Shown: piece by piece, positions 1 to 64,000 of the stretch
Numbering within the stretch: position 1 is the stretch's first letter
Layout: the number at the start of each line of letters is the position of its first letter
IMG/VR virus record: IMGVR_UViG_2818991472_000001
Coordinates: 91,260 to 155,259 of that record
Source: a virus
Taxonomy: Duplodnaviria; Caudoviricetes
Direction: 5' to 3' (one strand)
Length of the DNA stretch: 64,000 bases
Program-made: the position numbers and the translations under genes
Notes under the pieces: generated by a model
What the model saw: only the letters and a program-made list of their open reading frames with translations
Database searches by the model: none
What the model was told of the DNA's origin: nothing

Positions 1-297
1 CTGCATCCGGGCGGCGTGGGCCTCCCGCGACTCCCAGACGGGGCGGTTCTGGCCCCGGCGGAACGCGCTGGTCCTGACGGCGAGCCCGTTGACGGTCATG
101 GCGGCGAGGAGGTTCTTCAGGGTGTAGTGGGAGACGGCCTTCTGTATCTGGTCCGACGTCACCAAGTCGCCCGGGTCGACGCCCTGGAGCAATGCGACCC
201 GGTAGGCGATCTCGGTCATGGACAGCGGCCCGGCGTCGGGCGCCGTCAGGACGGCCTCGACCTCGGCCTGAGTGGGCTTGATGATCATGCGGAGCAT
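1..297 (-). CDS. hypothetical protein, runs off the left edge (MLRMIIKPTQAEVEAVL...)
   Basis: ATG at 297 overlaps the TGA of the upstream gene; frame open to position 1. Confidence 0.6.
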   Translation of the reverse strand, partial: MLRMIIKPTQAEVEAVLTAPDAGPLSMTEIAYRVALLQGVDPGDLVTSDQIQKAVSHYTLKNLLAAMTVNGLAVRTSAFRRGQNRPVWESREAHAARMQ

Positions 298-881
298 CAG
301 TTCTCCTCGTTCCAGGCCCGGCCGCGCGGGCCCTCCTCGTGAGGGTCGTCGGGGTAGGGGTAGAAGGGCTCCTGCTCGGCGTCGAAGCCGTGCAGGTGGG
401 CGTGGTCGGCACGCATGATGTAGACGTCGGTGCCGCCGTCCTCGCCGGGGTGGTTGAAGCGGTAGTCCCAGCACGTCGAACCCTCGAAGTGGCTGCGGGA
501 GGCCAGCGGGGCGCAGGCGAAGTCCTCGGCCCAGTCGCGGGCGGCCTTGCGGCTGGCGGCCACGTGCAGGATGCCCTGGTCCATGTCGCCGACCACCCAG
601 GGCATCTCCCTGGTGCGGGTGCAGAGCAAGTGGCGGACGGTGTCGAGGTCGCCGTAGAAGCGGTTCTCGGCCTTGGGGTTCTTCAGGTCCTCGACGCGCC
701 ACTGCTCGATCGTGATGGTCAGGCCGCCGCGCGGGCGGTGGGCGTACATGGGAGTGATCTCGTACCGGCCGTCGCTGGTGCGGTAGTAGGTGAAGCCGAG
801 GCTGTCCTTGCGCCGCTTGAGGGCCCGGGGCTTGATCCGGGGCGGGAGCTTGCGGGGGGTCTCGATGGTCTCGGTGCTCAC
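297..881 (-). CDS. hypothetical phage protein
   Basis: GTG start overlaps the upstream stop (GTGA) after a GGAG RBS; GC3-rich frame. Confidence 0.7.
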   Translation of the reverse strand: MSTETIETPRKLPPRIKPRALKRRKDSLGFTYYRTSDGRYEITPMYAHRPRGGLTITIEQWRVEDLKNPKAENRFYGDLDTVRHLLCTRTREMPWVVGDMDQGILHVAASRKAARDWAEDFACAPLASRSHFEGSTCWDYRFNHPGEDGGTDVYIMRADHAHLHGFDAEQEPFYPYPDDPHEEGPRGRAWNEEN

Positions 882-1156
882 CGGGAGGTCTCCTTCTCGT
901 TCGGCTCGGCGCAGTCCTCGCACTGCTCGCCCTCGGGGTAGCCGGGGTGCTGGTGGCACTGGGGCTCGACGCGGACCTGCTCGCCCTCGGCGCGGTAGTA
1001 CTCGGCGATGCCCTCGGCGGCATCCGCGCTGGGGAAGCCGCCTTCGATGAGGCGGCCGTCGTCGGCGTCGTCGAAGACGCCGTAGGTCGGTCTGGTGGCG
1101 TCCGCCGTCTGAAGGTCGCGGACGGCTCGGTGCAGGCGGTCGTCGATGTCGTTCAC
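878..1156 (-). CDS. hypothetical protein with C-terminal Cys/His cluster
   Basis: VNDIDDRL...CHQH...CEDC; coupled start/stop at both ends. Confidence 0.65.
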   Translation of the reverse strand: MNDIDDRLHRAVRDLQTADATRPTYGVFDDADDGRLIEGGFPSADAAEGIAEYYRAEGEQVRVEPQCHQHPGYPEGEQCEDCAEPNEKETSR

Positions 1157-1728
1157 GGTCTGTCCTTGTTCGTCAACTCGCCCATGGTGGCGATGAGTTG
1201 CTGGATGGAGTCGTTGAGTTCGAGCATCGCGAGGGTCTGGGCCTCGCAGCGGAGCCCGTCCGCCACGGGGTTGGTCTCGTCGAAGCGGGCCGGTATCGCG
1301 GCGGCCTCCCGGAGCAGCTCGCGGGCCCTGTCCGCGCCGCTGCGCACCTGGTCGGGCTCCGGCCTGCTCGGCGTTCCGGTGCGGGAGCGCCACTGGGGGT
1401 CGGTCTCCTGGGCCAGCCACAGCCCACGCACCGGGGCGAAGGCGTCGGTCGTGGTGAACTCCCTGAGCCTGTCGAGCAGTTGGTTCGGCGTGGGGGCCGT
1501 CCAGCGGCCGGGCTCGCCGCTGTGGCGGGTCATCCAGGCGGCCAGTCCGGGGATGGTGAAGTGCTGGGTGCTGATCTCCGCCGCCCACGCCTGCTCGGGG
1601 TGGTGGGCGGGCGGGTGGACGGAGAAGACCACGTCGGCAACGACGGCGTAGAGGACCTGGAACCGGGCGTCGGGCAGGCTGCTCTGGCCGGTGATCGGGT
1701 GCTGCTGCAGCAGGACCGGGGTACTCAT
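1153..1728 (-). CDS. hypothetical protein, paralog of 1725..2351
   Basis: MSTPVLLQQHPITG...; ATGA overlap; shared N-terminal domain. Confidence 0.7.
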   Translation of the reverse strand: MSTPVLLQQHPITGQSSLPDARFQVLYAVVADVVFSVHPPAHHPEQAWAAEISTQHFTIPGLAAWMTRHSGEPGRWTAPTPNQLLDRLREFTTTDAFAPVRGLWLAQETDPQWRSRTGTPSRPEPDQVRSGADRARELLREAAAIPARFDETNPVADGLRCEAQTLAMLELNDSIQQLIATMGELTNKDRP

Positions 1729-2351
1729 GCCAGCCGCTCCCGGGCGATCTCCTTGAGCTGGGCGAGCATGTCGGCGTGCTTGCGGACCGGGCCGACCTCG
1801 TCCAGGCCCGCGCGGATCGTCCAGCCGTTGTCGAGGTCGCGGCCGGAGCGGTAGCCGGACTGGCTGCGGGCCTCGGCGACCACGTGGTGGGCCTCGGGGG
1901 TGCCGTCGGTGTCGAGGCCGGAGTAGGGCCGGGGGTCGTTGGCGACGGCCTGGTAGTGGTGCGCGTCGACGCGCACGACGCGCAGCGGCTCGGGCACCTT
2001 GGCCGGGTCGATCTCCAGGCGCTGCCAGCGGTAGCGCACGGCGGGGAAGGCGGCGGAGTCGCAGAAGAGCAGGAGGCGCCCGACGACGCTGTCCACGGTC
2101 GGGCCGGACCACGTCGGCGGCCGGTCGTCGGTGTCCCGCAGCCACTGCCTGCGCCCGATCTCGGTCAGGTGCTCGGTGGCGATCACGGCGGTGCGGGACT
2201 TCCCGGGGTTCCTCGGGGCGGAGATGGTGAAGACCACGCCGTCCAGGTCGGCGTACACGAGGGGCTCGGCGTGCCGGGAGCGGCTGGTCTCGCCGGTGAG
2301 CGGGTGTCTGCGGCTGAGGTGGAGGCCGGTGGCGGTGGTGATCATGGGCAT
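1725..2351 (-). CDS. hypothetical protein, paralog of 1153..1728
   Basis: AAGGA RBS; HPLTG...VY...VVF pattern shared with the neighbour. Confidence 0.7.
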   Translation of the reverse strand: MPMITTATGLHLSRRHPLTGETSRSRHAEPLVYADLDGVVFTISAPRNPGKSRTAVIATEHLTEIGRRQWLRDTDDRPPTWSGPTVDSVVGRLLLFCDSAAFPAVRYRWQRLEIDPAKVPEPLRVVRVDAHHYQAVANDPRPYSGLDTDGTPEAHHVVAEARSQSGYRSGRDLDNGWTIRAGLDEVGPVRKHADMLAQLKEIARERLA

Positions 2352-2395
2352 GGGGTGGTCCTTGTCCGGGGCCCGCCCGGCGCGGCGGGCGGGGA

Positions 2396-2728
2396 TCAGA
2401 TGGGCAGCGTCGGGGCGGAGTCGTCGGTCGGCGGGGCGGGGTCCGGGGGGAGGCTGCCGCGTGCGATCCGGGCCTGGTGGCGCACCCTGCGCAGGTGGTT
2501 GACCAGCACAGGGGCGTAGGCCAGGGCGGCTTGCTCGTCGAGCAGGTGGTTCAGGATCTGCGCGTACCGGGAGGCGGAGATGCCGAGCTGCTCCCGGATC
2601 TGGCTCTCCTTGGTCCCCCGGTTGTGCGGCCCCCAGCTGCCGCTGCGCTCGAAGTCGAGCACCGCGCGCTGGAAGTCGAACAGGCCGTCGGGGCCGCGTA
2701 CGGGCAGGTCCTCATCGGCCGGGGTCAC
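2396..2728 (-). CDS. DUF3263 family protein
   Basis: VLDFER...W...GTKESQIREQLGISASRYAQILNHLLD...ALAYAPVLVNHLRR matches the DUF3263 pattern. Confidence 0.85.
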   Translation of the reverse strand: MTPADEDLPVRGPDGLFDFQRAVLDFERSGSWGPHNRGTKESQIREQLGISASRYAQILNHLLDEQAALAYAPVLVNHLRRVRHQARIARGSLPPDPAPPTDDSAPTLPI

Positions 2729-3756
2729 CGCCTGCTCAGGCGCAGCAGCGCCGGGGCGGAGGAGTCAGTGAGGGAGTGCTGGAGCAGCGGGCCGGGGCTG
2801 TGGCGGCGCATCGGGGTGACGGCCGTGTAGGCGTCGGTGTCGAAGCGCAGCAGCGTGAGGTGTCGGCCATCGGTGTCTATGGCGCGCTGGCCGGTCCGGA
2901 ACGCGGAGGGCTGCTCGAAGTCGGCGGTGCGGGCGAGGACCGGCATGGTCAGGTGCTGGTGGTGCCAGTCCGAGAAGCGCTCTCCGAGGACCCGGGAGTG
3001 GTGCGCCCAGGGGTAGACGGAGGGGGCGGCGATCCGGCCGAAGACCCCCGAGTAGCCGGGCTGGCCCGGGACGTCATGGACGACGTCGTCCAGGGCCAGC
3101 AGGCCGCCGCCGGGCAGCGGGATCACGTCGCCGGGCTGCAGGTCGGCGACCGGCTTGGCCGGGTAGGCCCGGCCGTCGACGTACAGGTGCGGCCGGTCGG
3201 CGGCCGGGGAGTAGACGTACCAGTGGTCGCGCAGGTGCTCGGTGGCGGTGACCGCCTTGTCGACGGCCAGGGTGCTGGTGGGGCGGTTCAGCGAGTTGAC
3301 CCAGGCGGTGCCGTCGAAGGTGAACTCGGTCCGGGCCCAGGAGGCGGTGCTGGTGGCCCACTGCGACAGGATGCGGTCGCCGGTGGCCGGGTTCTTGGGC
3401 ACGCGGGCCTCGGGAACGTCCGGGACCAGGTCCGGGGCGAGGAGCAGCGGGATGCCGTTCGTGGCCCGGACCTGGACGGGACGGTCTCCGGGAAGGATGA
3501 GCAAGGTGTCGTTGCCGCCCATGACCGGGCGCTGACGGATGGCCACGGAGTGGGCGTTCGACAGGGAGGTGGTGTCGACGACGACCATCGCGCAGATGAT
3601 CGACGGGGTAGCGGAGGCGACGATGACCTGACCGGCGGTCAGCTCCTTGGCGAGGAGCTGAGCAGCGGTGCTCCAGCGGAGGGCTTCGATGGTGGCAGTG
3701 CAGAAGCCGTGCTGGTGCCGGGTGTGCGTCGCGTCCGCCTGCTGGGCAGGCAGCAT
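2725..3756 (-). CDS. hypothetical protein, first gene of the leftward operon
   Basis: ATG 3756 after AAGGGA; downstream of an operator-containing promoter. Confidence 0.7.
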   Translation of the reverse strand: MLPAQQADATHTRHQHGFCTATIEALRWSTAAQLLAKELTAGQVIVASATPSIICAMVVVDTTSLSNAHSVAIRQRPVMGGNDTLLILPGDRPVQVRATNGIPLLLAPDLVPDVPEARVPKNPATGDRILSQWATSTASWARTEFTFDGTAWVNSLNRPTSTLAVDKAVTATEHLRDHWYVYSPAADRPHLYVDGRAYPAKPVADLQPGDVIPLPGGGLLALDDVVHDVPGQPGYSGVFGRIAAPSVYPWAHHSRVLGERFSDWHHQHLTMPVLARTADFEQPSAFRTGQRAIDTDGRHLTLLRFDTDAYTAVTPMRRHSPGPLLQHSLTDSSAPALLRLSRR

Positions 3757-3806
3757 GGCGTTGTCCCTTTGGCAGAGGGGTGAACTTCCTTGGCAAGAAC
3801 ACCGTA

Positions 3807-3822
3807 ACCCAGATATCTGGGT
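3807..3822 (-). promoter_or_regulatory. operator motif A, copy 1, in promoter spacer
   Basis: perfect palindrome ACCCAGATATCTGGGT within TTGCGG-N18-TACGGT (minus strand). Confidence 0.7.
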
Positions 3823-3890
3823 GACCGCAATGCCAATTCGGGGAATTCTGTCTTCTGGGCCGGGACGTGCGCCAGCCAGCTGCGCAGCTC

Positions 3891-4400
3891 TCACCAGTCC
3901 AGGGAGAACCAGACGACCTTGGTGTCGCCGCGCTTCACGACGCCCCACTCCTCCGCCATGGCCTCGACCAGGAGCAGCCCCCGGCCACCCACCAGCCCCT
4001 CACCGTCGGCGCCGTCGATGTCCTCGAAGCTGACCGGCTCGGACGCCTGCGCGGGCACCGCGACCTTGTCGGCGGACTCGGGGTCGCCGTCGATGACCTC
4101 GATCAGCACCCGGGCGTCGGCGCGCAGTTCGGCGCGCACCACGACCTTCGCTTCGTCGCCTTCCGGGTCGTCGGCGTGGCGGACGCTGTTGGTGATGATC
4201 TCGGACAGCAGGAGCACTGCCGTCTCGATGACCCGCGTGATCCCGTGCCACTGCGTCAGGCGCTGGCGCAGGTCGTCGCGGGCGACACCGACGCTCTCGG
4301 GATGGGCGGGGTAGGGGCGCCGGTACGGCTGGAATCCGTCGGGGTTGGCGCGCGCCAGTCTGTTGCTGGCGGCCTTCGCGGTCTGGCTCACAAGTCTCAC
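3891..4400 (-). CDS. HATPase_c-like ATP-binding/anti-sigma-type protein of WhiJ-like clusters
   Basis: LLLSEIITNSVRHA, IEVIDG, GGRGLLLVEAMAEEWGV, KVVWF. Confidence 0.85.
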   Translation of the reverse strand: MRLVSQTAKAASNRLARANPDGFQPYRRPYPAHPESVGVARDDLRQRLTQWHGITRVIETAVLLLSEIITNSVRHADDPEGDEAKVVVRAELRADARVLIEVIDGDPESADKVAVPAQASEPVSFEDIDGADGEGLVGGRGLLLVEAMAEEWGVVKRGDTKVVWFSLDW

Positions 4401-4607
4401 GCTCCAGGGGCGTACGAGTGGAACCGGGCATCACCCACCCTGGCCCGACGTGCGCACAGCGTGAGCGTCTCCAATACCCACGGTCCCGCAAGATCCGCGA
4501 AACTGCAACAATGTCAGCTGAACGAATGTCATTTCGATAGTGGAGTTTGACGCTTCGACACGTCAGACTGATCCTTGGACACCGGACGAGACCAGGGAGA
4601 CAACGGG

Positions 4608-5468
4608 ATGGCGTACGAGGGCGTTCCAACGGTTCGCAAGCGCCTGCTCGGCTACCACCTGCGGCAACTCCGCGAAGCGGAGGGTCTGAAGTGGGAGGAC
4701 ACCGCTGCTCGACTGCAGGTCGCCAAGCCGACCGTCATGCGCCAGGAGAGCGGCCACAGCGCGGTCTCCAGCGCCAACCTTGAAGTCCTCCTCGACTTCT
4801 ACAAGGTCGGCGACCTGGACAAGCGCTCCCGTCTGGAGGCGTTCCGTCAGCACGGCCGCAAGCGGGGCACCTGGCACGCCTTCGGCACGGAGATCGGCCC
4901 GACCCTGCGGGACCTGGCCGACGCCGAGTCCATCGCCACCAGCATCCTGTGGTGGGAACTCGGGGTCATCCCGGGCATTCTGCAGACCGACGAGTACGCC
5001 GAGGCCACACTGCGCGGCGCCAGCGTTCAGGCCACCAACGACGAAACGTTGCGCGAACTGGCGCACCTGCGCCGTGAACGCAGGCATACCCTGGAGAAGG
5101 ACGGTGCTCCCGAGGCGTGGTTCATCCTCGGTGAGGCCGCTCTGAGGACCAGGACCGGCGGCCCTGGGAAGGCCGTGATGGAGACTCAGATCCGCTACCT
5201 GCTCGACATCAGCGAGCAGCCCCACGTGAACATCCAGGTCGTGCCGTTCGCCGCCGGAGCCCACCCAGGCGTGGCAGGCAGCTTCACCCTGCTCGGGTTC
5301 GACCAGGTCCTGACCTACCAAGCCCTGTACTTCGAGACGGCCGGGATCATCACCGATGAGGAGAAGTTGGTGGGGGAGAACCAGGCAAGGTTCACTCGCC
5401 TGCGGTCCCAAGCCGAGTCGACTCAGCAGAGCCGGAAATTCCTCCGGGAAGTTCTCGCTACTCTGTGA
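4608..5468 (+). CDS. XRE helix-turn-helix/DUF5753 regulator (WhiJ-like)
   Basis: PTVRKRLLGYHLRQLRE, IPGILQTDEYA, LGEAAL, VNIQVVPFAAGAHPG. Confidence 0.9.
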   Translation: MAYEGVPTVRKRLLGYHLRQLREAEGLKWEDTAARLQVAKPTVMRQESGHSAVSSANLEVLLDFYKVGDLDKRSRLEAFRQHGRKRGTWHAFGTEIGPTLRDLADAESIATSILWWELGVIPGILQTDEYAEATLRGASVQATNDETLRELAHLRRERRHTLEKDGAPEAWFILGEAALRTRTGGPGKAVMETQIRYLLDISEQPHVNIQVVPFAAGAHPGVAGSFTLLGFDQVLTYQALYFETAGIITDEEKLVGENQARFTRLRSQAESTQQSRKFLREVLATL

Positions 5469-5497
5469 GTCAACTCGCAAGTACGAAGGGCTCTCCA

Positions 5498-5734
5498 GTG
5501 AACACACCATCCCAGGGGTACAAGCAGTGGCGCATCTCGTCGGAATCGGGCGGTGACCAGGGGTCTTGCGTCGATGTCGGCCTCGGCGACCTCGACGCCG
5601 AGACCGAGGAAGTCGCGTTCCGGGACAGCACGCTCCAGGGTAGGGGGCCGGTCCTCGGCTTCCCTGCGTCCGCAGTGACCGCGCTGACGGGCGCAATCAA
5701 GGTCAGGGGCAGCCGTCTCGCGGGCGGCTTCTGA
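5498..5734 (+). CDS. DUF397 protein, copy 1
   Basis: WRISSES...CVDV...FRDS...GPVLGF; follows the XRE gene. Confidence 0.85.
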   Translation: MNTPSQGYKQWRISSESGGDQGSCVDVGLGDLDAETEEVAFRDSTLQGRGPVLGFPASAVTALTGAIKVRGSRLAGGF

Positions 5735-5752
5735 CCAGTGCGCAACCAGAAT

Positions 5753-5787
5753 GGTGGCCCCCGGCGCGCGATTCGCCGGGGGCCACC
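5753..5787 (+). terminator. intrinsic terminator-like hairpin
   Basis: 14-bp stem GGTGGCCCCCGGCG/CGCCGGGGGCCACC after the DUF397 stop. Confidence 0.65.
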
Positions 5788-5927
5788 CCTGTTTCTACCC
5801 CATCGGGCCGTCAGAGCCTCTCATACCCGTTTGAAGATGCATGGTCACATTCCGGCGATAGACGATCCCGCCCGGGGCATTCTCGCTACGCTGTGAGTCG
5901 CAACCCGCGAGAGCGAAGGGCGTTCCG

Positions 5928-6161
5928 GTGACACCGTCTCAGGGCTACAACCAGTGGCACATCTCGTCCCACTCCAACGGGGATCAAGGCGGCTGCGTCG
6001 ATGTCGGTATCGACGCAGCCGCCCCCGAGGCCGAGGAGATGGCCATCCGGGACAGCACGCTCCAGGGCAGCGGGCCGGTCCTCGGCTTCCCCGCCTCCGC
6101 CGTCAGCGCCCTCACCAGCGCCGTGAAGACGAAGGGCCACCGTCTCGCGGGCGGCTTCTGA
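5928..6161 (+). CDS. DUF397 protein, copy 2 (tandem duplicate)
   Basis: WHISSHS...CVDV...IRDSTLQGSGPVLGFPASAV, close to copy 1. Confidence 0.85.
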   Translation: MTPSQGYNQWHISSHSNGDQGGCVDVGIDAAAPEAEEMAIRDSTLQGSGPVLGFPASAVSALTSAVKTKGHRLAGGF

Positions 6162-6185
6162 CCAGCACGGCAACAGAAACGGTGG

Positions 6186-6530
6186 TCACGGCTGGTCCCG
6201 TACCCGAGCAGCGCGGTTGGCGATCTCGCTGGAGACCGGCTTGTAGTTGGCCAGGGCGGCCTCCACCGTGGCGCGGTAGGTGGCCAAGGCGGCCTCGAAG
6301 GTCGCCTCGGCGCCGGTCATCTCCTGGTGGGCATCGGCGATCCGGTGGCGAGCGGCCTGCAGGGCGGCCTGCCACTGCTCGCGCTCGGCGTCGGTGGCCG
6401 GGACGGTGCCAGGCAAGTCGGTGAGCGCGAGCAGCGGGTGGGTGAGGTCGAAGGTGACCTCGGCCCGGTTGCCGACGTAGGCCAGCTCCTCCACGGGGTT
6501 GAGCTGCTTCGGCTTCCAGCTGTCGGTCAC
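6186..6530 (-). CDS. helical hypothetical protein, paralog of the N-terminal part of 6527..7747
   Basis: GTGA-coupled start; ATxxExExW...FExALxxY pattern shared. Confidence 0.65.
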   Translation of the reverse strand: MTDSWKPKQLNPVEELAYVGNRAEVTFDLTHPLLALTDLPGTVPATDAEREQWQAALQAARHRIADAHQEMTGAEATFEAALATYRATVEAALANYKPVSSEIANRAARVRDQP

Positions 6531-7747
6531 TGGGACTCCTTGGCGAGCTGCTGGGCCTGAAGGGCCTTGTACTCCTCCGCCTCGGCCACGGTCATCCTGG
6601 TGATGAAGAAGTCGGCGCTGTGCCTGTCGCGGATCATCTTGTGGCCGTGCTCCTGGATGCGCGCGGCGACCCACTCGTACTCGTTGGCGACATCGGGCAG
6701 CTGGCCGGAGGCGAGGTCGGAGCTGGCGGCCCGCACTCCCCCCTCGAAGGTGTAGCTCACCGGGACCTGCTCGGCGGCCTTGACCGCCCTGAAGGTCTGG
6801 GCGTTGCGAGGCGGGTGAACGTGGAACCCAGACGTCAACGTGTCGGCGTTGTAGAGCGCCGCTCCCATTCGGGTGAGCAGCGCCTTCACGTCGTCCATGC
6901 CGATCTTCGGGCGGGTGTGGAGCCGCTCGTGCTCGGCGTCGTCGATGGCCTGCTGAGCCTTGGCTCGCCAGGCCGGGGCGTGGTCGCCGAGGCAGTCGAG
7001 GGCGGTGGCGGCGGCCTTGCAGCGGCGGCACCACTTGACGGGGAGCTTGGTGCCGGTCGGGCACCCCCGGCGGGGTCCGTCGTGCCGGGAGTTGTAGACC
7101 TCGTCCGCGCCGGTGACGGCGAGGTCGCCGATGTCCTCCAGCCGGACCCCGGGAAGGGACTTCTTGGCGACGGCCGGGCAGGCGGCGGTGTGGATGGTCG
7201 GGACGAGAGCGTCGGCGGGGAAGCTCTCAGAGATGTCGATCTTGGGCCGGGCGATCACCCAGTCCCGGCTGCCGAGCACCGCATCTTCGGCAGCCAGTTG
7301 CTGCTCGGCCTGGCGCCCCTGTTCCGCTTCGGCGCGCTCGCGTTCGGCTTCGAGGCTGGCGGCCATCTCCTCGTAGCGGGCGGCGATAGGCTCTCCGGCG
7401 TGCTGCTGGTACAGGCGCTCGGCCGCTCCTACGCGGTCCTGGTACCGCTGCAGGGCGAGTTCGAAGACCTTCTCGTGGACCTTCAGGTCAGCCAGAGCCT
7501 CGTCAACCATCTCGGTGTAGACGTCGTGGGCGGTGGCCCAGATCTCGACCTCGACCCTGGTGGCCTGGATCGGCCCCTCGCCGCTGCGCGCGTCGTACTC
7601 GTCCAGGGCGACGTCGACGGCCTGCTCGCGAAGGGCGGCGGTGACGAGGCGGAGCTTGCCCAGACGGCCCTGGGTCAGGTCGGAGTCGTAGTCCGTGCGG
7701 TCATCCGTGGTCGTGCGCCACAGCAGGGGGCGCTGGTCGGTGTCCAT
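6527..7747 (-). CDS. hypothetical protein with coiled coil and His/Cys motif
   Basis: 406-aa ORF; IHTAAC...CRRC; start 7 nt after a -10 element (probably leaderless). Confidence 0.75.
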   Translation of the reverse strand: MDTDQRPLLWRTTTDDRTDYDSDLTQGRLGKLRLVTAALREQAVDVALDEYDARSGEGPIQATRVEVEIWATAHDVYTEMVDEALADLKVHEKVFELALQRYQDRVGAAERLYQQHAGEPIAARYEEMAASLEAERERAEAEQGRQAEQQLAAEDAVLGSRDWVIARPKIDISESFPADALVPTIHTAACPAVAKKSLPGVRLEDIGDLAVTGADEVYNSRHDGPRRGCPTGTKLPVKWCRRCKAAATALDCLGDHAPAWRAKAQQAIDDAEHERLHTRPKIGMDDVKALLTRMGAALYNADTLTSGFHVHPPRNAQTFRAVKAAEQVPVSYTFEGGVRAASSDLASGQLPDVANEYEWVAARIQEHGHKMIRDRHSADFFITRMTVAEAEEYKALQAQQLAKESQ

Positions 7748-7758
7748 GGCCCGGAATC

Positions 7759-7796
7759 TAGTACACCCACAAGAGCATGCGCAAGTGAGTTCACTA
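7759..7796 (-). promoter_or_regulatory. operator/promoter motif B, copy 1
   Basis: minus strand TAGTGAACT-CAC-TTGCGC-N18-TAGATT. Confidence 0.65.
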
Positions 7797-7802
7797 AACC
7801 TG

Positions 7803-8732
7803 TCAGGCCGCCAGCCCCGACTCGCGGCTCTGCAGCACCCCCAGCCGCATGCACTCCATCCTGACCGGCATCGGACCCGGCCAGCCCGGCCAGGCCGACA
7901 GGACGCCGTTCGCTGTCCTGATCCCGCGCCGCCACGCCTTGTGCAGCCCGATCTCCTGGAGCGTCACCCCGGCGCGCAGGGAGACGCCGTGGCGGTGGTT
8001 CGCGGCCAGCGTCACCCACATCCCGACCCTGCCCCCGGTCAGCCCGGCGGTCAGCGAGGCCCGGCCGCCGCTCTCCCACTGTCGGACCGCCCGCGCGGCC
8101 ACCGGGGACAGGTCGACGCGCTCGCGCTCCCCGAGCCCCTCCACCCGCTGCGGATTGCGCTGCAGCCAGACGCTGCGCCGGTCGGCCCCGAAGTCGTCGG
8201 GGAAGAGCGCGGCCAGCTCCCCCGACCGGGGCGCCGACTCGACCACGACGTGCGCCATGGCGACGAAGCGCTGCCACTCCAGCGACCCGGTGGGGCGCTG
8301 AGCGTGCTGGAGCAGCAGGCCCTGGAACATGCGCAGCTGCTGGCCGGAGACCGGCTGCTGGGCTTCCCAGTCGTACGGGACGTACTCGGTGATCTCGATC
8401 CCGGCCTGGGCCGCCAGCCGCTCGACCCACAGTGTCCGGACGTTGCCGCTGTTCGAGGTGGACGAGTCCTTGGCCGGGCGCCGCGAAGGGTCGCGGAAGG
8501 CCCCTTCCTTCGCCAGCCGCCGGAACTCGGCCTGGCCCCGGCCGGTGAGCAGGGCCGACAGGCTGACCTCGGTCTCGGGGGGCAGCTCTCCCGAGGTCAC
8601 GGCCCGCTCCAGCTGACGGACGACCATGTTCAGCTGCCGCGCCTGCTCCTTGCTCCACTCCTGGGAGGCGAGGAGGCGTGCGTGCACGCTGGCCAGTTCG
8701 GCCAGGGAGATCGGCTGCTGCCCGCTGCTCAT
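7803..8732 (-). CDS. tyrosine-recombinase-fold protein lacking C-terminal catalytic motifs
   Basis: RFVAMAHVVVESAPRSGELAAL (box I) and RVDLSPVAARAVRQW; ends at ECMR with no HxxR...Y. Confidence 0.6.
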   Translation of the reverse strand: MSSGQQPISLAELASVHARLLASQEWSKEQARQLNMVVRQLERAVTSGELPPETEVSLSALLTGRGQAEFRRLAKEGAFRDPSRRPAKDSSTSNSGNVRTLWVERLAAQAGIEITEYVPYDWEAQQPVSGQQLRMFQGLLLQHAQRPTGSLEWQRFVAMAHVVVESAPRSGELAALFPDDFGADRRSVWLQRNPQRVEGLGERERVDLSPVAARAVRQWESGGRASLTAGLTGGRVGMWVTLAANHRHGVSLRAGVTLQEIGLHKAWRRGIRTANGVLSAWPGWPGPMPVRMECMRLGVLQSRESGLAA

Positions 8733-8779
8733 GGAACAACACTAGGCGGCGGCTGCCGGGCCGCGCCAAGAAGTCACGT

Positions 8780-8821
8780 GCGCTGAGCCCCTCCGGTCCG
8801 GGTCCGGGAGGGGCTCAGCGC
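8780..8821. terminator. hairpin between the HA-repeat gene and the recombinase-like gene
   Basis: GCGCTGAGCCCCTCC...GGAGGGGCTCAGCGC. Confidence 0.6.
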
Positions 8822-8841
8822 TGTGCGGGTTCCGGCTGTGG

Positions 8842-10425
8842 CTAGTCGAAGTCCTCGGGGCGCAGCGGGTTGTCGTTCCTGAAGACCCTGGTGTCGTTGT
8901 GCCAGGACCAGTCCGGGACGGAGTTCAGCAGGTACTTCTCGTGCGGCCAGGGCAGGCGTCCGGCCCAGTGGTCGGTGCGGATCACCCGAATCCAGCGGGC
9001 GTAGGGCAGGCCGGTGGGGCTGCGGTGGTCCCAGGCAGGGACGTGGTCGTCGGACTCCTCCAGGTAGTGGAACAGCTCGTCGGTGTTCGCGCGGAAGATC
9101 TTCAGCTGCTCTTCCCGGCTGGCAAGGATGATCTTGGTGGCGTTCTGGTAGTCGTCGAGCTGGCTTGCCGTCAGCAGGCCCCGGGAGGCGCTGTTCCGGC
9201 AGTACGCGGCGAAGTCCTGCACCTTGAAGCCGCCTTCGAGTACCGGGGGTTCGGCATCGTCCCAGAGCGCCTGCAGCGTGTCCGTGACGGCGTCGATGCC
9301 GGTCTGCCAGCCCACCGCTGCCGCGCGGTCGAGGTACTTCTTCACCTGGTTGCCGCCGTTGCCGAGGCGCCGCACCCAGCGGCGGGAGCGCAGCTTCTCG
9401 ATCTGCTCGCCGAGCAGCAGGCCGTCCTCGGTGACGTAGTCCACGGGGACGTCGATGTGGCCCCAGGTGCGCGCGTACACCTCCAGGGCGACCAGCTCCG
9501 GCCGGACCCACTCCCAGCCGTCGATGGCCTCGACAGCGGCCCGGATGGCCGGGTCGAGCTTGCCCTGGGCGTACTCGCCCCGCCACGACGAGACGGTCCG
9601 CCCGTACGTGAAACCCGTGGGCGTCGTGGCGTCGTACGGGATGTTGCAGTGCTGGTTGAAGCCGACGAAGGTCGCGATGGCCTGCACGGCCTGCACGCGG
9701 CGCTGCTCCGCGAACGACCTGCGCTGTTCGGCGTCGGAGCGCAGGTCGGCGCCTTTCGCCTTGAGAGCTTCCAGGCGCTGCACGACCTGCGGGCGGGCGC
9801 TGCCCTGGGCGATGCTGGCGCGGGTGTCGGCCCACCACCGGTCGAGGCGGAAGCCGTTGACGGCCGTCCCGTCGGGGACGTTGCTGTGGCCGTGGGTGCG
9901 GACGAAGTCGGTGATCAGCCGCAGGCCCTCGCCGGTGTCGGCGGCGCGGTTGCCCTTGCGGGTCAGTTCCTGGTCGAAGGTCCACCCGGGCCGGGAGCGG
10001 AGCAGGATCTCCTCGGCCAGGGAGAGGCGTCCGGACCAGTGCTGCACGCAGATCTGGTTGATCCACTTGCCGAGGCCCTGGCAGAACGTGTCGATCACGT
10101 GGGGGTGCCGGGGCTCGGGACCGTTGTGGGCGAGCCAGCGGTCGAGGTTGTGCAGCCAGTGCAGGCGGGTGCCCCACTCGTGCGCGCGCCGGGGGGTGGA
10201 GGGCTTGTTCGGCAGGATCGGGATCGAGGCGACGGCGGCCCGCAGCGGGTCGTCCTGGGGCCGCTCCCACAGGTCGGTGAGCCACCAGGCCAGCGGGTCG
10301 CTGTCCTCGGGGAGGCGGCCGTCGTGGTCGACCAGGTGGCGGATGACGCGGGTCAGGTCGTTGACGAGGCCGGGGGTGTTGTCGAGGGTCTTCAGGATGT
10401 CCGGAGCGGGCGCGGTGGTGGTCAC
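8842..10425 (-). CDS. helicase-associated (HA) repeat protein without a helicase core
   Basis: about five repeats such as FVRTHGHSNVP...GFRLDRWW, YARTWGHIDVPVDYVTEDGLLLG, PGWTF/DGWEW/PDWSW; GTG start overlaps the upstream stop. Confidence 0.8.
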   Translation of the reverse strand: MTTTAPAPDILKTLDNTPGLVNDLTRVIRHLVDHDGRLPEDSDPLAWWLTDLWERPQDDPLRAAVASIPILPNKPSTPRRAHEWGTRLHWLHNLDRWLAHNGPEPRHPHVIDTFCQGLGKWINQICVQHWSGRLSLAEEILLRSRPGWTFDQELTRKGNRAADTGEGLRLITDFVRTHGHSNVPDGTAVNGFRLDRWWADTRASIAQGSARPQVVQRLEALKAKGADLRSDAEQRRSFAEQRRVQAVQAIATFVGFNQHCNIPYDATTPTGFTYGRTVSSWRGEYAQGKLDPAIRAAVEAIDGWEWVRPELVALEVYARTWGHIDVPVDYVTEDGLLLGEQIEKLRSRRWVRRLGNGGNQVKKYLDRAAAVGWQTGIDAVTDTLQALWDDAEPPVLEGGFKVQDFAAYCRNSASRGLLTASQLDDYQNATKIILASREEQLKIFRANTDELFHYLEESDDHVPAWDHRSPTGLPYARWIRVIRTDHWAGRLPWPHEKYLLNSVPDWSWHNDTRVFRNDNPLRPEDFD

Positions 10426-12701
10426 TTGGCGCTCCCGGCGGCGGGCAGCGGAACGACGGGCATGTGGTAGGTGCGGCCGGAGGCGGCCTCGTGGCGGCGG
10501 GTGGCGTCGTCGGCTTCCTGGATGATCTCCTCGCTGGTCTCCTCCATCAGGGCCTCGAAGACGGCGGCGTCGCTGGCGCCGTCGGGTCCGTCGTAGCCGG
10601 TGACCAGGTGGGCGCCGACGCCCAGGAGGGTGCCGTCGGGGAAGCCGGAGTCGGGGGCGTCCAGGGGCAGGGTGTCCTTGGTGCCGGGCGGGCGGCCCTC
10701 GGGGTACCAGCGCTGCTCTCGGCGGGCCGCCTCGCGCTCCATGGAGCGGTCGTGGATGCGGACGAAGACGGAGCCGACCATCACGCCGACGGTGAAGAGG
10801 TCTTCCCAGTCGGTCATGACCAGGTCGGTGGCGTCGGGGAACCAGCGGCGCAGGATCTGCGCGAGGTCGGCGTCCGGGTCGTCCTGCTCCTCCAGAGCGC
10901 TCAGCGGGGTGGAGGGGACGGTGAGGGTGACGCCGTGGCGGAGCTGGAAGATGTGGCTGACACCCGGGTAGGGCAGCGCGGGGGCGGTGGGCAGGAGCAT
11001 CTGGTAGCGGGCGTTCTTGGGCTCCTTCTGGCCCTTGAAGTCGTTTCGGTCCAGCCAGCCGGACTCCAGGGTGACCGGGTGGCTGTCGGTTCCGGTGACG
11101 GTCCGGCCGGAGTGGTCGACCAGGGTGATCGGCTCGTTGTCGGGGGTGCGGGCGGCCCGGGAGAGCAGGTGACGGTGGGCCAGGAGGCGGTCGGGCACCT
11201 GGTACTGGTCGGACGGGTGGGCGGTGGGCAGGAGGCCGCGCAGGGCGAGTTCGGCGAGCGCGATGTGCTGGGCGTTGCGCTCGCGCGGGTGGGTCAGCCA
11301 GCCGCCGGTGCCGTCGCTGGTGATCTGGGCGACGGCGTCGATGTTCTCGGCGTCGTGGACCAGCAGGGCGAGGGAGTCGGGGTGGGAGTTGGGGTCGCGG
11401 TAGTCGCCGGGCGGCCAGGCGGCGCCGGGGTCCTCCTCCATCAGGTAGGTGGTGCAGCGCAGCAGGTCGCCGGTCAGGGCCTCGGCCAGGGTGCCGGTGT
11501 GGTGCTGGGCGAATCCGGCGAGGGCGGTGGCGGGCTTGCCGCCGAGGGCGGCGACGGCACGGCACCACCACACCAGGCGGACGGCGGGGCGGCTGGTGCG
11601 GTCGAGGCCGTAGGAGAGGGCGCGGGTGGGGGCCTGGGGGCTGCGGGAGAGTCGGGCCTTGAGGCGGGCGGGGAGGGTGCGCAGCAGCTCGCTGTCGATC
11701 TCGGCCTGCGGGATCGGCAGGCCGTTGATCAGGCTGGTGCCGATCTGCTGCACGCGGGGGCGCTTGCTGTCGTCGCCGGTGTGCCAGTGGCGGATGGAGC
11801 TGTGCAGCAGGTTGACGGTGTCGCCGTAGCGGTTGGCTGCCTGGCCGAGGAGGGTCTGGGTGCCGTTGCGGCTGACCTGGCCGACGACGACGTGGACGGG
11901 CAGGGCGATGACGGAGGCGAGGTGGCGCGCGGTCTCGCGCAGGATCTCGTCCTTGGCTTCGCAGGCGGTGCGCAGGGTGGTGACCACGCGGAGCAGGGCC
12001 GGGCGGTCGAGGTTCCAGGCGGCGTCCATGTCGGCCGGGTCGATGTTCAGGCGCTGCAGCATCTCGGGGCGCTGCAGGGTGGTGCGGGTGGCGTAGTAGC
12101 GGCGCATGCCGTCGGCGATGCGCAGCCGGTGGTCGGCCGGGGAGCCGTCCTTGAAGGTGAGGGTCTGCGGGATGACGACGAGGGGGGTGTGGATGCCGCC
12201 CTCGTCCGCCATGATCCACAGGTCGCTGTCGGGGTCCTCCTGCTGCTCGTAGATCCGGGCGTTGTCCGCGAGGTGCCAGTTGCGGTCGGCGAGGTTGGGC
12301 CAGGCGATGGTGGCGCCGCCGCTGGTCTCCTCGACCGTGCTCCTGCTGGGCAGCGGGGGTACCGTGCCGCCGGAGCTGGAACGGGTGAGCTTCTTGGTGA
12401 TGTGCCGCTGGATCTCGTCGGCCGGGGGGCACAGCCACGGTGCCCACATCCGGGTGGTGAGGATCAGCAGGCTCTTGCCCTGGATGGTGGACAGGCCCGC
12501 CAGCGGCTGGGTGAGCTGGACGCGGACGGCGGCCGGGTCGGTGCTCGCCTGGGCGAGCGCCGTGCTGGTGTCCTCGTCGAGCTGGAGGGTGCTCTGGAGG
12601 CGCTGGGCGAGCTTGCGGACCGCGTCGGCCTTGGCGGGCAGCGGCGGCAGCTCGAAGGTCCCGTAGCCGAAGGTGGACGGGGTGTCGTCGATGGACGTCA
12701 T
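10422..12701 (-). CDS. large protein with ParB/Srx-like motif
   Basis: GGIHTPLVV...LRIADGMRRYYA resembles the ParB N-terminal GxxxPxxV...IxDGxRR signature. Confidence 0.55.
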   Translation of the reverse strand: MTSIDDTPSTFGYGTFELPPLPAKADAVRKLAQRLQSTLQLDEDTSTALAQASTDPAAVRVQLTQPLAGLSTIQGKSLLILTTRMWAPWLCPPADEIQRHITKKLTRSSSGGTVPPLPSRSTVEETSGGATIAWPNLADRNWHLADNARIYEQQEDPDSDLWIMADEGGIHTPLVVIPQTLTFKDGSPADHRLRIADGMRRYYATRTTLQRPEMLQRLNIDPADMDAAWNLDRPALLRVVTTLRTACEAKDEILRETARHLASVIALPVHVVVGQVSRNGTQTLLGQAANRYGDTVNLLHSSIRHWHTGDDSKRPRVQQIGTSLINGLPIPQAEIDSELLRTLPARLKARLSRSPQAPTRALSYGLDRTSRPAVRLVWWCRAVAALGGKPATALAGFAQHHTGTLAEALTGDLLRCTTYLMEEDPGAAWPPGDYRDPNSHPDSLALLVHDAENIDAVAQITSDGTGGWLTHPRERNAQHIALAELALRGLLPTAHPSDQYQVPDRLLAHRHLLSRAARTPDNEPITLVDHSGRTVTGTDSHPVTLESGWLDRNDFKGQKEPKNARYQMLLPTAPALPYPGVSHIFQLRHGVTLTVPSTPLSALEEQDDPDADLAQILRRWFPDATDLVMTDWEDLFTVGVMVGSVFVRIHDRSMEREAARREQRWYPEGRPPGTKDTLPLDAPDSGFPDGTLLGVGAHLVTGYDGPDGASDAAVFEALMEETSEEIIQEADDATRRHEAASGRTYHMPVVPLPAAGSAK

Positions 12702-13055
12702 CAGAGGTCACGTCGTTTCTGCCACGACGCACGGACGGCCGGAACCGGGGGTTCGACGGACGGTGCGATGAGTGTGGCGTAGGCAAGCGGGTCAGGGTTC
12801 CCTGCGGAGGGCCTGGCCGGTCACCGCGACGGTCCCCAACGTGGTCGGGGCGTGGCCGGAGGCGAAGCGGAACGGGTCCGAAGGGGCCTGCCACGAGCTG
12901 CTGGTCCTTCCGGCTGAACCGGACGCGGACGGGGCAGCGGCTCGACGGCTGCACCGCCAACGATAGACCACACCGGCCGCTGGAGCGCAAGTCCCCAGGT
13001 CGACGGCCAAGCCGAAGTTGCCCGTGGGCAGTTCGTGATCTGCCAAGCTGTCTCC

Positions 13056-13655
13056 ATGACCGAGACGACGTTCCCCTACCGGCTGGCCGACAGCTCCGGC
13101 GAGGGCTGGCTGCACACCGGCGACGGCCTCTACAGCACGTTCCCCCGCACCGACCTGGGCGACATGGAGTACGACCAACTCGTCTCCGAGCGAGGCCCGT
13201 TGAGGGAGATCGCCCCCGAGTCGGCCGAGGACAGCCAGGCCATCCAGGAGGCCCTCACCGCAGCGGGGAAGAAGGCCGTGATCACCCTGCTCGCCGCCCT
13301 CTACGCGACTGCCCGCAAGGTGATGGACCAGAGCGGCGGCCGGATCGCGGTCATGACGGCCGGTCGCCCCGGCTCCTGGGAGGCCGACCGGCTCAGGAAC
13401 CTGATCTGGGAGGGCGACGGCGTCAAGCCCAGCCGCGTCGACCAGGCCGCCCTGGACACGCTGACCGGCATCTTTGAGCGCTGGGTCCTCACCGGCGACA
13501 CCGTGGTGGAGATGGCCGAGAACCTCGCTGGCGACGTCGCCCAGGTCGCCGGGAAGATCGGCGGCTGGAACGCGATCACCGACCAGTGGGTCCGCAGCGC
13601 CCAGTACGCCGAGAGTCTCGGGACCTGGCTGGTCGGCGCCGACTACCACTCGTGA
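13056..13655 (+). CDS. hypothetical protein
   Basis: MTETTFPYRL...; GC3-rich frame. Confidence 0.7.
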   Translation: MTETTFPYRLADSSGEGWLHTGDGLYSTFPRTDLGDMEYDQLVSERGPLREIAPESAEDSQAIQEALTAAGKKAVITLLAALYATARKVMDQSGGRIAVMTAGRPGSWEADRLRNLIWEGDGVKPSRVDQAALDTLTGIFERWVLTGDTVVEMAENLAGDVAQVAGKIGGWNAITDQWVRSAQYAESLGTWLVGADYHS

Positions 13656-13825
13656 ACAGGGCGCGAGCCAGTAACTCCGCCTGAAAGTCGGCGACTTGGA
13701 GGGGCAGGCCGATTCTTGCCCCTCCGGCCCGCTTCGGTGCTATGGTCCTCGCCGAGGGACGGAAGCCCCGTTCCTCACCCCGCTGATCCAGGGACGGAAA
13801 CCCCGTTCCGAGGAAGGACCCAGCC

Positions 13826-14476
13826 ATGCAGCTGGAGGAGATCACCGTCCGCGCTCTGACGGACGACGAGATCAAGGCCCTCACCCCCGAGGACGTCATC
13901 TACGTCCCGGACCCCGATTTCAAGCACGACCCGTTCAAGCACGACTCCGACCCCAACCCTCTGATCCTGATCCTGGTCGAGGCGCGACGTGCCGAGCGCG
14001 GTGAGTACTACCTGAAGCAGGGCAGCCTGCAGGTCCAGAACATCTACGGCGTCGAGTACTGGGTACCGGCCACGCAGGTGTTCACCGCCGACCCCGACGG
14101 TCAGGCGATGCCCAAGTTCTCCACCGCCGGAACGAACCTCTCCCTCGCCCTGTACATCCCCGGCATGAGCGAGGAGGAGGCCAAGACCGCCGTCTTCGAC
14201 GCGCTGCGGGCCAAGTTCGGTGCTGGCGTTGTCCAGGTGTGGAACGCCCGGACCCGGCCCGTGAAGGACCTGCGCTACGACGTCTACGAGGAGAAGATGG
14301 TCTACCAGCCCGGCCCCTCCAAGAAGGACCCCGGCACCTACGTTGCAACGCGGGTCCGAACGGTCGCCAACGGCGTCCTGGGCGGGCAGGTCCAGTACCT
14401 TCGCGGGCAGAACGCTGGCACCAGGCTCGTCACTGAAATCCATATCCCCGCAGAAAGCGTCACCGAGACGATCTGA
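13826..14476 (+). CDS. hypothetical protein
   Basis: GGAAGGA RBS; strongly biased codon usage. Confidence 0.75.
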   Translation: MQLEEITVRALTDDEIKALTPEDVIYVPDPDFKHDPFKHDSDPNPLILILVEARRAERGEYYLKQGSLQVQNIYGVEYWVPATQVFTADPDGQAMPKFSTAGTNLSLALYIPGMSEEEAKTAVFDALRAKFGAGVVQVWNARTRPVKDLRYDVYEEKMVYQPGPSKKDPGTYVATRVRTVANGVLGGQVQYLRGQNAGTRLVTEIHIPAESVTETI

Positions 14477-14584
14477 TCGGCACGGATTCCCCAATGATGG
14501 GGAATCGCATTTCCACACGGGGAAATGGTGTGGTGCACTTTCCCACGCAGTGACGAGTTCGGGTGCCATCCCTGGTCCGGCTCA

Positions 14585-14622
14585 GCTGGTGGGGCCGGAG
14601 GTGGTAGCCCGGCCCCACCAGC
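14585..14622. terminator. hairpin between convergent genes
   Basis: GCTGGTGGGGCCGG...CCGGCCCCACCAGC. Confidence 0.6.
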
Positions 14623-14627
14623 GGCAT

Positions 14628-15560
14628 TTAACGCTGCCAGGGTTCGAGTTCCGGTTCGACGTTCTTCCAGGCCACGATCCCGAGCGATGCACTGCCGGGG
14701 CCCCACGGTTCCTTGCGGGCCCGGGTGGCGTAGCCGTCCTCCCGCAGGGTGGCGGTGATGAGGGTCTGGGCTTCCGTCCAGTGCTCCTGGTAGCGGGCGA
14801 GCTGCGGGTCGGGGAACCAGGCGACGTGGGCGCAGTCGACGGCGCCCAGGGGCCGCAGGGTGGGCTTCAGGTCCCATACGACGCAGCCCTTCCCGATCCG
14901 GGACGGGACCTTCTCCAGCGGGCGCTCCCCGTACACGTAGTTCTGCATCATCAGCCGAGCGGCTTCGAGGACGCGGCGCACGCGCTCCTGCTCGTAGGCG
15001 GCCTTGTTGATGCCGTACTCAAAGTTCGGCCGGGCGGGACCGTAGGTGGCCCAGGCGTTCGCGGGCTTCCTGGGGGGCTCCACGCCGGGCGCCATCCGGT
15101 AGACGAGGATCTCGGCTCCGGGGTGGTGGGTCGGGGTCCAGAGGTCGCTGTGGAACTCGGCGACGTAGCCGAGGGACTCCAGGGCGGCCACCGTGGCGGC
15201 GATCCGCTTCTCCCAGTGCGCAGCGGCCCCGGTCGGGATCGTGCGCTTGCGGTAGTCGTTGCTGTACTGGGGGCGGTGGGCGACGTCGGGGTACCAGTTG
15301 ACCACCACGCACAGCTCCGCCCCGTCCGGCCAGCACTCCTCGGGTGCCTGGAGCGCCTGGCACCAGCCGAGGCCCTTCGGGAGGACCCGGTGGCCTTGGG
15401 CGTCCACACCTTCGCCGAGGCCGAGTCGCATCAGGTCCTCGTTCACGATGTGCCTGGCGCCGAACGGCCGGACCGGTTCGTACGGGGGCTCGTCGTCCTG
15501 CTGCTGGGGCTTGGGCTCCGACGTCTCGGCGGGTTCGCCGTCCTTCACGATTCTCAGCAT
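14628..15560 (-). CDS. hypothetical protein
   Basis: long GC3-rich ORF; start uncertain. Confidence 0.65.
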   Translation of the reverse strand: MLRIVKDGEPAETSEPKPQQQDDEPPYEPVRPFGARHIVNEDLMRLGLGEGVDAQGHRVLPKGLGWCQALQAPEECWPDGAELCVVVNWYPDVAHRPQYSNDYRKRTIPTGAAAHWEKRIAATVAALESLGYVAEFHSDLWTPTHHPGAEILVYRMAPGVEPPRKPANAWATYGPARPNFEYGINKAAYEQERVRRVLEAARLMMQNYVYGERPLEKVPSRIGKGCVVWDLKPTLRPLGAVDCAHVAWFPDPQLARYQEHWTEAQTLITATLREDGYATRARKEPWGPGSASLGIVAWKNVEPELEPWQR

Positions 15561-15710
15561 GACGGCATTGTGAATCATTCTCGGAAGGTTCTTCAACGAT
15601 TCCAGAAAGTACGACTGCCGTGGGATTGCATATGCAATCCCACGGGACTTATGGGTTCCGGAAAGGCCAAATGGGTGACACTCGCTACTCGCCTCGGTAC
15701 ACTACTTGCC

Positions 15711-16085
15711 ATGTTCGACGGACTCCGGAAGAGAATTGATCGCTGGCTAGCAGAGAAAGAAGCCAATCCCCCTCCGTTCCCACCGGAATTCTACGTAACC
15801 GATAGAGGAATTCGATTCCGCTCATGGCTCCTCGTCAGTACATTCTTTACGGGATTGGCGGCCGTAACGGGAGCCCTGGTCTACTTCGCTTTGTCTCTGC
15901 TCTTCATCGTGCTCTCCCCTAATCTCGCAACCGCCATGGAGGACTACTGGGAAACGGTTCTCTTTTCGTTTCTCGTCGGGGTCCTTTTCATGGTGCGCCA
16001 TGGCAGTGAGATCGTCGACGGGCTTCTGTGGCAGGGAGCCAAGAAGGCGGCAGCACGGTATTCCGAGGAGCCGGAGGAAGAGTAG
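15711..16085 (+). CDS. two-helix membrane protein, lower GC
   Basis: MFDGLRKR...; two hydrophobic segments; TACACT -10 6 nt upstream of the ATG. Confidence 0.7.
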   Translation: MFDGLRKRIDRWLAEKEANPPPFPPEFYVTDRGIRFRSWLLVSTFFTGLAAVTGALVYFALSLLFIVLSPNLATAMEDYWETVLFSFLVGVLFMVRHGSEIVDGLLWQGAKKAAARYSEEPEEE

Positions 16086-16160
16086 GTAGCCCGTGATCGC
16101 GGTAGCCTCCATCGGACCGACCTTCCAGCAGCTAACACCATCTCAGACAGCGGAGCAGCC

Positions 16161-16778
16161 ATGTCCGACAAGGCAGAGGACCACCCGGACGTGCAGCGGC
16201 TCCTCGCTGCGTACCAGCGGCTGCAGGAGACCAGCCTCACCTTGCTGGCACTGACCGCCCAGATCAGCGACCTCGGCCCCTACGGTACCGAGGAGCTGCC
16301 AGACGCCCTGACGGCACTGCGCTCGCTCGTGGAGCAGGAGTTCTACGTCCACGAGTTGGCAGAGGTTCTGCGGTCGGTCTCCTGCGCCTATACCGTCGAC
16401 CCGCTCGCCGCCCTGCGCCTGGGCGGCGAGGACCCGTTGGCGCTGACGGGGGCCATCATGATGATCCGGGGCACGCTCAGCCAGCTCGATGAGCTGGGTG
16501 AGCTGTTTCAACTTCCGGTCCTCACCGTGAAGTTGCCGGTCGACCTCGGCTGGGAGCAGCGCCAGCCCGGGGGCTGCCGGTGCGCCTGCCAGTTCTTCCA
16601 CCAGGCACCCGGGGTCTGCCTGCGGGCCGGGCAGCCGGGCCTGTTCGTCCGGGTGGTCTCCAGGCAGGTCTTCTCCCCCGAGCCCGCCGAGGTCGAGACC
16701 GGCATGGTGGTGGTGTGCCTGGACTGCTACCAGGCCATCGCCGCCCGGCAGGACGGCGTGGCCTCCGGTCAGCAGTAG
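16161..16778 (+). CDS. hypothetical protein with C-terminal Cys cluster
   Basis: GGAG RBS; CRCAC...H...C...CLDC. Confidence 0.65.
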   Translation: MSDKAEDHPDVQRLLAAYQRLQETSLTLLALTAQISDLGPYGTEELPDALTALRSLVEQEFYVHELAEVLRSVSCAYTVDPLAALRLGGEDPLALTGAIMMIRGTLSQLDELGELFQLPVLTVKLPVDLGWEQRQPGGCRCACQFFHQAPGVCLRAGQPGLFVRVVSRQVFSPEPAEVETGMVVVCLDCYQAIAARQDGVASGQQ

Positions 16779-16800
16779 GTCAGGCGACGGTCTCGCCCGC
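16770..16800. repeat. 31-bp direct repeat, copy 1
   Basis: CAGCAGTAGGTCAGGCGACGGTCTCGCCCGC, 29/31 identical to 17348..17378. Confidence 0.8.
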
Positions 16801-17064
16801 CTCCCAGGCCGCCGCGACCGTGTCCTGGTCCACGTCCGGCGCGAGCTTCGCCCGCCGCATGTCCTCGCACCGCACGTCGGCGCTCAGGAGCGCGATCGTC
16901 TCGCCGTCGCCGTCGTACAGCTCGAACGAGTGGCCGTCCCACTCCTCCGGGACGGCTCCCGAGAGGGTGCCGAAGTCCCCGCCGCTGATCTTCTCGCCGT
17001 CGCTCGGGCGCAGCACGATGTACGCGCGCAGGATGACGACGTCCGGGTTCGTCTTCTTGGCCAT
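16780..17064 (-). CDS. small acidic hypothetical protein
   Basis: MAKKTNPDVV...; GAAGGGG upstream. Confidence 0.6.
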   Translation of the reverse strand: MAKKTNPDVVILRAYIVLRPSDGEKISGGDFGTLSGAVPEEWDGHSFELYDGDGETIALLSADVRCEDMRRAKLAPDVDQDTVAAAWEAGETVA

Positions 17065-17347
17065 GCCGAGTAAGCCCCTTCCTGGGGTGATGTGGTGGAG
17101 GTGGTCGGCGATCACCGACAGCACTGACGCTACGCATCGAGCCCCTGTGCTTCAACTGTCCTCACACCGCAGGAATTTGGCCGCTCGGAGGGGAAGATCG
17201 CTGCTCTGGCTGCCCCGAAGCAGCGCCTGGTGGCGGTGCTGGATGCGGCTCGGCTGCCATCAGACGCAACGCACGACGCTTCAGGTCCCCGCAGCTCGAC
17301 CCGCCTTGAATGTCACCGTTCTATAACGATGAGATCCGCCCCTCGCG

Positions 17348-17378
17348 CAGCAGTAGGTCAGGTGACCGTCTCGCCCGC
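17348..17378. repeat. 31-bp direct repeat, copy 2
   Basis: CAGCAGTAGGTCAGGTGACCGTCTCGCCCGC. Confidence 0.8.
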
Positions 17379-18089
17379 ATACCAGTTCTCCGAGGAGGTG
17401 AAGTGCCATGTCCAGGGGACTGTCCGGCATGCGTAGATCCGGCGCTCCCGTCGTGCCTCGTTGCCGCGCACGTCGTGCAGGATCTTGAATTCGAGAAGCT
17501 GCTGTTCGGCCTGGTCCCACGTAAAGGGGATCTTCCCGCACACGCAGCGGCTGGGCTTCTGAGCCTGGCCGCTCCTGTCCCATGCCTCCAGGGCGTCGTC
17601 GCACCACGTCGTCAGGGGGGTGATTTGCTCAGCAGCAGCAGCATTCAGTTGGGTGGAGATGGCGATGTTGCGCTGCGCTGAGTCTCCAGCCTCCTCCACC
17701 ACAGTGAGCCGTGCCCCCATCTGCAGGGCCTTCGAAGCTGCCTGTGCAATGAGCGTCTCGATCTGAGGCGATCGGGAGCGGAGGCGGACGGCGCTTCCGG
17801 CGAGGAGGCGGTTCCATGCCAGTGCGGACGTGTGGCGCGAGAAGTGCATCTGGATGGGTACTGGAGCCGTGATCCGCAGCATGGTCGCCAGGGCGCAGAC
17901 AACCTCCAAGGTCTCCAGATCCGCACACAGCCCCATATCGGCGACTAGATGCCTGGTCTTATTCCGATGCGTGTAGCTGCGTACGACGTGGACTTTCCCG
18001 GCGCCTTCGCTCCAGATTCCGCGCACCCTGACGCGCTGGCCGTTCCGGAGCTGCTTTTGGCGGCTGATTCGTGGGTGAATCATTTGCAT
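17358..18089 (-). CDS. hypothetical protein with C-terminal Zn-finger-like motif, lower GC
   Basis: CVCGK...RERRIYAC...WHFTS. Confidence 0.55.
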   Translation of the reverse strand: MQMIHPRISRQKQLRNGQRVRVRGIWSEGAGKVHVVRSYTHRNKTRHLVADMGLCADLETLEVVCALATMLRITAPVPIQMHFSRHTSALAWNRLLAGSAVRLRSRSPQIETLIAQAASKALQMGARLTVVEEAGDSAQRNIAISTQLNAAAAEQITPLTTWCDDALEAWDRSGQAQKPSRCVCGKIPFTWDQAEQQLLEFKILHDVRGNEARRERRIYACRTVPWTWHFTSSENWYAGETVT

Positions 18090-18220
18090 GAAGGCGATTA
18101 TCTAGCACCAATCCAGTCGGCATCGGGGGTTTCACGAAACATCCCATCCTTTCCAGAAATGAAATATAGAGAGTTGATAATCAAATCCTCTCGATGGGAC
18201 CGGAGAGCCGCCTTGGATGT

Positions 18221-18272
18221 TACTCATGAGTAGCTTGCGGTAATGGAGGTTACCGCAGGCTACTCATGAGTA
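18221..18272. promoter_or_regulatory. lox-like recombination/binding site upstream of the recombinase
   Basis: 23-bp inverted arms (1 mismatch) around the 6-bp spacer TGGAGG; each arm contains the palindrome TACTCATGAGTA. Confidence 0.7.
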
Positions 18273-18324
18273 GCCTGTAGCGTGGGCTGGACATGGTTCC
18301 ATCTCACGCCCTTGAGGACCGCCG

Positions 18325-19419
18325 GTGACCGCCACCGAGATCGTCGACGCCGAGCTGGTCGACGAGCAGCCGCCCGAGGCTCCGCCGCTGCGCGGGACCT
18401 CCCTCGTCGTCGCCGACGGCCGGGCTGGAACGCGCCCGGGTCTGTCCGACGCGGCCCGGCGCCGCCTGGAGCAGTCCACCCCGGAGGAGACGCGCCGCGC
18501 CTACCAGCGCGAGTGGAACCGGTTCTTCGCCTGGTGCTGGAAGAACGCCGTCCGGCCGCTGCCGTGCACCGACGACGACCTGTCCAACTGGGTGGCCGAG
18601 CGGTGTGATAGCAGCGACGGCATCTCCGCGATCCGGCAGGGCATCGGCGCCGTGGTGATGGCGCACGAGACCCGCTACGGAGTCGGCAAGGGGCCCAAGA
18701 CGAAGGAGAGTTGGCGCATCCTCTCCTCCTACAAGCGCGAGCGGTTCGACGCCGGGCACCGCGCCGACCAGGCCGCCACCTTCAACGCCGACCAGCTGCG
18801 CGAGATGCTGCTCACCATCCCGAACGACCACCCGGCCGGGGTCCGCGACCGGGCCCTGCTGTGCACCATGGTGGCGTCCATGAACCGGCGCAAAGCCTGG
18901 AACTCCCTGGACATCGAAGACGTGACCGAGGACGAGCTGGACCCCGAGTCGGCCGACCAGGAGCTGCTGGCCGACCTGCGGGCGTTCGTCGGCCGTTCCA
19001 AGACCGACCAGGCCGCCCGGGGGCGCACGGTCGTGATCCCGCCCGGCGAGCACGAGCTGTCGGACCCGGTGGGGAACCTGCAGGCGTGGCTGTGCGAGAT
19101 GGGCGTCCAGGGCGTCACCACCGGCCCGCTGTGGCGGCCTTTCAGCCGGGGCGGGCGCATCCTCGACCGGCGCCTGAACACCGACCACGCCCGCCTCCTG
19201 GTCCGCGACGCCGCTGCCCGCGCTGGGCTCAAGGCCCCGCACGGGCGCACGTTCAAGGCCCACTCCACCCGGGCCTCCGCCGTCCGCATCGCCCGCAAGG
19301 CTGGGAAGACCTGGTCGTCGATCGAGGAGCAGGGCGGCTGGGTGCCCGGCTCCACGGCTGCCAAGGGATACGACCGGCCGGAGGAGGAGGAGAACGCGAT
19401 GCGCGGAGCGGGCCTGTGA
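18325..19419 (+). CDS. Cre-like tyrosine recombinase/resolvase
   Basis: TRRAYQREW..F..WC, GVRDRALL...RR, RSKTDQ, AHSTRAS, QGGW...Y. Confidence 0.9.
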   Translation: MTATEIVDAELVDEQPPEAPPLRGTSLVVADGRAGTRPGLSDAARRRLEQSTPEETRRAYQREWNRFFAWCWKNAVRPLPCTDDDLSNWVAERCDSSDGISAIRQGIGAVVMAHETRYGVGKGPKTKESWRILSSYKRERFDAGHRADQAATFNADQLREMLLTIPNDHPAGVRDRALLCTMVASMNRRKAWNSLDIEDVTEDELDPESADQELLADLRAFVGRSKTDQAARGRTVVIPPGEHELSDPVGNLQAWLCEMGVQGVTTGPLWRPFSRGGRILDRRLNTDHARLLVRDAAARAGLKAPHGRTFKAHSTRASAVRIARKAGKTWSSIEEQGGWVPGSTAAKGYDRPEEEENAMRGAGL

Positions 19420-19441
19420 CCCGCCCCGCGCACCCGGCGCC

Positions 19442-19906
19442 CTACCGGAACCGCACCGTGGGCACCCGCCGGGCCGAGGCCATCCACCCTGAGTGGGTGT
19501 TGATCGCCTCCAGCATCTCCTCCGTCGTCGGGTGCCGGAGGTGGGGCAGCCAGACCACCACCAGCTGCGCCCGACCTCGGGCGAGGTCCCACCACAGGGC
19601 CGGGGGCTCGTCCAGCTCCATGATCACCTCCACGGCGCCCGGCTCCCCCGGCTTGTCGAACGCCAAGGTGACGGCGCCGGTGCCGTCGTCCCAGAAGCAC
19701 CATGGCGACGTCATCGGGGCCTCCTGGTCGAGCGGAGTCAGCGAGGCGTAGGAGGGGAAGGTGTCGATCTCGGCCTGGCCTGCTCCGCCGTACGGTGCGA
19801 GCACGACGGCGGCCATCAGGGCATCGCCGACGGGGAAGGCGGTCGGCTGGGCCAACAGCCGTGGAATGGACGGGACTTGCTGATCCTCGGTGCGCGGGGT
19901 GTGCAT
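19442..19906 (-). CDS. hypothetical protein
   Basis: MHTPRTEDQQ...; follows 19912..20388. Confidence 0.6.
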   Translation of the reverse strand: MHTPRTEDQQVPSIPRLLAQPTAFPVGDALMAAVVLAPYGGAGQAEIDTFPSYASLTPLDQEAPMTSPWCFWDDGTGAVTLAFDKPGEPGAVEVIMELDEPPALWWDLARGRAQLVVVWLPHLRHPTTEEMLEAINTHSGWMASARRVPTVRFR

Positions 19907-19911
19907 CGCGG

Positions 19912-20388
19912 TCACCGGTTGGTGGGGAGGACGAGGTTGACCCACTCCTGGGCGTTGCCGGGCTCGAACTGGCTCCAGTCCTTCCCCGGGGCGGGCGTCC
20001 ACCCGGCCACCTGCTCGTAGCCGGAGTGGCGGCTGGGGAGGACCATGTAGCCGTGCTCGATGAGCCGGTGCCCGGCGGAGGCCGGGCGGAAGTCGTCCCA
20101 GTCGTAGGTCAGGTGCACGAGGTCGGCTCCGCCCTTGGGGTCGAGGACGCGGAGGGTGAACGGCCCGGTGGTGTCGGCGCTGCAGACGGCGGTCAGCGCG
20201 ACGGCCCGCTCCCGGGCCTGGATCGCGGCGATCCGCTCCGGCGACCCGGTCGGCATCGCGGCGATCTCTTCGTCGGAGAGCAGCTCTTCGGCGGGCTCGG
20301 CGGGCAGGAGGGCGGTGGTGAACTTGGCCCCGGATTGGGCGGCTTGGCGGGCCCGGCGGCTGGCGGTCGACTGGTGCTTCGGCGACAC
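19912..20388 (-). CDS. hypothetical protein with basic N-terminal helix (RRARQAAQSGAKFTTAL)
   Basis: GTG after AAGGAG RBS. Confidence 0.7.
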   Translation of the reverse strand: MSPKHQSTASRRARQAAQSGAKFTTALLPAEPAEELLSDEEIAAMPTGSPERIAAIQARERAVALTAVCSADTTGPFTLRVLDPKGGADLVHLTYDWDDFRPASAGHRLIEHGYMVLPSRHSGYEQVAGWTPAPGKDWSQFEPGNAQEWVNLVLPTNR

Positions 20389-20399
20389 GGTGCGCTCCT

Positions 20400-20555
20400 T
20401 GACGCGGCGGACCCCACACCTCCGCCGGATCGGATGCACGTCGGCACGATTCCAGTGGACGCATTCGCTCTGCACGGGCCCCGGGAGACCTTCACCGAAG
20501 CGGTCGGCGATGTGGGCGCCGACCACGGCTCACGGCGTGCGTGGCTTGCCGCGTG
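20400..20555 (-). ncRNA. candidate structured 5' leader with complementary hairpin loops
   Basis: hairpins at 20502..20524 (loop CCCACAU) and 20406..20426 (loop GGUGUGGGG); TACACT -10 at 20561..20566. Confidence 0.4.
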
Positions 20556-20652
20556 GCGACAGTGTAGCGGTGCCGTCACTGACTGTCTACCACTTCCGGG
20601 CGCCACTGTGCCCCGGGCCCTGCTGTTCAGGGTCCGGGGCACGGGCTGGCCG

Positions 20653-20934
20653 TTAGTCCTGGGGCGCTGGGGTCGCCCAGGCCGGGGTCGAGGACTGCGG
20701 GTCAAGGTCGAACTCGCCGTCGCGGGCGCCGAGGACGAAGGCCCTCCACTCGTTGGGCGTGTAGGTGAGGGTCGGGCCGTCCGGGTTGCGGCCGTCCCGC
20801 ATGACGATGTAGCCCTCGACGAAGGCGATCTGGATGATCCCCTCGGGGTCAGCGGAGATCCATTCGGCCCCGGTGAGGTCCAGGACGGGCTTCCCGTTGG
20901 ACGGCAGGTCGGGTCCAGCGCTTTCGTCGGTCAT
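20653..20934 (-). CDS. DUF397 protein, BldB-like subgroup
   Basis: LDLTGAEW...QIAFVEGYIVMRD...YTPNEWRAFVLGARDGEFD. Confidence 0.85.
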   Translation of the reverse strand: MTDESAGPDLPSNGKPVLDLTGAEWISADPEGIIQIAFVEGYIVMRDGRNPDGPTLTYTPNEWRAFVLGARDGEFDLDPQSSTPAWATPAPQD

Positions 20935-21020
20935 GGGGTGGGTGGGTGCCCTTCTGGTTGCGGTTCGTGGATCAGCGTACCGCTGGGAGCCGACGCCGGT
21001 GGGCGGGTTGGACGAGCTGG

Positions 21021-21971
21021 TCAGCGGGGGCTGGCGGTAGCGGCCACGGCGTCCCAGAAGTCGTTCATCCGGAAGTGGAAGAGGCCCATGCCGTGGTCGG
21101 TCCAGCTCCCGATCGGCTTGGTGATGATCTCGACGCCCTCCAGGGTCTCGGGGATGTAGCCGTTGCCCCAGCCGAAGTCGATGCGGGGGCGGCGGATGCC
21201 GTCGGGGTTGCCCTGGTCGGTGCGGATCAGGCTGGCGGTGCCCTGCAGCTCCTGGCCGAGGTGCTTGTGGGCGTGCAGGGCGAGGTCGGTGAACCCGGCC
21301 CGGGTCATGACGTCCCAGGGGCCGGTGTCGTGGCGGCCGTCGGCGGTGGTGCGGTTGGCCCGGAACGGCAGGTCGGTCACCACGTCCCAGTCCGGCAGGG
21401 TGGCGCGGTCGGCTTCGTCGCCGCTGTAGGAGTTCTGGTCGCCGAACCACAGGCAGGGGTAGGTGGTCTGGACGCGCTCGCCGAAGCGGTCGTCCGGGTC
21501 CTTGGGCCGCTGCTCGTTCTTGCCCCACTTGACCATCATGAGGGCCTCGCGGCGGCGCCACTCGGCGTCGTTCGAGCACAGGTGGTAGGAGGCGAGGTTG
21601 AGTTCGGGGCTGGCCTCGGTCCCGGCCCGGACGGTCTTGATCTGGCAGGCCGGGTGCCACCAGCCGGTCTCCTGCGGGTAGTCGGCGACCACGCGCAGCA
21701 GCTGCTCGTTGACGAAGATCCCGGGGGCGTTGGGGCTCTCCCGGGTGCTGGAGGCGGCGATGTAGCCGGTCATGCCGAGGGCGTGCCCGGCGGCGAAGAG
21801 CAGGCGCTTGCCGTTGGCGCGGGAGTGGGTCAGCTCCTGCCGGGCGATGGCGGCGATGCGGTACTTCCGCGTGAGCATGGCCAGGTAGGCGTGGGCCTCG
21901 CGCCAGTGCGCGGAGTTCTCGCCGCCGAAGTCGTGCTCACCGTTGAGGTTCACGAACGTGATCAAGGACAA
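21021..21971 (-). CDS. endonuclease/exonuclease/phosphatase (EEP) family protein
   Basis: TFVNL, RQE, SYHL, FGDQNS, GFTD, RIDF, TDH. Confidence 0.8.
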   Translation of the reverse strand: MSLITFVNLNGEHDFGGENSAHWREAHAYLAMLTRKYRIAAIARQELTHSRANGKRLLFAAGHALGMTGYIAASSTRESPNAPGIFVNEQLLRVVADYPQETGWWHPACQIKTVRAGTEASPELNLASYHLCSNDAEWRRREALMMVKWGKNEQRPKDPDDRFGERVQTTYPCLWFGDQNSYSGDEADRATLPDWDVVTDLPFRANRTTADGRHDTGPWDVMTRAGFTDLALHAHKHLGQELQGTASLIRTDQGNPDGIRRPRIDFGWGNGYIPETLEGVEIITKPIGSWTDHGMGLFHFRMNDFWDAVAATASPR

Positions 21972-22098
21972 GGTCAGGCCCCTCTTGGAGGTGAATCCCG
22001 GTGTGGTGGCCCTGTCCCGGCCGAACAGCTGAAGGTGATTTTCTGACCGATCAACCAGCTACTGTCATGGCTCGGCCGGGGCAGGGAGTCTCGGGTTC

Positions 22099-22138
22099 GT
22101 CGGAGGCCCGGGGGTTTCCGGCGCCTCGGGCCTCCGAC
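22099..22138. terminator. hairpin downstream of the radical SAM operon
   Basis: GTCGGAGGCCCG...CGGGCCTCCGAC. Confidence 0.5.
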
Positions 22139-22307
22139 AGGCGGGTGGGGGGAACCGCCTTGGTCCGCACGCGAGACCTACCGGGGAGCTGGGGTCTCAA
22201 GCGGTGCGGGCCGCCCCGTGCGGCAACCTGCGCGGGGCGTTCGTGGGTGGTGTGGGTGCCCCTTCCCGGCTGGGGCTGGTACTGCTACTACCGGGCCGGT
22301 CCGGCGG

Positions 22308-22631
22308 CTACTGGATGGCGCGGGCTCGTGCGGCGACCCCTTCCAGGTGCTCCTGGAAGATCTTGGGTGCGTCGGGGCCCGCGAGGGTGTACAGCGCGAC
22401 CATCCCGGTGAGGATGGTGTCGCCGATCTCCTTCTTGACGTCCTCCCACGTGTGGGTGATGCCCTTGCGGGGGTTTTGACCGAGGACTCCGCTGACGGCC
22501 TCGTGGACCTCGCCCACCTCCTCCCCGATCTTCATGATGCGGAGGAGGCGTTCCGTCTCGGGCGGCAGGGTGCTCTTGCCGTCGAGCCAGGCGACGAGAT
22601 CGCCGATGTGGTCCCAGGTCTGCTGTTCCAT
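22308..22631 (-). CDS. MazG-like NTP pyrophosphohydrolase
   Basis: KIGEEVGEVHEA...GQNPRKG...KEIGD (ExxE...ExxD). Confidence 0.85.
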   Translation of the reverse strand: MEQQTWDHIGDLVAWLDGKSTLPPETERLLRIMKIGEEVGEVHEAVSGVLGQNPRKGITHTWEDVKKEIGDTILTGMVALYTLAGPDAPKIFQEHLEGVAARARAIQ

Positions 22632-22665
22632 GCGTTGCGTCCGCTTCGGGTCGGGGCGCCGTCGC

Positions 22666-23508
22666 TCAGAACAGGGTGGTCTCCGGTTCGGGCTCCGGCG
22701 TGCTGGTCGGGTCGGAGACCGTGAGGTGCTGGTCCCCGGTCACGTCCACGCGCAGGGTCAGGCCCGAGTGGTCGGTGAGGTTTTTCTCGGTGCGGGGCTC
22801 GTGGACGTACGCACAGGAGTGTACGAGGCCGAGCAGGGGGGTGGAGACGAATGCGTGGTCGTAGCGGTAGCCGTCGTTGGTCCGTCCCACCCAGGAGTAC
22901 TCCTGGGCGCCGGGGTGCACGTGCCGGAAGGCGTCGTGGTAGCCGGTCTTGCCGAACCAGCGGTAGTAGTCGTACTCGAAGGGGCGGAAGATCGGGTAGC
23001 GGGGGCGGTGGTCGGGTTCCAGGATGTTGAGGTCGCCCATCACGATCCTGGGGGTGCCGGTGCCCTCGGGGGTGCGGTCCTGGCACTCGGCGATGAAGCG
23101 GGCCTTGCGCTCGGTCTTGGCGGCGGTGGCGTCCCTGGAGGGGACGTAGAGGCCGAGGATCTCCAGCGGGCCGTCGGTGGTGTGCACGGCGGTGGAGACG
23201 GCCCGGTAGGGCAGGTAGTCGAGCGTGACGGGCTGGTGCGCGGCGAGCCGGAGCCGGGAGACGATCATGACGCCGCGCTCGCCCTTGTCGGGAACGGGGT
23301 AGGCCACCTCGTAGCCTGCGCTCCGGAAGCGGTCGGCCAGGTAGGCGCAGCCGGGTCCGGGGGTGGTCTCGGTGAGGACGAAGACGTCCTCGGGGCGCTG
23401 GGCCAGCCAGGCGAGCTGGCGCTGTGCACGCTCCAGCGCCGGGCCGCCGATGTTGAAGGTGAGAAAGCTCAGGCCGGGTCGGGCCGGTGTCGCTGCCTCA
23501 GTTGCCAC
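22666..23508 (-). CDS. EEP/exonuclease III-like protein
   Basis: LTFNI, VLTET, GLYVPS, MGDLN, YDHAF, TDHS. Confidence 0.85.
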   Translation of the reverse strand: MATEAATPARPGLSFLTFNIGGPALERAQRQLAWLAQRPEDVFVLTETTPGPGCAYLADRFRSAGYEVAYPVPDKGERGVMIVSRLRLAAHQPVTLDYLPYRAVSTAVHTTDGPLEILGLYVPSRDATAAKTERKARFIAECQDRTPEGTGTPRIVMGDLNILEPDHRPRYPIFRPFEYDYYRWFGKTGYHDAFRHVHPGAQEYSWVGRTNDGYRYDHAFVSTPLLGLVHSCAYVHEPRTEKNLTDHSGLTLRVDVTGDQHLTVSDPTSTPEPEPETTLF

Positions 23509-24127
23509 TGGTTCCCCTCCGCAGGGTGCCGATCCTGGAGACGATGATGTCGGCGACCCGCTCAGGGCTGCGGTTGGTGCAGTCGATGATCAGGGTGGGG
23601 TAGCCGACCTTTTCCAGGAAGGTAGCGGCTTCCTCATAGAGGGCGGCTTCCTTACGGCTGCTTCCGGGCATCTTCTCGAAGCGGCTGTGGGTGCCCCGGG
23701 CGGTCAGCCGGGCGTGGATGACCTCGGGGTCGGCGGTGAGCACGACGGTCAGGTCCGGGGTGATGGCGTGCTGGTTGATGGCCCAGATCGTCGTGGGGTC
23801 GATGCCGTCGAGCCGCTGCAGCACCAGGGAGGAGCCCACGTAGCGGTCGCACAGGACGGTGTCGCCGCGTTCGAGGGCGGGGGTGATCTCGGTGGCGATG
23901 TGGTGGTAACGGTCGGCGGCGACGAGGCAGGCCAGCGACATGCCGGTGTAGGTCTCGGTGCCGTGCCGGGCGATCTCGCCGAGGTTGGCCCGGGAGGGTT
24001 CGGTGGTGGCGTGGACTGCCGTTCCGGCTGTGGTCAGGAGGTGGCCGACGGCGGCGACGGTGGTGGACTTGCCGACGCCGCCGGGGCCGTCGAAGGCGAC
24101 AAACAGGCCGCGCTCGGTGTCGCTCAC
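23498..24127 (-). CDS. tmk: thymidylate kinase-like protein
   Basis: FVAFDGPGGVGKST, TTEPS, AADR, VLCDRY..SS, PDL. Confidence 0.85.
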   Translation of the reverse strand: MSDTERGLFVAFDGPGGVGKSTTVAAVGHLLTTAGTAVHATTEPSRANLGEIARHGTETYTGMSLACLVAADRYHHIATEITPALERGDTVLCDRYVGSSLVLQRLDGIDPTTIWAINQHAITPDLTVVLTADPEVIHARLTARGTHSRFEKMPGSSRKEAALYEEAATFLEKVGYPTLIIDCTNRSPERVADIIVSRIGTLRRGTSGN

Positions 24128-25242
24128 GAGACGGCCACCACGGGCAGCAGGGCGCGCTTGTTCGGGGCGACGGGGCACATCTCGGCGTCGAGGGCGCCGA
24201 TGCGCTCCCCGGCGGCGACCACGGCGGCCGGGCATCCCTTGCCGCAGCCGTCTGCCATCGAGCAGCTGCCGCAGGTGGGGTTGGCTCCGACGGTGTACCG
24301 CTCGTGGAAGTTGTAGGCGTCCAGGCGGTCGGCGATGTCGGTGTCGGTGAAGATGTTGCCGACGATGAACTCGGTGTCGGCGTGCTGGGAATTCGGGGTC
24401 CGGGCGGCGAAGACGAGGTAGGGGCAGACGGTGACCTCGCCCGGGGCGAAGACGTAGATGATCGTCCCGGCCTCGCAGTTCGCGAGGGGTTTGGTGTCGT
24501 TGGGGAAGCGGATGTGGACCAGGTCGAGCTGGTCGCTGGCGAACGGGGAGGTGAGGTCGTGGATGTGCCGCATGTGGTCGTCCGACCGGGCGAGCTTGTT
24601 CTTGCTCTTGACGCCGCGCCCCATGCTGGAGAGCGGGTTCATCAGGACGTAGGAGGCGCCCTGCTCGCTGGCGAAGGCGCACAGCTGGGCGTACTCCTCG
24701 TCCTCGGCAAGGTTGTTCGGGGTGCAGAGCAGGCCCTGCAGGAGCCCGGCCTGGGCCAGCCGCTTCACCGTCTCCACGGTGGTGTAGAACGACTCGCGGT
24801 CGCCCCGGAACTTGCCGTGGGAGTCGGCGGCGAAGCCGTCCAGGCTGACGTTCACGTGGATGTCGCCCATCTTGGCCAGGGCCGTGATGTGGTCGTCCGT
24901 GATCAGGGTGGCGTTGGTGCACAGTCCCACGCCCATGCCCGCGTCGCGGAAGGCGGCGGTGACGGCGAGGAAGTCGGGGTGCAGGAACGGCTCTCCGCCG
25001 GTGAGGGTCACCCGGGTGACCCGGGCCGCCTTCAGCTGGGGGATGACCTTGGTCCGGATGTCCTCCAGCGGCATCGTCACGCCGGTCTTGAGGGCGCTGA
25101 CGAAGCAGTGGGCGCAGCCGAGGTTGCAGGGCTCGTTGATTTGGACGAGCGCCTTGCGGTAGGGCTCCACGACGGAGGTCCGGAAGTAGCAGGACACGGC
25201 CTGCTCGTCCGTCATGATCCGGCGTGCTGTCTTCTCGCTCAT
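24124..25242 (-). CDS. radical SAM/SPASM domain protein
   Basis: CNLGCAHC, TGGEP, VSLDG; SPASM CEAG...CPY...CGSC...CGKGC...C. Confidence 0.9.
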   Translation of the reverse strand: MSEKTARRIMTDEQAVSCYFRTSVVEPYRKALVQINEPCNLGCAHCFVSALKTGVTMPLEDIRTKVIPQLKAARVTRVTLTGGEPFLHPDFLAVTAAFRDAGMGVGLCTNATLITDDHITALAKMGDIHVNVSLDGFAADSHGKFRGDRESFYTTVETVKRLAQAGLLQGLLCTPNNLAEDEEYAQLCAFASEQGASYVLMNPLSSMGRGVKSKNKLARSDDHMRHIHDLTSPFASDQLDLVHIRFPNDTKPLANCEAGTIIYVFAPGEVTVCPYLVFAARTPNSQHADTEFIVGNIFTDTDIADRLDAYNFHERYTVGANPTCGSCSMADGCGKGCPAAVVAAGERIGALDAEMCPVAPNKRALLPVVAVS

Positions 25243-25478
25243 GGGTGTCCCCCATCAGGCCGGAGGCACTGCTGCGCCCCGTGGTGGCGGGGCGTCTCGG
25301 TGCTTGGGCCGTGCGTCGAGGTGGTCAGCGGGGACCGGGCCCGTCTGGCGCCCGGTTGCTTGCGGTGACCACTTCATCACTGGATCAACCATCCTGACAA
25401 GAAGGCGAGTTGAATAAATGTCAGTTACTTACGACTGGCATGTGCTGCTGGCATGTTTCCGCAGCTCGCCGGACAAGT

Positions 25479-25520
25479 TAGTGAACTGGGTTGCGCATAC
25501 TCAATCGAGTGCACTACTGT
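25479..25520 (+). promoter_or_regulatory. operator/promoter motif B, copy 2
   Basis: TAGTGAACT-GGG-TTGCGC-N18-TACTGT. Confidence 0.65.
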
Positions 25521-25558
25521 CGTCCATGTCGCCAACCACCACGAACGGGAAGCAGGCC

Positions 25559-26323
25559 ATGTCCAAGACTCCGCAGCTCGTCGGCATCACCACCCCCGTC
25601 AAGATCACCCTCACGATCGACGACTGGGAGGGCACCTACGGCACCGAGCGCAACAAGGCCGAGATCACCCAGCAGCTCGCCTCCCTCACCGTGGAGACCA
25701 TGCTGAGCACCAACCTCCGCACCGAGCTGTGCGCCCTGATCGGGCAGACCGGCCACATCAGGACCGACGTGCTCCCCCCGAGCAACACCCTCGAAGCCCA
25801 GTTCGACATCGCCACCATCGTGGACACCACGATCTGGGAGTCCACCTACGGCTCCGACGAAGATGCCCAGCAGATCGCCGACGACGTCGCCAACCGCGTC
25901 CAGGAGTACGCCGCCGAGGCCCTCAAGCAGCGCGGCATCACCGCCCAGGTCGAGCTGCGAGCCACCCCCACCGTCATCGACGCCACCGGCGACTACACCA
26001 CCCTCTACCTGGTCTTCGCGCCGCGCGAGAACCCCTTCCTGGCCACCACCACCGGCGGCCTGCAGAACTTCGCCGCCCGCCTCGACGACGACGCCTGGCT
26101 GCGCCCCCTGGACTCCCAGATCGGCGAGTTCGTCGACTACTGGAACCGCCGGGAGCCGGAGGCGGCGCTGTGGGCCGTCACCACGGAGACCGAGAAGCTG
26201 CTGCCCGCGTCCGGCACCGAGCCCAACCTTCACGGCCGCACCCCGGTGATCTTCCGGCGCGACCAGATCAAGCCCCTGCTCGCCGTCCTCGCCTCCCCCC
26301 AGAACCAGAACCTGGGAAACTGA
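25559..26323 (+). CDS. hypothetical protein with internal repeat
   Basis: DDWEGTYG...EITQQLA versus TIWESTYG...QIADDVA. Confidence 0.7.
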   Translation: MSKTPQLVGITTPVKITLTIDDWEGTYGTERNKAEITQQLASLTVETMLSTNLRTELCALIGQTGHIRTDVLPPSNTLEAQFDIATIVDTTIWESTYGSDEDAQQIADDVANRVQEYAAEALKQRGITAQVELRATPTVIDATGDYTTLYLVFAPRENPFLATTTGGLQNFAARLDDDAWLRPLDSQIGEFVDYWNRREPEAALWAVTTETEKLLPASGTEPNLHGRTPVIFRRDQIKPLLAVLASPQNQNLGN

Positions 26324-26351
26324 CCCGTCCTCACCGACACCGGGAGACGCC

Positions 26352-26759
26352 GTGCACCAGCTCCACCCCCGCGAGCACCCGTGGGGTGACATCCGCCTCG
26401 ACCACAACGGCGAGGCGACGTTCCTGACCGCCGAGCGCTCCACCGACCCGGACTGCCTCTTCGTCCACCTCAAGGTCGCCGACTGCCCGCCGGACCACCA
26501 GCTCCTCGACAAGGAGGAGCAGGACGCCGGAGCGGTGCTGTTCCACATCACCGTCAGCATCCGGCTCCCCCGCGCGGACACGATCGTCCTGGCGCAGTAC
26601 GAGGGCGGCCCGATCGTTCCCCGCGACATGGCAGCGTTCGAGTCCGCCAAGTACATGCGCGACGAGATCAACAGGGCCGTCTTCACGGCCCGGTTCAACC
26701 TGCGGGCCCTGGCCGCCGTCGCCCACCACCATCCGGTCGCCGCCCAGGGCACCACCTGA
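26352..26759 (+). CDS. hypothetical protein
   Basis: GGGAG RBS; GC3-rich frame. Confidence 0.65.
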   Translation: MHQLHPREHPWGDIRLDHNGEATFLTAERSTDPDCLFVHLKVADCPPDHQLLDKEEQDAGAVLFHITVSIRLPRADTIVLAQYEGGPIVPRDMAAFESAKYMRDEINRAVFTARFNLRALAAVAHHHPVAAQGTT

Positions 26760-26783
26760 CCACGTATCACCTGAAGGAGCGCC

Positions 26784-27203
26784 ATGAGCACCGAGACCAG
26801 CAGTGGCCCCACCGAGTGGCAGCAGAAGCGCCAGGAGGCGCTCGCCGAGCGCGGCCTGGCCGAGGTCGAGCAGTACTCGCGAGCCAGCGACCTCTTCTAC
26901 CCCGACAGCATCCGCCCGGCCCGCCGGGGCCGGATCGAGAACATCATCTCCCTGGGCCCGACCACCGGCGACACCTACATCGCCGAGCTGGTGGAGAAGT
27001 TCAACGGCGAGAACCGCACGTGGTTCGCGGTCGTCATCGACGGCAAGAAGGACCCCCAGCGCATGTACACCGCCGACGCGGCCCTGCTGCACTACCTCAG
27101 CCGGAAGCACAACAATCCGGACGCCTCCACCGCCGCCTGGTACGCCGCCCGCGTCCTGGGCATGCCCGACCTCGACCAGGACCCCGCTGCGCCCGCCTCC
27201 TGA
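26784..27203 (+). CDS. hypothetical protein
   Basis: AAGGAG RBS. Confidence 0.75.
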   Translation: MSTETSSGPTEWQQKRQEALAERGLAEVEQYSRASDLFYPDSIRPARRGRIENIISLGPTTGDTYIAELVEKFNGENRTWFAVVIDGKKDPQRMYTADAALLHYLSRKHNNPDASTAAWYAARVLGMPDLDQDPAAPAS

Positions 27204-27216
27204 CACACAACCTGCC

Positions 27217-27248
27217 CGGCCCCGTCGCTCTCCCGAGCGACGGGGCCG
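27217..27248 (+). terminator. terminator-like hairpin
   Basis: 14-bp stem CGGCCCCGTCGCTC/GAGCGACGGGGCCG. Confidence 0.65.
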
Positions 27249-27314
27249 ACGTGTTCAGCAGATAAGCAACTGCCCATCTGTAGGAGTCACCGTTCCATGT
27301 CTACACTGCGGAGT

Positions 27315-27857
27315 ATGACCGCCAACCCTGCCTCCACCAGCGAAGCCACGACGCCGCCAGCCCGCGCCGGACGCCGTGGCGGCCGGACTCGCGAACAGAG
27401 CCCCGCGCGCGCCGAACGGCGCCGCCCAAAGCAGGAGCACGACCGCCAGACACCGGAGCCGTCGCCTGCTCCCGAGGACGCTGCTCAGATCGACTTCTCC
27501 CAGCACCCCGCCCACACCACCCCCTGGCGCCGGACCTCCGCCCTCCCCGCCACCAAGCGCCTGCCGCGCGTCGGGACGCCGTCGACCCGCACAGTCGTCA
27601 TGACCCGCGAGCTGGCCGCCCACGTGGACGCCGTCCGGGTCGACATCGGCACTCCCAACGCCGTCGACTTCACCCTGCTCACCAGCAGTCTCCTGCGCGC
27701 CCTGGCCCGCGAGCACGAGGACTACAAGATCCGCGTTGAGGAGTACCGCCAGACCCACGGGGTCGTCCCCGGGCCAGACGTGGTCCCGCCCGGCCCGATC
27801 TTCACTGCGCTGAGTGCCGAGGTCGCCATCGTGATGGACGGCGGCACCGCCCCCTGA
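27315..27857 (+). CDS. hypothetical protein
   Basis: TACACT -10 shortly before the ATG. Confidence 0.6.
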   Translation: MTANPASTSEATTPPARAGRRGGRTREQSPARAERRRPKQEHDRQTPEPSPAPEDAAQIDFSQHPAHTTPWRRTSALPATKRLPRVGTPSTRTVVMTRELAAHVDAVRVDIGTPNAVDFTLLTSSLLRALAREHEDYKIRVEEYRQTHGVVPGPDVVPPGPIFTALSAEVAIVMDGGTAP

Positions 27858-27871
27858 CGGTTGGAGCGACA

Positions 27872-28078
27872 GTGAAGTACCCCCGGAGCAACTGCCGGAT
27901 CTGCGGCCGTGAGGTCTCGATCCCCGGCAACCGCTACGCCCGGCACGACCCTCCCGGCCCCCGTGCCCAGGTCGACCTGACCAGCTGCCCAGGGAGCCTC
28001 AAGGCCGCGATCCCGCCCCAGGCCGCCATCCCGGGTCTGGAACTCCACCAGGCCGAGGAGCACCTGGCCCTGTTCTAG
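27872..28078 (+). CDS. small Zn-binding hypothetical protein
   Basis: CRICGR...RH...CPGS; GGAG RBS. Confidence 0.65.
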   Translation: MKYPRSNCRICGREVSIPGNRYARHDPPGPRAQVDLTSCPGSLKAAIPPQAAIPGLELHQAEEHLALF

Positions 28079-28269
28079 CCCTCCGTCCCCGGGAGAAGCG
28101 CCATCAGCCTCAGGGCAACGTCCACCGCGCTCTCGCCCTCCCGGGCCGCCGCGAGGTCGACTGGCCGGTGGACGGCCAGCCAGTTGTGCAGGCGCTGCAT
28201 CTGCGCCACCAGCGGGTCGGCCAGGGCCCGGCCCGGGTCGTCCGTCGGCGGAGGCGGGAAGCCGCTCAT
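28075..28269 (-). CDS. small hypothetical protein
   Basis: MSGFPPPP...; ATGA coupling. Confidence 0.55.
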   Translation of the reverse strand: MSGFPPPPTDDPGRALADPLVAQMQRLHNWLAVHRPVDLAAAREGESAVDVALRLMALLPGTEG

Positions 28270-28469
28270 ACCCACACCTCCGGGCCTGCGGTCTCGGAGG
28301 CCAGCTGCGGGTTGGCCTCCTCCCAGCGCTCTCGGACCGTGACCGAGGCCGGGACCGACCCGCTGGCGCATGGGCCGTTGTGGTGCTCGACCACCTCGCA
28401 CGAGTAGTTCTGGAACTCCCCGCCCACCATCGCCCGGCACGACCGCTCCGGGAACACTGCTCGACGCAT
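28266..28469 (-). CDS. small Cys/His hypothetical protein
   Basis: GGAGGAG RBS, preceded by motif C. Confidence 0.6.
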   Translation of the reverse strand: MRRAVFPERSCRAMVGGEFQNYSCEVVEHHNGPCASGSVPASVTVRERWEEANPQLASETAGPEVWV

Positions 28470-28486
28470 CTGTCACTCCTCCCTGT

Positions 28487-28504
28487 TCACCCCTTCGTGG
28501 GGTG
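28487..28504 (-). promoter_or_regulatory. motif C (CACCCCACGAAGGGGTGA)
   Basis: identical 18-mer at 39199..39216. Confidence 0.55.
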
Positions 28505-28593
28505 TAGGGGCAGCACGGCAGGGCACCCCTCCCCCAGCTGCCGAGTCCTGTCGGCTGCGGGGAGAGAGGTGCTTGGGCTTGTTATAGGAATGA

Positions 28594-29703
28594 TCAGTCG
28601 TTGCTGTCCTTGGGGAACGTCGAGGGCGCCGGGGTCGCGAACGCTGCCCAGGGCTCCTCACCCTTCGCCCGCTTGCTCTCGGCGTAGGCGACGGCCTCGG
28701 AGAAGCTGCGCTGCCGGAGGTCCTTCTGGGCCTCGCGGTTCAGACGCTTGTACTTGGCGATGGCCTTCGCCTCCAGGCTGTCCCGCACCTCGGTGACCCC
28801 CTGCCCGCGCTTGGCGGCCAGGGCCACGACGAGGCGGTCCGCGAACTCGACGTCCTCCGCAAGGAGCCGAGCGCGATGCTCCGCCGGGAGGAAGTAGAAC
28901 GCCAGGTCCGGCTCGGCGGCAAGGATGGCGGCGATGTGCGCCTCACGGAGGGACGTCACGAGGGCGTCGACGGCCTCGCTCTGGGCGGCGGCCTCGGTGT
29001 CGATCCAGTCCCCTCGGCCCTTGCCCTGCAGCCGGTTGCCCTCGGGGTCGGTGATCGCCTTCGCCGCCTTCGTCACCTTGGCGGCCTCGGCCGCCTTGGC
29101 CTTGGCAGCGCGGGCCTCGCTCGCTGCGATCTCGTCGGGCGTGAAGATCTTGGTGGGCCGCTTCCGAATGTCGACGGGGGCCGAGGGGTAGCACACGGTG
29201 CAGGCCCGCTCCCCCGCGTCCTCGACGACCTGCTGCTCCGTTCCGCCGGAGTAGTCGGTCAGCCAGGCGAACTGCGTGCTGGGGCGGCAGGTGGAGCAGT
29301 CCATGGTCTTGTGCACGTGGCCGTCGACGTTGGTGACGATGAAGGCCCGGGTCCAGCCGCCCCGGCGGGCGAACTCGGCATCGTAGGGGGCCTGCTCGGC
29401 CTCGATGGCGGCGATGGACTTCTCCGCGTCCTGCAGCCGCTGCAGGGCGTTGCGGGCGTCGCGTCCGATGTAGGTGGTGTCGGTGTCGGCGCGGTGCTGG
29501 GCGGCCTGCTGGGCGGCGTTGAAGTCCATGCCCCACACCTGGCGGCGGCCCTGGTAGTTGGACCGGTCACCGGCGGCGCGGTGGATGCTGTCCCGGAGGC
29601 TGGGCAGCTTGCTCTCGGCCTTGAAGAGCTGCGCGGCCAGCTGGGCGAGCTGCTTGTCGATGTCGGCGGGGGTGGCGGTGGTGAGGTCCTTGGCAGAGGT
29701 CAT
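28594..29703 (-). CDS. phage-type hypothetical protein with Zn-binding motif
   Basis: GHVH...CSTC...ACTVCYPSAP; probably leaderless start behind a motif A promoter. Confidence 0.75.
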   Translation of the reverse strand: MTSAKDLTTATPADIDKQLAQLAAQLFKAESKLPSLRDSIHRAAGDRSNYQGRRQVWGMDFNAAQQAAQHRADTDTTYIGRDARNALQRLQDAEKSIAAIEAEQAPYDAEFARRGGWTRAFIVTNVDGHVHKTMDCSTCRPSTQFAWLTDYSGGTEQQVVEDAGERACTVCYPSAPVDIRKRPTKIFTPDEIAASEARAAKAKAAEAAKVTKAAKAITDPEGNRLQGKGRGDWIDTEAAAQSEAVDALVTSLREAHIAAILAAEPDLAFYFLPAEHRARLLAEDVEFADRLVVALAAKRGQGVTEVRDSLEAKAIAKYKRLNREAQKDLRQRSFSEAVAYAESKRAKGEEPWAAFATPAPSTFPKDSND

Positions 29704-29715
29704 GGAATGAATATA

Positions 29716-29737
29716 GCAACCTAGATATCTAGGTTGC
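29716..29737 (-). promoter_or_regulatory. operator motif A, copy 2 (22-bp perfect palindrome)
   Basis: GCAACCTAGATATCTAGGTTGC within TTGCAA-N18-TATATT. Confidence 0.8.
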
Positions 29738-29764
29738 AAGATAGGCGGGATAACTTGGTCGAGT

Positions 29765-30328
29765 TCAGAGGGGCGGGTACTGGCCGTACGCTCCCCAGGA
29801 GTCCTTGCCCGGGTTCAGAGTGTCGTTGACGCCGAGCTGTTGGCCGTAGGAAGCGCGGGCCCAGGCTTCGAGACGTGCCGCGTGGCCGTCGGGGCCGGGG
29901 ATGTACGGGTGGTCGGGGACCGGGGTATCCCATTCGTCGGACGGCGCCCCGGGCGGTGCGAACTGCACCACGAGGGCCGCAAGCAGGCCGCCGCCGCCCG
30001 CGACCAGGAGGACCGTCTTGAAGATGATCGGGTCCTGGCCGCGCAACAGAGCTGCAGCGAGCAGGCAGACGGCGGTCGCAGCCACCAGCCAGCCGAGGAC
30101 CCAGGGGTGGAGGCCGGGGGCAGCACGGCGGACCGACCAGGTACCGGTGGCCGGGTCAAGGTGATGGACCTGCTGGCGGTACGGGCGCCGGGCCCGGCGG
30201 TACAGACGCAGCTGGCCGGTGGGGCTCAGGCCCTTGTAGGTCCAGTACTGGCCGTCCAGGTGGAGGTACCAGTGCTCGCCGGGGCGTACCGGCAGGTGGG
30301 CTATCGCCCTTGCCTCCTCATGAGTCAT
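29765..30328 (-). CDS. membrane protein
   Basis: two hydrophobic helices; start codon lies in the 13-bp inverted repeat 30326..30356. Confidence 0.6.
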   Translation of the reverse strand: MTHEEARAIAHLPVRPGEHWYLHLDGQYWTYKGLSPTGQLRLYRRARRPYRQQVHHLDPATGTWSVRRAAPGLHPWVLGWLVAATAVCLLAAALLRGQDPIIFKTVLLVAGGGGLLAALVVQFAPPGAPSDEWDTPVPDHPYIPGPDGHAARLEAWARASYGQQLGVNDTLNPGKDSWGAYGQYPPL

Positions 30329-30368
30329 GCCGCCACGGTAGTGCCGTGGCGGCATGGGAGGGGGGATG

Positions 30369-31613
30369 TCAGGCGGTGGTGACGAGGGAGTTCAGCTTGT
30401 CCTCCATCGGCTTCTTGATGGTCTGTGAGATGTAGGAGGGGGCGACGCCGAGCACGAGCGCGAGGAGAGCGCCGGTGCACTTCTGGCCGTGGTCGGCGCA
30501 GATGTCGTGGATCTTGACGGCGAGGTCGACAGTGTCCTCGACGGAGCGGCTTCCACGGCGCTCGGGGATCTCGGTGAGGAGAGCGTCCTGGAGCACCTTG
30601 GGCAGTCGCGTGAGCGCCGTCTTGCCGTCGGCGCCGACCAGCCCGAGGGAGAGACGCTGGTCGGCCGGGGGCTTCTGCGGCGGGATGGGGACCGTCACGA
30701 TCTGCTTCGGGGCCTTGACGGCGGCGGGGAGCACGTTCTGGGTCTTCGTCAGCGCGGGCTTGACCGGGGCGGGGGTGAGCTGCAGGCCCGCGAGGGCGAG
30801 CGTGGTGTTGACGGCCGGGGCTTCCGGCTCCCGGGTCACTTCCACCGACGGGGGCAAGAGAAGGTCCGTCATCGGGTCGTCGACGACGAGGAACCGCCAG
30901 GCCAGCGGGATGCTCTCGTCGGCGGCCTGGGCCTGGGCGATCAGGAACCGGGCGGCCGTACGGGCGTCGCAGCCGCTGAACCACATGACCCGCTTGACCT
31001 TGAACATCGGCAGCGGGGCGAGCAGGACCTGGGCCCGGCGCAGGCGCGGTACCGGGGCCGGGAGGATGCCCTGCTCGATCAGCTTCTGCCGCTCCTCGGC
31101 CTGCTGGGCGCGGCGCTGCTTCTTGACCGCGTGCCACTTGGCCTGGAGCGTGCTGAAGTGGGCGCCGATCCACAGGACTGGCGGGAGGGCGTGGTACGTG
31201 GAGGCCCAGGGGTTGGGCCAGCTGTCGTGGATGTTGAGCGCGATGCTCGCGCTGGCGAGCGCGAGGACCATGAGGTTGATTCCCCAGGTCCGGCGGCCGT
31301 CCTCGGCAGCGCTGATGGCCTTCCAGGAGTAGGCGAAGACGCCGAGGTCGGCCAGGAAGGCCGCGACGTACGCTTCGGACGACCCGGCGCTGAAGCCGAC
31401 CTTCAGGGCGAGGCCGTAGAGGGTGCGGTAGCTGAGGTAGAACGCTCCGGCGGCGAGGACGTAGTCGACGCCGTAGGCCAGGGCGCGCTCGCCGATCTTG
31501 AGGTGGCGCCACCAGCGGACCTTGGCGGAAGCCAGTTCCTGGCCCGATTCCGTCGGAGCGGACGCGAACGACACCTGGTCTTCGCTAGTCTTTCTCCTGG
31601 ACATCCTGAGCAT
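30369..31613 (-). CDS. DUF2637-like membrane protein (SpdA/TraA-like, mobile-element transfer)
   Basis: AFYLSY..L..LA...G, D, S..LNI, HALPP. Confidence 0.65.
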   Translation of the reverse strand: MLRMSRRKTSEDQVSFASAPTESGQELASAKVRWWRHLKIGERALAYGVDYVLAAGAFYLSYRTLYGLALKVGFSAGSSEAYVAAFLADLGVFAYSWKAISAAEDGRRTWGINLMVLALASASIALNIHDSWPNPWASTYHALPPVLWIGAHFSTLQAKWHAVKKQRRAQQAEERQKLIEQGILPAPVPRLRRAQVLLAPLPMFKVKRVMWFSGCDARTAARFLIAQAQAADESIPLAWRFLVVDDPMTDLLLPPSVEVTREPEAPAVNTTLALAGLQLTPAPVKPALTKTQNVLPAAVKAPKQIVTVPIPPQKPPADQRLSLGLVGADGKTALTRLPKVLQDALLTEIPERRGSRSVEDTVDLAVKIHDICADHGQKCTGALLALVLGVAPSYISQTIKKPMEDKLNSLVTTA

Positions 31614-31696
31614 CGTTTCCTCGCGGGAGCGTCGTGGTGGGTGTTCGGGAAACCCTCGGCGGCTCCTGCTAGAGCACCGTCGGGGGCTTTCTCGTT

Positions 31697-32614
31697 TCAC
31701 GAGATGGGCTGGCCAGGCCAGTCGGGGTCGAGAAGAAGGCCCAGGTCCGAGAAGGAGCGTGGCAGTTCCAGCAGTTCCTCGGGGACGGGCAGGCTGGACA
31801 CCGCCTTGTTCGGCGCCGAGTCCGGCATCCGGTTGGTGCGCTTGAGCGACCTGTAGACGGGCGCGGTCATGAACGGAGTGCCGTCCGCCCACGCGATGTG
31901 GCGCACCGGGTGCCCCTCGTCGCTGGCGATGCCGATCAGCTGGTCCTGCAGTTCACCAAGGTCCTGGGAGGCCCTGGCGAGCAAGTGCCGCGCCTGGCCC
32001 GCAACGCGGAGGCGCTCCATGAGCGGGGTCCAGGTGACCTTCTTGTCGTAGGCGCCCTCAAGCTCGGGGTTTGTCTCTCCCGAGGGGATGATCTCCTTGA
32101 GGAAGCTGAGGTCGGGCAGGCGCTGCTGCGCCTTGTCGAGCTGTACGGCTTGCACGCCGTTCTTCAACCGGTCGCGGGCGCGGTCGGTCTCGTACCCCGC
32201 TTCCCGCCACACGTTGTAGATGGGGCGGGTCTCCCGGGTGGACAGTCCGGAGACCGTCCCGAGGTGGATGGCGGGCTGATTCTCCGACCAGCCGAGCAGC
32301 CAGAGGCCCTTGCGGTACTCCTCGATCTCGTGGACCGCCTGCTGCAGGAGCGCGCGGATCGGCACCGTCTTCACCAGTCGGTCGGTGGCGGCGGTGCTGA
32401 CGAAGGCGTGGGGCCGGTTCTCCGGAGTGGAGCCCTGGCTGAGCCCCCCTTCGTCACGTATGCGCTGAGGAGGCGTTACACCGTGCAGGCGCATGTGGGA
32501 GCCGAGCCCAGCCGGGCCCTTGCAGACCTTCCCGCACGTCTTGCAGCGGTAGGCGTCCGCGTCGGCTTCCGGTTCTCGCGTCGGCTCGGAACCCGTGGGT
32601 GTGCTGGGTACCAC
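31697..32614 (-). CDS. C2H2 zinc-finger protein
   Basis: YRCKTCGKVCKGPAGLGSHMRLH. Confidence 0.7.
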   Translation of the reverse strand: MVPSTPTGSEPTREPEADADAYRCKTCGKVCKGPAGLGSHMRLHGVTPPQRIRDEGGLSQGSTPENRPHAFVSTAATDRLVKTVPIRALLQQAVHEIEEYRKGLWLLGWSENQPAIHLGTVSGLSTRETRPIYNVWREAGYETDRARDRLKNGVQAVQLDKAQQRLPDLSFLKEIIPSGETNPELEGAYDKKVTWTPLMERLRVAGQARHLLARASQDLGELQDQLIGIASDEGHPVRHIAWADGTPFMTAPVYRSLKRTNRMPDSAPNKAVSSLPVPEELLELPRSFSDLGLLLDPDWPGQPIS

Positions 32615-32649
32615 CGAACCCTCCTTCCACGGTCAGGCGTGATGACGGA

Positions 32650-32691
32650 ACTCTAGTGAACTAAGTGTTGCATGGGCAATCGAGTTCACTC
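32650..32691 (-). promoter_or_regulatory. operator/promoter motif B, copy 3
   Basis: minus strand GAGTGAACT-CGA-TTGCCC-N18-TAGAGT. Confidence 0.65.
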
Positions 32692-32694
32692 AAG

Positions 32695-33477
32695 TCACCT
32701 CGCAGCGCTGTCCTCGGCGAAGGCTTCGGGGTCGATCTTGATGATCCGCATGACCGCCTCGGCCGGACGGTTGTCGAGGACGGCATGGACGACCTGCTCC
32801 TTGAACCGCCGGAGCACCCTCAGTTCGGCGGCACTCTCCTTCGCCGCCACCTTCAGGTCCTTGGCGGCCTGGGCCTTGGTGTCCGCGAGTTCCTCTTCGA
32901 GCGCGCGGATGCGCTCGGAGAAGCGCTCGAACTCGGCAACGGCCCCCTCGCGGACGGCTGCCAGCGCGCTGTCGAAGGCCAGCATCGGATCGGCGGCGGA
33001 GCGGGTCCTGCGCCGGGGGGTGTTTCCCGAGGAGGCCCGGACGTCGTGGGCACGGGCACGGTGGACCCCGAGGTTGCGGAAGCGCTTCCCGCAGTCGGGG
33101 CACTCCTTGTCGGCACCGTCGACCGAGCCTTCGCCGGTCTCCGGCTCCACTTCTCCGACTGGGGTCGGCTCCTCCGGAACCGGGATCTCGGCTGACGCGA
33201 CGCCGCCCGCGCCGTACTCGGCCAGAGCCGCCTCCAGAAGCTCGTCGCCGCCCTGGTCAGCCAGGGCCTCGTACGCCTCCTGGAGGGCATTCCGGACGGC
33301 GGAGTCCTGCACGCCACCCCAGCCCGGGTCGCTGGTGTCGTGAGGCAGGTCGAGGCGTCCGCCGTCCGGCGAGGTGATCACCGTGGCGTTGGCCCGGACG
33401 GACACCTCCCACCCGGGGAGCTGCTCGGCCATCGACGCGAAGCGGGCGGTCTCCGGGGGGAGGGTGGGCGATGCCAT
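32695..33477 (-). CDS. C2H2 zinc-finger/coiled-coil protein
   Basis: CPDCGKRFRNLGVHRARAH; AGGAG RBS. Confidence 0.7.
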   Translation of the reverse strand: MASPTLPPETARFASMAEQLPGWEVSVRANATVITSPDGGRLDLPHDTSDPGWGGVQDSAVRNALQEAYEALADQGGDELLEAALAEYGAGGVASAEIPVPEEPTPVGEVEPETGEGSVDGADKECPDCGKRFRNLGVHRARAHDVRASSGNTPRRRTRSAADPMLAFDSALAAVREGAVAEFERFSERIRALEEELADTKAQAAKDLKVAAKESAAELRVLRRFKEQVVHAVLDNRPAEAVMRIIKIDPEAFAEDSAAR

Positions 33478-33504
33478 GGGGTCTCCTGGGTCTAGTTTCA
33501 ATTC

Positions 33505-33533
33505 ACCCTATGACCCTGATACCTAGGTGTCAA
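33505..33533 (-). promoter_or_regulatory. sigma70/HrdB-type promoter with operator motif A, copy 3
   Basis: TTGACA-N17-TAGGGT containing ACCTAGGTATCAGGGT. Confidence 0.8.
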
Positions 33534-36500
33534 CGCTGTTCCTCGGAGCCGCTCCGAATGGAATCTTTGTCCACACCCTGCCTGTGGAAACAATTATGTC
33601 TGATGCCGTCCAGGAGACTTCCGGGAGTTTGGGCATGAATCGGAAGTGGTCGCCGACGTACGCGAGCGTCATATGCGGTGACCAGCCGTGTTCGCTCGGG
33701 GTTCGATAGCCGTGGCCGTTGAGGAATTTCTCCAGATCGGAGTGGAGGTGAGTTCCTCCGGGGATATCAGCCGAGCCCCAGAGAACATTCTGGCCGGGCT
33801 TGGTGAATGTCCCCACGCCTCCGATGCGGACGGTTACCGGGCGGTGTCGGCTGGCCCAGTTCCCGATCAGCTGCGGCAAGTCGGCGAGCTGCTGGCGGGT
33901 GTAGTGACCCGTCTTGCCGAGGTAGGCGAGGGTGACGTGGAGCTGGGCTGCTGGTTCTCCGCCGGGCAGGGCCAGCTGCTCGGCGATCTCCGGCGGCGGG
34001 ACCAAGGCCACCATCATGCCGTCCTCGACTTCGGCGGCGGCCTGGCGGGCGATGCGGTCGGCCTCCTCGGGGGTGGCCTGCCGGAAGAACAGGGTGGCGG
34101 TCTTCGGCCTGAGCGAGGTGAGGTCGACGGTCTCGCTGGGGCCGTACTCGTCGTGGGTCATCACGCCGTCGTAGCCGTCGGCGGCGATGGCTTCGGACAG
34201 GGCGCGGCCGGACTTGCCGTCGTAGCGCGCGGACAGCTGGTGCTTCCAGTTCGACGGGTCGCGGTAGTCGCCGCCGAAGTGCATCCGCAGCGGCCGGTGG
34301 AAGGTGATCTGGCCGCCTTCGTAGCGCGGATCGTCGGCCAGGTGGGAGGGCAGCGCGCCCTGGGTGATGTATCGGCCGTGGGGTTCGAGGTCCTGGGCGA
34401 ACTGGCTGCCGTGGTGCCCGGCGCCCTCGGTGTTGCGGAAGTAATCGAAGGTGACGGGGCGATCGTCGCCGGTGTCCTCGGTGTAGGGCTGGCGCGCGGC
34501 GGTGTGGTGCCCGGTGGTGAAGTCGTGATGGGTGAAGTCGGTGCGGAAGTCGCGGTTGTCGTCGGCCAGGTGCAGGGTCCAGGAGATCCCGGTGCGGTCG
34601 CTGGCCCGCTCGCGGCTGTGCCAGACGATCTGCGTGGCCGGGTGCGGCACAGCGGGGAGGTCCTCGGCGGCTTCGTGAGCGGCCCCGTGGGCGTAGTCGG
34701 GGTCGTCCTCCCATTCATGGGCGGCGGGAGCGACCTGCTTGAGCCGTTCGGCGCGTTCGGCCACCGGTTGGGCCGGATCGTGGACGAAGGCGTGGTCCTC
34801 GGGAGTGAGGTGGACGGCGGTCCCTGCGTACTGCTCGGCCCCGAGGTCGTTGGGGTCGTCACCGGGGTGGTGGATCTCGGGCTGGTGGATCTCGGGGCCG
34901 TGGTAGGCCCACTCGTTGATGTCGTTGCCGTCTGTGTGCACGTGCTTGGCCGGGACGGTGGCCTTCAGCACCGGCCAGTCCGGGCCGGTGCCGTCCATGG
35001 CGTGGTTGCGCGCGTACTCGCCGGAGGTGGAGACCCAGTCGCCGGGGCTGATCCGGTCGACGCCGTGGGGCGCGGCCCGGTAGATCGTCACCGGCTCGTC
35101 CGGACGGCCGTGGGCGCGGTGGAGGGTGTGGAGGGACTCCTCGTGGGGCTCGCCGTAGCTGCCGTCGGCGACGTTCTCCTCGAAGCCGGGGTGGAAACCG
35201 GAAGCTCCGTTGGTGGGGTCGTGCAGGGGCGCGCTGTCCGGGCCTGGCGCTCGGTGCTGCATACGGTAGTCGTCGTCCACAGTCCCAGCTTGCCGTACTG
35301 GGAGGACAGCGGCGGCGGCGCGGGTGGGCGCGGCCTCGGCGGTCTGGTCCTTCTTCCAGTCGGTCAGGTCCTGCAGAGGGTGGCCCGGCGCGGCGTCCAG
35401 CGCCTTCCAGACGACATTGCGTTCGTCGTACAGGCCCGTTCCGTCGGGGCCGAAGGCGTCGTGGCGGTCTTGGTGCAGCTGGTCGTACAGGGCGGCGCCT
35501 GCGGCGGCCTGGTCGTCCTCGGGGAGGTGCTCGATCTGCTGGATCTGGTCGCGGAGGTCGTCGAGGCGGTCCCAGTCCTCTTCAGGGAGGTGGTGGGCGT
35601 CGAAGTCGTCGGGAACCTGCACGGGTTCGACGGCCCAGGTGTCCGTGGTGAGGTCGTAGGCGGCGTACGGCTTCAGGGTGCGGATGTCGAAGCTGTCGGG
35701 GTTGACGTAGAAGGTCGACTCCCACGGGCCGGTGGCGTGTCCGTCCGACTGCAGGCTCCGGTCGTCGTCGTCCAGGCCAGCACGCAGCTCTTCGTTGAGA
35801 CGCTGGTCGATCTCCTGGTCCGTCAGGTGCGAGAGCGGTGGGGCGCTGCGGCGGGCCTCGTCGTAGTTGACGCCGATGAGGGTGTCGAGGTCGCCGTTGC
35901 CGTACCAGTGGCTGGCTTCGGAGCCGGTGAGGTAGACGCGGGCCCACCGGGGCCAGTCGGAGCCGTAGCGGGGCGTCCAGAAGTCGTCGAGGAGGTCGAG
36001 GAGTTGCTGGCGGATCTCTGGTCGCAGGTGGGTGCCGTCGAAGAGCCTGGGGTCGAGGCCGGATTTGCCTGGGCCGAAGAAGTGGCCGGTGGGCAGCCAG
36101 TCGTGGTGGTGCTGGTAGGGCTGGGTGTTGTCGGGGACGATGGTGTTCTGGAAGGTGAGGCGGCGGATGGCCTGGTCATAGTCGTGCAGGCCGACGTAGC
36201 CGATGTGGATGCCGCCGTCGTCGGTGGGGCGGTGGACGACGCGGTGGCCTCGGCTGGCCTTGGTGCTGTTCCAACCCTTGAGGGGCTGGGAGAGGGCGTG
36301 GGTCTGCAGCCCGTCGTCGCCTCGGCGCAGGGCTTCGACGGTGTCGGCGATGCGGCGCTGGTCCTGGCGGTCGAGCTTGGCGAGGTCCTTATGGGCGCCG
36401 GGGTGGAAGGTGACCGGGCGGAGTTCGGCTACAGGCCCAGGTCCTGCTGCACCTTCTCCCAGGGGATCGGGGTCTCCCCCGAGTTGTCCCGTTCCAGGAT

Positions 36501-37038
36501 CAGCCGCTCCAGCTCCGGGTGCAGACGTGTCGTGTCGTGGCTTGCCTCGGCCTGCAGTTCGTGACTGGTCATCATGGTCCCCCTTGGCAGCGGTGGTTGG
36601 TTCATCAGCATAGGTGCTGTCGCCTGGGGTAGTGCGGAAGAAGTCGGCGGCGGAGGCCATGGTCCTGCCCCGGGTGACGGTCTTGTCCCGGGTGTAGCCC
36701 TTCCACCATGCCTTCCCGGCGTCGGAGCGGTCGCCGTGCTCGATCCGGCTTCCGGGGTGGCGACGCTGCATCTCGTCCATGAGGGCGCTGCCGACACCGC
36801 GTCGCTGGTGGTCGGGGTGGGTCTCCAGGCGGTCGACGGCCATGGTGCCGCCTCGCCGCTTGGGCGGGTAGTAGGTGAGGTGACCCATCTCCTCGCCGGT
36901 CTCCGGGTGGAGGGCCTTGAGGCGGGTGAGGGTCGGGTACTTCGATCCGCCGGTCTCCTGGTCTTCGTGGTCGAAGAGCGGCTGGAGCTGGAGCTGGTCG
37001 GTTGCTGCGTGCCGGAAGAACTCGGCGGCCGTGGTCAT
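33523..37038 (-). CDS. multi-enzyme (polyvalent) protein: GNAT + RelE-like + nucleotidyltransferase + two ART-like domains + 2H phosphoesterase
   Basis: HPDHQRRGVG (GNAT motif A); VTFHPGAHKDLAKLD...HRVV...YVGLHDY; LTGS...GDLD; IYR...STS...EW; GYDGV...ETVDL; LHVTLAY/PHMTLAY. Confidence 0.85.
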   Translation of the reverse strand: MTTAAEFFRHAATDQLQLQPLFDHEDQETGGSKYPTLTRLKALHPETGEEMGHLTYYPPKRRGGTMAVDRLETHPDHQRRGVGSALMDEMQRRHPGSRIEHGDRSDAGKAWWKGYTRDKTVTRGRTMASAADFFRTTPGDSTYADEPTTAAKGDHDDQSRTAGRGKPRHDTSAPGAGAADPGTGQLGGDPDPLGEGAAGPGPVAELRPVTFHPGAHKDLAKLDRQDQRRIADTVEALRRGDDGLQTHALSQPLKGWNSTKASRGHRVVHRPTDDGGIHIGYVGLHDYDQAIRRLTFQNTIVPDNTQPYQHHHDWLPTGHFFGPGKSGLDPRLFDGTHLRPEIRQQLLDLLDDFWTPRYGSDWPRWARVYLTGSEASHWYGNGDLDTLIGVNYDEARRSAPPLSHLTDQEIDQRLNEELRAGLDDDDRSLQSDGHATGPWESTFYVNPDSFDIRTLKPYAAYDLTTDTWAVEPVQVPDDFDAHHLPEEDWDRLDDLRDQIQQIEHLPEDDQAAAGAALYDQLHQDRHDAFGPDGTGLYDERNVVWKALDAAPGHPLQDLTDWKKDQTAEAAPTRAAAAVLPVRQAGTVDDDYRMQHRAPGPDSAPLHDPTNGASGFHPGFEENVADGSYGEPHEESLHTLHRAHGRPDEPVTIYRAAPHGVDRISPGDWVSTSGEYARNHAMDGTGPDWPVLKATVPAKHVHTDGNDINEWAYHGPEIHQPEIHHPGDDPNDLGAEQYAGTAVHLTPEDHAFVHDPAQPVAERAERLKQVAPAAHEWEDDPDYAHGAAHEAAEDLPAVPHPATQIVWHSRERASDRTGISWTLHLADDNRDFRTDFTHHDFTTGHHTAARQPYTEDTGDDRPVTFDYFRNTEGAGHHGSQFAQDLEPHGRYITQGALPSHLADDPRYEGGQITFHRPLRMHFGGDYRDPSNWKHQLSARYDGKSGRALSEAIAADGYDGVMTHDEYGPSETVDLTSLRPKTATLFFRQATPEEADRIARQAAAEVEDGMMVALVPPPEIAEQLALPGGEPAAQLHVTLAYLGKTGHYTRQQLADLPQLIGNWASRHRPVTVRIGGVGTFTKPGQNVLWGSADIPGGTHLHSDLEKFLNGHGYRTPSEHGWSPHMTLAYVGDHFRFMPKLPEVSWTASDIIVSTGRVWTKIPFGAAPRNSVDT
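36429..36575 (-). CDS. nested out-of-frame antitoxin-like protein (48 aa)
   Basis: MMTSHELQ...LERLILERDNSGETPIPWEKVQQDLGL; own AAGGGGG RBS; GC3 bias switches to this frame; stop abuts the RelE-like domain. Confidence 0.75.
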   Translation of the reverse strand: MMTSHELQAEASHDTTRLHPELERLILERDNSGETPIPWEKVQQDLGL

Positions 37039-37080
37039 GGGCACCTCCGCCCCTTCGCGGGGCGGGGCGCGGTGGTGACA

Positions 37081-39183
37081 TCAGCGACGGCGTCCGACTC
37101 GTCCTCGGGAGGGGTTGTCGAGGCGGTCGCGGCCCATGCGGGTGCGGCTGAAGGAGCGCAGGGCGTTGATGGTCTCCTGGCTGTTGCGGTCGGTGGCGGT
37201 GGGGTTGGCGGCGCGCATGGAGTGGCCGTGGAGGCCGCCTTGCAGGGCGGCGGCGGGGCCTCCGCCGAGCATCTCCTTGTAGCCCTCGATCCAGCTGCCG
37301 ATGAGGGCGTAGGTGGTGATCATCATCGCGTCCGCGATGTCTTTGGTCTGGACCGGTCCGATGGTGGGGTGGTCGACCTTGTTGCCGTTGCCCTTCTGGA
37401 GGAACTTCAGCTCCAACTCGGCCTGCTCGTACTCGGGGGCGTGGACCAGCTCCATGTTGATCGCGCTCTTGAACGCCTCGGCGACCTTCCAGTTCCAGGT
37501 GGCGTTCGCGGTGCGCTCGAACACGGTGGTGGTCTTCGGGAGGCGGGCTCGGGCGACCTTCTTGGTGAGTTTCTGGATCGAGCTGACCGAGTTGTACTGG
37601 TCGAAGGTGAACTCCTCGGGCTGGAAGGGCACGAGGATCTCGTCCCAGATCCAGTCGTCGACCTGGTCGTAGTCGATGGTGTGCTCGGGGAAGTCGGCCG
37701 GGTCGAAGTGGTGGATCTTGTCGAAGACGACGTGGGGACGGCCGCCGTCGTCGTACTCGATGTGGGCGCAAGCGATGCCGAAGCGGCAGTTGACCGAGGA
37801 GGGGTCGGCGTGGCCCTTGTAGGTGTAGCTGAGGATGCCCTGGGTGGTGGGGGTGATGAGGGCGGGGCCGAAGCGGTCGGGGCGGCCGTACCAGGGGCCG
37901 AAGACCCGTTCGACCTTGAGGACATCGAGGTAGGCGTCCATGACGGTGGCCCACTGGGAGCGGCGCTCGACCCGGAAGGTGTCGGGCTCAGCCTGCTCCA
38001 GCTTGCGCATCTGGTCGTCGTACTCCTGGATGGCGCCCTTGAGCTTCTTGAAGCCGGGGTGTCCTCCGTTGGTGTACTCGCCGTTGTCGCCCTGGAAGTC
38101 TGCGGGGAGCAGGGGCAGCTCGTGGGCGATCTGCCAGTCGAGGTAGATGTCCCAGCTGGCGAGCTGGATCATCATCATGGCCGGGTAGGCGGGAGTGCCG
38201 TCCGGGTTGAGTTCGACCGCGCGGGTGTAGTTGTCGTAGAACTGCCCGGTCATCTGCCAGGGGCTGGACGGCTCGATGAGGAAGCCGTCTTTCTTGAACT
38301 GGTCGAGGCTCGGGGTGGAGGCGGTGTAGACCTCCTCGGCGCTGCGGTTGGCGCCGGAGGCGACGACGTGGGCCATCTCGTCGAAGCCCATGATGAAGGA
38401 GGCCGGGCCACGGCCCGCCATCAGCGTGCTCTCCTTCGGGAGGATCTCGAAGGTGGCCATGTCCAGGGCGGTCGTGATGCCGCGCTGGGCCATCTCGTCC
38501 ATGCGGACAAAGTCGTGCGGCGCGTACACGCTCAGCTTCTCGCCGAGGCTGTTGGCGATGTAGGGGGCGAAGCAGGGGGCGCCGGTGATCACGTTGACGA
38601 GGTCGCGCCACAGGTTCGCCTTGGCCTGTTCGCGCTTGCCCGCGAAGATCAGGCAGGCGAGCTTCTTGTCCCGGTCGACGCCGTAATGCTCCTGGGGGTC
38701 GCCCTTGGCCATGTAGGTCCACAGGACGTAGGCCATGGCGAGGGCGCTGATGTGGCCCTTGCCCGCGCGGCGGCCCATGACCAGGAGGATCTCCCGGAAC
38801 CACTGGTAGCCGAGGGCCTTGGCGGCGCGCATGCGCTCCAGCAGGCGGGGGCTGCCGGAGACGTCGACCTTGACGGTGTCGAGCGGCTCGCCGTGCTCGT
38901 CGGTCTCGGCCTGGGCCCGCTCCTTGGCGCGCAGGCCGGTGAAGTACGCCTGGTCCCACTCTTCCAGGACTTCGTAGTCGTACGGGGTGAACAGGTCCTC
39001 GCGGAGGAAGAACGCCTTGAGGAGGGTGGCTTGGCGCGGGTAGAGGTTCGGCCGGTCGAGGTAGTCGGGGGAGACGACGAAGGTGATCGGGTCGGGGATG
39101 TCGATCCCGATGAAGAGGTGGTGGATGTCGGCCGGGCCGAACGCGGTGATCGGGGAGCGGCGGTCGGTGGTGGGGGTCGGCAT
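37081..39183 (-). CDS. phage terminase large subunit
   Basis: LYPRQ, Walker A MGRRAGKG, Walker B GFDEMAH, SSP, nuclease HADPS...FDQY...DIADA. Confidence 0.9.
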   Translation of the reverse strand: MPTPTTDRRSPITAFGPADIHHLFIGIDIPDPITFVVSPDYLDRPNLYPRQATLLKAFFLREDLFTPYDYEVLEEWDQAYFTGLRAKERAQAETDEHGEPLDTVKVDVSGSPRLLERMRAAKALGYQWFREILLVMGRRAGKGHISALAMAYVLWTYMAKGDPQEHYGVDRDKKLACLIFAGKREQAKANLWRDLVNVITGAPCFAPYIANSLGEKLSVYAPHDFVRMDEMAQRGITTALDMATFEILPKESTLMAGRGPASFIMGFDEMAHVVASGANRSAEEVYTASTPSLDQFKKDGFLIEPSSPWQMTGQFYDNYTRAVELNPDGTPAYPAMMMIQLASWDIYLDWQIAHELPLLPADFQGDNGEYTNGGHPGFKKLKGAIQEYDDQMRKLEQAEPDTFRVERRSQWATVMDAYLDVLKVERVFGPWYGRPDRFGPALITPTTQGILSYTYKGHADPSSVNCRFGIACAHIEYDDGGRPHVVFDKIHHFDPADFPEHTIDYDQVDDWIWDEILVPFQPEEFTFDQYNSVSSIQKLTKKVARARLPKTTTVFERTANATWNWKVAEAFKSAINMELVHAPEYEQAELELKFLQKGNGNKVDHPTIGPVQTKDIADAMMITTYALIGSWIEGYKEMLGGGPAAALQGGLHGHSMRAANPTATDRNSQETINALRSFSRTRMGRDRLDNPSRGRVGRRR

Positions 39184-39198
39184 GGTGGTGGCACCTCC

Positions 39199-39216
39199 TC
39201 ACCCCTTCGTGGGGTG
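39199..39216 (-). promoter_or_regulatory. motif C upstream of the terminase
   Basis: CACCCCACGAAGGGGTGA running into the GGAGG RBS. Confidence 0.55.
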
Positions 39217-39236
39217 GGGAGGTGCCAGCGACAGGG

Positions 39237-39551
39237 TCAGCCGTGGTCGGGGCAGATCTCCAGGTGGTTGAGGGTTCGGGCGACCGACTCGGGCCGGGCG
39301 TCGCTGCCGGAGATGTGTCCGCAGCAGCTGGCGACGCAGTCGGCGGCAATTCCGGCCAGGCGGACCGTGTCGGCGGGGTCGGGGATGCCCTCGTGGCCGG
39401 GCAGGTCGGTGGCTGGGTCGTAGGGGTGGAAGACGGGTTCGAGGGTGAGCAGCGCGGTGCTGACGAGGTGTCCGCACCGGCGGCAGATGGTCGGCCGGAC
39501 GCGGACGAGGACGGCGTCGTCGTTGTAGCCGGGGTTCTCCTCCTCGGTCAT
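39237..39551 (-). CDS. small Cys-rich hypothetical protein
   Basis: CRRC...CC...C; ATGA coupling. Confidence 0.6.
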   Translation of the reverse strand: MTEEENPGYNDDAVLVRVRPTICRRCGHLVSTALLTLEPVFHPYDPATDLPGHEGIPDPADTVRLAGIAADCVASCCGHISGSDARPESVARTLNHLEICPDHG

Positions 39552-40012
39552 CGGTGCTGGTGCCCGTCGGGGGTAGTGGCGGAGGCCCAGTCGCTCTTGA
39601 CGACTCCCTTGTCCTGGCCGCGCAGTTCGAGGAAGTTGTTGGTGACCTCGTGGACCTTCTTGTCGTGGTCGAAGACGGTCTTGTCGACGCGGCCGATGAT
39701 CTCGATGCTGGGCATGACGGCGCCTTCGACCTCGTGGCCGTCGATGGCGAAGGTGTACCACTGGACGTCGACGGCGAAGCCGATCTTGTGGAACTGGTCC
39801 TTGACCTCGCGCTGGAAGGAGTCGATGTCGCGGCGCTGGCCCGCGCGCTTCTCCAGCCACTCGAAGACCTTGCCGATCTCTTCGATCTCGGAGTCGAGGA
39901 TGTCGCCTCGGGCGAGGCCGTCGCGGTTGTGGACGCCGCCGTACTCGCGGTCGAAGCGGTCGGGGCCGGGGGTGGCGTTCTGGCTGTTGTGGCCGAGGAT
40001 CGGGATAGCCAT
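39548..40012 (-). CDS. hypothetical phage protein
   Basis: AAGGA RBS; strong codon bias. Confidence 0.75.
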   Translation of the reverse strand: MAIPILGHNSQNATPGPDRFDREYGGVHNRDGLARGDILDSEIEEIGKVFEWLEKRAGQRRDIDSFQREVKDQFHKIGFAVDVQWYTFAIDGHEVEGAVMPSIEIIGRVDKTVFDHDKKVHEVTNNFLELRGQDKGVVKSDWASATTPDGHQHR

Positions 40013-40027
40013 GGCGGGTCCTTGGGG

Positions 40028-41020
40028 TTAGGCGGCGAGGGCGGCGTGGCAGTGGCTGCAGCGTTCGGCGTGGTGGGCGACGAGTTGGCCGCCGATGGTC
40101 TGCAGGCGGGTGCGGACGCCACGGTGGTTGGTGCCGATGAGGTTGGCGGCGTTCGCAGCGTCGGCGATGGCCAGGACGAGGTCGTACTTGCTGGGGGCGG
40201 TGAGGCGGGAGAGGTGGGTGCTGATCCCGGCCATGGAGCGGGCGGGGATCTTCTGCTCGGCTGCGATGCGGTTGAGGAGGGTGATCCGGTCACCGGCGAT
40301 GCTCTGGCGGGCGAGGTCGAGGAGGGCGAACTGGTCGTTCTCGGTGCGGGCCAGGGCGCGCTGGGCGTCGGCGGCGAGGAGTTCGGCGAGGGTGTCGCCG
40401 CTGGCGCCCCGGGCCTCGATCTTGAGGGCCGGGTCGGGGATCTGCAGGACGGTCCCGTTGCTGTGGTGGAGCAGCGGGGCGGCCCAGGGAGCGAGGTTCT
40501 GGGCGCGGTTCTGGCCCAGGCGCAGGCCCGCGCTGATGTGGTGGCCGTCGGGGCCCGGGGTGGCCGAGTGGGGCTGGAGGACGTCGAGGCGCAGGTCTGC
40601 GGTGGTGGACCAGGAGTCGATGACCACGGAGTCGGGCGGGAGGACGGCGAGGGCGGCCTGGACGAACTGCTCGGGGGCCAGGCGGGGCTGCGCGGGGCGC
40701 AGGACTTCGGCGAGGCCGCCCTTGTCGGTGTAGGTGATGGTGACCTCACCGAGGGTGTTGTGGATGCGGCTGTTGAGCAGGGTGTGCTGCTCGTGCCGGG
40801 TGAGGCGGTGGAAGAACGCCTTGGGAATCTTGTAGAAGGCGCAGAGCTGGTCGGTGCCGTGCTCGGAGAGGGGGATGGTGTGGTCGCCGAGGGAGATGGT
40901 CGGCCTCTCGGAGCCCTCGCGGAGCAGGTCGACCTCGGGGGTGCAGGCGTCCGAGGTCCAGGAGCGGGTGCGGCTGGTCCACTTGGTGGCCAGTTCGGCG
41001 AGGGTGATCGGCTCTGACAT
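40028..41020 (-). CDS. hypothetical phage protein (possibly DUF932-like)
   Basis: LSEHGTDQLCAFYKIP, AGL, YDLVLAI, C-terminal CSHC. Confidence 0.65.
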   Translation of the reverse strand: MSEPITLAELATKWTSRTRSWTSDACTPEVDLLREGSERPTISLGDHTIPLSEHGTDQLCAFYKIPKAFFHRLTRHEQHTLLNSRIHNTLGEVTITYTDKGGLAEVLRPAQPRLAPEQFVQAALAVLPPDSVVIDSWSTTADLRLDVLQPHSATPGPDGHHISAGLRLGQNRAQNLAPWAAPLLHHSNGTVLQIPDPALKIEARGASGDTLAELLAADAQRALARTENDQFALLDLARQSIAGDRITLLNRIAAEQKIPARSMAGISTHLSRLTAPSKYDLVLAIADAANAANLIGTNHRGVRTRLQTIGGQLVAHHAERCSHCHAALAA

Positions 41021-41083
41021 GGTGTGGTGGTCTCCCCTGTTTCCGGCGTCGTGGTGGCGGATTTCCTGGACGGTCTTATGGAT

Positions 41084-41716
41084 TTATGTCTGGGGTATTT
41101 CCCGGGGCTTCTTCTGGCTTTCGGAGAGGGCTCTCAAGACTGGGTGGTCGGAGAGCGCCTTGCCGAATGCTGGTCGGTCTTCGGGCCGGATGAATTCGAG
41201 CGCGAGCCGCATGTGGATCATGAGTGCCTGGCGCCAGACCTGGCTGTCGGTGTCCTCGCCGAGCGACTCGTCGATCTGGTGCTTGAGCTTGATCGCGTTG
41301 AGCAGGTCGCCGCCCGTGACCTTGATCTCGCCCCGGTGGAGGCGGTCGAAGCCCTGGGAGATGGTCAGCTCCAGGGCGGCGAGGTGGTCGGCGACGCGGT
41401 CGCCGTACTCGTCGATCGCGTCGCCGAGCTGGGCGGCACGGCGCTCGATGATGGCCTGCTGTGCCTTGGCCTCGATCGGCAGGTGGTGCTCGAAGTGGTA
41501 GCGCAGTGCCTTCTCGGTCATCTCTCCGAGGGGGCTGGGCTGCTCTTCGAGTTGGCGCAGGATGGCACGCCAGCGGTAGCCGCCGAGGTACCACGCCTCG
41601 ATGGCGGCCCGCTTGGGGTGCTGGCAGGTGCGGCAGGTGCTGGAGGTCTTGGCCGGGTAGACCTTGTCGCCGATGCGCACGAGCACCATGGAGGGCGGGG
41701 CGTCGGTGGTCATCAC
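41084..41716 (-). CDS. Zn/HTH protein, candidate terminase small subunit
   Basis: CRTCQHP.R..IE...LRYHFEHH; near the large terminase. Confidence 0.5.
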   Translation of the reverse strand: MMTTDAPPSMVLVRIGDKVYPAKTSSTCRTCQHPKRAAIEAWYLGGYRWRAILRQLEEQPSPLGEMTEKALRYHFEHHLPIEAKAQQAIIERRAAQLGDAIDEYGDRVADHLAALELTISQGFDRLHRGEIKVTGGDLLNAIKLKHQIDESLGEDTDSQVWRQALMIHMRLALEFIRPEDRPAFGKALSDHPVLRALSESQKKPREIPQT

Positions 41717-42030
41717 CCGTCACCCGGGTCCGGCCAGCAGTCTTGGGCGATGCGGGAGGAGCTGGAGAAGCGCGATCCCCTGAGGGTGCCGTCGCGGCTG
41801 TTGAGGTGCGGCGAGGTCGGGTTGTAGGCCCGGTGGAACAGGCCGGACCGTACGGCGGGGTCGGGGATGCCGTTGATGTTGTAGACCTCTCGGCGGTGCC
41901 GTGAGGCTTCCATGTAGTGGGTGAGGACATCGCGCTCGGAGGGCTTGGTGATGGCCTTCAGCACGGGGTAGAGCAGCGCGTCGGCGGCGGCTTCGAGGTC
42001 GGGGTCCACGCCCCGGCGGATGCGGCCCAT
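41713..42030 (-). CDS. hypothetical protein
   Basis: MGRIRRG...; coupled at both ends. Confidence 0.65.
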   Translation of the reverse strand: MGRIRRGVDPDLEAAADALLYPVLKAITKPSERDVLTHYMEASRHRREVYNINGIPDPAVRSGLFHRAYNPTSPHLNSRDGTLRGSRFSSSSRIAQDCWPDPGDG

Positions 42031-42422
42031 CAGGCGGCCCTGGCGGCCGGACCGGCCGGGGCGAGGGCGAGCTGGCCCTGTTCGGCGAGGGCCAGCAGGC
42101 GGATGAGTCCCTGGGTGGCATAGGAGGCGACCGGGTTGGTCTCGCTGACGCCCATGCGGCGAGCGACGTCCTTCTCCAGCATGTTCTCGAAGAGGAACAT
42201 GCGGATGGCCTGGGCCTGCCTCGGACTGAGGACGGGTTCGCGCTGGCCCTTGGCGTTGGCGCGGGTGGCCTGGGACGCCGTGTAGAGGTGGGTGATGTCG
42301 TGGATGCAGTAGTCCTGGCCGTCGAGCCCGGTAATGACGTCGGGGCCGCCTACCTCGTAGAGGGAGCGCCAGGATTGCAGGTTCCGGAACATCTCCCTGA
42401 GAACGGTGACGGAAATTGGCAT
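42030..42422 (-). CDS. sigma-70 region 4-like HTH protein
   Basis: LSPRQAQAIRMFLFENMLEKDVARRMGVS...YATQGL.RL. Confidence 0.75.
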   Translation of the reverse strand: MPISVTVLREMFRNLQSWRSLYEVGGPDVITGLDGQDYCIHDITHLYTASQATRANAKGQREPVLSPRQAQAIRMFLFENMLEKDVARRMGVSETNPVASYATQGLIRLLALAEQGQLALAPAGPAARAA

Positions 42423-42582
42423 GGTGGTACCTCGGCAGGGTTGCGGGTGGGCGCGCTGATGGCAGGTCGCGCGCTCTCCGAGGCCGACCGTGGCAGTCGG
42501 TCGGCATTTTTGACACTGGTAATACTAACGAGGCTTGCGAGTTCCATTAGGTATTTCACGGAGGTGTCGGACAGGGGCCCGG

Positions 42583-43272
42583 TCAGAAAACCGTGGCATC
42601 CTTGATCCTTTGTCCCAGTTTGGACATGTCTGCTACGAGCTGTTCCGCCGCTCGCGAGAGTGCTGCCCGGAAGACCGCGTGATACCGGTGCTCCAGCGCG
42701 GCTGCCCGGCCGCGCTGGGTCCGCTCCTCGACGGTGACCCTCCCGGACGGGGCGATGAACCCGGTGGCCATGGCCTCCTCCCAGCGGACCTTGGCCAGCA
42801 TCGCCTCCGCCCAAGCCACGGTCGACCGCTGCCCCCACTCGACTCCCATGGCCGCGATGCGCATCAGGAAGTCCTCGCGCTCGCGGTCGGTGAGTCGGCT
42901 GTAGTCCTCGATGTAGGCGCCGGAGGGGGTCTTCTTCCAGTGGGGCCAACCGTAGACGTCGACCCGGACAGCACCGGTCTCTGGGTCGTGTTCGGGCTCG
43001 CGTACCAGCGCCCACAGCTCGTTCATGAGGAGGAAGGCGTCGGGGAAGAGCCTGCGGATCGCTCCCTCGGCCACGGCGAGGACCCCTTGGACGAGGGGCG
43101 CGTCCTCCGGTGTCCAGTCCGTACGCATCCGGGACAGGCCGAACTTCAGGTCGCGCGTGCGGTCGGGGTCGGTCTCGACTGTGAGGGGTGCGTCGGGCTC
43201 GACGGAGATCTCGGCGACGACCCGGGCGGCCTGGTCGGCGGCCTGGCGGGGGTCAAGGGCTTCGGTGGTCAC
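42583..43272 (-). CDS. hypothetical phage protein
   Basis: coupled to the upstream nuclease gene. Confidence 0.7.
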   Translation of the reverse strand: MTTEALDPRQAADQAARVVAEISVEPDAPLTVETDPDRTRDLKFGLSRMRTDWTPEDAPLVQGVLAVAEGAIRRLFPDAFLLMNELWALVREPEHDPETGAVRVDVYGWPHWKKTPSGAYIEDYSRLTDREREDFLMRIAAMGVEWGQRSTVAWAEAMLAKVRWEEAMATGFIAPSGRVTVEERTQRGRAAALEHRYHAVFRAALSRAAEQLVADMSKLGQRIKDATVF

Positions 43273-43964
43273 TCGGCCGTCTCCCTCTGCTTCAAATCGA
43301 ACAGGTGAACGAGTCCGAGCATGATGGCATCCCGAACGTGTTCGTTCCAGGAGGACGACGGGGGCGGCTCGGGGAAGTACCGGCCGACAGCCTCTTTGAC
43401 CTGCCGCTTCGTGATGGTTGTGCCCTTCGGCACAGGCCCCACCAGCACGCGCTTGGCGTGCCGGTTGGAGACCAGGACCGCCCGGCCGTCGGTCTCTTCG
43501 TAGACCACCAGCCCTGCGAGGAGCGCTGAATCGGTGCGGTGTCCGGTGACGGAGGGGCGCTCGAACACGTAGTGCGGTTCGCTCCCGAGGTGGGGCTGCG
43601 TCCTGGCAAGGACCTGTCGAACTCCCCGACGGATCTGGGCCGCCTTGGCGTAGCTGCCCTCATGGGAGGTGAGCGCGGTCTCGGCCGGGCGTACGGTTTC
43701 GGTGTAGGCGATCCGGAGTCCGGCGCCGGGGAGGTGCGTGATCACCGCCGTGCCGGTGTTGCTGGTCGTCTGGTCGAACGCCAGCACGCAGCCGTAGGCG
43801 AAGTCCCGTGGGATGGGGGCCTGCCAGGTGGGCTGGCGCCTGCGTGCCTGCTCCTCGATCTCGTGGACGGTGTCGAAGACGAGCTGGCCGCGCTGGGCCG
43901 GGATGAGCGGGCGGCCGGACCCAGAAGTGTTCCGCGCGGAACGGTTTTGGTCTGGCGGGGTCAC
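43269..43964 (-). CDS. RuvC-like resolvase
   Basis: VLAFDQTTSNTG, VFERP, K...TKRQV, HVRDA. Confidence 0.75.
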   Translation of the reverse strand: MTPPDQNRSARNTSGSGRPLIPAQRGQLVFDTVHEIEEQARRRQPTWQAPIPRDFAYGCVLAFDQTTSNTGTAVITHLPGAGLRIAYTETVRPAETALTSHEGSYAKAAQIRRGVRQVLARTQPHLGSEPHYVFERPSVTGHRTDSALLAGLVVYEETDGRAVLVSNRHAKRVLVGPVPKGTTITKRQVKEAVGRYFPEPPPSSSWNEHVRDAIMLGLVHLFDLKQRETAE

Positions 43965-44797
43965 GGGGTTCCCCTCTTGATCGGGCAGGCGGTGGCAGGG
44001 CAGCGGCGGGCGCGGGCGCCGCCGGGGCAGCAGGCGACTGGCGGGACCTGTCCGGCGTCGACGTAGTTGCGTACGGCGCGGTACTTCGCTTCGAGGGCGA
44101 CGATGTACTCCTCGTCGCGGGGGATGGTGAACTCCTTCATCGGCCAGCCCTGGGACAGCCCGAGGAAGAGCACCAGAGCCTGGCGCTTGCCGGAGAGTGC
44201 CATGTACTCCTGCTGCTGGCCGTAGTAGCCGGGCCACCTGGCCTTGAACGCGGCCAGGTCGTGGTCCTGGATGCCCTTGATCACCATCGGGCTGCAGGTC
44301 TTGAGGTCGTAGATCCCCTCGCCCCAGGTGGGCAGCGTCAGCAGGCCGTCGAGGTGGCCCCGGCGGCGCAGCACGGGGTCGATGACTCCCCACTCCCCGC
44401 ACTGCCCGGCGTCGCGCCCGTGAGGTCGGCCGCAGGCGACGCACGTGCCCTTCGGCGGGCTCAGGACGCCGATCTCGGTGAGGGCGGCGGCCATCAGGTC
44501 GTGGGTGGCGGTGCCCATCATCACGGCCATCCGGCTGCCGTACTCGAACGGCTCGCGTATCCACCGGTCCGGCTCGGCGAGGTAGTAGTACAGCTGCCGC
44601 TCGTCCATCGTCGGGTGGGTGGAGGGGTGGAACCAGCCGTCCGGGGGGCGGTCGGCCTGGTAGTTGCGGAAGGTGACCTCGAAGACCTCGGGGAACCGGC
44701 AGTCGCGGATGGCGGCTTCGACCAGGGGGACGAGGTGGAGGCGGGTCAGCAGGTCGACGGTACGCCGAAACGCCGGGGTGAACGGCTTGGTCACCAT
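43961..44797 (-). CDS. Cas4/RecB-like PD-(D/E)xK exonuclease
   Basis: HPS, GTATH, GHLDG, YDLKT, QQQEYM, C-terminal Cys cluster. Confidence 0.8.
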   Translation of the reverse strand: MVTKPFTPAFRRTVDLLTRLHLVPLVEAAIRDCRFPEVFEVTFRNYQADRPPDGWFHPSTHPTMDERQLYYYLAEPDRWIREPFEYGSRMAVMMGTATHDLMAAALTEIGVLSPPKGTCVACGRPHGRDAGQCGEWGVIDPVLRRRGHLDGLLTLPTWGEGIYDLKTCSPMVIKGIQDHDLAAFKARWPGYYGQQQEYMALSGKRQALVLFLGLSQGWPMKEFTIPRDEEYIVALEAKYRAVRNYVDAGQVPPVACCPGGARARRCPATACPIKRGTP

Positions 44798-45255
44798 CCC
44801 TTCTGCGCCTCCTCCAGGAGCGTGTTCGCCTCGGCGATGACGACGTCCAGCCATTCGGTGTCGGCGGTGTCGGGGTGGACGAGGCGCTTCAGGATGGGCT
44901 GGGCTGCCTCCCAGAGACGGGCGGCGCCCAGCAGGTCGGCGAAGTCGTCGAGCAGGCTTACGGCCAGGTCGGCGTGGACGTCCGCGAGTGTGCGGTCGGT
45001 GTAGAAGCGCAGGGCCAGCATCGGCCGCTCTCCCCCGGCCTGCTCGACCGCCTTGTGCCACATGGCCAGCGAGACGGACAGCGACTTGGCCAGGGTGCTC
45101 TTCGCGTCGGCGGCGAAGGCGTACTCGGTGTCGAGGCGGTTGTGCCGGGCGTCGATGGGGTCGCGCCACTGGTTGCCGCTGCCCCGGCTGCGGCGCATGC
45201 CCAGGCGGTCGGCTACGTGCTGCTCGTGCCCGTTGCCCATCTTCTGGTTGAGCAT
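44791..45255 (-). CDS. PD-(D/E)xK Holliday-junction-resolvase-like nuclease
   Basis: HEQHVADRLG...GSG...D...DAKST. Confidence 0.65.
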   Translation of the reverse strand: MLNQKMGNGHEQHVADRLGMRRSRGSGNQWRDPIDARHNRLDTEYAFAADAKSTLAKSLSVSLAMWHKAVEQAGGERPMLALRFYTDRTLADVHADLAVSLLDDFADLLGAARLWEAAQPILKRLVHPDTADTEWLDVVIAEANTLLEEAQKGW

Positions 45256-45527
45256 CAGGCCCCCTTCGCGAAGGTGCGCTTGCACAGGACTTCCTCGGCG
45301 GGCCAGATGAGGAGGTCGTCGCCGTCGTGCACCGGGGTTCTGTGGCACGAGCAGGTCAGAGCCGGATCACCGTCGGCTCGGACGTAGGTGACGTGGTACG
45401 GAGGGTGCTCCGGCAGAACCGGGCGCGGCCTGGAGGTGAGCTGGCGCTGTCTCAGCTTCAGTACAGCCAGGACGACGAGGGTGGCGACGAAGCAGAAGAC
45501 CACGCCGTCGAGAGCCGTGCGGATCAT
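45255..45527 (-). CDS. small membrane-anchored protein
   Basis: N-terminal hydrophobic helix, CSCH; coupled at both ends. Confidence 0.6.
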   Translation of the reverse strand: MIRTALDGVVFCFVATLVVLAVLKLRQRQLTSRPRPVLPEHPPYHVTYVRADGDPALTCSCHRTPVHDGDDLLIWPAEEVLCKRTFAKGA

Positions 45528-46615
45528 GCCGCGTACTCCTCGTCGTCGTACGTGACCTCGTGCTCTGGGACGATCTCGCCGCTGACGGTGAGCAGGGCGC
45601 GCTGCCGGACCAGCTCGGTGAGTTCGGGCTTCTCCCGGAGGGCCTGCTTGACGTTGGCCCGGCCGACGATGTGCGTGCCGTCGGGGAGGCCGTACTTGCT
45701 GGCGTTGATCCGCTCGATCGCGCCGGTGGCGATGCCCAAGTTGAGTGCTTCGTCGGCCCGGTCGATGCCGATCGGCCCCCAGGTCGGGTGGTCGGCGGAG
45801 AACAGCCAGAAGTCGGCGGCGCGGCCCGGCGGCGCGAACTTGTTCCGGACGACCTTGGCGCGGAGCTGGCGGCCGATCTCCTCGTCCTTGACGGACTCGG
45901 AGACGGCGTCGGCAACCGGCACCTTGACGACTGGTTCGCCGGTCCTCTTCAGCTCGATCTTGGTCGTGGTGCAGTACTTGAGGATGTTCGGCCCGGCGCT
46001 CTTCTGGCCTCCGCGCGGGTTGCCGATGTCGGCCCTGTACTGGTTGACGAAGATGACCATGGCGTTCTTGGCCCGGCACAGGCTGGCGACCTGCTTGACC
46101 ATGCGGGAGATGACCTGCGAATTCTTGCCCATGGCGCTGTCCTCGGCGCTCTTCTCGAACGCCGCCTTGCTCTCCATGCCGCCGATCGAGTCCAGGCAGA
46201 CGACGGAGATGTCTCCGCTGCGCAGCAGCATCTTGGCGATGTCAGCGACGTCTTCGCTGTGGTCCGGGTAGATGTGGACGAAGCGGTCCTCGTCGAGGTC
46301 AAGGCCGAGTTTCTGGGCGTAGGCGAAGTCGAAGCTCTGCTCCATGTCGATGAGGGCGACGCCGCGATCGGGGAACATCTTCTGCGCGGAGGCCATGATC
46401 AGGGTGCAGAGCGAGGTCTTGCCGACGCCTTCCGGGCCGAGGATCTCGTGGGTGCGCCGCAGGGCGAGCCCTCCGATCCGCAGGGCGTGGTCGAGGGTGA
46501 TGGACCCTGTTGGCACGGCGACGGGCCGGGTCATGTCGTCGCGTCGCGTGACCTTGTCCCCGAAGGCTTTGGTCATGTCGGCGCGGAGTTTGCTGAGGCC
46601 CTTGGACGGGGGCAT
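45524..46615 (-). CDS. recA: phage-type RecA recombinase
   Basis: PTGSITLDHALRIGG, GPEGVGKT, IDME, LDS, FVNQYR, VVRNKFAPP. Confidence 0.9.
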   Translation of the reverse strand: MPPSKGLSKLRADMTKAFGDKVTRRDDMTRPVAVPTGSITLDHALRIGGLALRRTHEILGPEGVGKTSLCTLIMASAQKMFPDRGVALIDMEQSFDFAYAQKLGLDLDEDRFVHIYPDHSEDVADIAKMLLRSGDISVVCLDSIGGMESKAAFEKSAEDSAMGKNSQVISRMVKQVASLCRAKNAMVIFVNQYRADIGNPRGGQKSAGPNILKYCTTTKIELKRTGEPVVKVPVADAVSESVKDEEIGRQLRAKVVRNKFAPPGRAADFWLFSADHPTWGPIGIDRADEALNLGIATGAIERINASKYGLPDGTHIVGRANVKQALREKPELTELVRQRALLTVSGEIVPEHEVTYDDEEYAA

Positions 46616-46666
46616 GCGTCTCCTCTTGGCAGGGTTCGGTGGGCCGCTCGTGGCAGGGCGGGCGGC

Positions 46667-46954
46667 TCAGATTTCTTGGCGGAGGATCTCGCTGGCCCGG
46701 CCGGGCGGCCAGCCGACGGCCTGCTCCAGGAGCCAGAGGCGCGGCAGCCAGTAGCCCTCGGAGTTGTAGTCGGAGGCCGAGGGCACGTCGTCCGGGTGGC
46801 CGTAGACCCGGCCTCGTTCGAGGCGCAGGATGCTTCGGTCGGTGGACTTCATGACGGTGCCGACCTGCTTCCGCGTGAGGCCCGCAGCGACGCGGGCCTG
46901 CTCGGCCTCCCGGCCCAAGCGCCTCCAGGCGTCGACGGGGTGTTCCTCGCTCAC
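46667..46954 (-). CDS. XRE-family HTH protein
   Basis: WRRLGRE...ARVAAGLTRKQVG...LERG...LEQAVGWPPG. Confidence 0.75.
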   Translation of the reverse strand: MSEEHPVDAWRRLGREAEQARVAAGLTRKQVGTVMKSTDRSILRLERGRVYGHPDDVPSASDYNSEGYWLPRLWLLEQAVGWPPGRASEILRQEI

Positions 46955-47547
46955 TGCTCGTCCGCCGGGGTGGCGATGGCGCGGACGGTGTCGGCGAAGG
47001 CGCCCGCGACGGTGTCGCAGGCGTGCTCCAGGGCTTCCGCCGGGACGCCGAGGCCGTGCAGCTGCTGCAGGGCGGTGATGTACAGGTCGGCGATGCTGGA
47101 GATCTGGGCCCTCAGCTCTGCTCGGTTGGCGGGGAAGGGGAGGGTGGCCAGCCTGGTGAGGTCGGCGTCGGCCTGCTCCTGGGTCAGGTGCTCCCAGAGT
47201 CCGGGGCTGGAGGTCGGGCCGCCCGTGGAGACGGGCTCGGGCTCGGTGACGACCTTCACCGGACGGTCGAGGATGCGCAGGGAGGTGCCCCGGCCCCACT
47301 GGAGTGCCCTGTCGATGTTCGGCAGGAGGGGCATCAGGTTCTGGGGGGAGGCGTACGGGTGGCGGCTGACGCGGCCCTCCAGGAGGGCGGAGACCTGGTC
47401 GCTGGTGGCGTCGATGGCGTGGGCCAGGGCCTCGCGGTTGTCGTACTGGGACGGGTAGTCGCTGGTGATCTCCCGGCCGAGGCGAGCCCAGTCGGTCTTG
47501 CTGAAGGCGTAGGGGTCGATCGCGGTGTCGAAGCTCTCGGTGGTCAT
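46951..47547 (-). CDS. XRE-like HTH protein, paralog of 46667..46954
   Basis: WARLGRE...LLEGRV..HP...IDRALQWGRG...IL. Confidence 0.7.
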   Translation of the reverse strand: MTTESFDTAIDPYAFSKTDWARLGREITSDYPSQYDNREALAHAIDATSDQVSALLEGRVSRHPYASPQNLMPLLPNIDRALQWGRGTSLRILDRPVKVVTEPEPVSTGGPTSSPGLWEHLTQEQADADLTRLATLPFPANRAELRAQISSIADLYITALQQLHGLGVPAEALEHACDTVAGAFADTVRAIATPADEQ

Positions 47548-47558
47548 GCGGGTCTCCT

Positions 47559-50500
47559 TCACAGGGGCTGGTAGTCGGTGAGGGTGAAGCCTCGGTCGTT
47601 CTTGCGGACCTCGGCGAAGCAGAGTTGGCCGAGCTTGAAGCGGTGAAGCTCGGTGGCCCAGGCGTCGGGGAAGACCACGGCGGTCACGTCCCGCTCCTCG
47701 GTCTCCAGCTCCAGCCAGCCCATGGCCTTCGCGGGGTGCTTGCGGATGCTGCTGATCAGTGCCGCGACGATGTACCGGCCGTTGGGGGCGTTGCTGAGCT
47801 GGCTGGCTGTCTGGGTGCAGATCGCCCGTTCGACGGGGTCGATGCGGTCGAAGGGGGTGGAGCTGACGTAGCAGCCGAGCATGTCCCGTTCGATCTCGCG
47901 GATGTCCTCGGCGGTGTACGGCTGGACGTCGTGGAGCTGGAGGGCGGGGCGGGGCGTGTACTGGCGGCACGCCTTGGTGCAGCGCTTCGGGGGCTTCTTG
48001 CGGGGGAGCTTCTTGCCGGTCCGGGGGTTGACCGGGGCGGGCTCGTTGTCCCAGTCGAACCGGCAGGGCAGGCCGTTGGGGCCGGTGACGGTCTCGTCCT
48101 TGAGGCTGCAGCGGGTGTCGGCGCCGGTCTTCCGGGCGAGCAGCAGTGCTTCCAGGCCACGGCGGTTGGGGACGAGACTGTCGAAGGCGCCGACTCGGGC
48201 GAGGAGGGCGACCACGCCTGCGTTGGCCCCGCGCCCGCGCCTGGTCTCGAAGTCGGACCAGGAGCTGTACGGCTGGTGGGCTACGAGATCGGCCACCGCA
48301 CTCTCGCCGACGCCCTTGATGGAGTCGAGGCCGTACCGGACGGCGTAGGCGCTGGGGTCGATCGAGAAGCCCCGACCGGAGACGTTGACGTCCGGGGGGA
48401 GGACCGCGACGCCGAGGCGGCGGGACTCGCGGACGAACTCCGGGACGCGGTCCTTGTCGACGGTGGACATGGCCGCCTGGAGGAACTCGATCGGGTAGTG
48501 GACCTTGAGGAAGGCGGTCCAGAACGCGAGGATGCCGTAGGCGTAGGCGTGGCTCTTGTTGAAGGAGTACTTGCTGAACTCCGCCATCTGGTGCCACAGG
48601 TGCTCGGCGGCCTCGCGGGGCATGTCGGCGCGGGCGAGGAAGTCCTTCCCGGCGGCGGCGATCTTCTCGATCTTCTTCTTGCCGAGGATGGACCTGACGC
48701 CGTCGGCCTCCTCTTCGCTGTAGCCCGCGAGGAGCCGGGTGACGGCCATGACCTGCTCCTGGTAGATCATGCAGCCGTGGGTGGGCTCCAGGACCTCGCG
48801 CAGTCGCTCGTCGGGGTAGCTGGTCTGCTGCTTGCCTGCTCGCCTGCGGAGGTAGGCGTCGGTGAGTCCGGAGTTCATGGGGCCCGGCCGGACCAGGGTG
48901 ATCATGTCGGCCAGCTCCGGGAGGGAGCGGGGGCGCATCTGCTCGCAGAGCCGCGTGCCGGAGTGGGTCTCGATCTGGAAGACGCCGAGCACGTGGGCGT
49001 CCGCGATCTCCTCCCACACCATTGGGTCCTCGAACTGCTCCTCCCAGGCGTCGAGGTCGAGGATGATGCCGCGCTGCTCCCGGATCGCGTCGAGGCAGAC
49101 CTGGACGGTGTCGAGGGTGCGGAGGGTGAGCACGTCGAACTTAACCAGCCCGAGGTTCTCGACGTCAGCCATCGACCACTGGGTGACCATCTGCTCTTCG
49201 CCGTCGACGGAGCGCAGGGGCAGCCAGCCGGTGAGCGGGCGGTCGGTGGAGATGACGACTCCTGCTGCGTGGCGGCCGTAGCTCTTGAGGCGGCCGACCA
49301 GGCGCTCGGCCATGGCGAAGAGGTCGGGGTAGCGCTGGGCGTAGGGGGCGAGCTGGTCCCCGTGCTGGGTCCACAGTTCGTCCCATGACATGCCGAGCCC
49401 GGCGGTCCCGGCCTCGGCTTCGTCGATCAGGGCGCAGACCTTGCGGAGGTCCACGTGGGCGCCGTCGGGGAGGCGGGAGGCGAAGACGCGGCCGAGGTCG
49501 TTGATGACCGCCTTGTTCTTCAGCCGCAGCTCGGTGCCGATGCTGACGACGTGGTCCTGGCCGTAGCGCGAGCGCAGGTAGGCGAGGATGTCGGCCTTGC
49601 GGGAGGCGGGGAAGTCGACGTCGAAGTCCGGCAGGCCGCTTCGGCCGCGCGTCAGGAAGCGCTCGAAGAGGAGTGAGTGCCGGATGGGGTCGAGCGAGGT
49701 GATGCGGGTGAGGTAGGCGACGAGGCTTCCTCCGCCGGAGCCTCGTCCGGGCCCGACCAGGATGCCGTTGTCCTTCGCCCAGGAGCAGTAGTCCGCGACC
49801 ATCAGGTAGTAGCCGCAGAATCCTCGCTCGACCAGGAGGTCCATCTCCCGTTCGAAGCGGGAACGGTAGGTCTGCTGGTCGGCGGTGGCGGGGATGCGTC
49901 GCTGCCAGTTGGCCTCGCAGGTCTCGCGCAGGCGGCGGGCGTCGTCGTCGTGTGTGCCGTCCCTGGTGAACACGGGGGTGGTGGTGGTGCCTTCGATGCG
50001 CGCTGTGCAGCGGGCGGCGAGGACGGCAGTGTTGGTGACGGCCTCGTCGACGACGTCGGGTGCGAGGTAGGCGAGGGCGGCGCGGACTTCGGCCTCGGTC
50101 TGGAGGTAGAGGTCGAGGTCTTCGCTGAAGAGGTCCGTCTCGTCCTGGATGTCCTTGTTGGTCTGGACGGCAATCCAGGTGCTGTGGGCGTCGGCGTCGG
50201 CGCAGGTCGGGAAGTGCGAGTCGACGGTGGCCAGCAGCGGCAGGCCGTGTTCGCGGGCGAGGTCGATGAGCTGGTTGTTCAGGGCCTGCTGCTTGGGCAG
50301 CGTGTTGGTCTGGATCTCCACGTACAGGCGGCCGGGGAAGATCGCCATGAGGTGGGCCAGGCGCTGGCGGGCGGTCTCGGTGTCGCCGTCGGCGAGCGCG
50401 ACTGCGATGGGGCCGCGCAGGCAGCCGGTGGAGGCGATCACGCCGTCGGCGTGGCGCTGCAGGGTGCTCCAGTCCATGCGGGGCCTGCCGTAGTGGCCGT

Positions 50501-51200
50501 CCCGGTAGGACTCGGTGGAGGCTGCCCAGAGATTGCTCAGGCCGGTGTTGTTCTCGGCGTAGAGGCACAGGTGCCAGTAGTTGTTCCGGATGTGCTTCTG
50601 GGCTTCGGCGTCGCCTGGTGCTGGGCGGGCAAGCCGGTCGTCGACCAGGTTAGCTTCGATACCGAATACCGGGTGGAGGCCCGCTGCGTCGCAGGCTCGC
50701 TGGAGTTCGGGGTGGCCTGCGCAGGTGCCGTGGTCGGTGAGGCCGAGCGCGGTCTGACGGTCTGCGGCGACCTGGTGGACGGCCTCTCCCAGAGTGGACA
50801 GACCATCCAGGGCGCTGTACTCGGCATGGGTGTGGAGGTGGACAAAGTTGCTCCGTTGCGCATGTGCTGAGTTGCTTATCTCTGGTTTTGCTCGCTCTGC
50901 CTCTCCGATGGTCGGCAGTCCGTGCGGATGCCGGGTGAGGGCTTCGGGAGCCACGCTGTAGGTGCCGCTGGCGGTCTCTGTGCGCAGGTCGGCGAAGGTG
51001 TCGGCGGTGACGGCCTCGGCGGAGCCGTCGGAGGCCACACAGGCGATGCCTTCGGCTCCGGCCGCGAGCGCGCGGGCCCAGAGGCTGGCCGGGATGTTGT
51101 TCCACGTGTCGGTCGGAACGAGAAGCCAGCGGCTGGCGTCGTCGTCGTGCTCGACCAGGGCTGTGGTGGTGGACGGGTGGGTCTCGATGACGCGGTACAT
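47559..51200 (-). CDS. dnaE: DNA polymerase III alpha subunit (phage-encoded)
   Basis: FVHLHTHAEYSALDG, TDHG, GPGRGSGGGSLVAY, PDFDVDF, GRHAAG, KFDVL, SFNKSHA. Confidence 0.97.
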   Translation of the reverse strand: MYRVIETHPSTTTALVEHDDDASRWLLVPTDTWNNIPASLWARALAAGAEGIACVASDGSAEAVTADTFADLRTETASGTYSVAPEALTRHPHGLPTIGEAERAKPEISNSAHAQRSNFVHLHTHAEYSALDGLSTLGEAVHQVAADRQTALGLTDHGTCAGHPELQRACDAAGLHPVFGIEANLVDDRLARPAPGDAEAQKHIRNNYWHLCLYAENNTGLSNLWAASTESYRDGHYGRPRMDWSTLQRHADGVIASTGCLRGPIAVALADGDTETARQRLAHLMAIFPGRLYVEIQTNTLPKQQALNNQLIDLAREHGLPLLATVDSHFPTCADADAHSTWIAVQTNKDIQDETDLFSEDLDLYLQTEAEVRAALAYLAPDVVDEAVTNTAVLAARCTARIEGTTTTPVFTRDGTHDDDARRLRETCEANWQRRIPATADQQTYRSRFEREMDLLVERGFCGYYLMVADYCSWAKDNGILVGPGRGSGGGSLVAYLTRITSLDPIRHSLLFERFLTRGRSGLPDFDVDFPASRKADILAYLRSRYGQDHVVSIGTELRLKNKAVINDLGRVFASRLPDGAHVDLRKVCALIDEAEAGTAGLGMSWDELWTQHGDQLAPYAQRYPDLFAMAERLVGRLKSYGRHAAGVVISTDRPLTGWLPLRSVDGEEQMVTQWSMADVENLGLVKFDVLTLRTLDTVQVCLDAIREQRGIILDLDAWEEQFEDPMVWEEIADAHVLGVFQIETHSGTRLCEQMRPRSLPELADMITLVRPGPMNSGLTDAYLRRRAGKQQTSYPDERLREVLEPTHGCMIYQEQVMAVTRLLAGYSEEEADGVRSILGKKKIEKIAAAGKDFLARADMPREAAEHLWHQMAEFSKYSFNKSHAYAYGILAFWTAFLKVHYPIEFLQAAMSTVDKDRVPEFVRESRRLGVAVLPPDVNVSGRGFSIDPSAYAVRYGLDSIKGVGESAVADLVAHQPYSSWSDFETRRGRGANAGVVALLARVGAFDSLVPNRRGLEALLLARKTGADTRCSLKDETVTGPNGLPCRFDWDNEPAPVNPRTGKKLPRKKPPKRCTKACRQYTPRPALQLHDVQPYTAEDIREIERDMLGCYVSSTPFDRIDPVERAICTQTASQLSNAPNGRYIVAALISSIRKHPAKAMGWLELETEERDVTAVVFPDAWATELHRFKLGQLCFAEVRKNDRGFTLTDYQPL

Positions 51201-51297
51201 CGGCAGGATTCCCCGGCTGCAGGTGGCAGGTGGCAGGTGGCCGGGCCCGGCCGCGACTCGTGGCAGGCGAGTGCGGCCGGGCTGCTGGGGCCGAGCG

Positions 51298-52296
51298 TCA
51301 GTAGGGCGGCTCGTCGATCTCGGAGGCCGGGTGCTGCGGGGCCGACGACGGCGAGCCCATGCCTCGGATCTTGGCCCGCAGGTCTCCGCTCATCCGGGGC
51401 TTGGCCGGTGAGGCCCCGAGATCGGTGAGCGCGTTGCCGCCCTGGCCCGTGGCCACGACGTTGCCGTCCTTGTCCAGCTCGAACCGGGGGTCGAAGAACC
51501 GCGCGTAGTAGGCGTCGGACGCCTTCTCACCGATGATGGCGGCGAGGTTGAAGCTCCTCGTGTCCAGGGTCTGCAGGTACCGGTCCCAGGCCGGGGTGCC
51601 CGGCTTGAGGTCGGGCACCGGGTCGAGGCTGCTCACCTGGTAGGCGGTGTCCTTGCCGGTACCTTCCCGGGAGACCTTGTAGTCGCGGTCGCAGACGGTC
51701 TTGTGCAGGCCGTACATCTGCCGGAAGTGCGCGAAGAAGGTCTTCATCGGCTGGTTGATCACGATGATCTTCGGGAAGCGGTGGACGGCTCCGGTCGGCT
51801 GGCCGTCCTCGCCCGTCTCCTCGACCTGGACGGTCTTGTCCCGGATGCCGACGATGACGCCGAGCTTGGACGGGCCGCCGAGGGCCTCGCTGCCGTCGCC
51901 CTTGACCAGCTCGCGCTCGACCGCGAAGGCCCAGGCGCGGATCTGCGGTGTGGCGAGGTGGCCGAAGTTATTGCGCAGCTTGTTGTCGCAGATGTAGCAG
52001 CCGTCGAAGTGGCTGGCGAGCGCCTCGTCCTTGCGGCAGACGGCGGTCATCGACCGGGGCCAGTTGTCGACGCCTTCGGGGGCAGCCTTGGTCGGCACGA
52101 AGGAATGCTGGTCGACCCAGATCAGCTCGGGGTCGTCGGTCAGCATGCGAAGGATGATGCTCTCGCCGTCTTCGATCCCGAAGTACTCGGGCCCGTTGCT
52201 CCGCCGGGACTGAGCGGCCTTTCGGGCCTCGTCCTCGGCGGCGCTGGCGGCGTGTCCGCCGGTGCGGAAGCTGAAGGAAGGCGTGTTGGCAGTCAC
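51298..52296 (-). CDS. probable phage single-stranded DNA-binding protein (gp32-like)
   Basis: DGES..LR.L, H, C...CYIC, DRDYKVSR.GTGKDT.Y, acidic tail; between primase and DnaE. Confidence 0.6.
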   Translation of the reverse strand: MTANTPSFSFRTGGHAASAAEDEARKAAQSRRSNGPEYFGIEDGESIILRMLTDDPELIWVDQHSFVPTKAAPEGVDNWPRSMTAVCRKDEALASHFDGCYICDNKLRNNFGHLATPQIRAWAFAVERELVKGDGSEALGGPSKLGVIVGIRDKTVQVEETGEDGQPTGAVHRFPKIIVINQPMKTFFAHFRQMYGLHKTVCDRDYKVSREGTGKDTAYQVSSLDPVPDLKPGTPAWDRYLQTLDTRSFNLAAIIGEKASDAYYARFFDPRFELDKDGNVVATGQGGNALTDLGASPAKPRMSGDLRAKIRGMGSPSSAPQHPASEIDEPPY

Positions 52297-52351
52297 GCAT
52301 TTCTCCTGAATTCTTGGCAGGGTTTTTAGGGGGGGTACATCAGGTGAAAAT

Positions 52352-53086
52352 TCAGAGAGCAGCAGCGGTGGCAGTCGCGGCAGCAATCAGGAGTGGCGAG
52401 GGGTTCAGGTTTTCGTGCAGCAGGAAAATATGGACCCCGTCCACCTGGTGGATCTGGTATGCGTCGCTGTTGGCGCGATGGAATCCGACCGCCAGGCGGC
52501 GGATGGGTTCGCATCCAGCGAGTGCCGTGGCGAGATCCTGCTGCCAGAGGGCCAGCCTGTCGATGTCATCGCAGGTGGTGGCCTTGAGGTAGTAGGAGTA
52601 GCTCCACGGCGGGGTGGTTATTGGTCCTTGCCCATCAAAGCGTTGGGGTTCTGCGGTGTCAAGGCGCGAATCGCCTTCTGAATCTAGGTTGGCAGCGAAT
52701 GAGATACCCAGAGATGAAAGCATGTCGAGAGCTGTCGTGAAATTGCCTGCGGCGCTGTGCTGGGCGGCGATCGGCGCAGCGTGTCGCAGGAGGACTTCCA
52801 GGCTCCAGCGATCAGGGAAGAAGCCCTGCCAGGTGGCGTCGTAGGCGGCGCGGGTCCGGGGGTTCCACAGCTGCTTGAAGATGTAGGTGAGGCGGGGGCT
52901 TCCGGTGCCCCGGGCCTGGTAGGCGGCGAACAGCTCGGCGCGGGTGGCATGGGTGGGGACACCCAGCTCGGCGTAGTAGCCGTTGACGTCGGCGACGGGT
53001 GGCGCCTCGTACCGGGCCAGTTCGGTGGAGAGGCTGAGGGCTGCCCTGGCCGGGTCGCCGACCAGGATCAGCTCCTCCCCCGCCAT
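52352..53086 (-). CDS. J-domain-like protein without HPD
   Basis: YYAELGV...AT..EL..AY...L.NP..RAAYD. Confidence 0.65.
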   Translation of the reverse strand: MAGEELILVGDPARAALSLSTELARYEAPPVADVNGYYAELGVPTHATRAELFAAYQARGTGSPRLTYIFKQLWNPRTRAAYDATWQGFFPDRWSLEVLLRHAAPIAAQHSAAGNFTTALDMLSSLGISFAANLDSEGDSRLDTAEPQRFDGQGPITTPPWSYSYYLKATTCDDIDRLALWQQDLATALAGCEPIRRLAVGFHRANSDAYQIHQVDGVHIFLLHENLNPSPLLIAAATATAAAL

Positions 53087-53091
53087 ATGCC

Positions 53092-53226
53092 CTACTCCTC
53101 GGTCGGTTCCTCTTCCAGCAGCACACGGCGCTGCTCGTCGGTGAGCCCGGCGCTCTTAGCGAGCGGTGGGTCCGGCTGGGAGTCGTCGCGGCTGATCACG
53201 CTACCGGCACCGGTCTTTCTGAGCAT
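53092..53226 (-). CDS. 44-aa hypothetical protein
   Basis: MLRKTGAGSVIS...; fills the gap; preceded by GGAGG and motif C. Confidence 0.45.
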   Translation of the reverse strand: MLRKTGAGSVISRDDSQPDPPLAKSAGLTDEQRRVLLEEEPTEE

Positions 53227-53265
53227 CCTCGGCCTCCTGCTGTCGTCGGTCACCCCTTCGTGGTG

Positions 53266-54369
53266 TCAGGCGGGGGGATGGCAGGGCTGGCCGGGGTGGG
53301 CGTGGCGGTGGCAGCGGTGGCAGAACAGCTGGGCGGGGCGTTGCCAGACGGGCCAGGGGACGGCGGCTTGGTGGATCAGGGCCTCCGCGCTGGGGGTGTC
53401 CAGGTCTGCAGGGTCGGCTGCGTACGGGCTGTCGACCACGAGGACGTTGTGGCGGCGTGAGGTCTTCTCGGCGATGCCTTCGAGGTAGTGACCGCGCTCG
53501 GTGAAGCGGGACTCGGTGGCGTTCCACCCGGCGGTGTCGTTGTCGAGCCACCAGATCAGGGTCTCCGCCCAGGGCGGGACGAGGTCCAGCTGCCGGTCGG
53601 TGATCTCAGCACCGAAGGTGGCCCGCATCGGGATGGCCAGGCCGTGGCGCAGGACGCTCATCGGGGATTCGACCATGACGAGGCAGCGCCCGGTGACCTC
53701 GGGGAAGGGGTTGTAGAGGGTGGAGTCCTTGGGGAAGCCGGGTGTGTTGAGGTACTTGGGGGTGCCGTCGCGCTCCAGCCGTCGGGACTGCCAGCCGACG
53801 AGATTGCCGTTCCAGCGGTGCGGGATGACGGCCCGGCGGCCCATGTAGTTGCCCTCTCGGTCCCGGCCGGGCGGGGAGCTGCAGATTCCGGCGCGGGAGG
53901 CGTTGGCCTGCGGGATCTGGCGCTCGCCGAGGATGTAGTCGGGGATGCCCTGCCAGGGGGTGAGGACCTGGTCTGCGTAGCGGGGCAGTGGCTCTGGGCG
54001 GGTGGGGGTGTAGATGCTGTCGAAGAGGTTGAGCAGGTCGGGCAGCTCCATGGCCCGGTTGAGTCCTGCCTGCCCGGTGAGCCAGGCGCGGGCCTGCTCG
54101 ACGGTGGTGTCCTGGACGGTCGCGATGAGCCACAGGGCGGTGCCGCCGCTGCCGGAGAAGCAGTTGTAGAGCCACCGGTCCCAGTTCAGGGAGGCGGTGG
54201 GGTTGCGGGCCTGGTCAGTGTGGTGGGGACAGACCAGGCAGCCGTGGATCAGTTCCGTGCCGCGCCGCTGGATGTTGGTAGCGCCCAGCTCGGCGAGCAG
54301 GTCGAGGGCGAGGCGTTCCTTGTGGGCGTCCGGCAGGGCGACCAGGTCGTGGAGGTCACTGCTGCTCAT
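53266..54369 (-). CDS. DNA primase (Zn-binding + TOPRIM)
   Basis: C...H.D..PTAS...YNCF, VGWQSR, PKYLNT, VES, LDNDTAG, DPAD. Confidence 0.9.
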   Translation of the reverse strand: MSSSDLHDLVALPDAHKERLALDLLAELGATNIQRRGTELIHGCLVCPHHTDQARNPTASLNWDRWLYNCFSGSGGTALWLIATVQDTTVEQARAWLTGQAGLNRAMELPDLLNLFDSIYTPTRPEPLPRYADQVLTPWQGIPDYILGERQIPQANASRAGICSSPPGRDREGNYMGRRAVIPHRWNGNLVGWQSRRLERDGTPKYLNTPGFPKDSTLYNPFPEVTGRCLVMVESPMSVLRHGLAIPMRATFGAEITDRQLDLVPPWAETLIWWLDNDTAGWNATESRFTERGHYLEGIAEKTSRRHNVLVVDSPYAADPADLDTPSAEALIHQAAVPWPVWQRPAQLFCHRCHRHAHPGQPCHPPA

Positions 54370-54610
54370 AGTCGGCCGTTCGCTCGCACCAGGTGTATCC
54401 GCAGCGCAGGCAGGCTCGGCACAGGTGCTCGGTGAGCATGTCGGAGATCTGGGTCGGGTCGTCGGCCAGTTGCAGGGCGTGCTGGTACTCGGTGTCGCAC
54501 TCCCCGACCACGACGGCGGGGTGGTAATGGGTTATGGTCTCGCCGCTGCAGCATTTGATGCAGGTGGAGGAGTTGTCTTCGGTACGCCGGAACGGCTTGA
54601 TCCAGTCCAT
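54356..54610 (-). CDS. small Zn-ribbon protein
   Basis: CIKC...EHLCRACLRCGYTW. Confidence 0.6.
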   Translation of the reverse strand: MDWIKPFRRTEDNSSTCIKCCSGETITHYHPAVVVGECDTEYQHALQLADDPTQISDMLTEHLCRACLRCGYTWCERTADYEQQ

Positions 54611-55209
54611 TACGCCGCGTTCGTTCTCTTCTCGTCTCGGCGCTGCTGGCTGTGCAATCTCTCGGCTTCCTTGCATTCCTCGCACTCTTCTTTCCGCTTT
54701 CGGTGCCAGCGGTATTTTGCGGGAGTCCCGCAATCCGGCGGCTCCTTTTTATTGAGCGATCTCGCTCTGGGTTTGCGGTTCTTTTCTCGTTCTTCTTTGT
54801 CGCGTTCGGCTTCGGGGCCGCACAGTTCGCAGAGGTCTTCTTTGAAGTAGCGGTGGCGTCGGACGGCGGCCATGGTGCCGTGTTCGGGCGGGTTGCGGCG
54901 CTTGCGACGGCGCTTCGGCTGGGTGGTCGGCGCTTGAGCCGCCTCGACGTCGTCGGTGCTGTCCGCGAGTTCGAGGTGGGCCAGCGCGGAGGTGTACTGG
55001 GGCGGAAATCCGGCAGCACGGCGGTCGTCCTCGGTCTCGCCGCCCCAGATCCCCCACTCCCCCAGGTTCCGGGCTCGGTTGCGGCAGGGGTCGAGCACCG
55101 CACAGCTGGAGCACAGCGCCTTGGCCTGGGCGATGTCGCGGCCGGTGTAGGAGAAGAAGATCTTGGCACGGCCGACGCAGGGAGGCAGTGGGGGTGCCCC
55201 GGTGGTCAC
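54610..55209 (-). CDS. WhiB-family regulator with extra C-terminal HGT/CGT...H...CxxC modules
   Basis: C...FF...AKALCSSC....C...GIWGG. Confidence 0.85.
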   Translation of the reverse strand: MTTGAPPLPPCVGRAKIFFSYTGRDIAQAKALCSSCAVLDPCRNRARNLGEWGIWGGETEDDRRAAGFPPQYTSALAHLELADSTDDVEAAQAPTTQPKRRRKRRNPPEHGTMAAVRRHRYFKEDLCELCGPEAERDKEEREKNRKPRARSLNKKEPPDCGTPAKYRWHRKRKEECEECKEAERLHSQQRRDEKRTNAA

Positions 55210-56507
55210 AGGCTCACCTCCTGGCGGGCTTCCTGGATGCCGTACCAGGGTTCCCAGGCGCAGTCCCACGCCTTGGTGTCCATGCGCCGGGCCGCGAGGA
55301 TCTGTACGGTGGCCTGGCCGATCCGGGTCTGGGTCTCGGAACGGAGCAGACCGAACACCCAGCTCGCGGAGCGTTCGACCTCGGCGCCTTCCGCCAGGTC
55401 GTACGGCTCGGCAATGCCGGTCTTCTGCATCCGCTTGACGCCCTCGCGGGAGAACTGGTGCGCGAGCAGGAGCGGCATGGGGCGGCGGCCGGTGGAGACC
55501 AGCGTGGCGAAGCCCATCATCAGGTCGCGGACCTGCTCCCAACGGGCCTTGCGGCCGGGCTGGGGGTGCTCGACGTGGGTGAGCTGGTCGACGATCAGCG
55601 ACTTGGCGCCGAGGGCCTGGGCGTGCCGGACGAGGGCGGCCGGGGTGCGGCGGCCGGGCTCGGGGGAGATGACGTGCAGGCCGTCGCGCAGTTCGTCTCC
55701 CCGGGCAGCCAGGAAGTCCGCCAGGCGCTGGATCTCAGCTTCGGTACAGGTGCCCATCTGGTACTTGCGGTAGTCGATGGCGCAGATCTGGCAGGCGATG
55801 CGGTCCAGGGTCATCTGGACGCCGTTCTCCAGGGTGTAGAGGACGGTCTCTCGGCCGCGCAGCCACTCGCTGATGGCGGCCCACGTCATCGTCCAGCTCT
55901 TGCCGCCCTTGGGTGGGGCGGCCCAGACGGCGATCTCGCCGTCGTGGATGCCCCGGGTGTGCTGGTCGATGGCGTCGATGCCCAGGCACAGGCCGCTGAG
56001 GACGGCGCCCGTGGTGAGGCGGTGCTGGTAGCGGGCCAGGGAGTCGTTCAGGCCCTGGGTGGCCTCGATCTCGTTGGTGCGGTCGCGGACGGTCAGGGCC
56101 AGCTCGAACCAGCGCTCGGCCGCGAGGGCGACGACGTCAGTCCGCTCCCCCACGGTGGCCTTGGCGAGGTCGATGGCGACGTCGCGCTGGAGCCGCTGGC
56201 TGGTGGCCAGGACGTACTGGCTGTTGAGGGTGTCGATGGCCCAGGTGACGTCGTCGATCTGTAGGTCGTCGTCGGGCAGCGTGATGTCGCACTGCTCCAG
56301 GCGGTCGCCCCACTCCTCGGTGATCATCTCGCGGGAGGGGGCCTTGGCCCGGCCGCTGCGGTGGAAGTACTCGACGGCCCACTCGACCACCTCGCGCATC
56401 CCCTCGGTGGGGATGACGTCCAGGTCGAGGCCGACCACCGTGAGGCGGTCGAGGGCTTCGACATCGAGCAGTGAGCCGTAGAGGACGTTCTCGGCGTGCG
56501 TGGTCAC
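55206..56507 (-). CDS. DnaB-like replicative helicase
   Basis: AAPPKGGKS, TLE, IVDQL, AHQFSR, ILAARR. Confidence 0.85.
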   Translation of the reverse strand: MTTHAENVLYGSLLDVEALDRLTVVGLDLDVIPTEGMREVVEWAVEYFHRSGRAKAPSREMITEEWGDRLEQCDITLPDDDLQIDDVTWAIDTLNSQYVLATSQRLQRDVAIDLAKATVGERTDVVALAAERWFELALTVRDRTNEIEATQGLNDSLARYQHRLTTGAVLSGLCLGIDAIDQHTRGIHDGEIAVWAAPPKGGKSWTMTWAAISEWLRGRETVLYTLENGVQMTLDRIACQICAIDYRKYQMGTCTEAEIQRLADFLAARGDELRDGLHVISPEPGRRTPAALVRHAQALGAKSLIVDQLTHVEHPQPGRKARWEQVRDLMMGFATLVSTGRRPMPLLLAHQFSREGVKRMQKTGIAEPYDLAEGAEVERSASWVFGLLRSETQTRIGQATVQILAARRMDTKAWDCAWEPWYGIQEARQEVSL

Positions 56508-56510
56508 CGG

Positions 56511-57362
56511 CTACACCACCGTGATGGGGCGGGTGAGGCCGAGGTCGGCTTCCTGGCGGGAGATCTCGCGGCGGCGGGGGCGGAAGTCGGCGCCGGAGAC
56601 CTCGATGAAGTCGGACTGCTCGGAGAGCAGGCTCATCACATAGCCGCCGTAGCCGTCCTGGATCTGGTGCGGGGTGAGGTTGGTGGTGAGGATGACCGGC
56701 TGGCTGTTGGCCGCCCTGGAGCGGATGACCTGGTCGACCATGGATTCGACCATCTCCAGGCGGCCCTTGTGCTCCTTCCCGAGGTCGTCGATGGCGAGGA
56801 CCTCGGAGGCGTGGACGCGGCGGTTCCACTCGGCCCGTTCGGTCTCGTCGCGCCAGCCGCCGGTGAACAGGTCGATGATCGAGTTGAACTGGGCGGTGAA
56901 GACGTCTCGCGCCTGGGCCATGAGGGCCTTGGCCAGCAGGGTGAGCAGCAGGGTCTTGCCGGTTCCGGCGTCAGGGGACCAGAGGATGAGGTTGCGGCCC
57001 TGAGCGATGTTGCGGGCGCCGTTGACGGCGTACTGCATGATCTGGTCGCGGACGTGTTCGGGGACGGCGGTGGCGTCTTCCCAGTCGAGGCGCTGGTAGG
57101 CCAGCCCGATTCCGGCGTTGAGCATCCACAGGTGCATCAGCCACTGATCGGTGCAGCTGCAGTTCCAGGTGGCCACCTCGGGTGGGGCTGTCTGGTAGTC
57201 CCACCAGCGGTAGGTGTTGCCGTTCTGCTTGAGGCAGGTGACGCAGCTGGTCGTGGGGTCGAGCCACAGCCGGGGGCGGGCGGCGCGCAGCCGGGCGAAG
57301 TCGTGGTTGCTCAGGGGCTTGCAGGCCCTGGGAGCGGGGGCCGGGGTGAGGGGGTTCGTCAT
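56511..57362 (-). CDS. DnaC/IstB-like AAA+ helicase loader
   Basis: AGTGKT, LAIDDLGKE, R......ILTTN. Confidence 0.85.
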   Translation of the reverse strand: MTNPLTPAPAPRACKPLSNHDFARLRAARPRLWLDPTTSCVTCLKQNGNTYRWWDYQTAPPEVATWNCSCTDQWLMHLWMLNAGIGLAYQRLDWEDATAVPEHVRDQIMQYAVNGARNIAQGRNLILWSPDAGTGKTLLLTLLAKALMAQARDVFTAQFNSIIDLFTGGWRDETERAEWNRRVHASEVLAIDDLGKEHKGRLEMVESMVDQVIRSRAANSQPVILTTNLTPHQIQDGYGGYVMSLLSEQSDFIEVSGADFRPRRREISRQEADLGLTRPITVV

Positions 57363-57745
57363 CGGGCGAGTCGCTCGGCGATGACGGCGGCGAAGTACGG
57401 GTCGCTGTTCTTGCAGAACCGCAGGGGGGTGACTGGGGCGTCGCGCCACTGGCCGTCGCAGTGCTCGTAGGCGAAGCGGGCGATGGCGGCGGCGTCGGTG
57501 CCCCACCGAGTGGAGAAGCCTTTGAAGATCCCGGCGATGCGCTCGGCCGGGATGGTGGCGTAGGGGATGCGACGCTCCGTGAGCTGCCGCAGGACGTAGT
57601 CCCGCAGCTCCTGCCACGTCCAGTCGGTGTCGGCCGTCAGGAGGTCGGCGGAGCGGACCGTACTGGCTGTCGTGGCGATCGGAGGCGCAGCGGGCCGCGA
57701 AGGGCCGGAGGAGACGTGGAGGGGTTCGGACAGGTCGAGGAGCAT
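57359..57745 (-). CDS. hypothetical protein, first gene of the replication operon
   Basis: GGAG RBS; coupled to the loader gene. Confidence 0.7.
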   Translation of the reverse strand: MLLDLSEPLHVSSGPSRPAAPPIATTASTVRSADLLTADTDWTWQELRDYVLRQLTERRIPYATIPAERIAGIFKGFSTRWGTDAAAIARFAYEHCDGQWRDAPVTPLRFCKNSDPYFAAVIAERLAR

Positions 57746-57897
57746 GGCAGGGTTCTCCAACCGTGGCAAAGGGCTGGTGGCACGCTCAGGTGGCAGTCTG
57801 GGCGCGCTGGGGTGCTCGTGGTGGCAGCACGAGCGTGGCGTTCTCGACGCTATCCGGGGGACTTGGCGGTGGCAAGCGACTGACAGGCTTGAAGATC

Positions 57898-57939
57898 GAA
57901 AAAGGCGGTGGTGGGGCTCGTTCGAGTCCCACCACCGCC
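57898..57939 (-). terminator. intrinsic terminator
   Basis: 12-bp stem GGCGGTGGTGGG/CCCACCACCGCC followed by TTTTT on the minus strand. Confidence 0.75.
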
Positions 57940-57956
57940 GGTGCGCAGCCGGGGGT

Positions 57957-58820
57957 TCAGCTCTTCGGGCTGTGCATGCAGGCCACGTGGAGCGAGACGC
58001 CGCCGCCCTGGACGACGAAGTACCGTCCTCCGGGCACGCTCAGGCAGGTACACCGGCCGGAGTTGTCGATGGTCTCGGTGGTGGTGCCGAGCGGCATCCA
58101 GTCCTGCTCGAAGATCGTGAGGGTTCCGTCGGTGTAGAGGATGCCGTCTTCCTCGGCCTGGACGACCAGGGGCGCGACGGACCAGCCCTGCAGGACGAGC
58201 AGGTGGGTGAGGGCCTGGTGGAGGAACTCACGGCCCCGGGTCCGGATGACGGTGCGGTCCAGGCCGCCACCGGCGTCCGGGAACGGCTTGCGGGTGCCGC
58301 CGCCCACGAAGGCGTTGAGCAGCACGTTCAGCTGACGGGGGGAGAGCGTGCCGAGGGCTTCGATCAGGCGCTGGTCGGCGATCTGCTGCCAGACCTTCCG
58401 GCCGCCCTGGGGTAGGTCGGGTCCGGTGGCCTGCTGGAGTGCGGCACCGGTCATGATCAGCATGTCGTCGGTGACGGCGGGGGCCTCCGGCTGTGCGCGG
58501 CGTCGGGGTGCGGTGAGCAGCCGGGTGTCGGCGGTCGCGCTGCTTGCTGTGAAGTCGGTCAGGTCGTGCTGGACGGCCTCGTGGCCGTGGTGGAGCGTGA
58601 GCAGGTCGTGGTTCCTGCCGTGCCAGGCGGTGGCGGGGCCGCTGACGGGCGCGGAGATGACGCCGTCCACGCGGCGCCAGGTGGCGTGGCCGTCGTCGTC
58701 GGTGGAGAGGATTTCGGTGCCGACGAGGAACGGGGCAACCTCGGCGTTCACCAGGCCGGTGCGGGCGATGTAGTACGGCTGGGGGTCGCGGATGATCACG
58801 GGCTCGGTTCGGGAGGTCAC
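57957..58820 (-). CDS. free-standing degenerate intein-like (Hint + LAGLIDADG remnant) protein
   Basis: VGTEILS.D..G..TW..V...HDLLT...H and IDNSGRCTCLSVPGG.YFVV resemble Hint N/C blocks. Confidence 0.55.
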   Translation of the reverse strand: MTSRTEPVIIRDPQPYYIARTGLVNAEVAPFLVGTEILSTDDDGHATWRRVDGVISAPVSGPATAWHGRNHDLLTLHHGHEAVQHDLTDFTASSATADTRLLTAPRRRAQPEAPAVTDDMLIMTGAALQQATGPDLPQGGRKVWQQIADQRLIEALGTLSPRQLNVLLNAFVGGGTRKPFPDAGGGLDRTVIRTRGREFLHQALTHLLVLQGWSVAPLVVQAEEDGILYTDGTLTIFEQDWMPLGTTTETIDNSGRCTCLSVPGGRYFVVQGGGVSLHVACMHSPKS

Positions 58821-58828
58821 GGTGTCTC

Positions 58829-59326
58829 TCAGGAGTGGTGGGAGGGGCGGGCCGGACGGGGGTTCACGCCGTAGGTCCTCGCGATGCTGATGCAGACGTT
58901 GACGGCGTTGACGAGTGCGACCCCGTCGATCACCTGGTTGTAGGCCAGGACGTGCGCGAGCCGCTCGACGTCCGGGATGGTAAGGCGGAGTTCACCAGGT
59001 TCGGTGCTGCGGCGCGCTGCACTGAAGCTGCGGCCCTTGCGGAACTTGTACGGGAACGCTTCCTGGCCCGGGTAGACGTCCTTGCCGTATCGGCGGTGGC
59101 CTCGGTGCCACTCTGGGGCGTCGGCCTTGCCGAAGAAGATCGTGCCGACCTCGCGCGGGTTGAAGTGCGGGAACCGGAGGGGCGGGTAGCCGTCCGGGAC
59201 CTCGGTCCGGGTGTCGAGCGGGAACTGGTCGTCCTGGAAGAGGCTCCCGCTGCTCGGCACGGGTGTGGGGCCGTCGAGGTCGGCCGAGGCCACCACCAGG
59301 GGGTCCTGGGGGGTGTCGCTCATCAT
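58829..59326 (-). CDS. hypothetical protein (possible DNA-binding)
   Basis: GGAAGGAAG RBS; FNPREVGTIFFGK...TIPDVERLAH. Confidence 0.65.
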   Translation of the reverse strand: MMSDTPQDPLVVASADLDGPTPVPSSGSLFQDDQFPLDTRTEVPDGYPPLRFPHFNPREVGTIFFGKADAPEWHRGHRRYGKDVYPGQEAFPYKFRKGRSFSAARRSTEPGELRLTIPDVERLAHVLAYNQVIDGVALVNAVNVCISIARTYGVNPRPARPSHHS

Positions 59327-59390
59327 GTCGCTCTTCCTTCCGGAGGTGGTCGCCGGGCCACGCGGTTGATCGGTGGCCCGGCGGGTCGTT

Positions 59391-60119
59391 CTAGGCAGCG
59401 GGCGTGGCGGATCGCAGGTGGATGCTCAGGCGCCCCGGAACCAGGGTGGTGATCTTGGGGATCAGGGCGGCGGCACGGCTGCGGGTGCGGCGGCCGAGCA
59501 GGAACCTCCGGAAACGGTCCTCGTCGAGCACCCGGCTGGGCGCGGTGACGGCCAGGTAGTCGGCGCGGCTGATCGTTCCGTCTGCCAGCCCCTGCTCCAG
59601 GAGGGCCTGGCTGGGGGTGTTGGTGTCGGCGGTGGCCTCGCGGGTCCACATCATGCCGGTGCCGTCGATCAGCTGCTCCTCCCGGTCGCCGGGCTGGGCG
59701 GTGCGGTAGTGGCCCTTGCCGTCGCGGGGGGTGAGGTCGGTCGCCGTGCCCGTGTTCTCGGACACGACGTCGAAGTGGGTGGAGACGATCTCGCTGATCT
59801 CCTTCCTGCGCCGCTCAACGGCGGTCTGGACCGCGTCGAGGGTGCGCTTCTCCTCCAGCAGGCGCTTCAGCTCGGTCGCGCGCAAGGCACGGCGGGTGGC
59901 GGGCGCGACGCACTTGAAGACGGCGGGGACCTGGCCGAGAGCCTGCGCGAGGTCGTCGGGGACCTTGGTGACAGCGGGCATCTTGGAGACGGTGGGCTTG
60001 GCCGGGGCGGCGGGTGTGGTGGTGACGAGCTTCGTGAGCATCTCAGCGAGCGACGTGGTGCCGTCGGTGGCGTAGACGGCGACGTCAGCGGTGAAGGTGG
60101 GCACGAGTGCGGTGGTCAT
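59391..60119 (-). CDS. hypothetical phage protein
   Basis: GGGAG RBS; behind a motif A promoter. Confidence 0.75.
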   Translation of the reverse strand: MTTALVPTFTADVAVYATDGTTSLAEMLTKLVTTTPAAPAKPTVSKMPAVTKVPDDLAQALGQVPAVFKCVAPATRRALRATELKRLLEEKRTLDAVQTAVERRRKEISEIVSTHFDVVSENTGTATDLTPRDGKGHYRTAQPGDREEQLIDGTGMMWTREATADTNTPSQALLEQGLADGTISRADYLAVTAPSRVLDEDRFRRFLLGRRTRSRAAALIPKITTLVPGRLSIHLRSATPAA

Positions 60120-60168
60120 GGCAGGGTTTCTCCCTTTGGCAGGTAAGGGGGCCGTACTGGCAATAATC

Positions 60169-60197
60169 AAGCTACCCTGATATCTAGGTGACGTCAA
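60169..60197 (-). promoter_or_regulatory. promoter with operator motif A, copy 4
   Basis: TTGACG-N17-TAGCTT containing ACCTAGATATCAGGGT. Confidence 0.8.
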
Positions 60198-60202
60198 TAT
60201 GA

Positions 60203-60237
60203 GAAAAGGCCGGTAGGAGAATTCCCCTACCGGCCTT
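60203..60237 (-). terminator. intrinsic terminator after the DinG-family gene
   Basis: AAGGCCGGTAGG/CCTACCGGCCTT with a short T-tract on the minus strand. Confidence 0.7.
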
Positions 60238-60256
60238 CACAGGCTTGAAGATTCAT

Positions 60257-62407
60257 TCAGGAGGCAGCGCCGAGGGCCTCGCGCCAGGCAGCGTAGTAGG
60301 TCTTGACGTCGTCGAGGGACGTGGTGACCGGCGCCGGGGGGAGCCCTCGGACGATGTTCTTGCCCCAGTGGGTGGTGGACAGGCGGGGGTCGAGGATGGC
60401 GACGATGCCGTAGTCCGTGACGGTGCGCAGGAGTCGGCCGAAGCCCTGTCCCAGGGTGAGCATCATCAGGGGCAGCGCCAGCTCGGCGAAGTCGTTGCCG
60501 CCGCGCTCCTTGATCTTCTTGGAGCGGGCCGCGATCACCGGGTCGCTGGGGACAGCGAAGGGGAGCTTCATCATGACGACGAGGCGGTTCGTGTCGCCCG
60601 GGAAGTCAACGCCGACGAAAAACGACTTCATGCCGAACAGGACGCTGTCCTTCTGCTCCTTGAACTTCTGGGCGATCTCCTTGTTGGTGTGGTCCTTGCC
60701 CTGCATGTACACGGGGAACCCGGCGGCCCCGATGCGCTCGGCCAGCAGGTTGTAGGCCGCGATCATGTCGGTCTTCGAGGTGAAGAGCAGCATGGCTCCG
60801 CCTCGGGCGGCATCGCGGACGAGCATGGCGATGGTCTCGATGGCCCAGGTCTGCCAGGCGGCGCGGGCGTCCTTGTCCTTGGCGGAGGGGATGGGCATCG
60901 GCTCGCCCGCCTCGGTCTTGGCGCCGGGGACGTACATGAGCATCTGCCGCTCGTAGTCGAAGGGCGTGCCGACGTCGAGCGTGGTGGCCTTCTCCAGGCC
61001 GAGCGTCTTGGCCGCGTAGCTGAAGCCGGAGTTGCCGGTGCTGAGGGTGGCCGAGAGGATGACGGCCGAGGTCTCGTTCCACAGCTCCTCGCGGAGGATG
61101 GGGCCGACTTCGATGGGGCACGCGGTGAGGGCCCAGCGGGTGACCTGCTCCCCGGTCTTCTTGCTGCGGGCGGTGTAGGTCTCGGGCCAGGCGACCATGT
61201 CGATCTCAGGGGCCTCCAGGACCCGGGCGATGTTGGTGAGGTAGCTCTCGCCGAGGGTCAGCAGGCGCTTCTGCTTCGTGCCCTGGGCGCCCTTCTCACC
61301 CTTGGTGATCTTGGCGGCCTTGATCTTGTGCCAGGCGCGGGTGATGGCCTGGGTGAGGGCCTCGAAGACGGGGTAGTGCTCCTCGACGAAGTCGACGTCG
61401 AGGGTGGCTCCTTCGATCTCCATGAGCTTGACGACGATCTCGCGGATCTCGACGAGCTTGGCCTGGATCGTCTCGACGAGCTTCTCGGTGTCGCGGATGG
61501 CTTCGAGGTCACGTTCGGCGTTCTCGTCGTCGGTAGCGCTCTGGAGGGTCACGAAGTTCAGGGCCTGGTCGGCCCAGGCGAGGATGCCGCCCTCCTTGAC
61601 CTCGAAGCCGAGGGTGCTCTGGGCGGTCTCGGGCAGTTCGTGGCCCTCGTCGAAGATCATGAGGTCGCGGTCGCCGAGGATGACGGACTCGCCGATGCCG
61701 TTCTCGTTGCTCTCGGCGATGGACATCTTCACCTTGACGTCGAGCATCGCCATCTTGTGGTTGGTGACCACGATGTTGGCCTCGGCGGCCTCGTCCTTGG
61801 CCTTGTAGCCGAAGCAGGTCTGGCCGAACGCGCAGCCGGAGCGGCCGGGGCACTCGTTCGCGCCGACGGCGACGTGCCTCCACTCCTCGGGGGCCACCGG
61901 GGTGGTGAGGGTGTCGCGGTCGCCGGTGGAGGTGGAGCCGTCGGCCATCGTCTCCTCGATGAGGTCGGCCAGGTTGGCGACCTGCTCGGAGGTGGCCTCC
62001 TGCAGCTTGTCCTTGCAGACGTACTGCCCGAGGCCCTTCAGCGGCGCGTAGGTGAAATCGACCGGGAGGTGCTCCTTCAGGAACGGGAGGTCCTTCTCCA
62101 GGTACTGGGTCATCAGCGCGAGGGTGGAGGTGGCGATGACGACCCGGCCTCCGGCGATCCGGCCGTTGCGGCTGACGCCGAGGATGGCCGGGATCAGCGC
62201 GCCGAGACTCTTGCCGGTGCCGGTACCGGCTTCCGCGAGGAGGTGCTGGGGGGCCGGGTCCGTCTCGCAGGCGGTGATGACGGCTTCGATCGCGGCGGCG
62301 AGCTTCTGCTGGGCCGGGCGGGCGGTGTAGCCGGGGAGGCGGGAGGCCAGGACGTTCTCGGCGTCGGCGAAGGTGCGGAGCTGGGGTTCGGGGGTGGCGG
62401 TCGTCAT
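60257..62407 (-). CDS. DinG/YoaA-family ATP-dependent helicase
   Basis: RPAQ, EAGTGTGKS, Fe-S Cys, VTNH, FDEGH, SATL, GVDFPG, KLPF, QGFGRLLR. Confidence 0.93.
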   Translation of the reverse strand: MTTATPEPQLRTFADAENVLASRLPGYTARPAQQKLAAAIEAVITACETDPAPQHLLAEAGTGTGKSLGALIPAILGVSRNGRIAGGRVVIATSTLALMTQYLEKDLPFLKEHLPVDFTYAPLKGLGQYVCKDKLQEATSEQVANLADLIEETMADGSTSTGDRDTLTTPVAPEEWRHVAVGANECPGRSGCAFGQTCFGYKAKDEAAEANIVVTNHKMAMLDVKVKMSIAESNENGIGESVILGDRDLMIFDEGHELPETAQSTLGFEVKEGGILAWADQALNFVTLQSATDDENAERDLEAIRDTEKLVETIQAKLVEIREIVVKLMEIEGATLDVDFVEEHYPVFEALTQAITRAWHKIKAAKITKGEKGAQGTKQKRLLTLGESYLTNIARVLEAPEIDMVAWPETYTARSKKTGEQVTRWALTACPIEVGPILREELWNETSAVILSATLSTGNSGFSYAAKTLGLEKATTLDVGTPFDYERQMLMYVPGAKTEAGEPMPIPSAKDKDARAAWQTWAIETIAMLVRDAARGGAMLLFTSKTDMIAAYNLLAERIGAAGFPVYMQGKDHTNKEIAQKFKEQKDSVLFGMKSFFVGVDFPGDTNRLVVMMKLPFAVPSDPVIAARSKKIKERGGNDFAELALPLMMLTLGQGFGRLLRTVTDYGIVAILDPRLSTTHWGKNIVRGLPPAPVTTSLDDVKTYYAAWREALGAAS

Positions 62408-62452
62408 GGTGGCAGGTTCCCCTCGGCAGCGGGTGTTGGTGGCAGGAATTGC

Positions 62453-62482
62453 AATTTAGCAACCGTGATATCTAGGTGTCAA
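62453..62482 (-). promoter_or_regulatory. promoter with operator motif A, copy 5
   Basis: TTGACA-N18-TAAATT containing ACCTAGATATCACGGT. Confidence 0.8.
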
Positions 62483-62560
62483 TATGATTCCTGGAACTGG
62501 TGCTCGGGCGTGGCCGGGTTCGCTCGAACGCTCGTTCTTGCGTCGTCGCAGGTGAGGGGT

Positions 62561-62618
62561 TGTGGACACGCCGGGGCGCCAAGAGGGGGGTATGCGTGCA
62601 TCCACAGGCTGTGGACGA
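62561..62618. promoter_or_regulatory. three DnaA-box-like 9-mers
   Basis: TGTGGACAC and GCATCCACA-ggc-TGTGGACGA versus consensus TTGTCCACA. Confidence 0.4.
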
Positions 62619-63234
62619 GTAGGGTTAGCCCCGCAGCGCGCGGGTGCCTTGTCGCTAGAGGCCCCTGCGCTGAAGGCCGAGTGCGTGCCCTGGGTTGGCC
62701 CCCGGGAAACGCAAGAGGCCCCCGGGAGACGGATTGGCTGTCCGACGCATCCGGGGGCTCCGACAACCACCCGCCGCTAGTGGGTGTCGCGTTGTCGGTG
62801 GCCGCGCAACCTTTCGTCCTCAAAACCCTGAGGAGGTCGCTGGCATGCACCAGCGTACCCTGCGGCGGGCCGCCGCGAGTACCCCACGCCGATTCGACAC
62901 GCCACGCGCTCTGGGGCTCACGGCGTCGCTCTCCCCATCAGCCGCTCTGATGAGGTTGAATGCTGTCCAGGTTCGGATCGCCCGCCAAGCACCGCAACCG
63001 TCTGCTTCACCTGCCACACCTGCCACCACCACCACCGTGGGCGTCGCCACCGCGCACGGGCTTCGACAGGACGTTCGTACGATGCTGCCTTCAGAAAACA
63101 GTGACGGGCGGCCTCTCACCTGCCACGGAGAGAGCCGCCCGTTCACAGCCAGCTCCAAGGAGCGGCGAGGTGGTAAGGGGATGACCCCTTGCCCGGTCAG
63201 GTCCGAAACTGCCGATCCGGACCTGCTGCGGCGC

Positions 63235-63290
63235 GCGGTTTGTTCAACCAGGCCGTCACCGCTCAGTAGTGCGGTTTGTTCAACCAGGCC
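63235..63290. repeat. two perfect 20-bp direct repeats (iteron-like)
   Basis: GCGGTTTGTTCAACCAGGCC at 63235 and 63271, upstream of the Rep-like gene. Confidence 0.7.
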
Positions 63291-63363
63291 ACCACTGGCC
63301 ACAGCCGCCTTCTAAGCGCATCGCGTCGATCTCAAACCCTGCCAAGGAAGAAAAGACCAACAC

Positions 63364-64000
63364 GTGTCCAAGTCAGCGGTGCAGCAGCCCCAGTTTAGGG
63401 CCCTCCCATCAGCATTGCACGCCAAGAGTGATGTAAATCTCGCCAAGTTCTCCGCAACCTCCCCTGTCGGACAGACGTCCAAGACCACGAGGACAGTCAC
63501 GTCCACCCCGCCGTGGCTCCTGGTCCTCCCCGCTCTCCCCCCCTCCGGCGTGCGCCTCCTCGTCGAGGGCGACCCCGAACAGCGCTACGGAGCCCGCTCC
63601 AAGGGCTGGGCCGTGATCAACGGGAAGACCACCAAGGTCCTCACCCCGATGCCCAGCAAGGAGAGCAACGGCTACGCCGTGACCTGGGTCGCCGCCATGT
63701 TCGCCGTCCGCGCCGGGTGGGACCGCCTGCAGTTCATCCGCGTCATGACCGACAGCCCCTCCAGGGCCGGGCGCTGGGCAAAGCACCTTCTCCACCTTCG
63801 CGGCCACGAGCGGGTGATCCGGGAGCTGAACCGCATCTGGGCCAGCGCCAAGGCCAAGGCCCGGGAAGACGACGGCATCTCCTCCCGCAGCGACGCCCTC
63901 TGGGACCTCCACCGGCTACTCGCCGAGTACTCCAAACTGGCGTGGACCGGCCAGGCCGGGGCCAGCGACCTCAAGGTCCTGATCGCCCACTGGATCTCCG
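63364..64000 (+). CDS. probable plasmid-type replication initiator, runs off the right edge
   Basis: GTG after AAGGAAG; frame open to the end; WTGQAGASDLKVLIAH resembles actinobacterial plasmid Rep. Confidence 0.5.
   Translation, partial: MSKSAVQQPQFRALPSALHAKSDVNLAKFSATSPVGQTSKTTRTVTSTPPWLLVLPALPPSGVRLLVEGDPEQRYGARSKGWAVINGKTTKVLTPMPSKESNGYAVTWVAAMFAVRAGWDRLQFIRVMTDSPSRAGRWAKHLLHLRGHERVIRELNRIWASAKAKAREDDGISSRSDALWDLHRLLAEYSKLAWTGQAGASDLKVLIAHWIS

Follow-up and report, generated by a model that had tools for sequence, protein, structure and literature searches.

The hexamer CUGCCA (CCGCCA in its family form) is, on balance, probably a cis-acting RNA element that is read in trans and sets translation initiation. 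As proposed here, the element would be found in a family of Streptomyces phage-plasmids, in 5' leaders and in the spacers between cistrons of early and middle genes, where it would mark genes of unknown function as well as replication, recombination and regulator genes. The motif would be displayed single-stranded, either in the loop of a short hairpin or within an unstructured C-rich stretch, with the last copy placed immediately 5' of the Shine-Dalgarno (SD) sequence or abutting the start codon. A lineage-specific trans-acting reader, probably an RNA-binding protein that the phage encodes and that works as a dimer or oligomer, would bind these sites and set translation initiation for the whole gene class. 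Such a reader could repress, by locking the SD hairpin or blocking the ribosome (as T4 RegA, MS2 coat protein or CsrA do), or it could activate, by opening the SD hairpin as Mu Com does. The window is the whole stretch of 64,000 nucleotides that was analysed, part of a 155-kb element, and its sites are collected in Table 1.

CTGCCA is the top-ranked hexamer in the upstream-sense intergenic DNA of the entire 155-kb contig, with about 36-40 copies. The 36 copies observed compare with 8.6 expected from the rest of the element (Poisson p 3e-12) and with 15.3 expected under a third-order Markov model. The density is 1.58/kb in upstream-sense DNA versus 0.37/kb on the other strand of intergenic regions, and 0.30/kb (sense) and 0.39/kb (antisense) in CDS, a strand and region bias of 4-5-fold; the intergenic/CDS split follows our own GC3-based gene calls and may have placed a few coding copies among the "intergenic" ones. 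The orientation of the motif tracks the gene strand for genes on both strands, and the + strand copies that precede a + strand gene (12719..13058) indicate that it follows the gene and not the replicon. The leaders of the host (n=2234) are not enriched in CTGCCA (0.24/kb sense versus 0.30/kb antisense). An earlier note on this DNA had the motif clustering on the coding strand of the leaders named in Table 1 and proposed a strand-specific comparison of intergenic and coding DNA, and for CTGCCA the comparison bears it out. The degenerate form given there, (C/U)UGCC(A/G), has to be abandoned: TTGCCA (5 versus 2 copies) and CTGCCG (0.95/kb versus 0.56-0.87/kb) lack enrichment, and CTGCCG is also not preferentially unpaired. 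Two TTGCCA copies occupy ordinary promoter positions; one, at 57870-57875, more likely serves as the -35 in a promoter of the form TTGCCA-N17-TAGCGT, and the other (60158-60163) closely follows a -10. The supposed restriction to replication and recombination genes also fails, since many copies precede early genes of unknown function to the left of the window. The class that makes up the regulon is one of early/middle genes rather than of replication genes.

The sense strand of the leaders is 40% C and the core is short, which would favour a by-product of C-rich composition, or chance. This reading carries almost no weight and is already contradicted: the count is 2.4-fold over the third-order Markov expectation from the same leaders, the one-base variants of the motif are neither enriched, nor unpaired, nor in loops, and the pattern is family-wide, with a lineage-specific variant.

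Table 1. Motif sites and hairpins along the window (copies are CTGCCA unless stated).
Feature	Position	Strand	Observation
Leader of sigma-region-4-like gene (42030-42422)	42423..42520	-	two hairpin-loop copies
Sigma4-like leader, copy	42491-42496	-	7-nt loop, 8-bp hairpin
Sigma4-like leader, copy	42460-42465	-	loop, 6-bp hairpin
Sigma4-like leader, CTGCCG (degenerate)	42433-42438	-	directly precedes SD
recA leader	46616..46672	-	46651-46656 in hairpin loop; 46627-46632 unstructured, directly 5' of SD
dnaE leader, intercistronic	51201..51297	-	51261-51266 in loop of 15-bp hairpin
dnaE leader, tandem copies	51231-51236, 51224-51229	-	
dnaE leader, CTGCCG	51201-51206	-	abuts ATG
SSB-like gene leader	52287..52386	-	three copies
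SSB-like leader, copy	52369-52374	-	within 3' end of upstream gene
SSB-like leader, copy	52315-52320	-	5' of SD
SSB-like leader, copy	52287-52292	-	just past GTG start
Last codons of primase-like gene	53254..53330	-	53318-53323, 53309-53314, 53279-53284; 30-70 nt upstream of next small gene
Replication operon leader (128-aa protein, DnaC-like loader, DnaB)	57745..57880	-	fold z-score -2.5
Replication operon leader, copy	57822-57827	-	7-nt loop, 7-bp stem
Replication operon leader, copies	57791-57796, 57745-57750	-	in loop; fused to ATG
242-aa gene leader	60119..60170	-	60137-60142, loop of 5-bp hairpin with 3' arm part of SD; 60119-60124, fused to ATG
DinG-type helicase leader	62408..62452	-	62440-62445, 62410-62415; unstructured; downstream of predicted promoter 62453-62482
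Long region upstream of divergent gene starting at 63364	63005..63363	+	four copies: 63011-63016, 63020-63025, 63120-63125, 63339-63344
Outlying copy 3770-3775	3753..3800	-	directly 5' of SD-like stretch and ATG
Nested antitoxin-like frame inside polyvalent-protein gene	36575..36590	-	36585-36590, then SD-like G run, then ATG of the frame
Leader of + strand gene	12719..13058	+	12719-12724 (loop of 5-bp hairpin), 12888-12893, 13040-13045
Hairpins of the earlier note, confirmed	42483..42505, 42451..42474, 46643..46666, 51246..51281, 57783..57803, 57814..57834, 60132..60149, 63112..63132		motif in loop

The predicted probability of being unpaired is 0.71 for CTGCCA versus 0.37 for the other hexamer windows of the same leaders (p 7e-9), and the corresponding values for the motif of the related element pRLB1-9.1 are 0.68 and 0.36 (p 4e-13). 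Control hexamers differing by one base show no unpaired excess in the same folding test. Loops on stems of at least 5 bp hold 8/36 copies here versus a 9.5% background (p 0.018), a modest excess, and 28 of the 71 copies of pRLB1-9.1 versus a 10% background (p 1e-10), a strong excess. Only about 1/4 to 2/5 of the copies in this element lie in a clear hairpin loop, and the remaining mode of display is an unstructured C-rich stretch. The eight hairpins listed earlier are all present in the minimum-free-energy folds. Hairpins are strand-symmetric, and consequently the folds alone cannot separate sense RNA from antisense RNA or extruded DNA; in interrupted stems, G-U and A-C mismatches are equal (11 versus 12).

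About ten related phage-plasmids carry CCGCCA in places equivalent to those of CTGCCA here, and in 9 relatives CCGCCA ranks first or nearly first among hexamers. Nearly all copies are switched in this element (17 CTGCCA versus 3 CCGCCA over the same 28 kb); the relative nearest to it has a mixture of both. For dozens of sites to change by one base in concert implies that they co-evolved with a specific reader. In orthologous leaders (sigma4-like gene, recA and a 330-aa gene; up to 11 relatives) the loop is kept and the stems differ, and RNAalifold gives compensatory pairs (3/6 and 3/9) with U-G wobbles on the sense strand. The sigma4-like leader of the relatives has the orthologous two-hairpin arrangement with CCGCCA loops, and their recA leader has 2-3 CCGCCA hairpins at the equivalent place. 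In many relatives a small hairpin is closed by the motif loop and the SD forms its 3' arm, the anti-SD run being paired.

The conserved core comprises 6 nt only, with no information content outside it and no second conserved box within 40 nt on either side. These observations bear on the improbable reading in which the motif is a DNA-level site, either an operator or roadblock for a DNA-binding protein, asymmetric and pointing along transcription as the Cluster A stoperators do, or a site for a host regulator. Stoperators are equally co-oriented with transcription and intergenic, several HTH proteins are encoded nearby, and TGGCGG, the complement of the family form, presumably resembles the core of the Streptomyces AdpA consensus. 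However, TGGCAG, the form in this element, breaks the AdpA core, and CTGCCA and CCGCCA elements encode sigma4-like proteins with an identical recognition helix. The 6 conserved nucleotides lack any extension, a constant spacer between variable inverted repeats is the opposite of what selection by a dimeric DNA binder gives, and some copies lie within operons, are fused to start codons or form part of SD hairpins. A sigma-70-type or MotA-type promoter element is rejected, as no -10 stands at a fixed downstream spacing (TANNNT at +12 to +30 of the motif in 0/36 copies here and 1/71 in pRLB1-9.1). The strand rule, the unpaired motif, the covarying stems, the flanking of the SD and the absence of a second box strengthen the earlier view of a conserved loop on variable stems recognised at the RNA level, and suggest translation as the controlled step. 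The antitermination half of that view is not supported, nothing arguing for it.

The copies peak 9-30 nt and 0-2 nt before the start codon and leave the SD slot free, so that the motif flanks the SD and never occupies it; the last copy does touch the RBS or the start codon, as first noticed. A leader usually holds 2-4 copies, whose spacing clusters at 18-33 nt. Over the ten elements screened, 32/87 start-proximal copies lie in a hairpin of at least 4 bp with the SD in the 3' arm (8/30 in pRLB1-9.1, 2/13 here, and 1/6 to 4/6 in the other eight loci). The kept loop, the co-varying stems and the SD within the 3' arm are the features of a generic translational operator hairpin.

The motif could instead be an RNA processing or decay signal, cut where it is exposed near RBSs by a sequence-specific endoribonuclease of the phage (like T4 RegB) or of the host, which we consider unlikely. 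Polycistronic early transcripts would be dissected, or early mRNAs inactivated late in infection, and the ATG-fused copies would yield leaderless mRNAs, which actinomycetes translate well. The single-stranded motif in intercistronic operon spacers and the several copies that abut a start codon agree with cutting, and RegB, which targets a short motif at early-gene RBSs, offers a parallel. On the other hand, the motif is not avoided in CDS: CTGCCA has 0.30/kb in sense here versus 0.24/kb in pRLB1-9.1, which uses another form as its motif, and CCGCCA has 1.54/kb in pRLB1-9.1 versus 1.43/kb here. The regular tandem spacing and the SD-sequestering hairpins fit binding better, and no nuclease candidate is linked to the motif.

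A direct ribosome signal acting without a dedicated factor, as a translation enhancer or standby site through pairing with rRNA or through binding of a ribosomal protein, is very unlikely. The motif is start-associated and exposed, and pairing to a G in an rRNA partner would survive the U-for-C change. Nevertheless, the host 16S rRNA has a single exact complement, UGGCGG at nt 37-42, which we take to be inaccessible, buried in a helix close to the 5' end. The motif is not used by host genes, and nothing would drive all copies in concert towards the weaker wobble form.

The region 63005..63363 bears on the possibility of an RNA reader, which we hold improbable as well. The complementary UGGCAG (UGGCGG in the relatives) would be exposed in loops and engage the leaders by kissing or seed pairing, the candidate being an antisense or counter-transcript from 62.9-63.35 kb, ahead of the divergent gene. 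All of the replication regulon would thereby be tied to copy control of the plasmid type. Complements cluster outside the antisense strands of leaders only on the minus strand of 63011-63344, one copy (63120-63125) is the loop of a strong hairpin (63106-63140), and the equivalent region of pRLB1-9.1 has the same four-copy arrangement with CCGCCA, thus four UGGCGG in the same orientation. Such a reader would automatically co-vary with one of its target leaders. Against it, no promoter or terminator is predicted for the transcript, and no conserved non-coding RNA was found by blastn (this element against pRLB1-9.1) or in Rfam. Copy 63339-63344 stands 5' of the SD of the + strand gene, a standard position that makes the sense reading simpler. 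The stretch 63000-63220, once viewed as a sponge RNA, may be one; a leader or an antisense transcript would be just as plausible.

The preferred reading, translational control by a reader of the motif, would call for a dedicated factor, which we infer to be encoded by the element. Profile searches for the RegA, CsrA, RRM, CSD, Com (PF10122), ProQ, S1 and KH families gave no match on the element; across the whole genome, neither CsrA (PF02599, E<=1) nor RegA (Translat_reg, PF01818) was matched. No RNA-binding lead came from Atlas look-ups or from scanning the ORFs called at 39-64 kb against Pfam and PHROG. Rfam cmscan of the whole window (E<=1) returned three chance matches to miRNA models elsewhere and none at the motif, and the literature, as far as searched, holds no description that matches it. 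Within the reach of these searches, the regulon may still be called undescribed, as it was at the outset. It is close to an even question whether a reader, protein or RNA, from outside the known RNA-binding families recognises the 6-nt loop motif and was re-tuned by one base, with nearly all sites following. With such a re-tuned reader, each phage-plasmid of about 155 kb could quite conceivably hold a dedicated post-transcriptional system with some 20-65 RBS-adjacent target genes.

Start-associated motifs that extend over a phage genome have been known since 2011 (PMC3203893). The present family offers a cleaner test case for their mechanism, as its motif is short, lies in loops with clear structural covariation, is often physically coupled to an SD-sequestering hairpin and comes in two natural specificity variants (CUGCCA and CCGCCA) that can be swapped in reporters. 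Identifying the reader could bring to light a new RNA-binding regulator of actinomycete phages and would explain the post-transcriptional gating of replication genes in temperate phage-plasmids. The element might also serve as an orthogonal translational switch in Streptomyces engineering. For annotation, the motif helps to locate true start codons, including that of the nested antitoxin-like frame at 36575.

Among known systems, CsrA/RsmA also uses a short motif in the loops of variable hairpins, with several copies 10-60 nt apart, the last at the RBS, and a sponge-RNA logic is conceivable in both. The sites of CsrA/RsmA are GGA in hairpin loops, one over the SD, whereas C(U/C)GCCA lies adjacent to the SD in a phage-borne regulon. 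The comparison drawn in the earlier note therefore holds as a functional analogy only, the genome having yielded no CsrA gene, and membership of a CsrA/Rsm regulon is rejected: there is no GGA loop over the SD and no CsrA-family protein. T4 RegA is likewise a phage factor acting on the translation-initiation regions of many early and replication mRNAs, but its sites are AU-rich and overlap the AUG, and a RegA operator regulon does not fit a genome lacking a PF01818 protein. The MS2/PP7 coat proteins recognise the loop of an RBS-containing hairpin by its sequence, although MS2 operators are single sites, unlike the multi-copy motif; Mu Com opens an inhibitory hairpin. Cluster A stoperators share many asymmetric intergenic sites co-oriented with transcription; they are duplex DNA repressor sites of 13-14 bp, whereas here only 6 positions are conserved, single-stranded and with hairpin covariation, and a stoperator-type operator (a conserved duplex site of about 13 bp) is rejected.

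The closest known analogue is found in the start-associated sequences (SAS) and ESAS of Cluster K mycobacteriophages (Pope et al. 2011, PMC3203893; 188-genome survey, PMC12699233). The SAS spans 13 bp, includes the SD itself and occurs once per gene; its authors judged that the inverted repeats of ESAS do not support RNA pairing, and contrasted SAS with stoperators (PMC3203893). Both SAS and CTGCCA are phage-specific, short and asymmetric, lie in one orientation immediately upstream of starts, a few bases from the start codon, occur on orthologous and non-orthologous genes, non-structural ones only, and are missing from host DNA. In each of the two, sub-lineages vary at single positions. Membership of the Cluster K SAS is nevertheless rejected, with no match to the GGGATAGGAGCCC consensus (13 bp, <=2 mismatches, SD included); the sequences are unrelated and the host genus is different. 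In contrast to SAS, CTGCCA is a 6-nt core without conserved flank, present in multiple copies, that flanks but never replaces the SD, is exposed in loops whose stems show compensatory changes, and often tops a hairpin sequestering the SD.

The element is a 155-kb contig (69.6% GC) within a 10-Mb Streptomyces-type genome, and the window corresponds to its right 64 kb. Its closest annotated relative is pRLB1-9.1, a 154-kb circular plasmid of Streptomyces sp. RLB1-9 that encodes capsid, baseplate and ParA/ParB. Gene calls are our own, based on GC3 and ribosome-binding sites. Every gene between 39 and 62.4 kb lies on the minus strand, so that for most motif copies the coding strand of the earlier note means the minus strand. 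Relatives were found via RecA homologues, which gave about ten elements on 150-157 kb contigs plus the complete pRLB1-9.1; dozens of contigs in the size range of about 150-157 kb came up in one of these searches. The SSB-like protein as query returned no related loci among genome contigs or viral contigs, the GTDB genus genomes searched for relatives gave no match, and phage records gave DnaE matches only, all distant.

Features of the element and its relatives (window coordinates unless a locus of a related element is named; L001 is pRLB1-9.1)
Feature	Position	Strand
Sigma-region-4-like gene, DUF7236	39-62.4 kb	-
RuvC-like, exonuclease, resolvase genes	39-62.4 kb	-
RecA, two HTH proteins, DnaE	39-62.4 kb	-
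SSB-like gene, primase-like gene	39-62.4 kb	-
DnaB, DnaC-like loader	39-62.4 kb	-
Several unknown-function genes, DinG-type helicase	39-62.4 kb	-
Gene divergent to DinG-type helicase	start 63364	+
Nested antitoxin-like frame, start region	36575-36590	-
330-aa gene leader	41021-41083	-
14-mer ATCTTCAAGCCTGT	57883-57896; 60239-60252	-
Predicted sigma-70-type promoters	62453-62482; 60170-60205	-
SD-plus-ATG string GGAGGTCGCTGGCATG	62830-62847	+
SD-plus-ATG string GGAGGTCGCTGGCATG, pRLB1-9.1	L001 ~3662-3680	-
20-bp direct repeat	63235-63254; 63271-63290	+
About 100-nt dnaE-leader hairpin	L004 3914-4039; L007 3615-3742; L008 4095-4220; L001 16490-16615	
Leader with repeated word TGTCACAAACA	L014 5238-5301	

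In an unbiased ranking of all hexamers over the whole contig, CTGCCA (RNA CUGCCA) takes the first rank in upstream-sense intergenic DNA. The count there is 36; the rest of the element predicts 8.6 (p 3e-12), and 15.3 would be expected under a third-order Markov model of these leaders. The words that rank next are parts of promoter motifs. The probability that leader composition or chance produces the motif is negligible. The density is 1.58/kb upstream-sense and 0.37/kb on the opposite intergenic strand, with 0.30/kb (sense) and 0.39/kb (antisense) in coding DNA. The strand-specific comparison of intergenic and coding DNA thus bears out the clustering on the coding strand that the earlier note had claimed, but not its degenerate form (C/U)UGCC(A/G): TTGCCA and CTGCCG are not enriched in the element by the same comparison, and two TTGCCA copies occupy ordinary promoter positions. 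The assignment to replication and recombination genes holds in part. Those leaders carry copies, and so do leaders of unknown-function genes in the early region to the left of the window, with one to four apiece. The copies that precede plus-strand genes (12719, 12888, 13040 and 63011-63339) are likewise on the plus strand, and the orientation of the motif therefore follows transcription and not the replicon. CTGCCA is not enriched in host leaders (n=2234; 0.24/kb sense versus 0.30/kb antisense). A signal for RNA processing or decay is an unlikely reading, as the motif is not avoided in coding sequence.

The copies concentrate at 9-30 nt upstream of the start codon, on the immediate 5' side of the Shine-Dalgarno sequence (SD), with a second peak at 0-2 nt, abutting the ATG; the SD slot (3-8 nt before the start) holds none. 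Adjacent copies are mostly spaced by 18-33 nt. A role similar to a -35 element or a MotA box is ruled out, because no further position within 40 nt on either side of the motif carries information and none of the 36 copies has a -10-like hexamer at promoter spacing.

The evidence on structure is prediction throughout (MFE folds, stem test, partition-function folding and RNAalifold). The MFE folds contain all eight hairpins proposed from the sequence alone, each with the motif in its loop. By the stem test, stems of at least 5 bp hold 8/36 copies in their loops, compared with a share of 9.5% among all positions (p 0.018). When every leader is folded by partition function, the mean unpaired probability is 0.71 for CTGCCA and 0.37 for all other hexamer windows (p 7e-9), and the control hexamers CTGCCG and, in this element, CCGCCA are background-like. 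These values indicate that the motif is kept accessible in the predicted folds, some copies in loops and others in unstructured C-rich stretches.

In nine relatives it is CCGCCA, and not CTGCCA, that ranks first or close to first among the hexamers of sense intergenic DNA. pRLB1-9.1 has 71 copies (2.99/kb sense versus 0.66/kb on the opposite strand), which extend across the early and replication regions; the virion region has few. Loops of stems of at least 5 bp hold 28 of the 71 (p 1e-10). The unpaired probability of the copies is 0.68 versus 0.36 (p 4e-13), and the control hexamers gave negative results; the elements are kin, and p-values across relatives overstate independence. Orthologous leaders (sigma4-like gene, recA, 330-aa gene) form one to three predicted hairpins with constant loops and stems that differ between elements, and RNAalifold finds in them compensatory changes and sense-strand U-G pairs. 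A recurrent layout runs from an anti-SD run through the CCGCCA loop, the SD and a spacer to the ATG. This SD-hairpin layout accounts for 32/87 start-proximal copies across the ten elements screened: 8/30 in pRLB1-9.1, between 1/6 and 4/6 in the eight remaining loci, and 2/13 in this element, where the two cases are the gene starting at 60119 and one gene left of the window. A DNA-level operator is distinctly unlikely, given a core of only 6 nt, a geometry of conserved spacer and variable arms, and the SD hairpins. G-U versus A-C mismatches in the stems, as a test for the transcribed strand, number 11 versus 12.

The homologous 28 kb of this element contain 17 CTGCCA versus 3 CCGCCA; in the nearest relative (73% RecA identity) the copies are a mixture of TCGCCA, CCGCCA and CTGCCA. 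Of the loci fetched, the two at the greatest distance are L013 (56% RecA identity), where CCGCCA is found only a few times, at canonical positions, and L014 (46%), the most distant, which lacks an enriched motif. Such a concerted one-base change over dozens of sites is difficult to account for other than by one specific partner that reads them all and changed along with them. We slightly favour an RNA operator family through which a lineage-specific trans factor sets translation initiation of early/middle-class genes. The factor would act as a repressor of initiation, in the manner of RegA, MS2 coat or CsrA, or alternatively as a Com-like activator that opens the hairpin.

Several candidates for the molecule that recognises the motif were considered. 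The sigma4-like protein is unlikely, because elements of the CTGCCA and the CCGCCA type show no difference in its HTH recognition helix; its gene is also present in L013 and L014. Models of RegA, CsrA, RRM, CSD, Com, ProQ, S1 and KH have no match on the element, and scanning the ORFs called at 39-64 kb with Pfam and PHROG produced no RNA-binding lead. Two unknown proteins were looked up in the Atlas; the leads were a weak winged-helix/replication-protein-like one and an XRE-HTH one, neither of them RNA-related. Reading by a trans-acting RNA is decidedly improbable: there is no Rfam match, and blastn of this element against pRLB1-9.1 detects no conserved non-coding RNA, its matches being missed coding regions only. 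Mimicry of a tRNA anticodon loop was rejected, as the element has no tRNA genes, CCGCCA has no U33-like position and the loops are of 7-12 nt. Pairing with the host 16S rRNA was also rejected; the single exact complement, which we place in a 5'-proximal helix, is not expected to be accessible. A ribosome signal that works with no dedicated factor is most improbable.

Some leaders depart from the common pattern. The 330-aa gene leader, the sole orthologous leader found without the switch to CTGCCA in this element, retains CCGCCA and has lost both hairpins of the nine relatives. The dnaE leaders of several relatives share a long, imperfect and conserved hairpin without CCGCCA, which is replaced here by motif-bearing hairpins. 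In L014 one leader has a different repeated word, TGTCACAAACA, present twice, and another start-associated signal may be used there.

Both predicted sigma-70-type promoters (TTGAC[AG], 17-18 nt spacer, A/T-rich -10) have a common CCTAGATATCA core across the spacer, and CTAGAT ranks high among the hexamers enriched in the element's intergenic DNA. The two copies of ATCTTCAAGCCTGT are identical; each comes after the stop codon of an upstream gene, at a terminator hairpin or adjoining one, and they head the leaders of the genes starting at 57745 and 60119. Within the polyvalent-protein gene, CTGCCA, a G-rich SD and an ATG stand before the nested antitoxin-like frame, an arrangement that lends independent support to the putative use of this internal start.

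The complementary word clusters only on the reverse strand of 63.0-63.35 kb, and likewise in pRLB1-9.1. A long leader, the sponge proposed in the earlier note and an antisense-RNA template are all possible readings of this region, and promoter and terminator prediction over it gave nothing favouring any of the three. The string GGAGGTCGCTGGCATG is conserved inside the long upstream region of both elements. The frames that follow it (62845-63315 here, 96 codons in pRLB1-9.1) are dissimilar and low in GC3, and the site may be a leader ORF or a transcript start. The perfect direct repeats, 36 bp apart, lie in the 900-bp region separating the divergent DinG-type and 63364 genes; they look iteron-like, and hence a plasmid-type origin is possible.

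Literature searches turned up no description of the motif and nothing specific on phage-plasmid leader motifs. The proposed working mode resembles that of CsrA- and RegA-type regulons, but the motif system belongs to neither. Among described phenomena, the start-associated sequences (SAS) of Cluster K mycobacteriophages, whose function is still to be explained (PMC3203893; PMC12699233), come closest. The motif falls outside the SAS sequence definition. Both systems are start-associated, in a single orientation, restricted to non-structural genes, absent from the host and variable between sub-lineages, whereas the motif described here differs in sequence, length and copy number, and in its predicted loop display and coupling to SD-sequestering hairpins.
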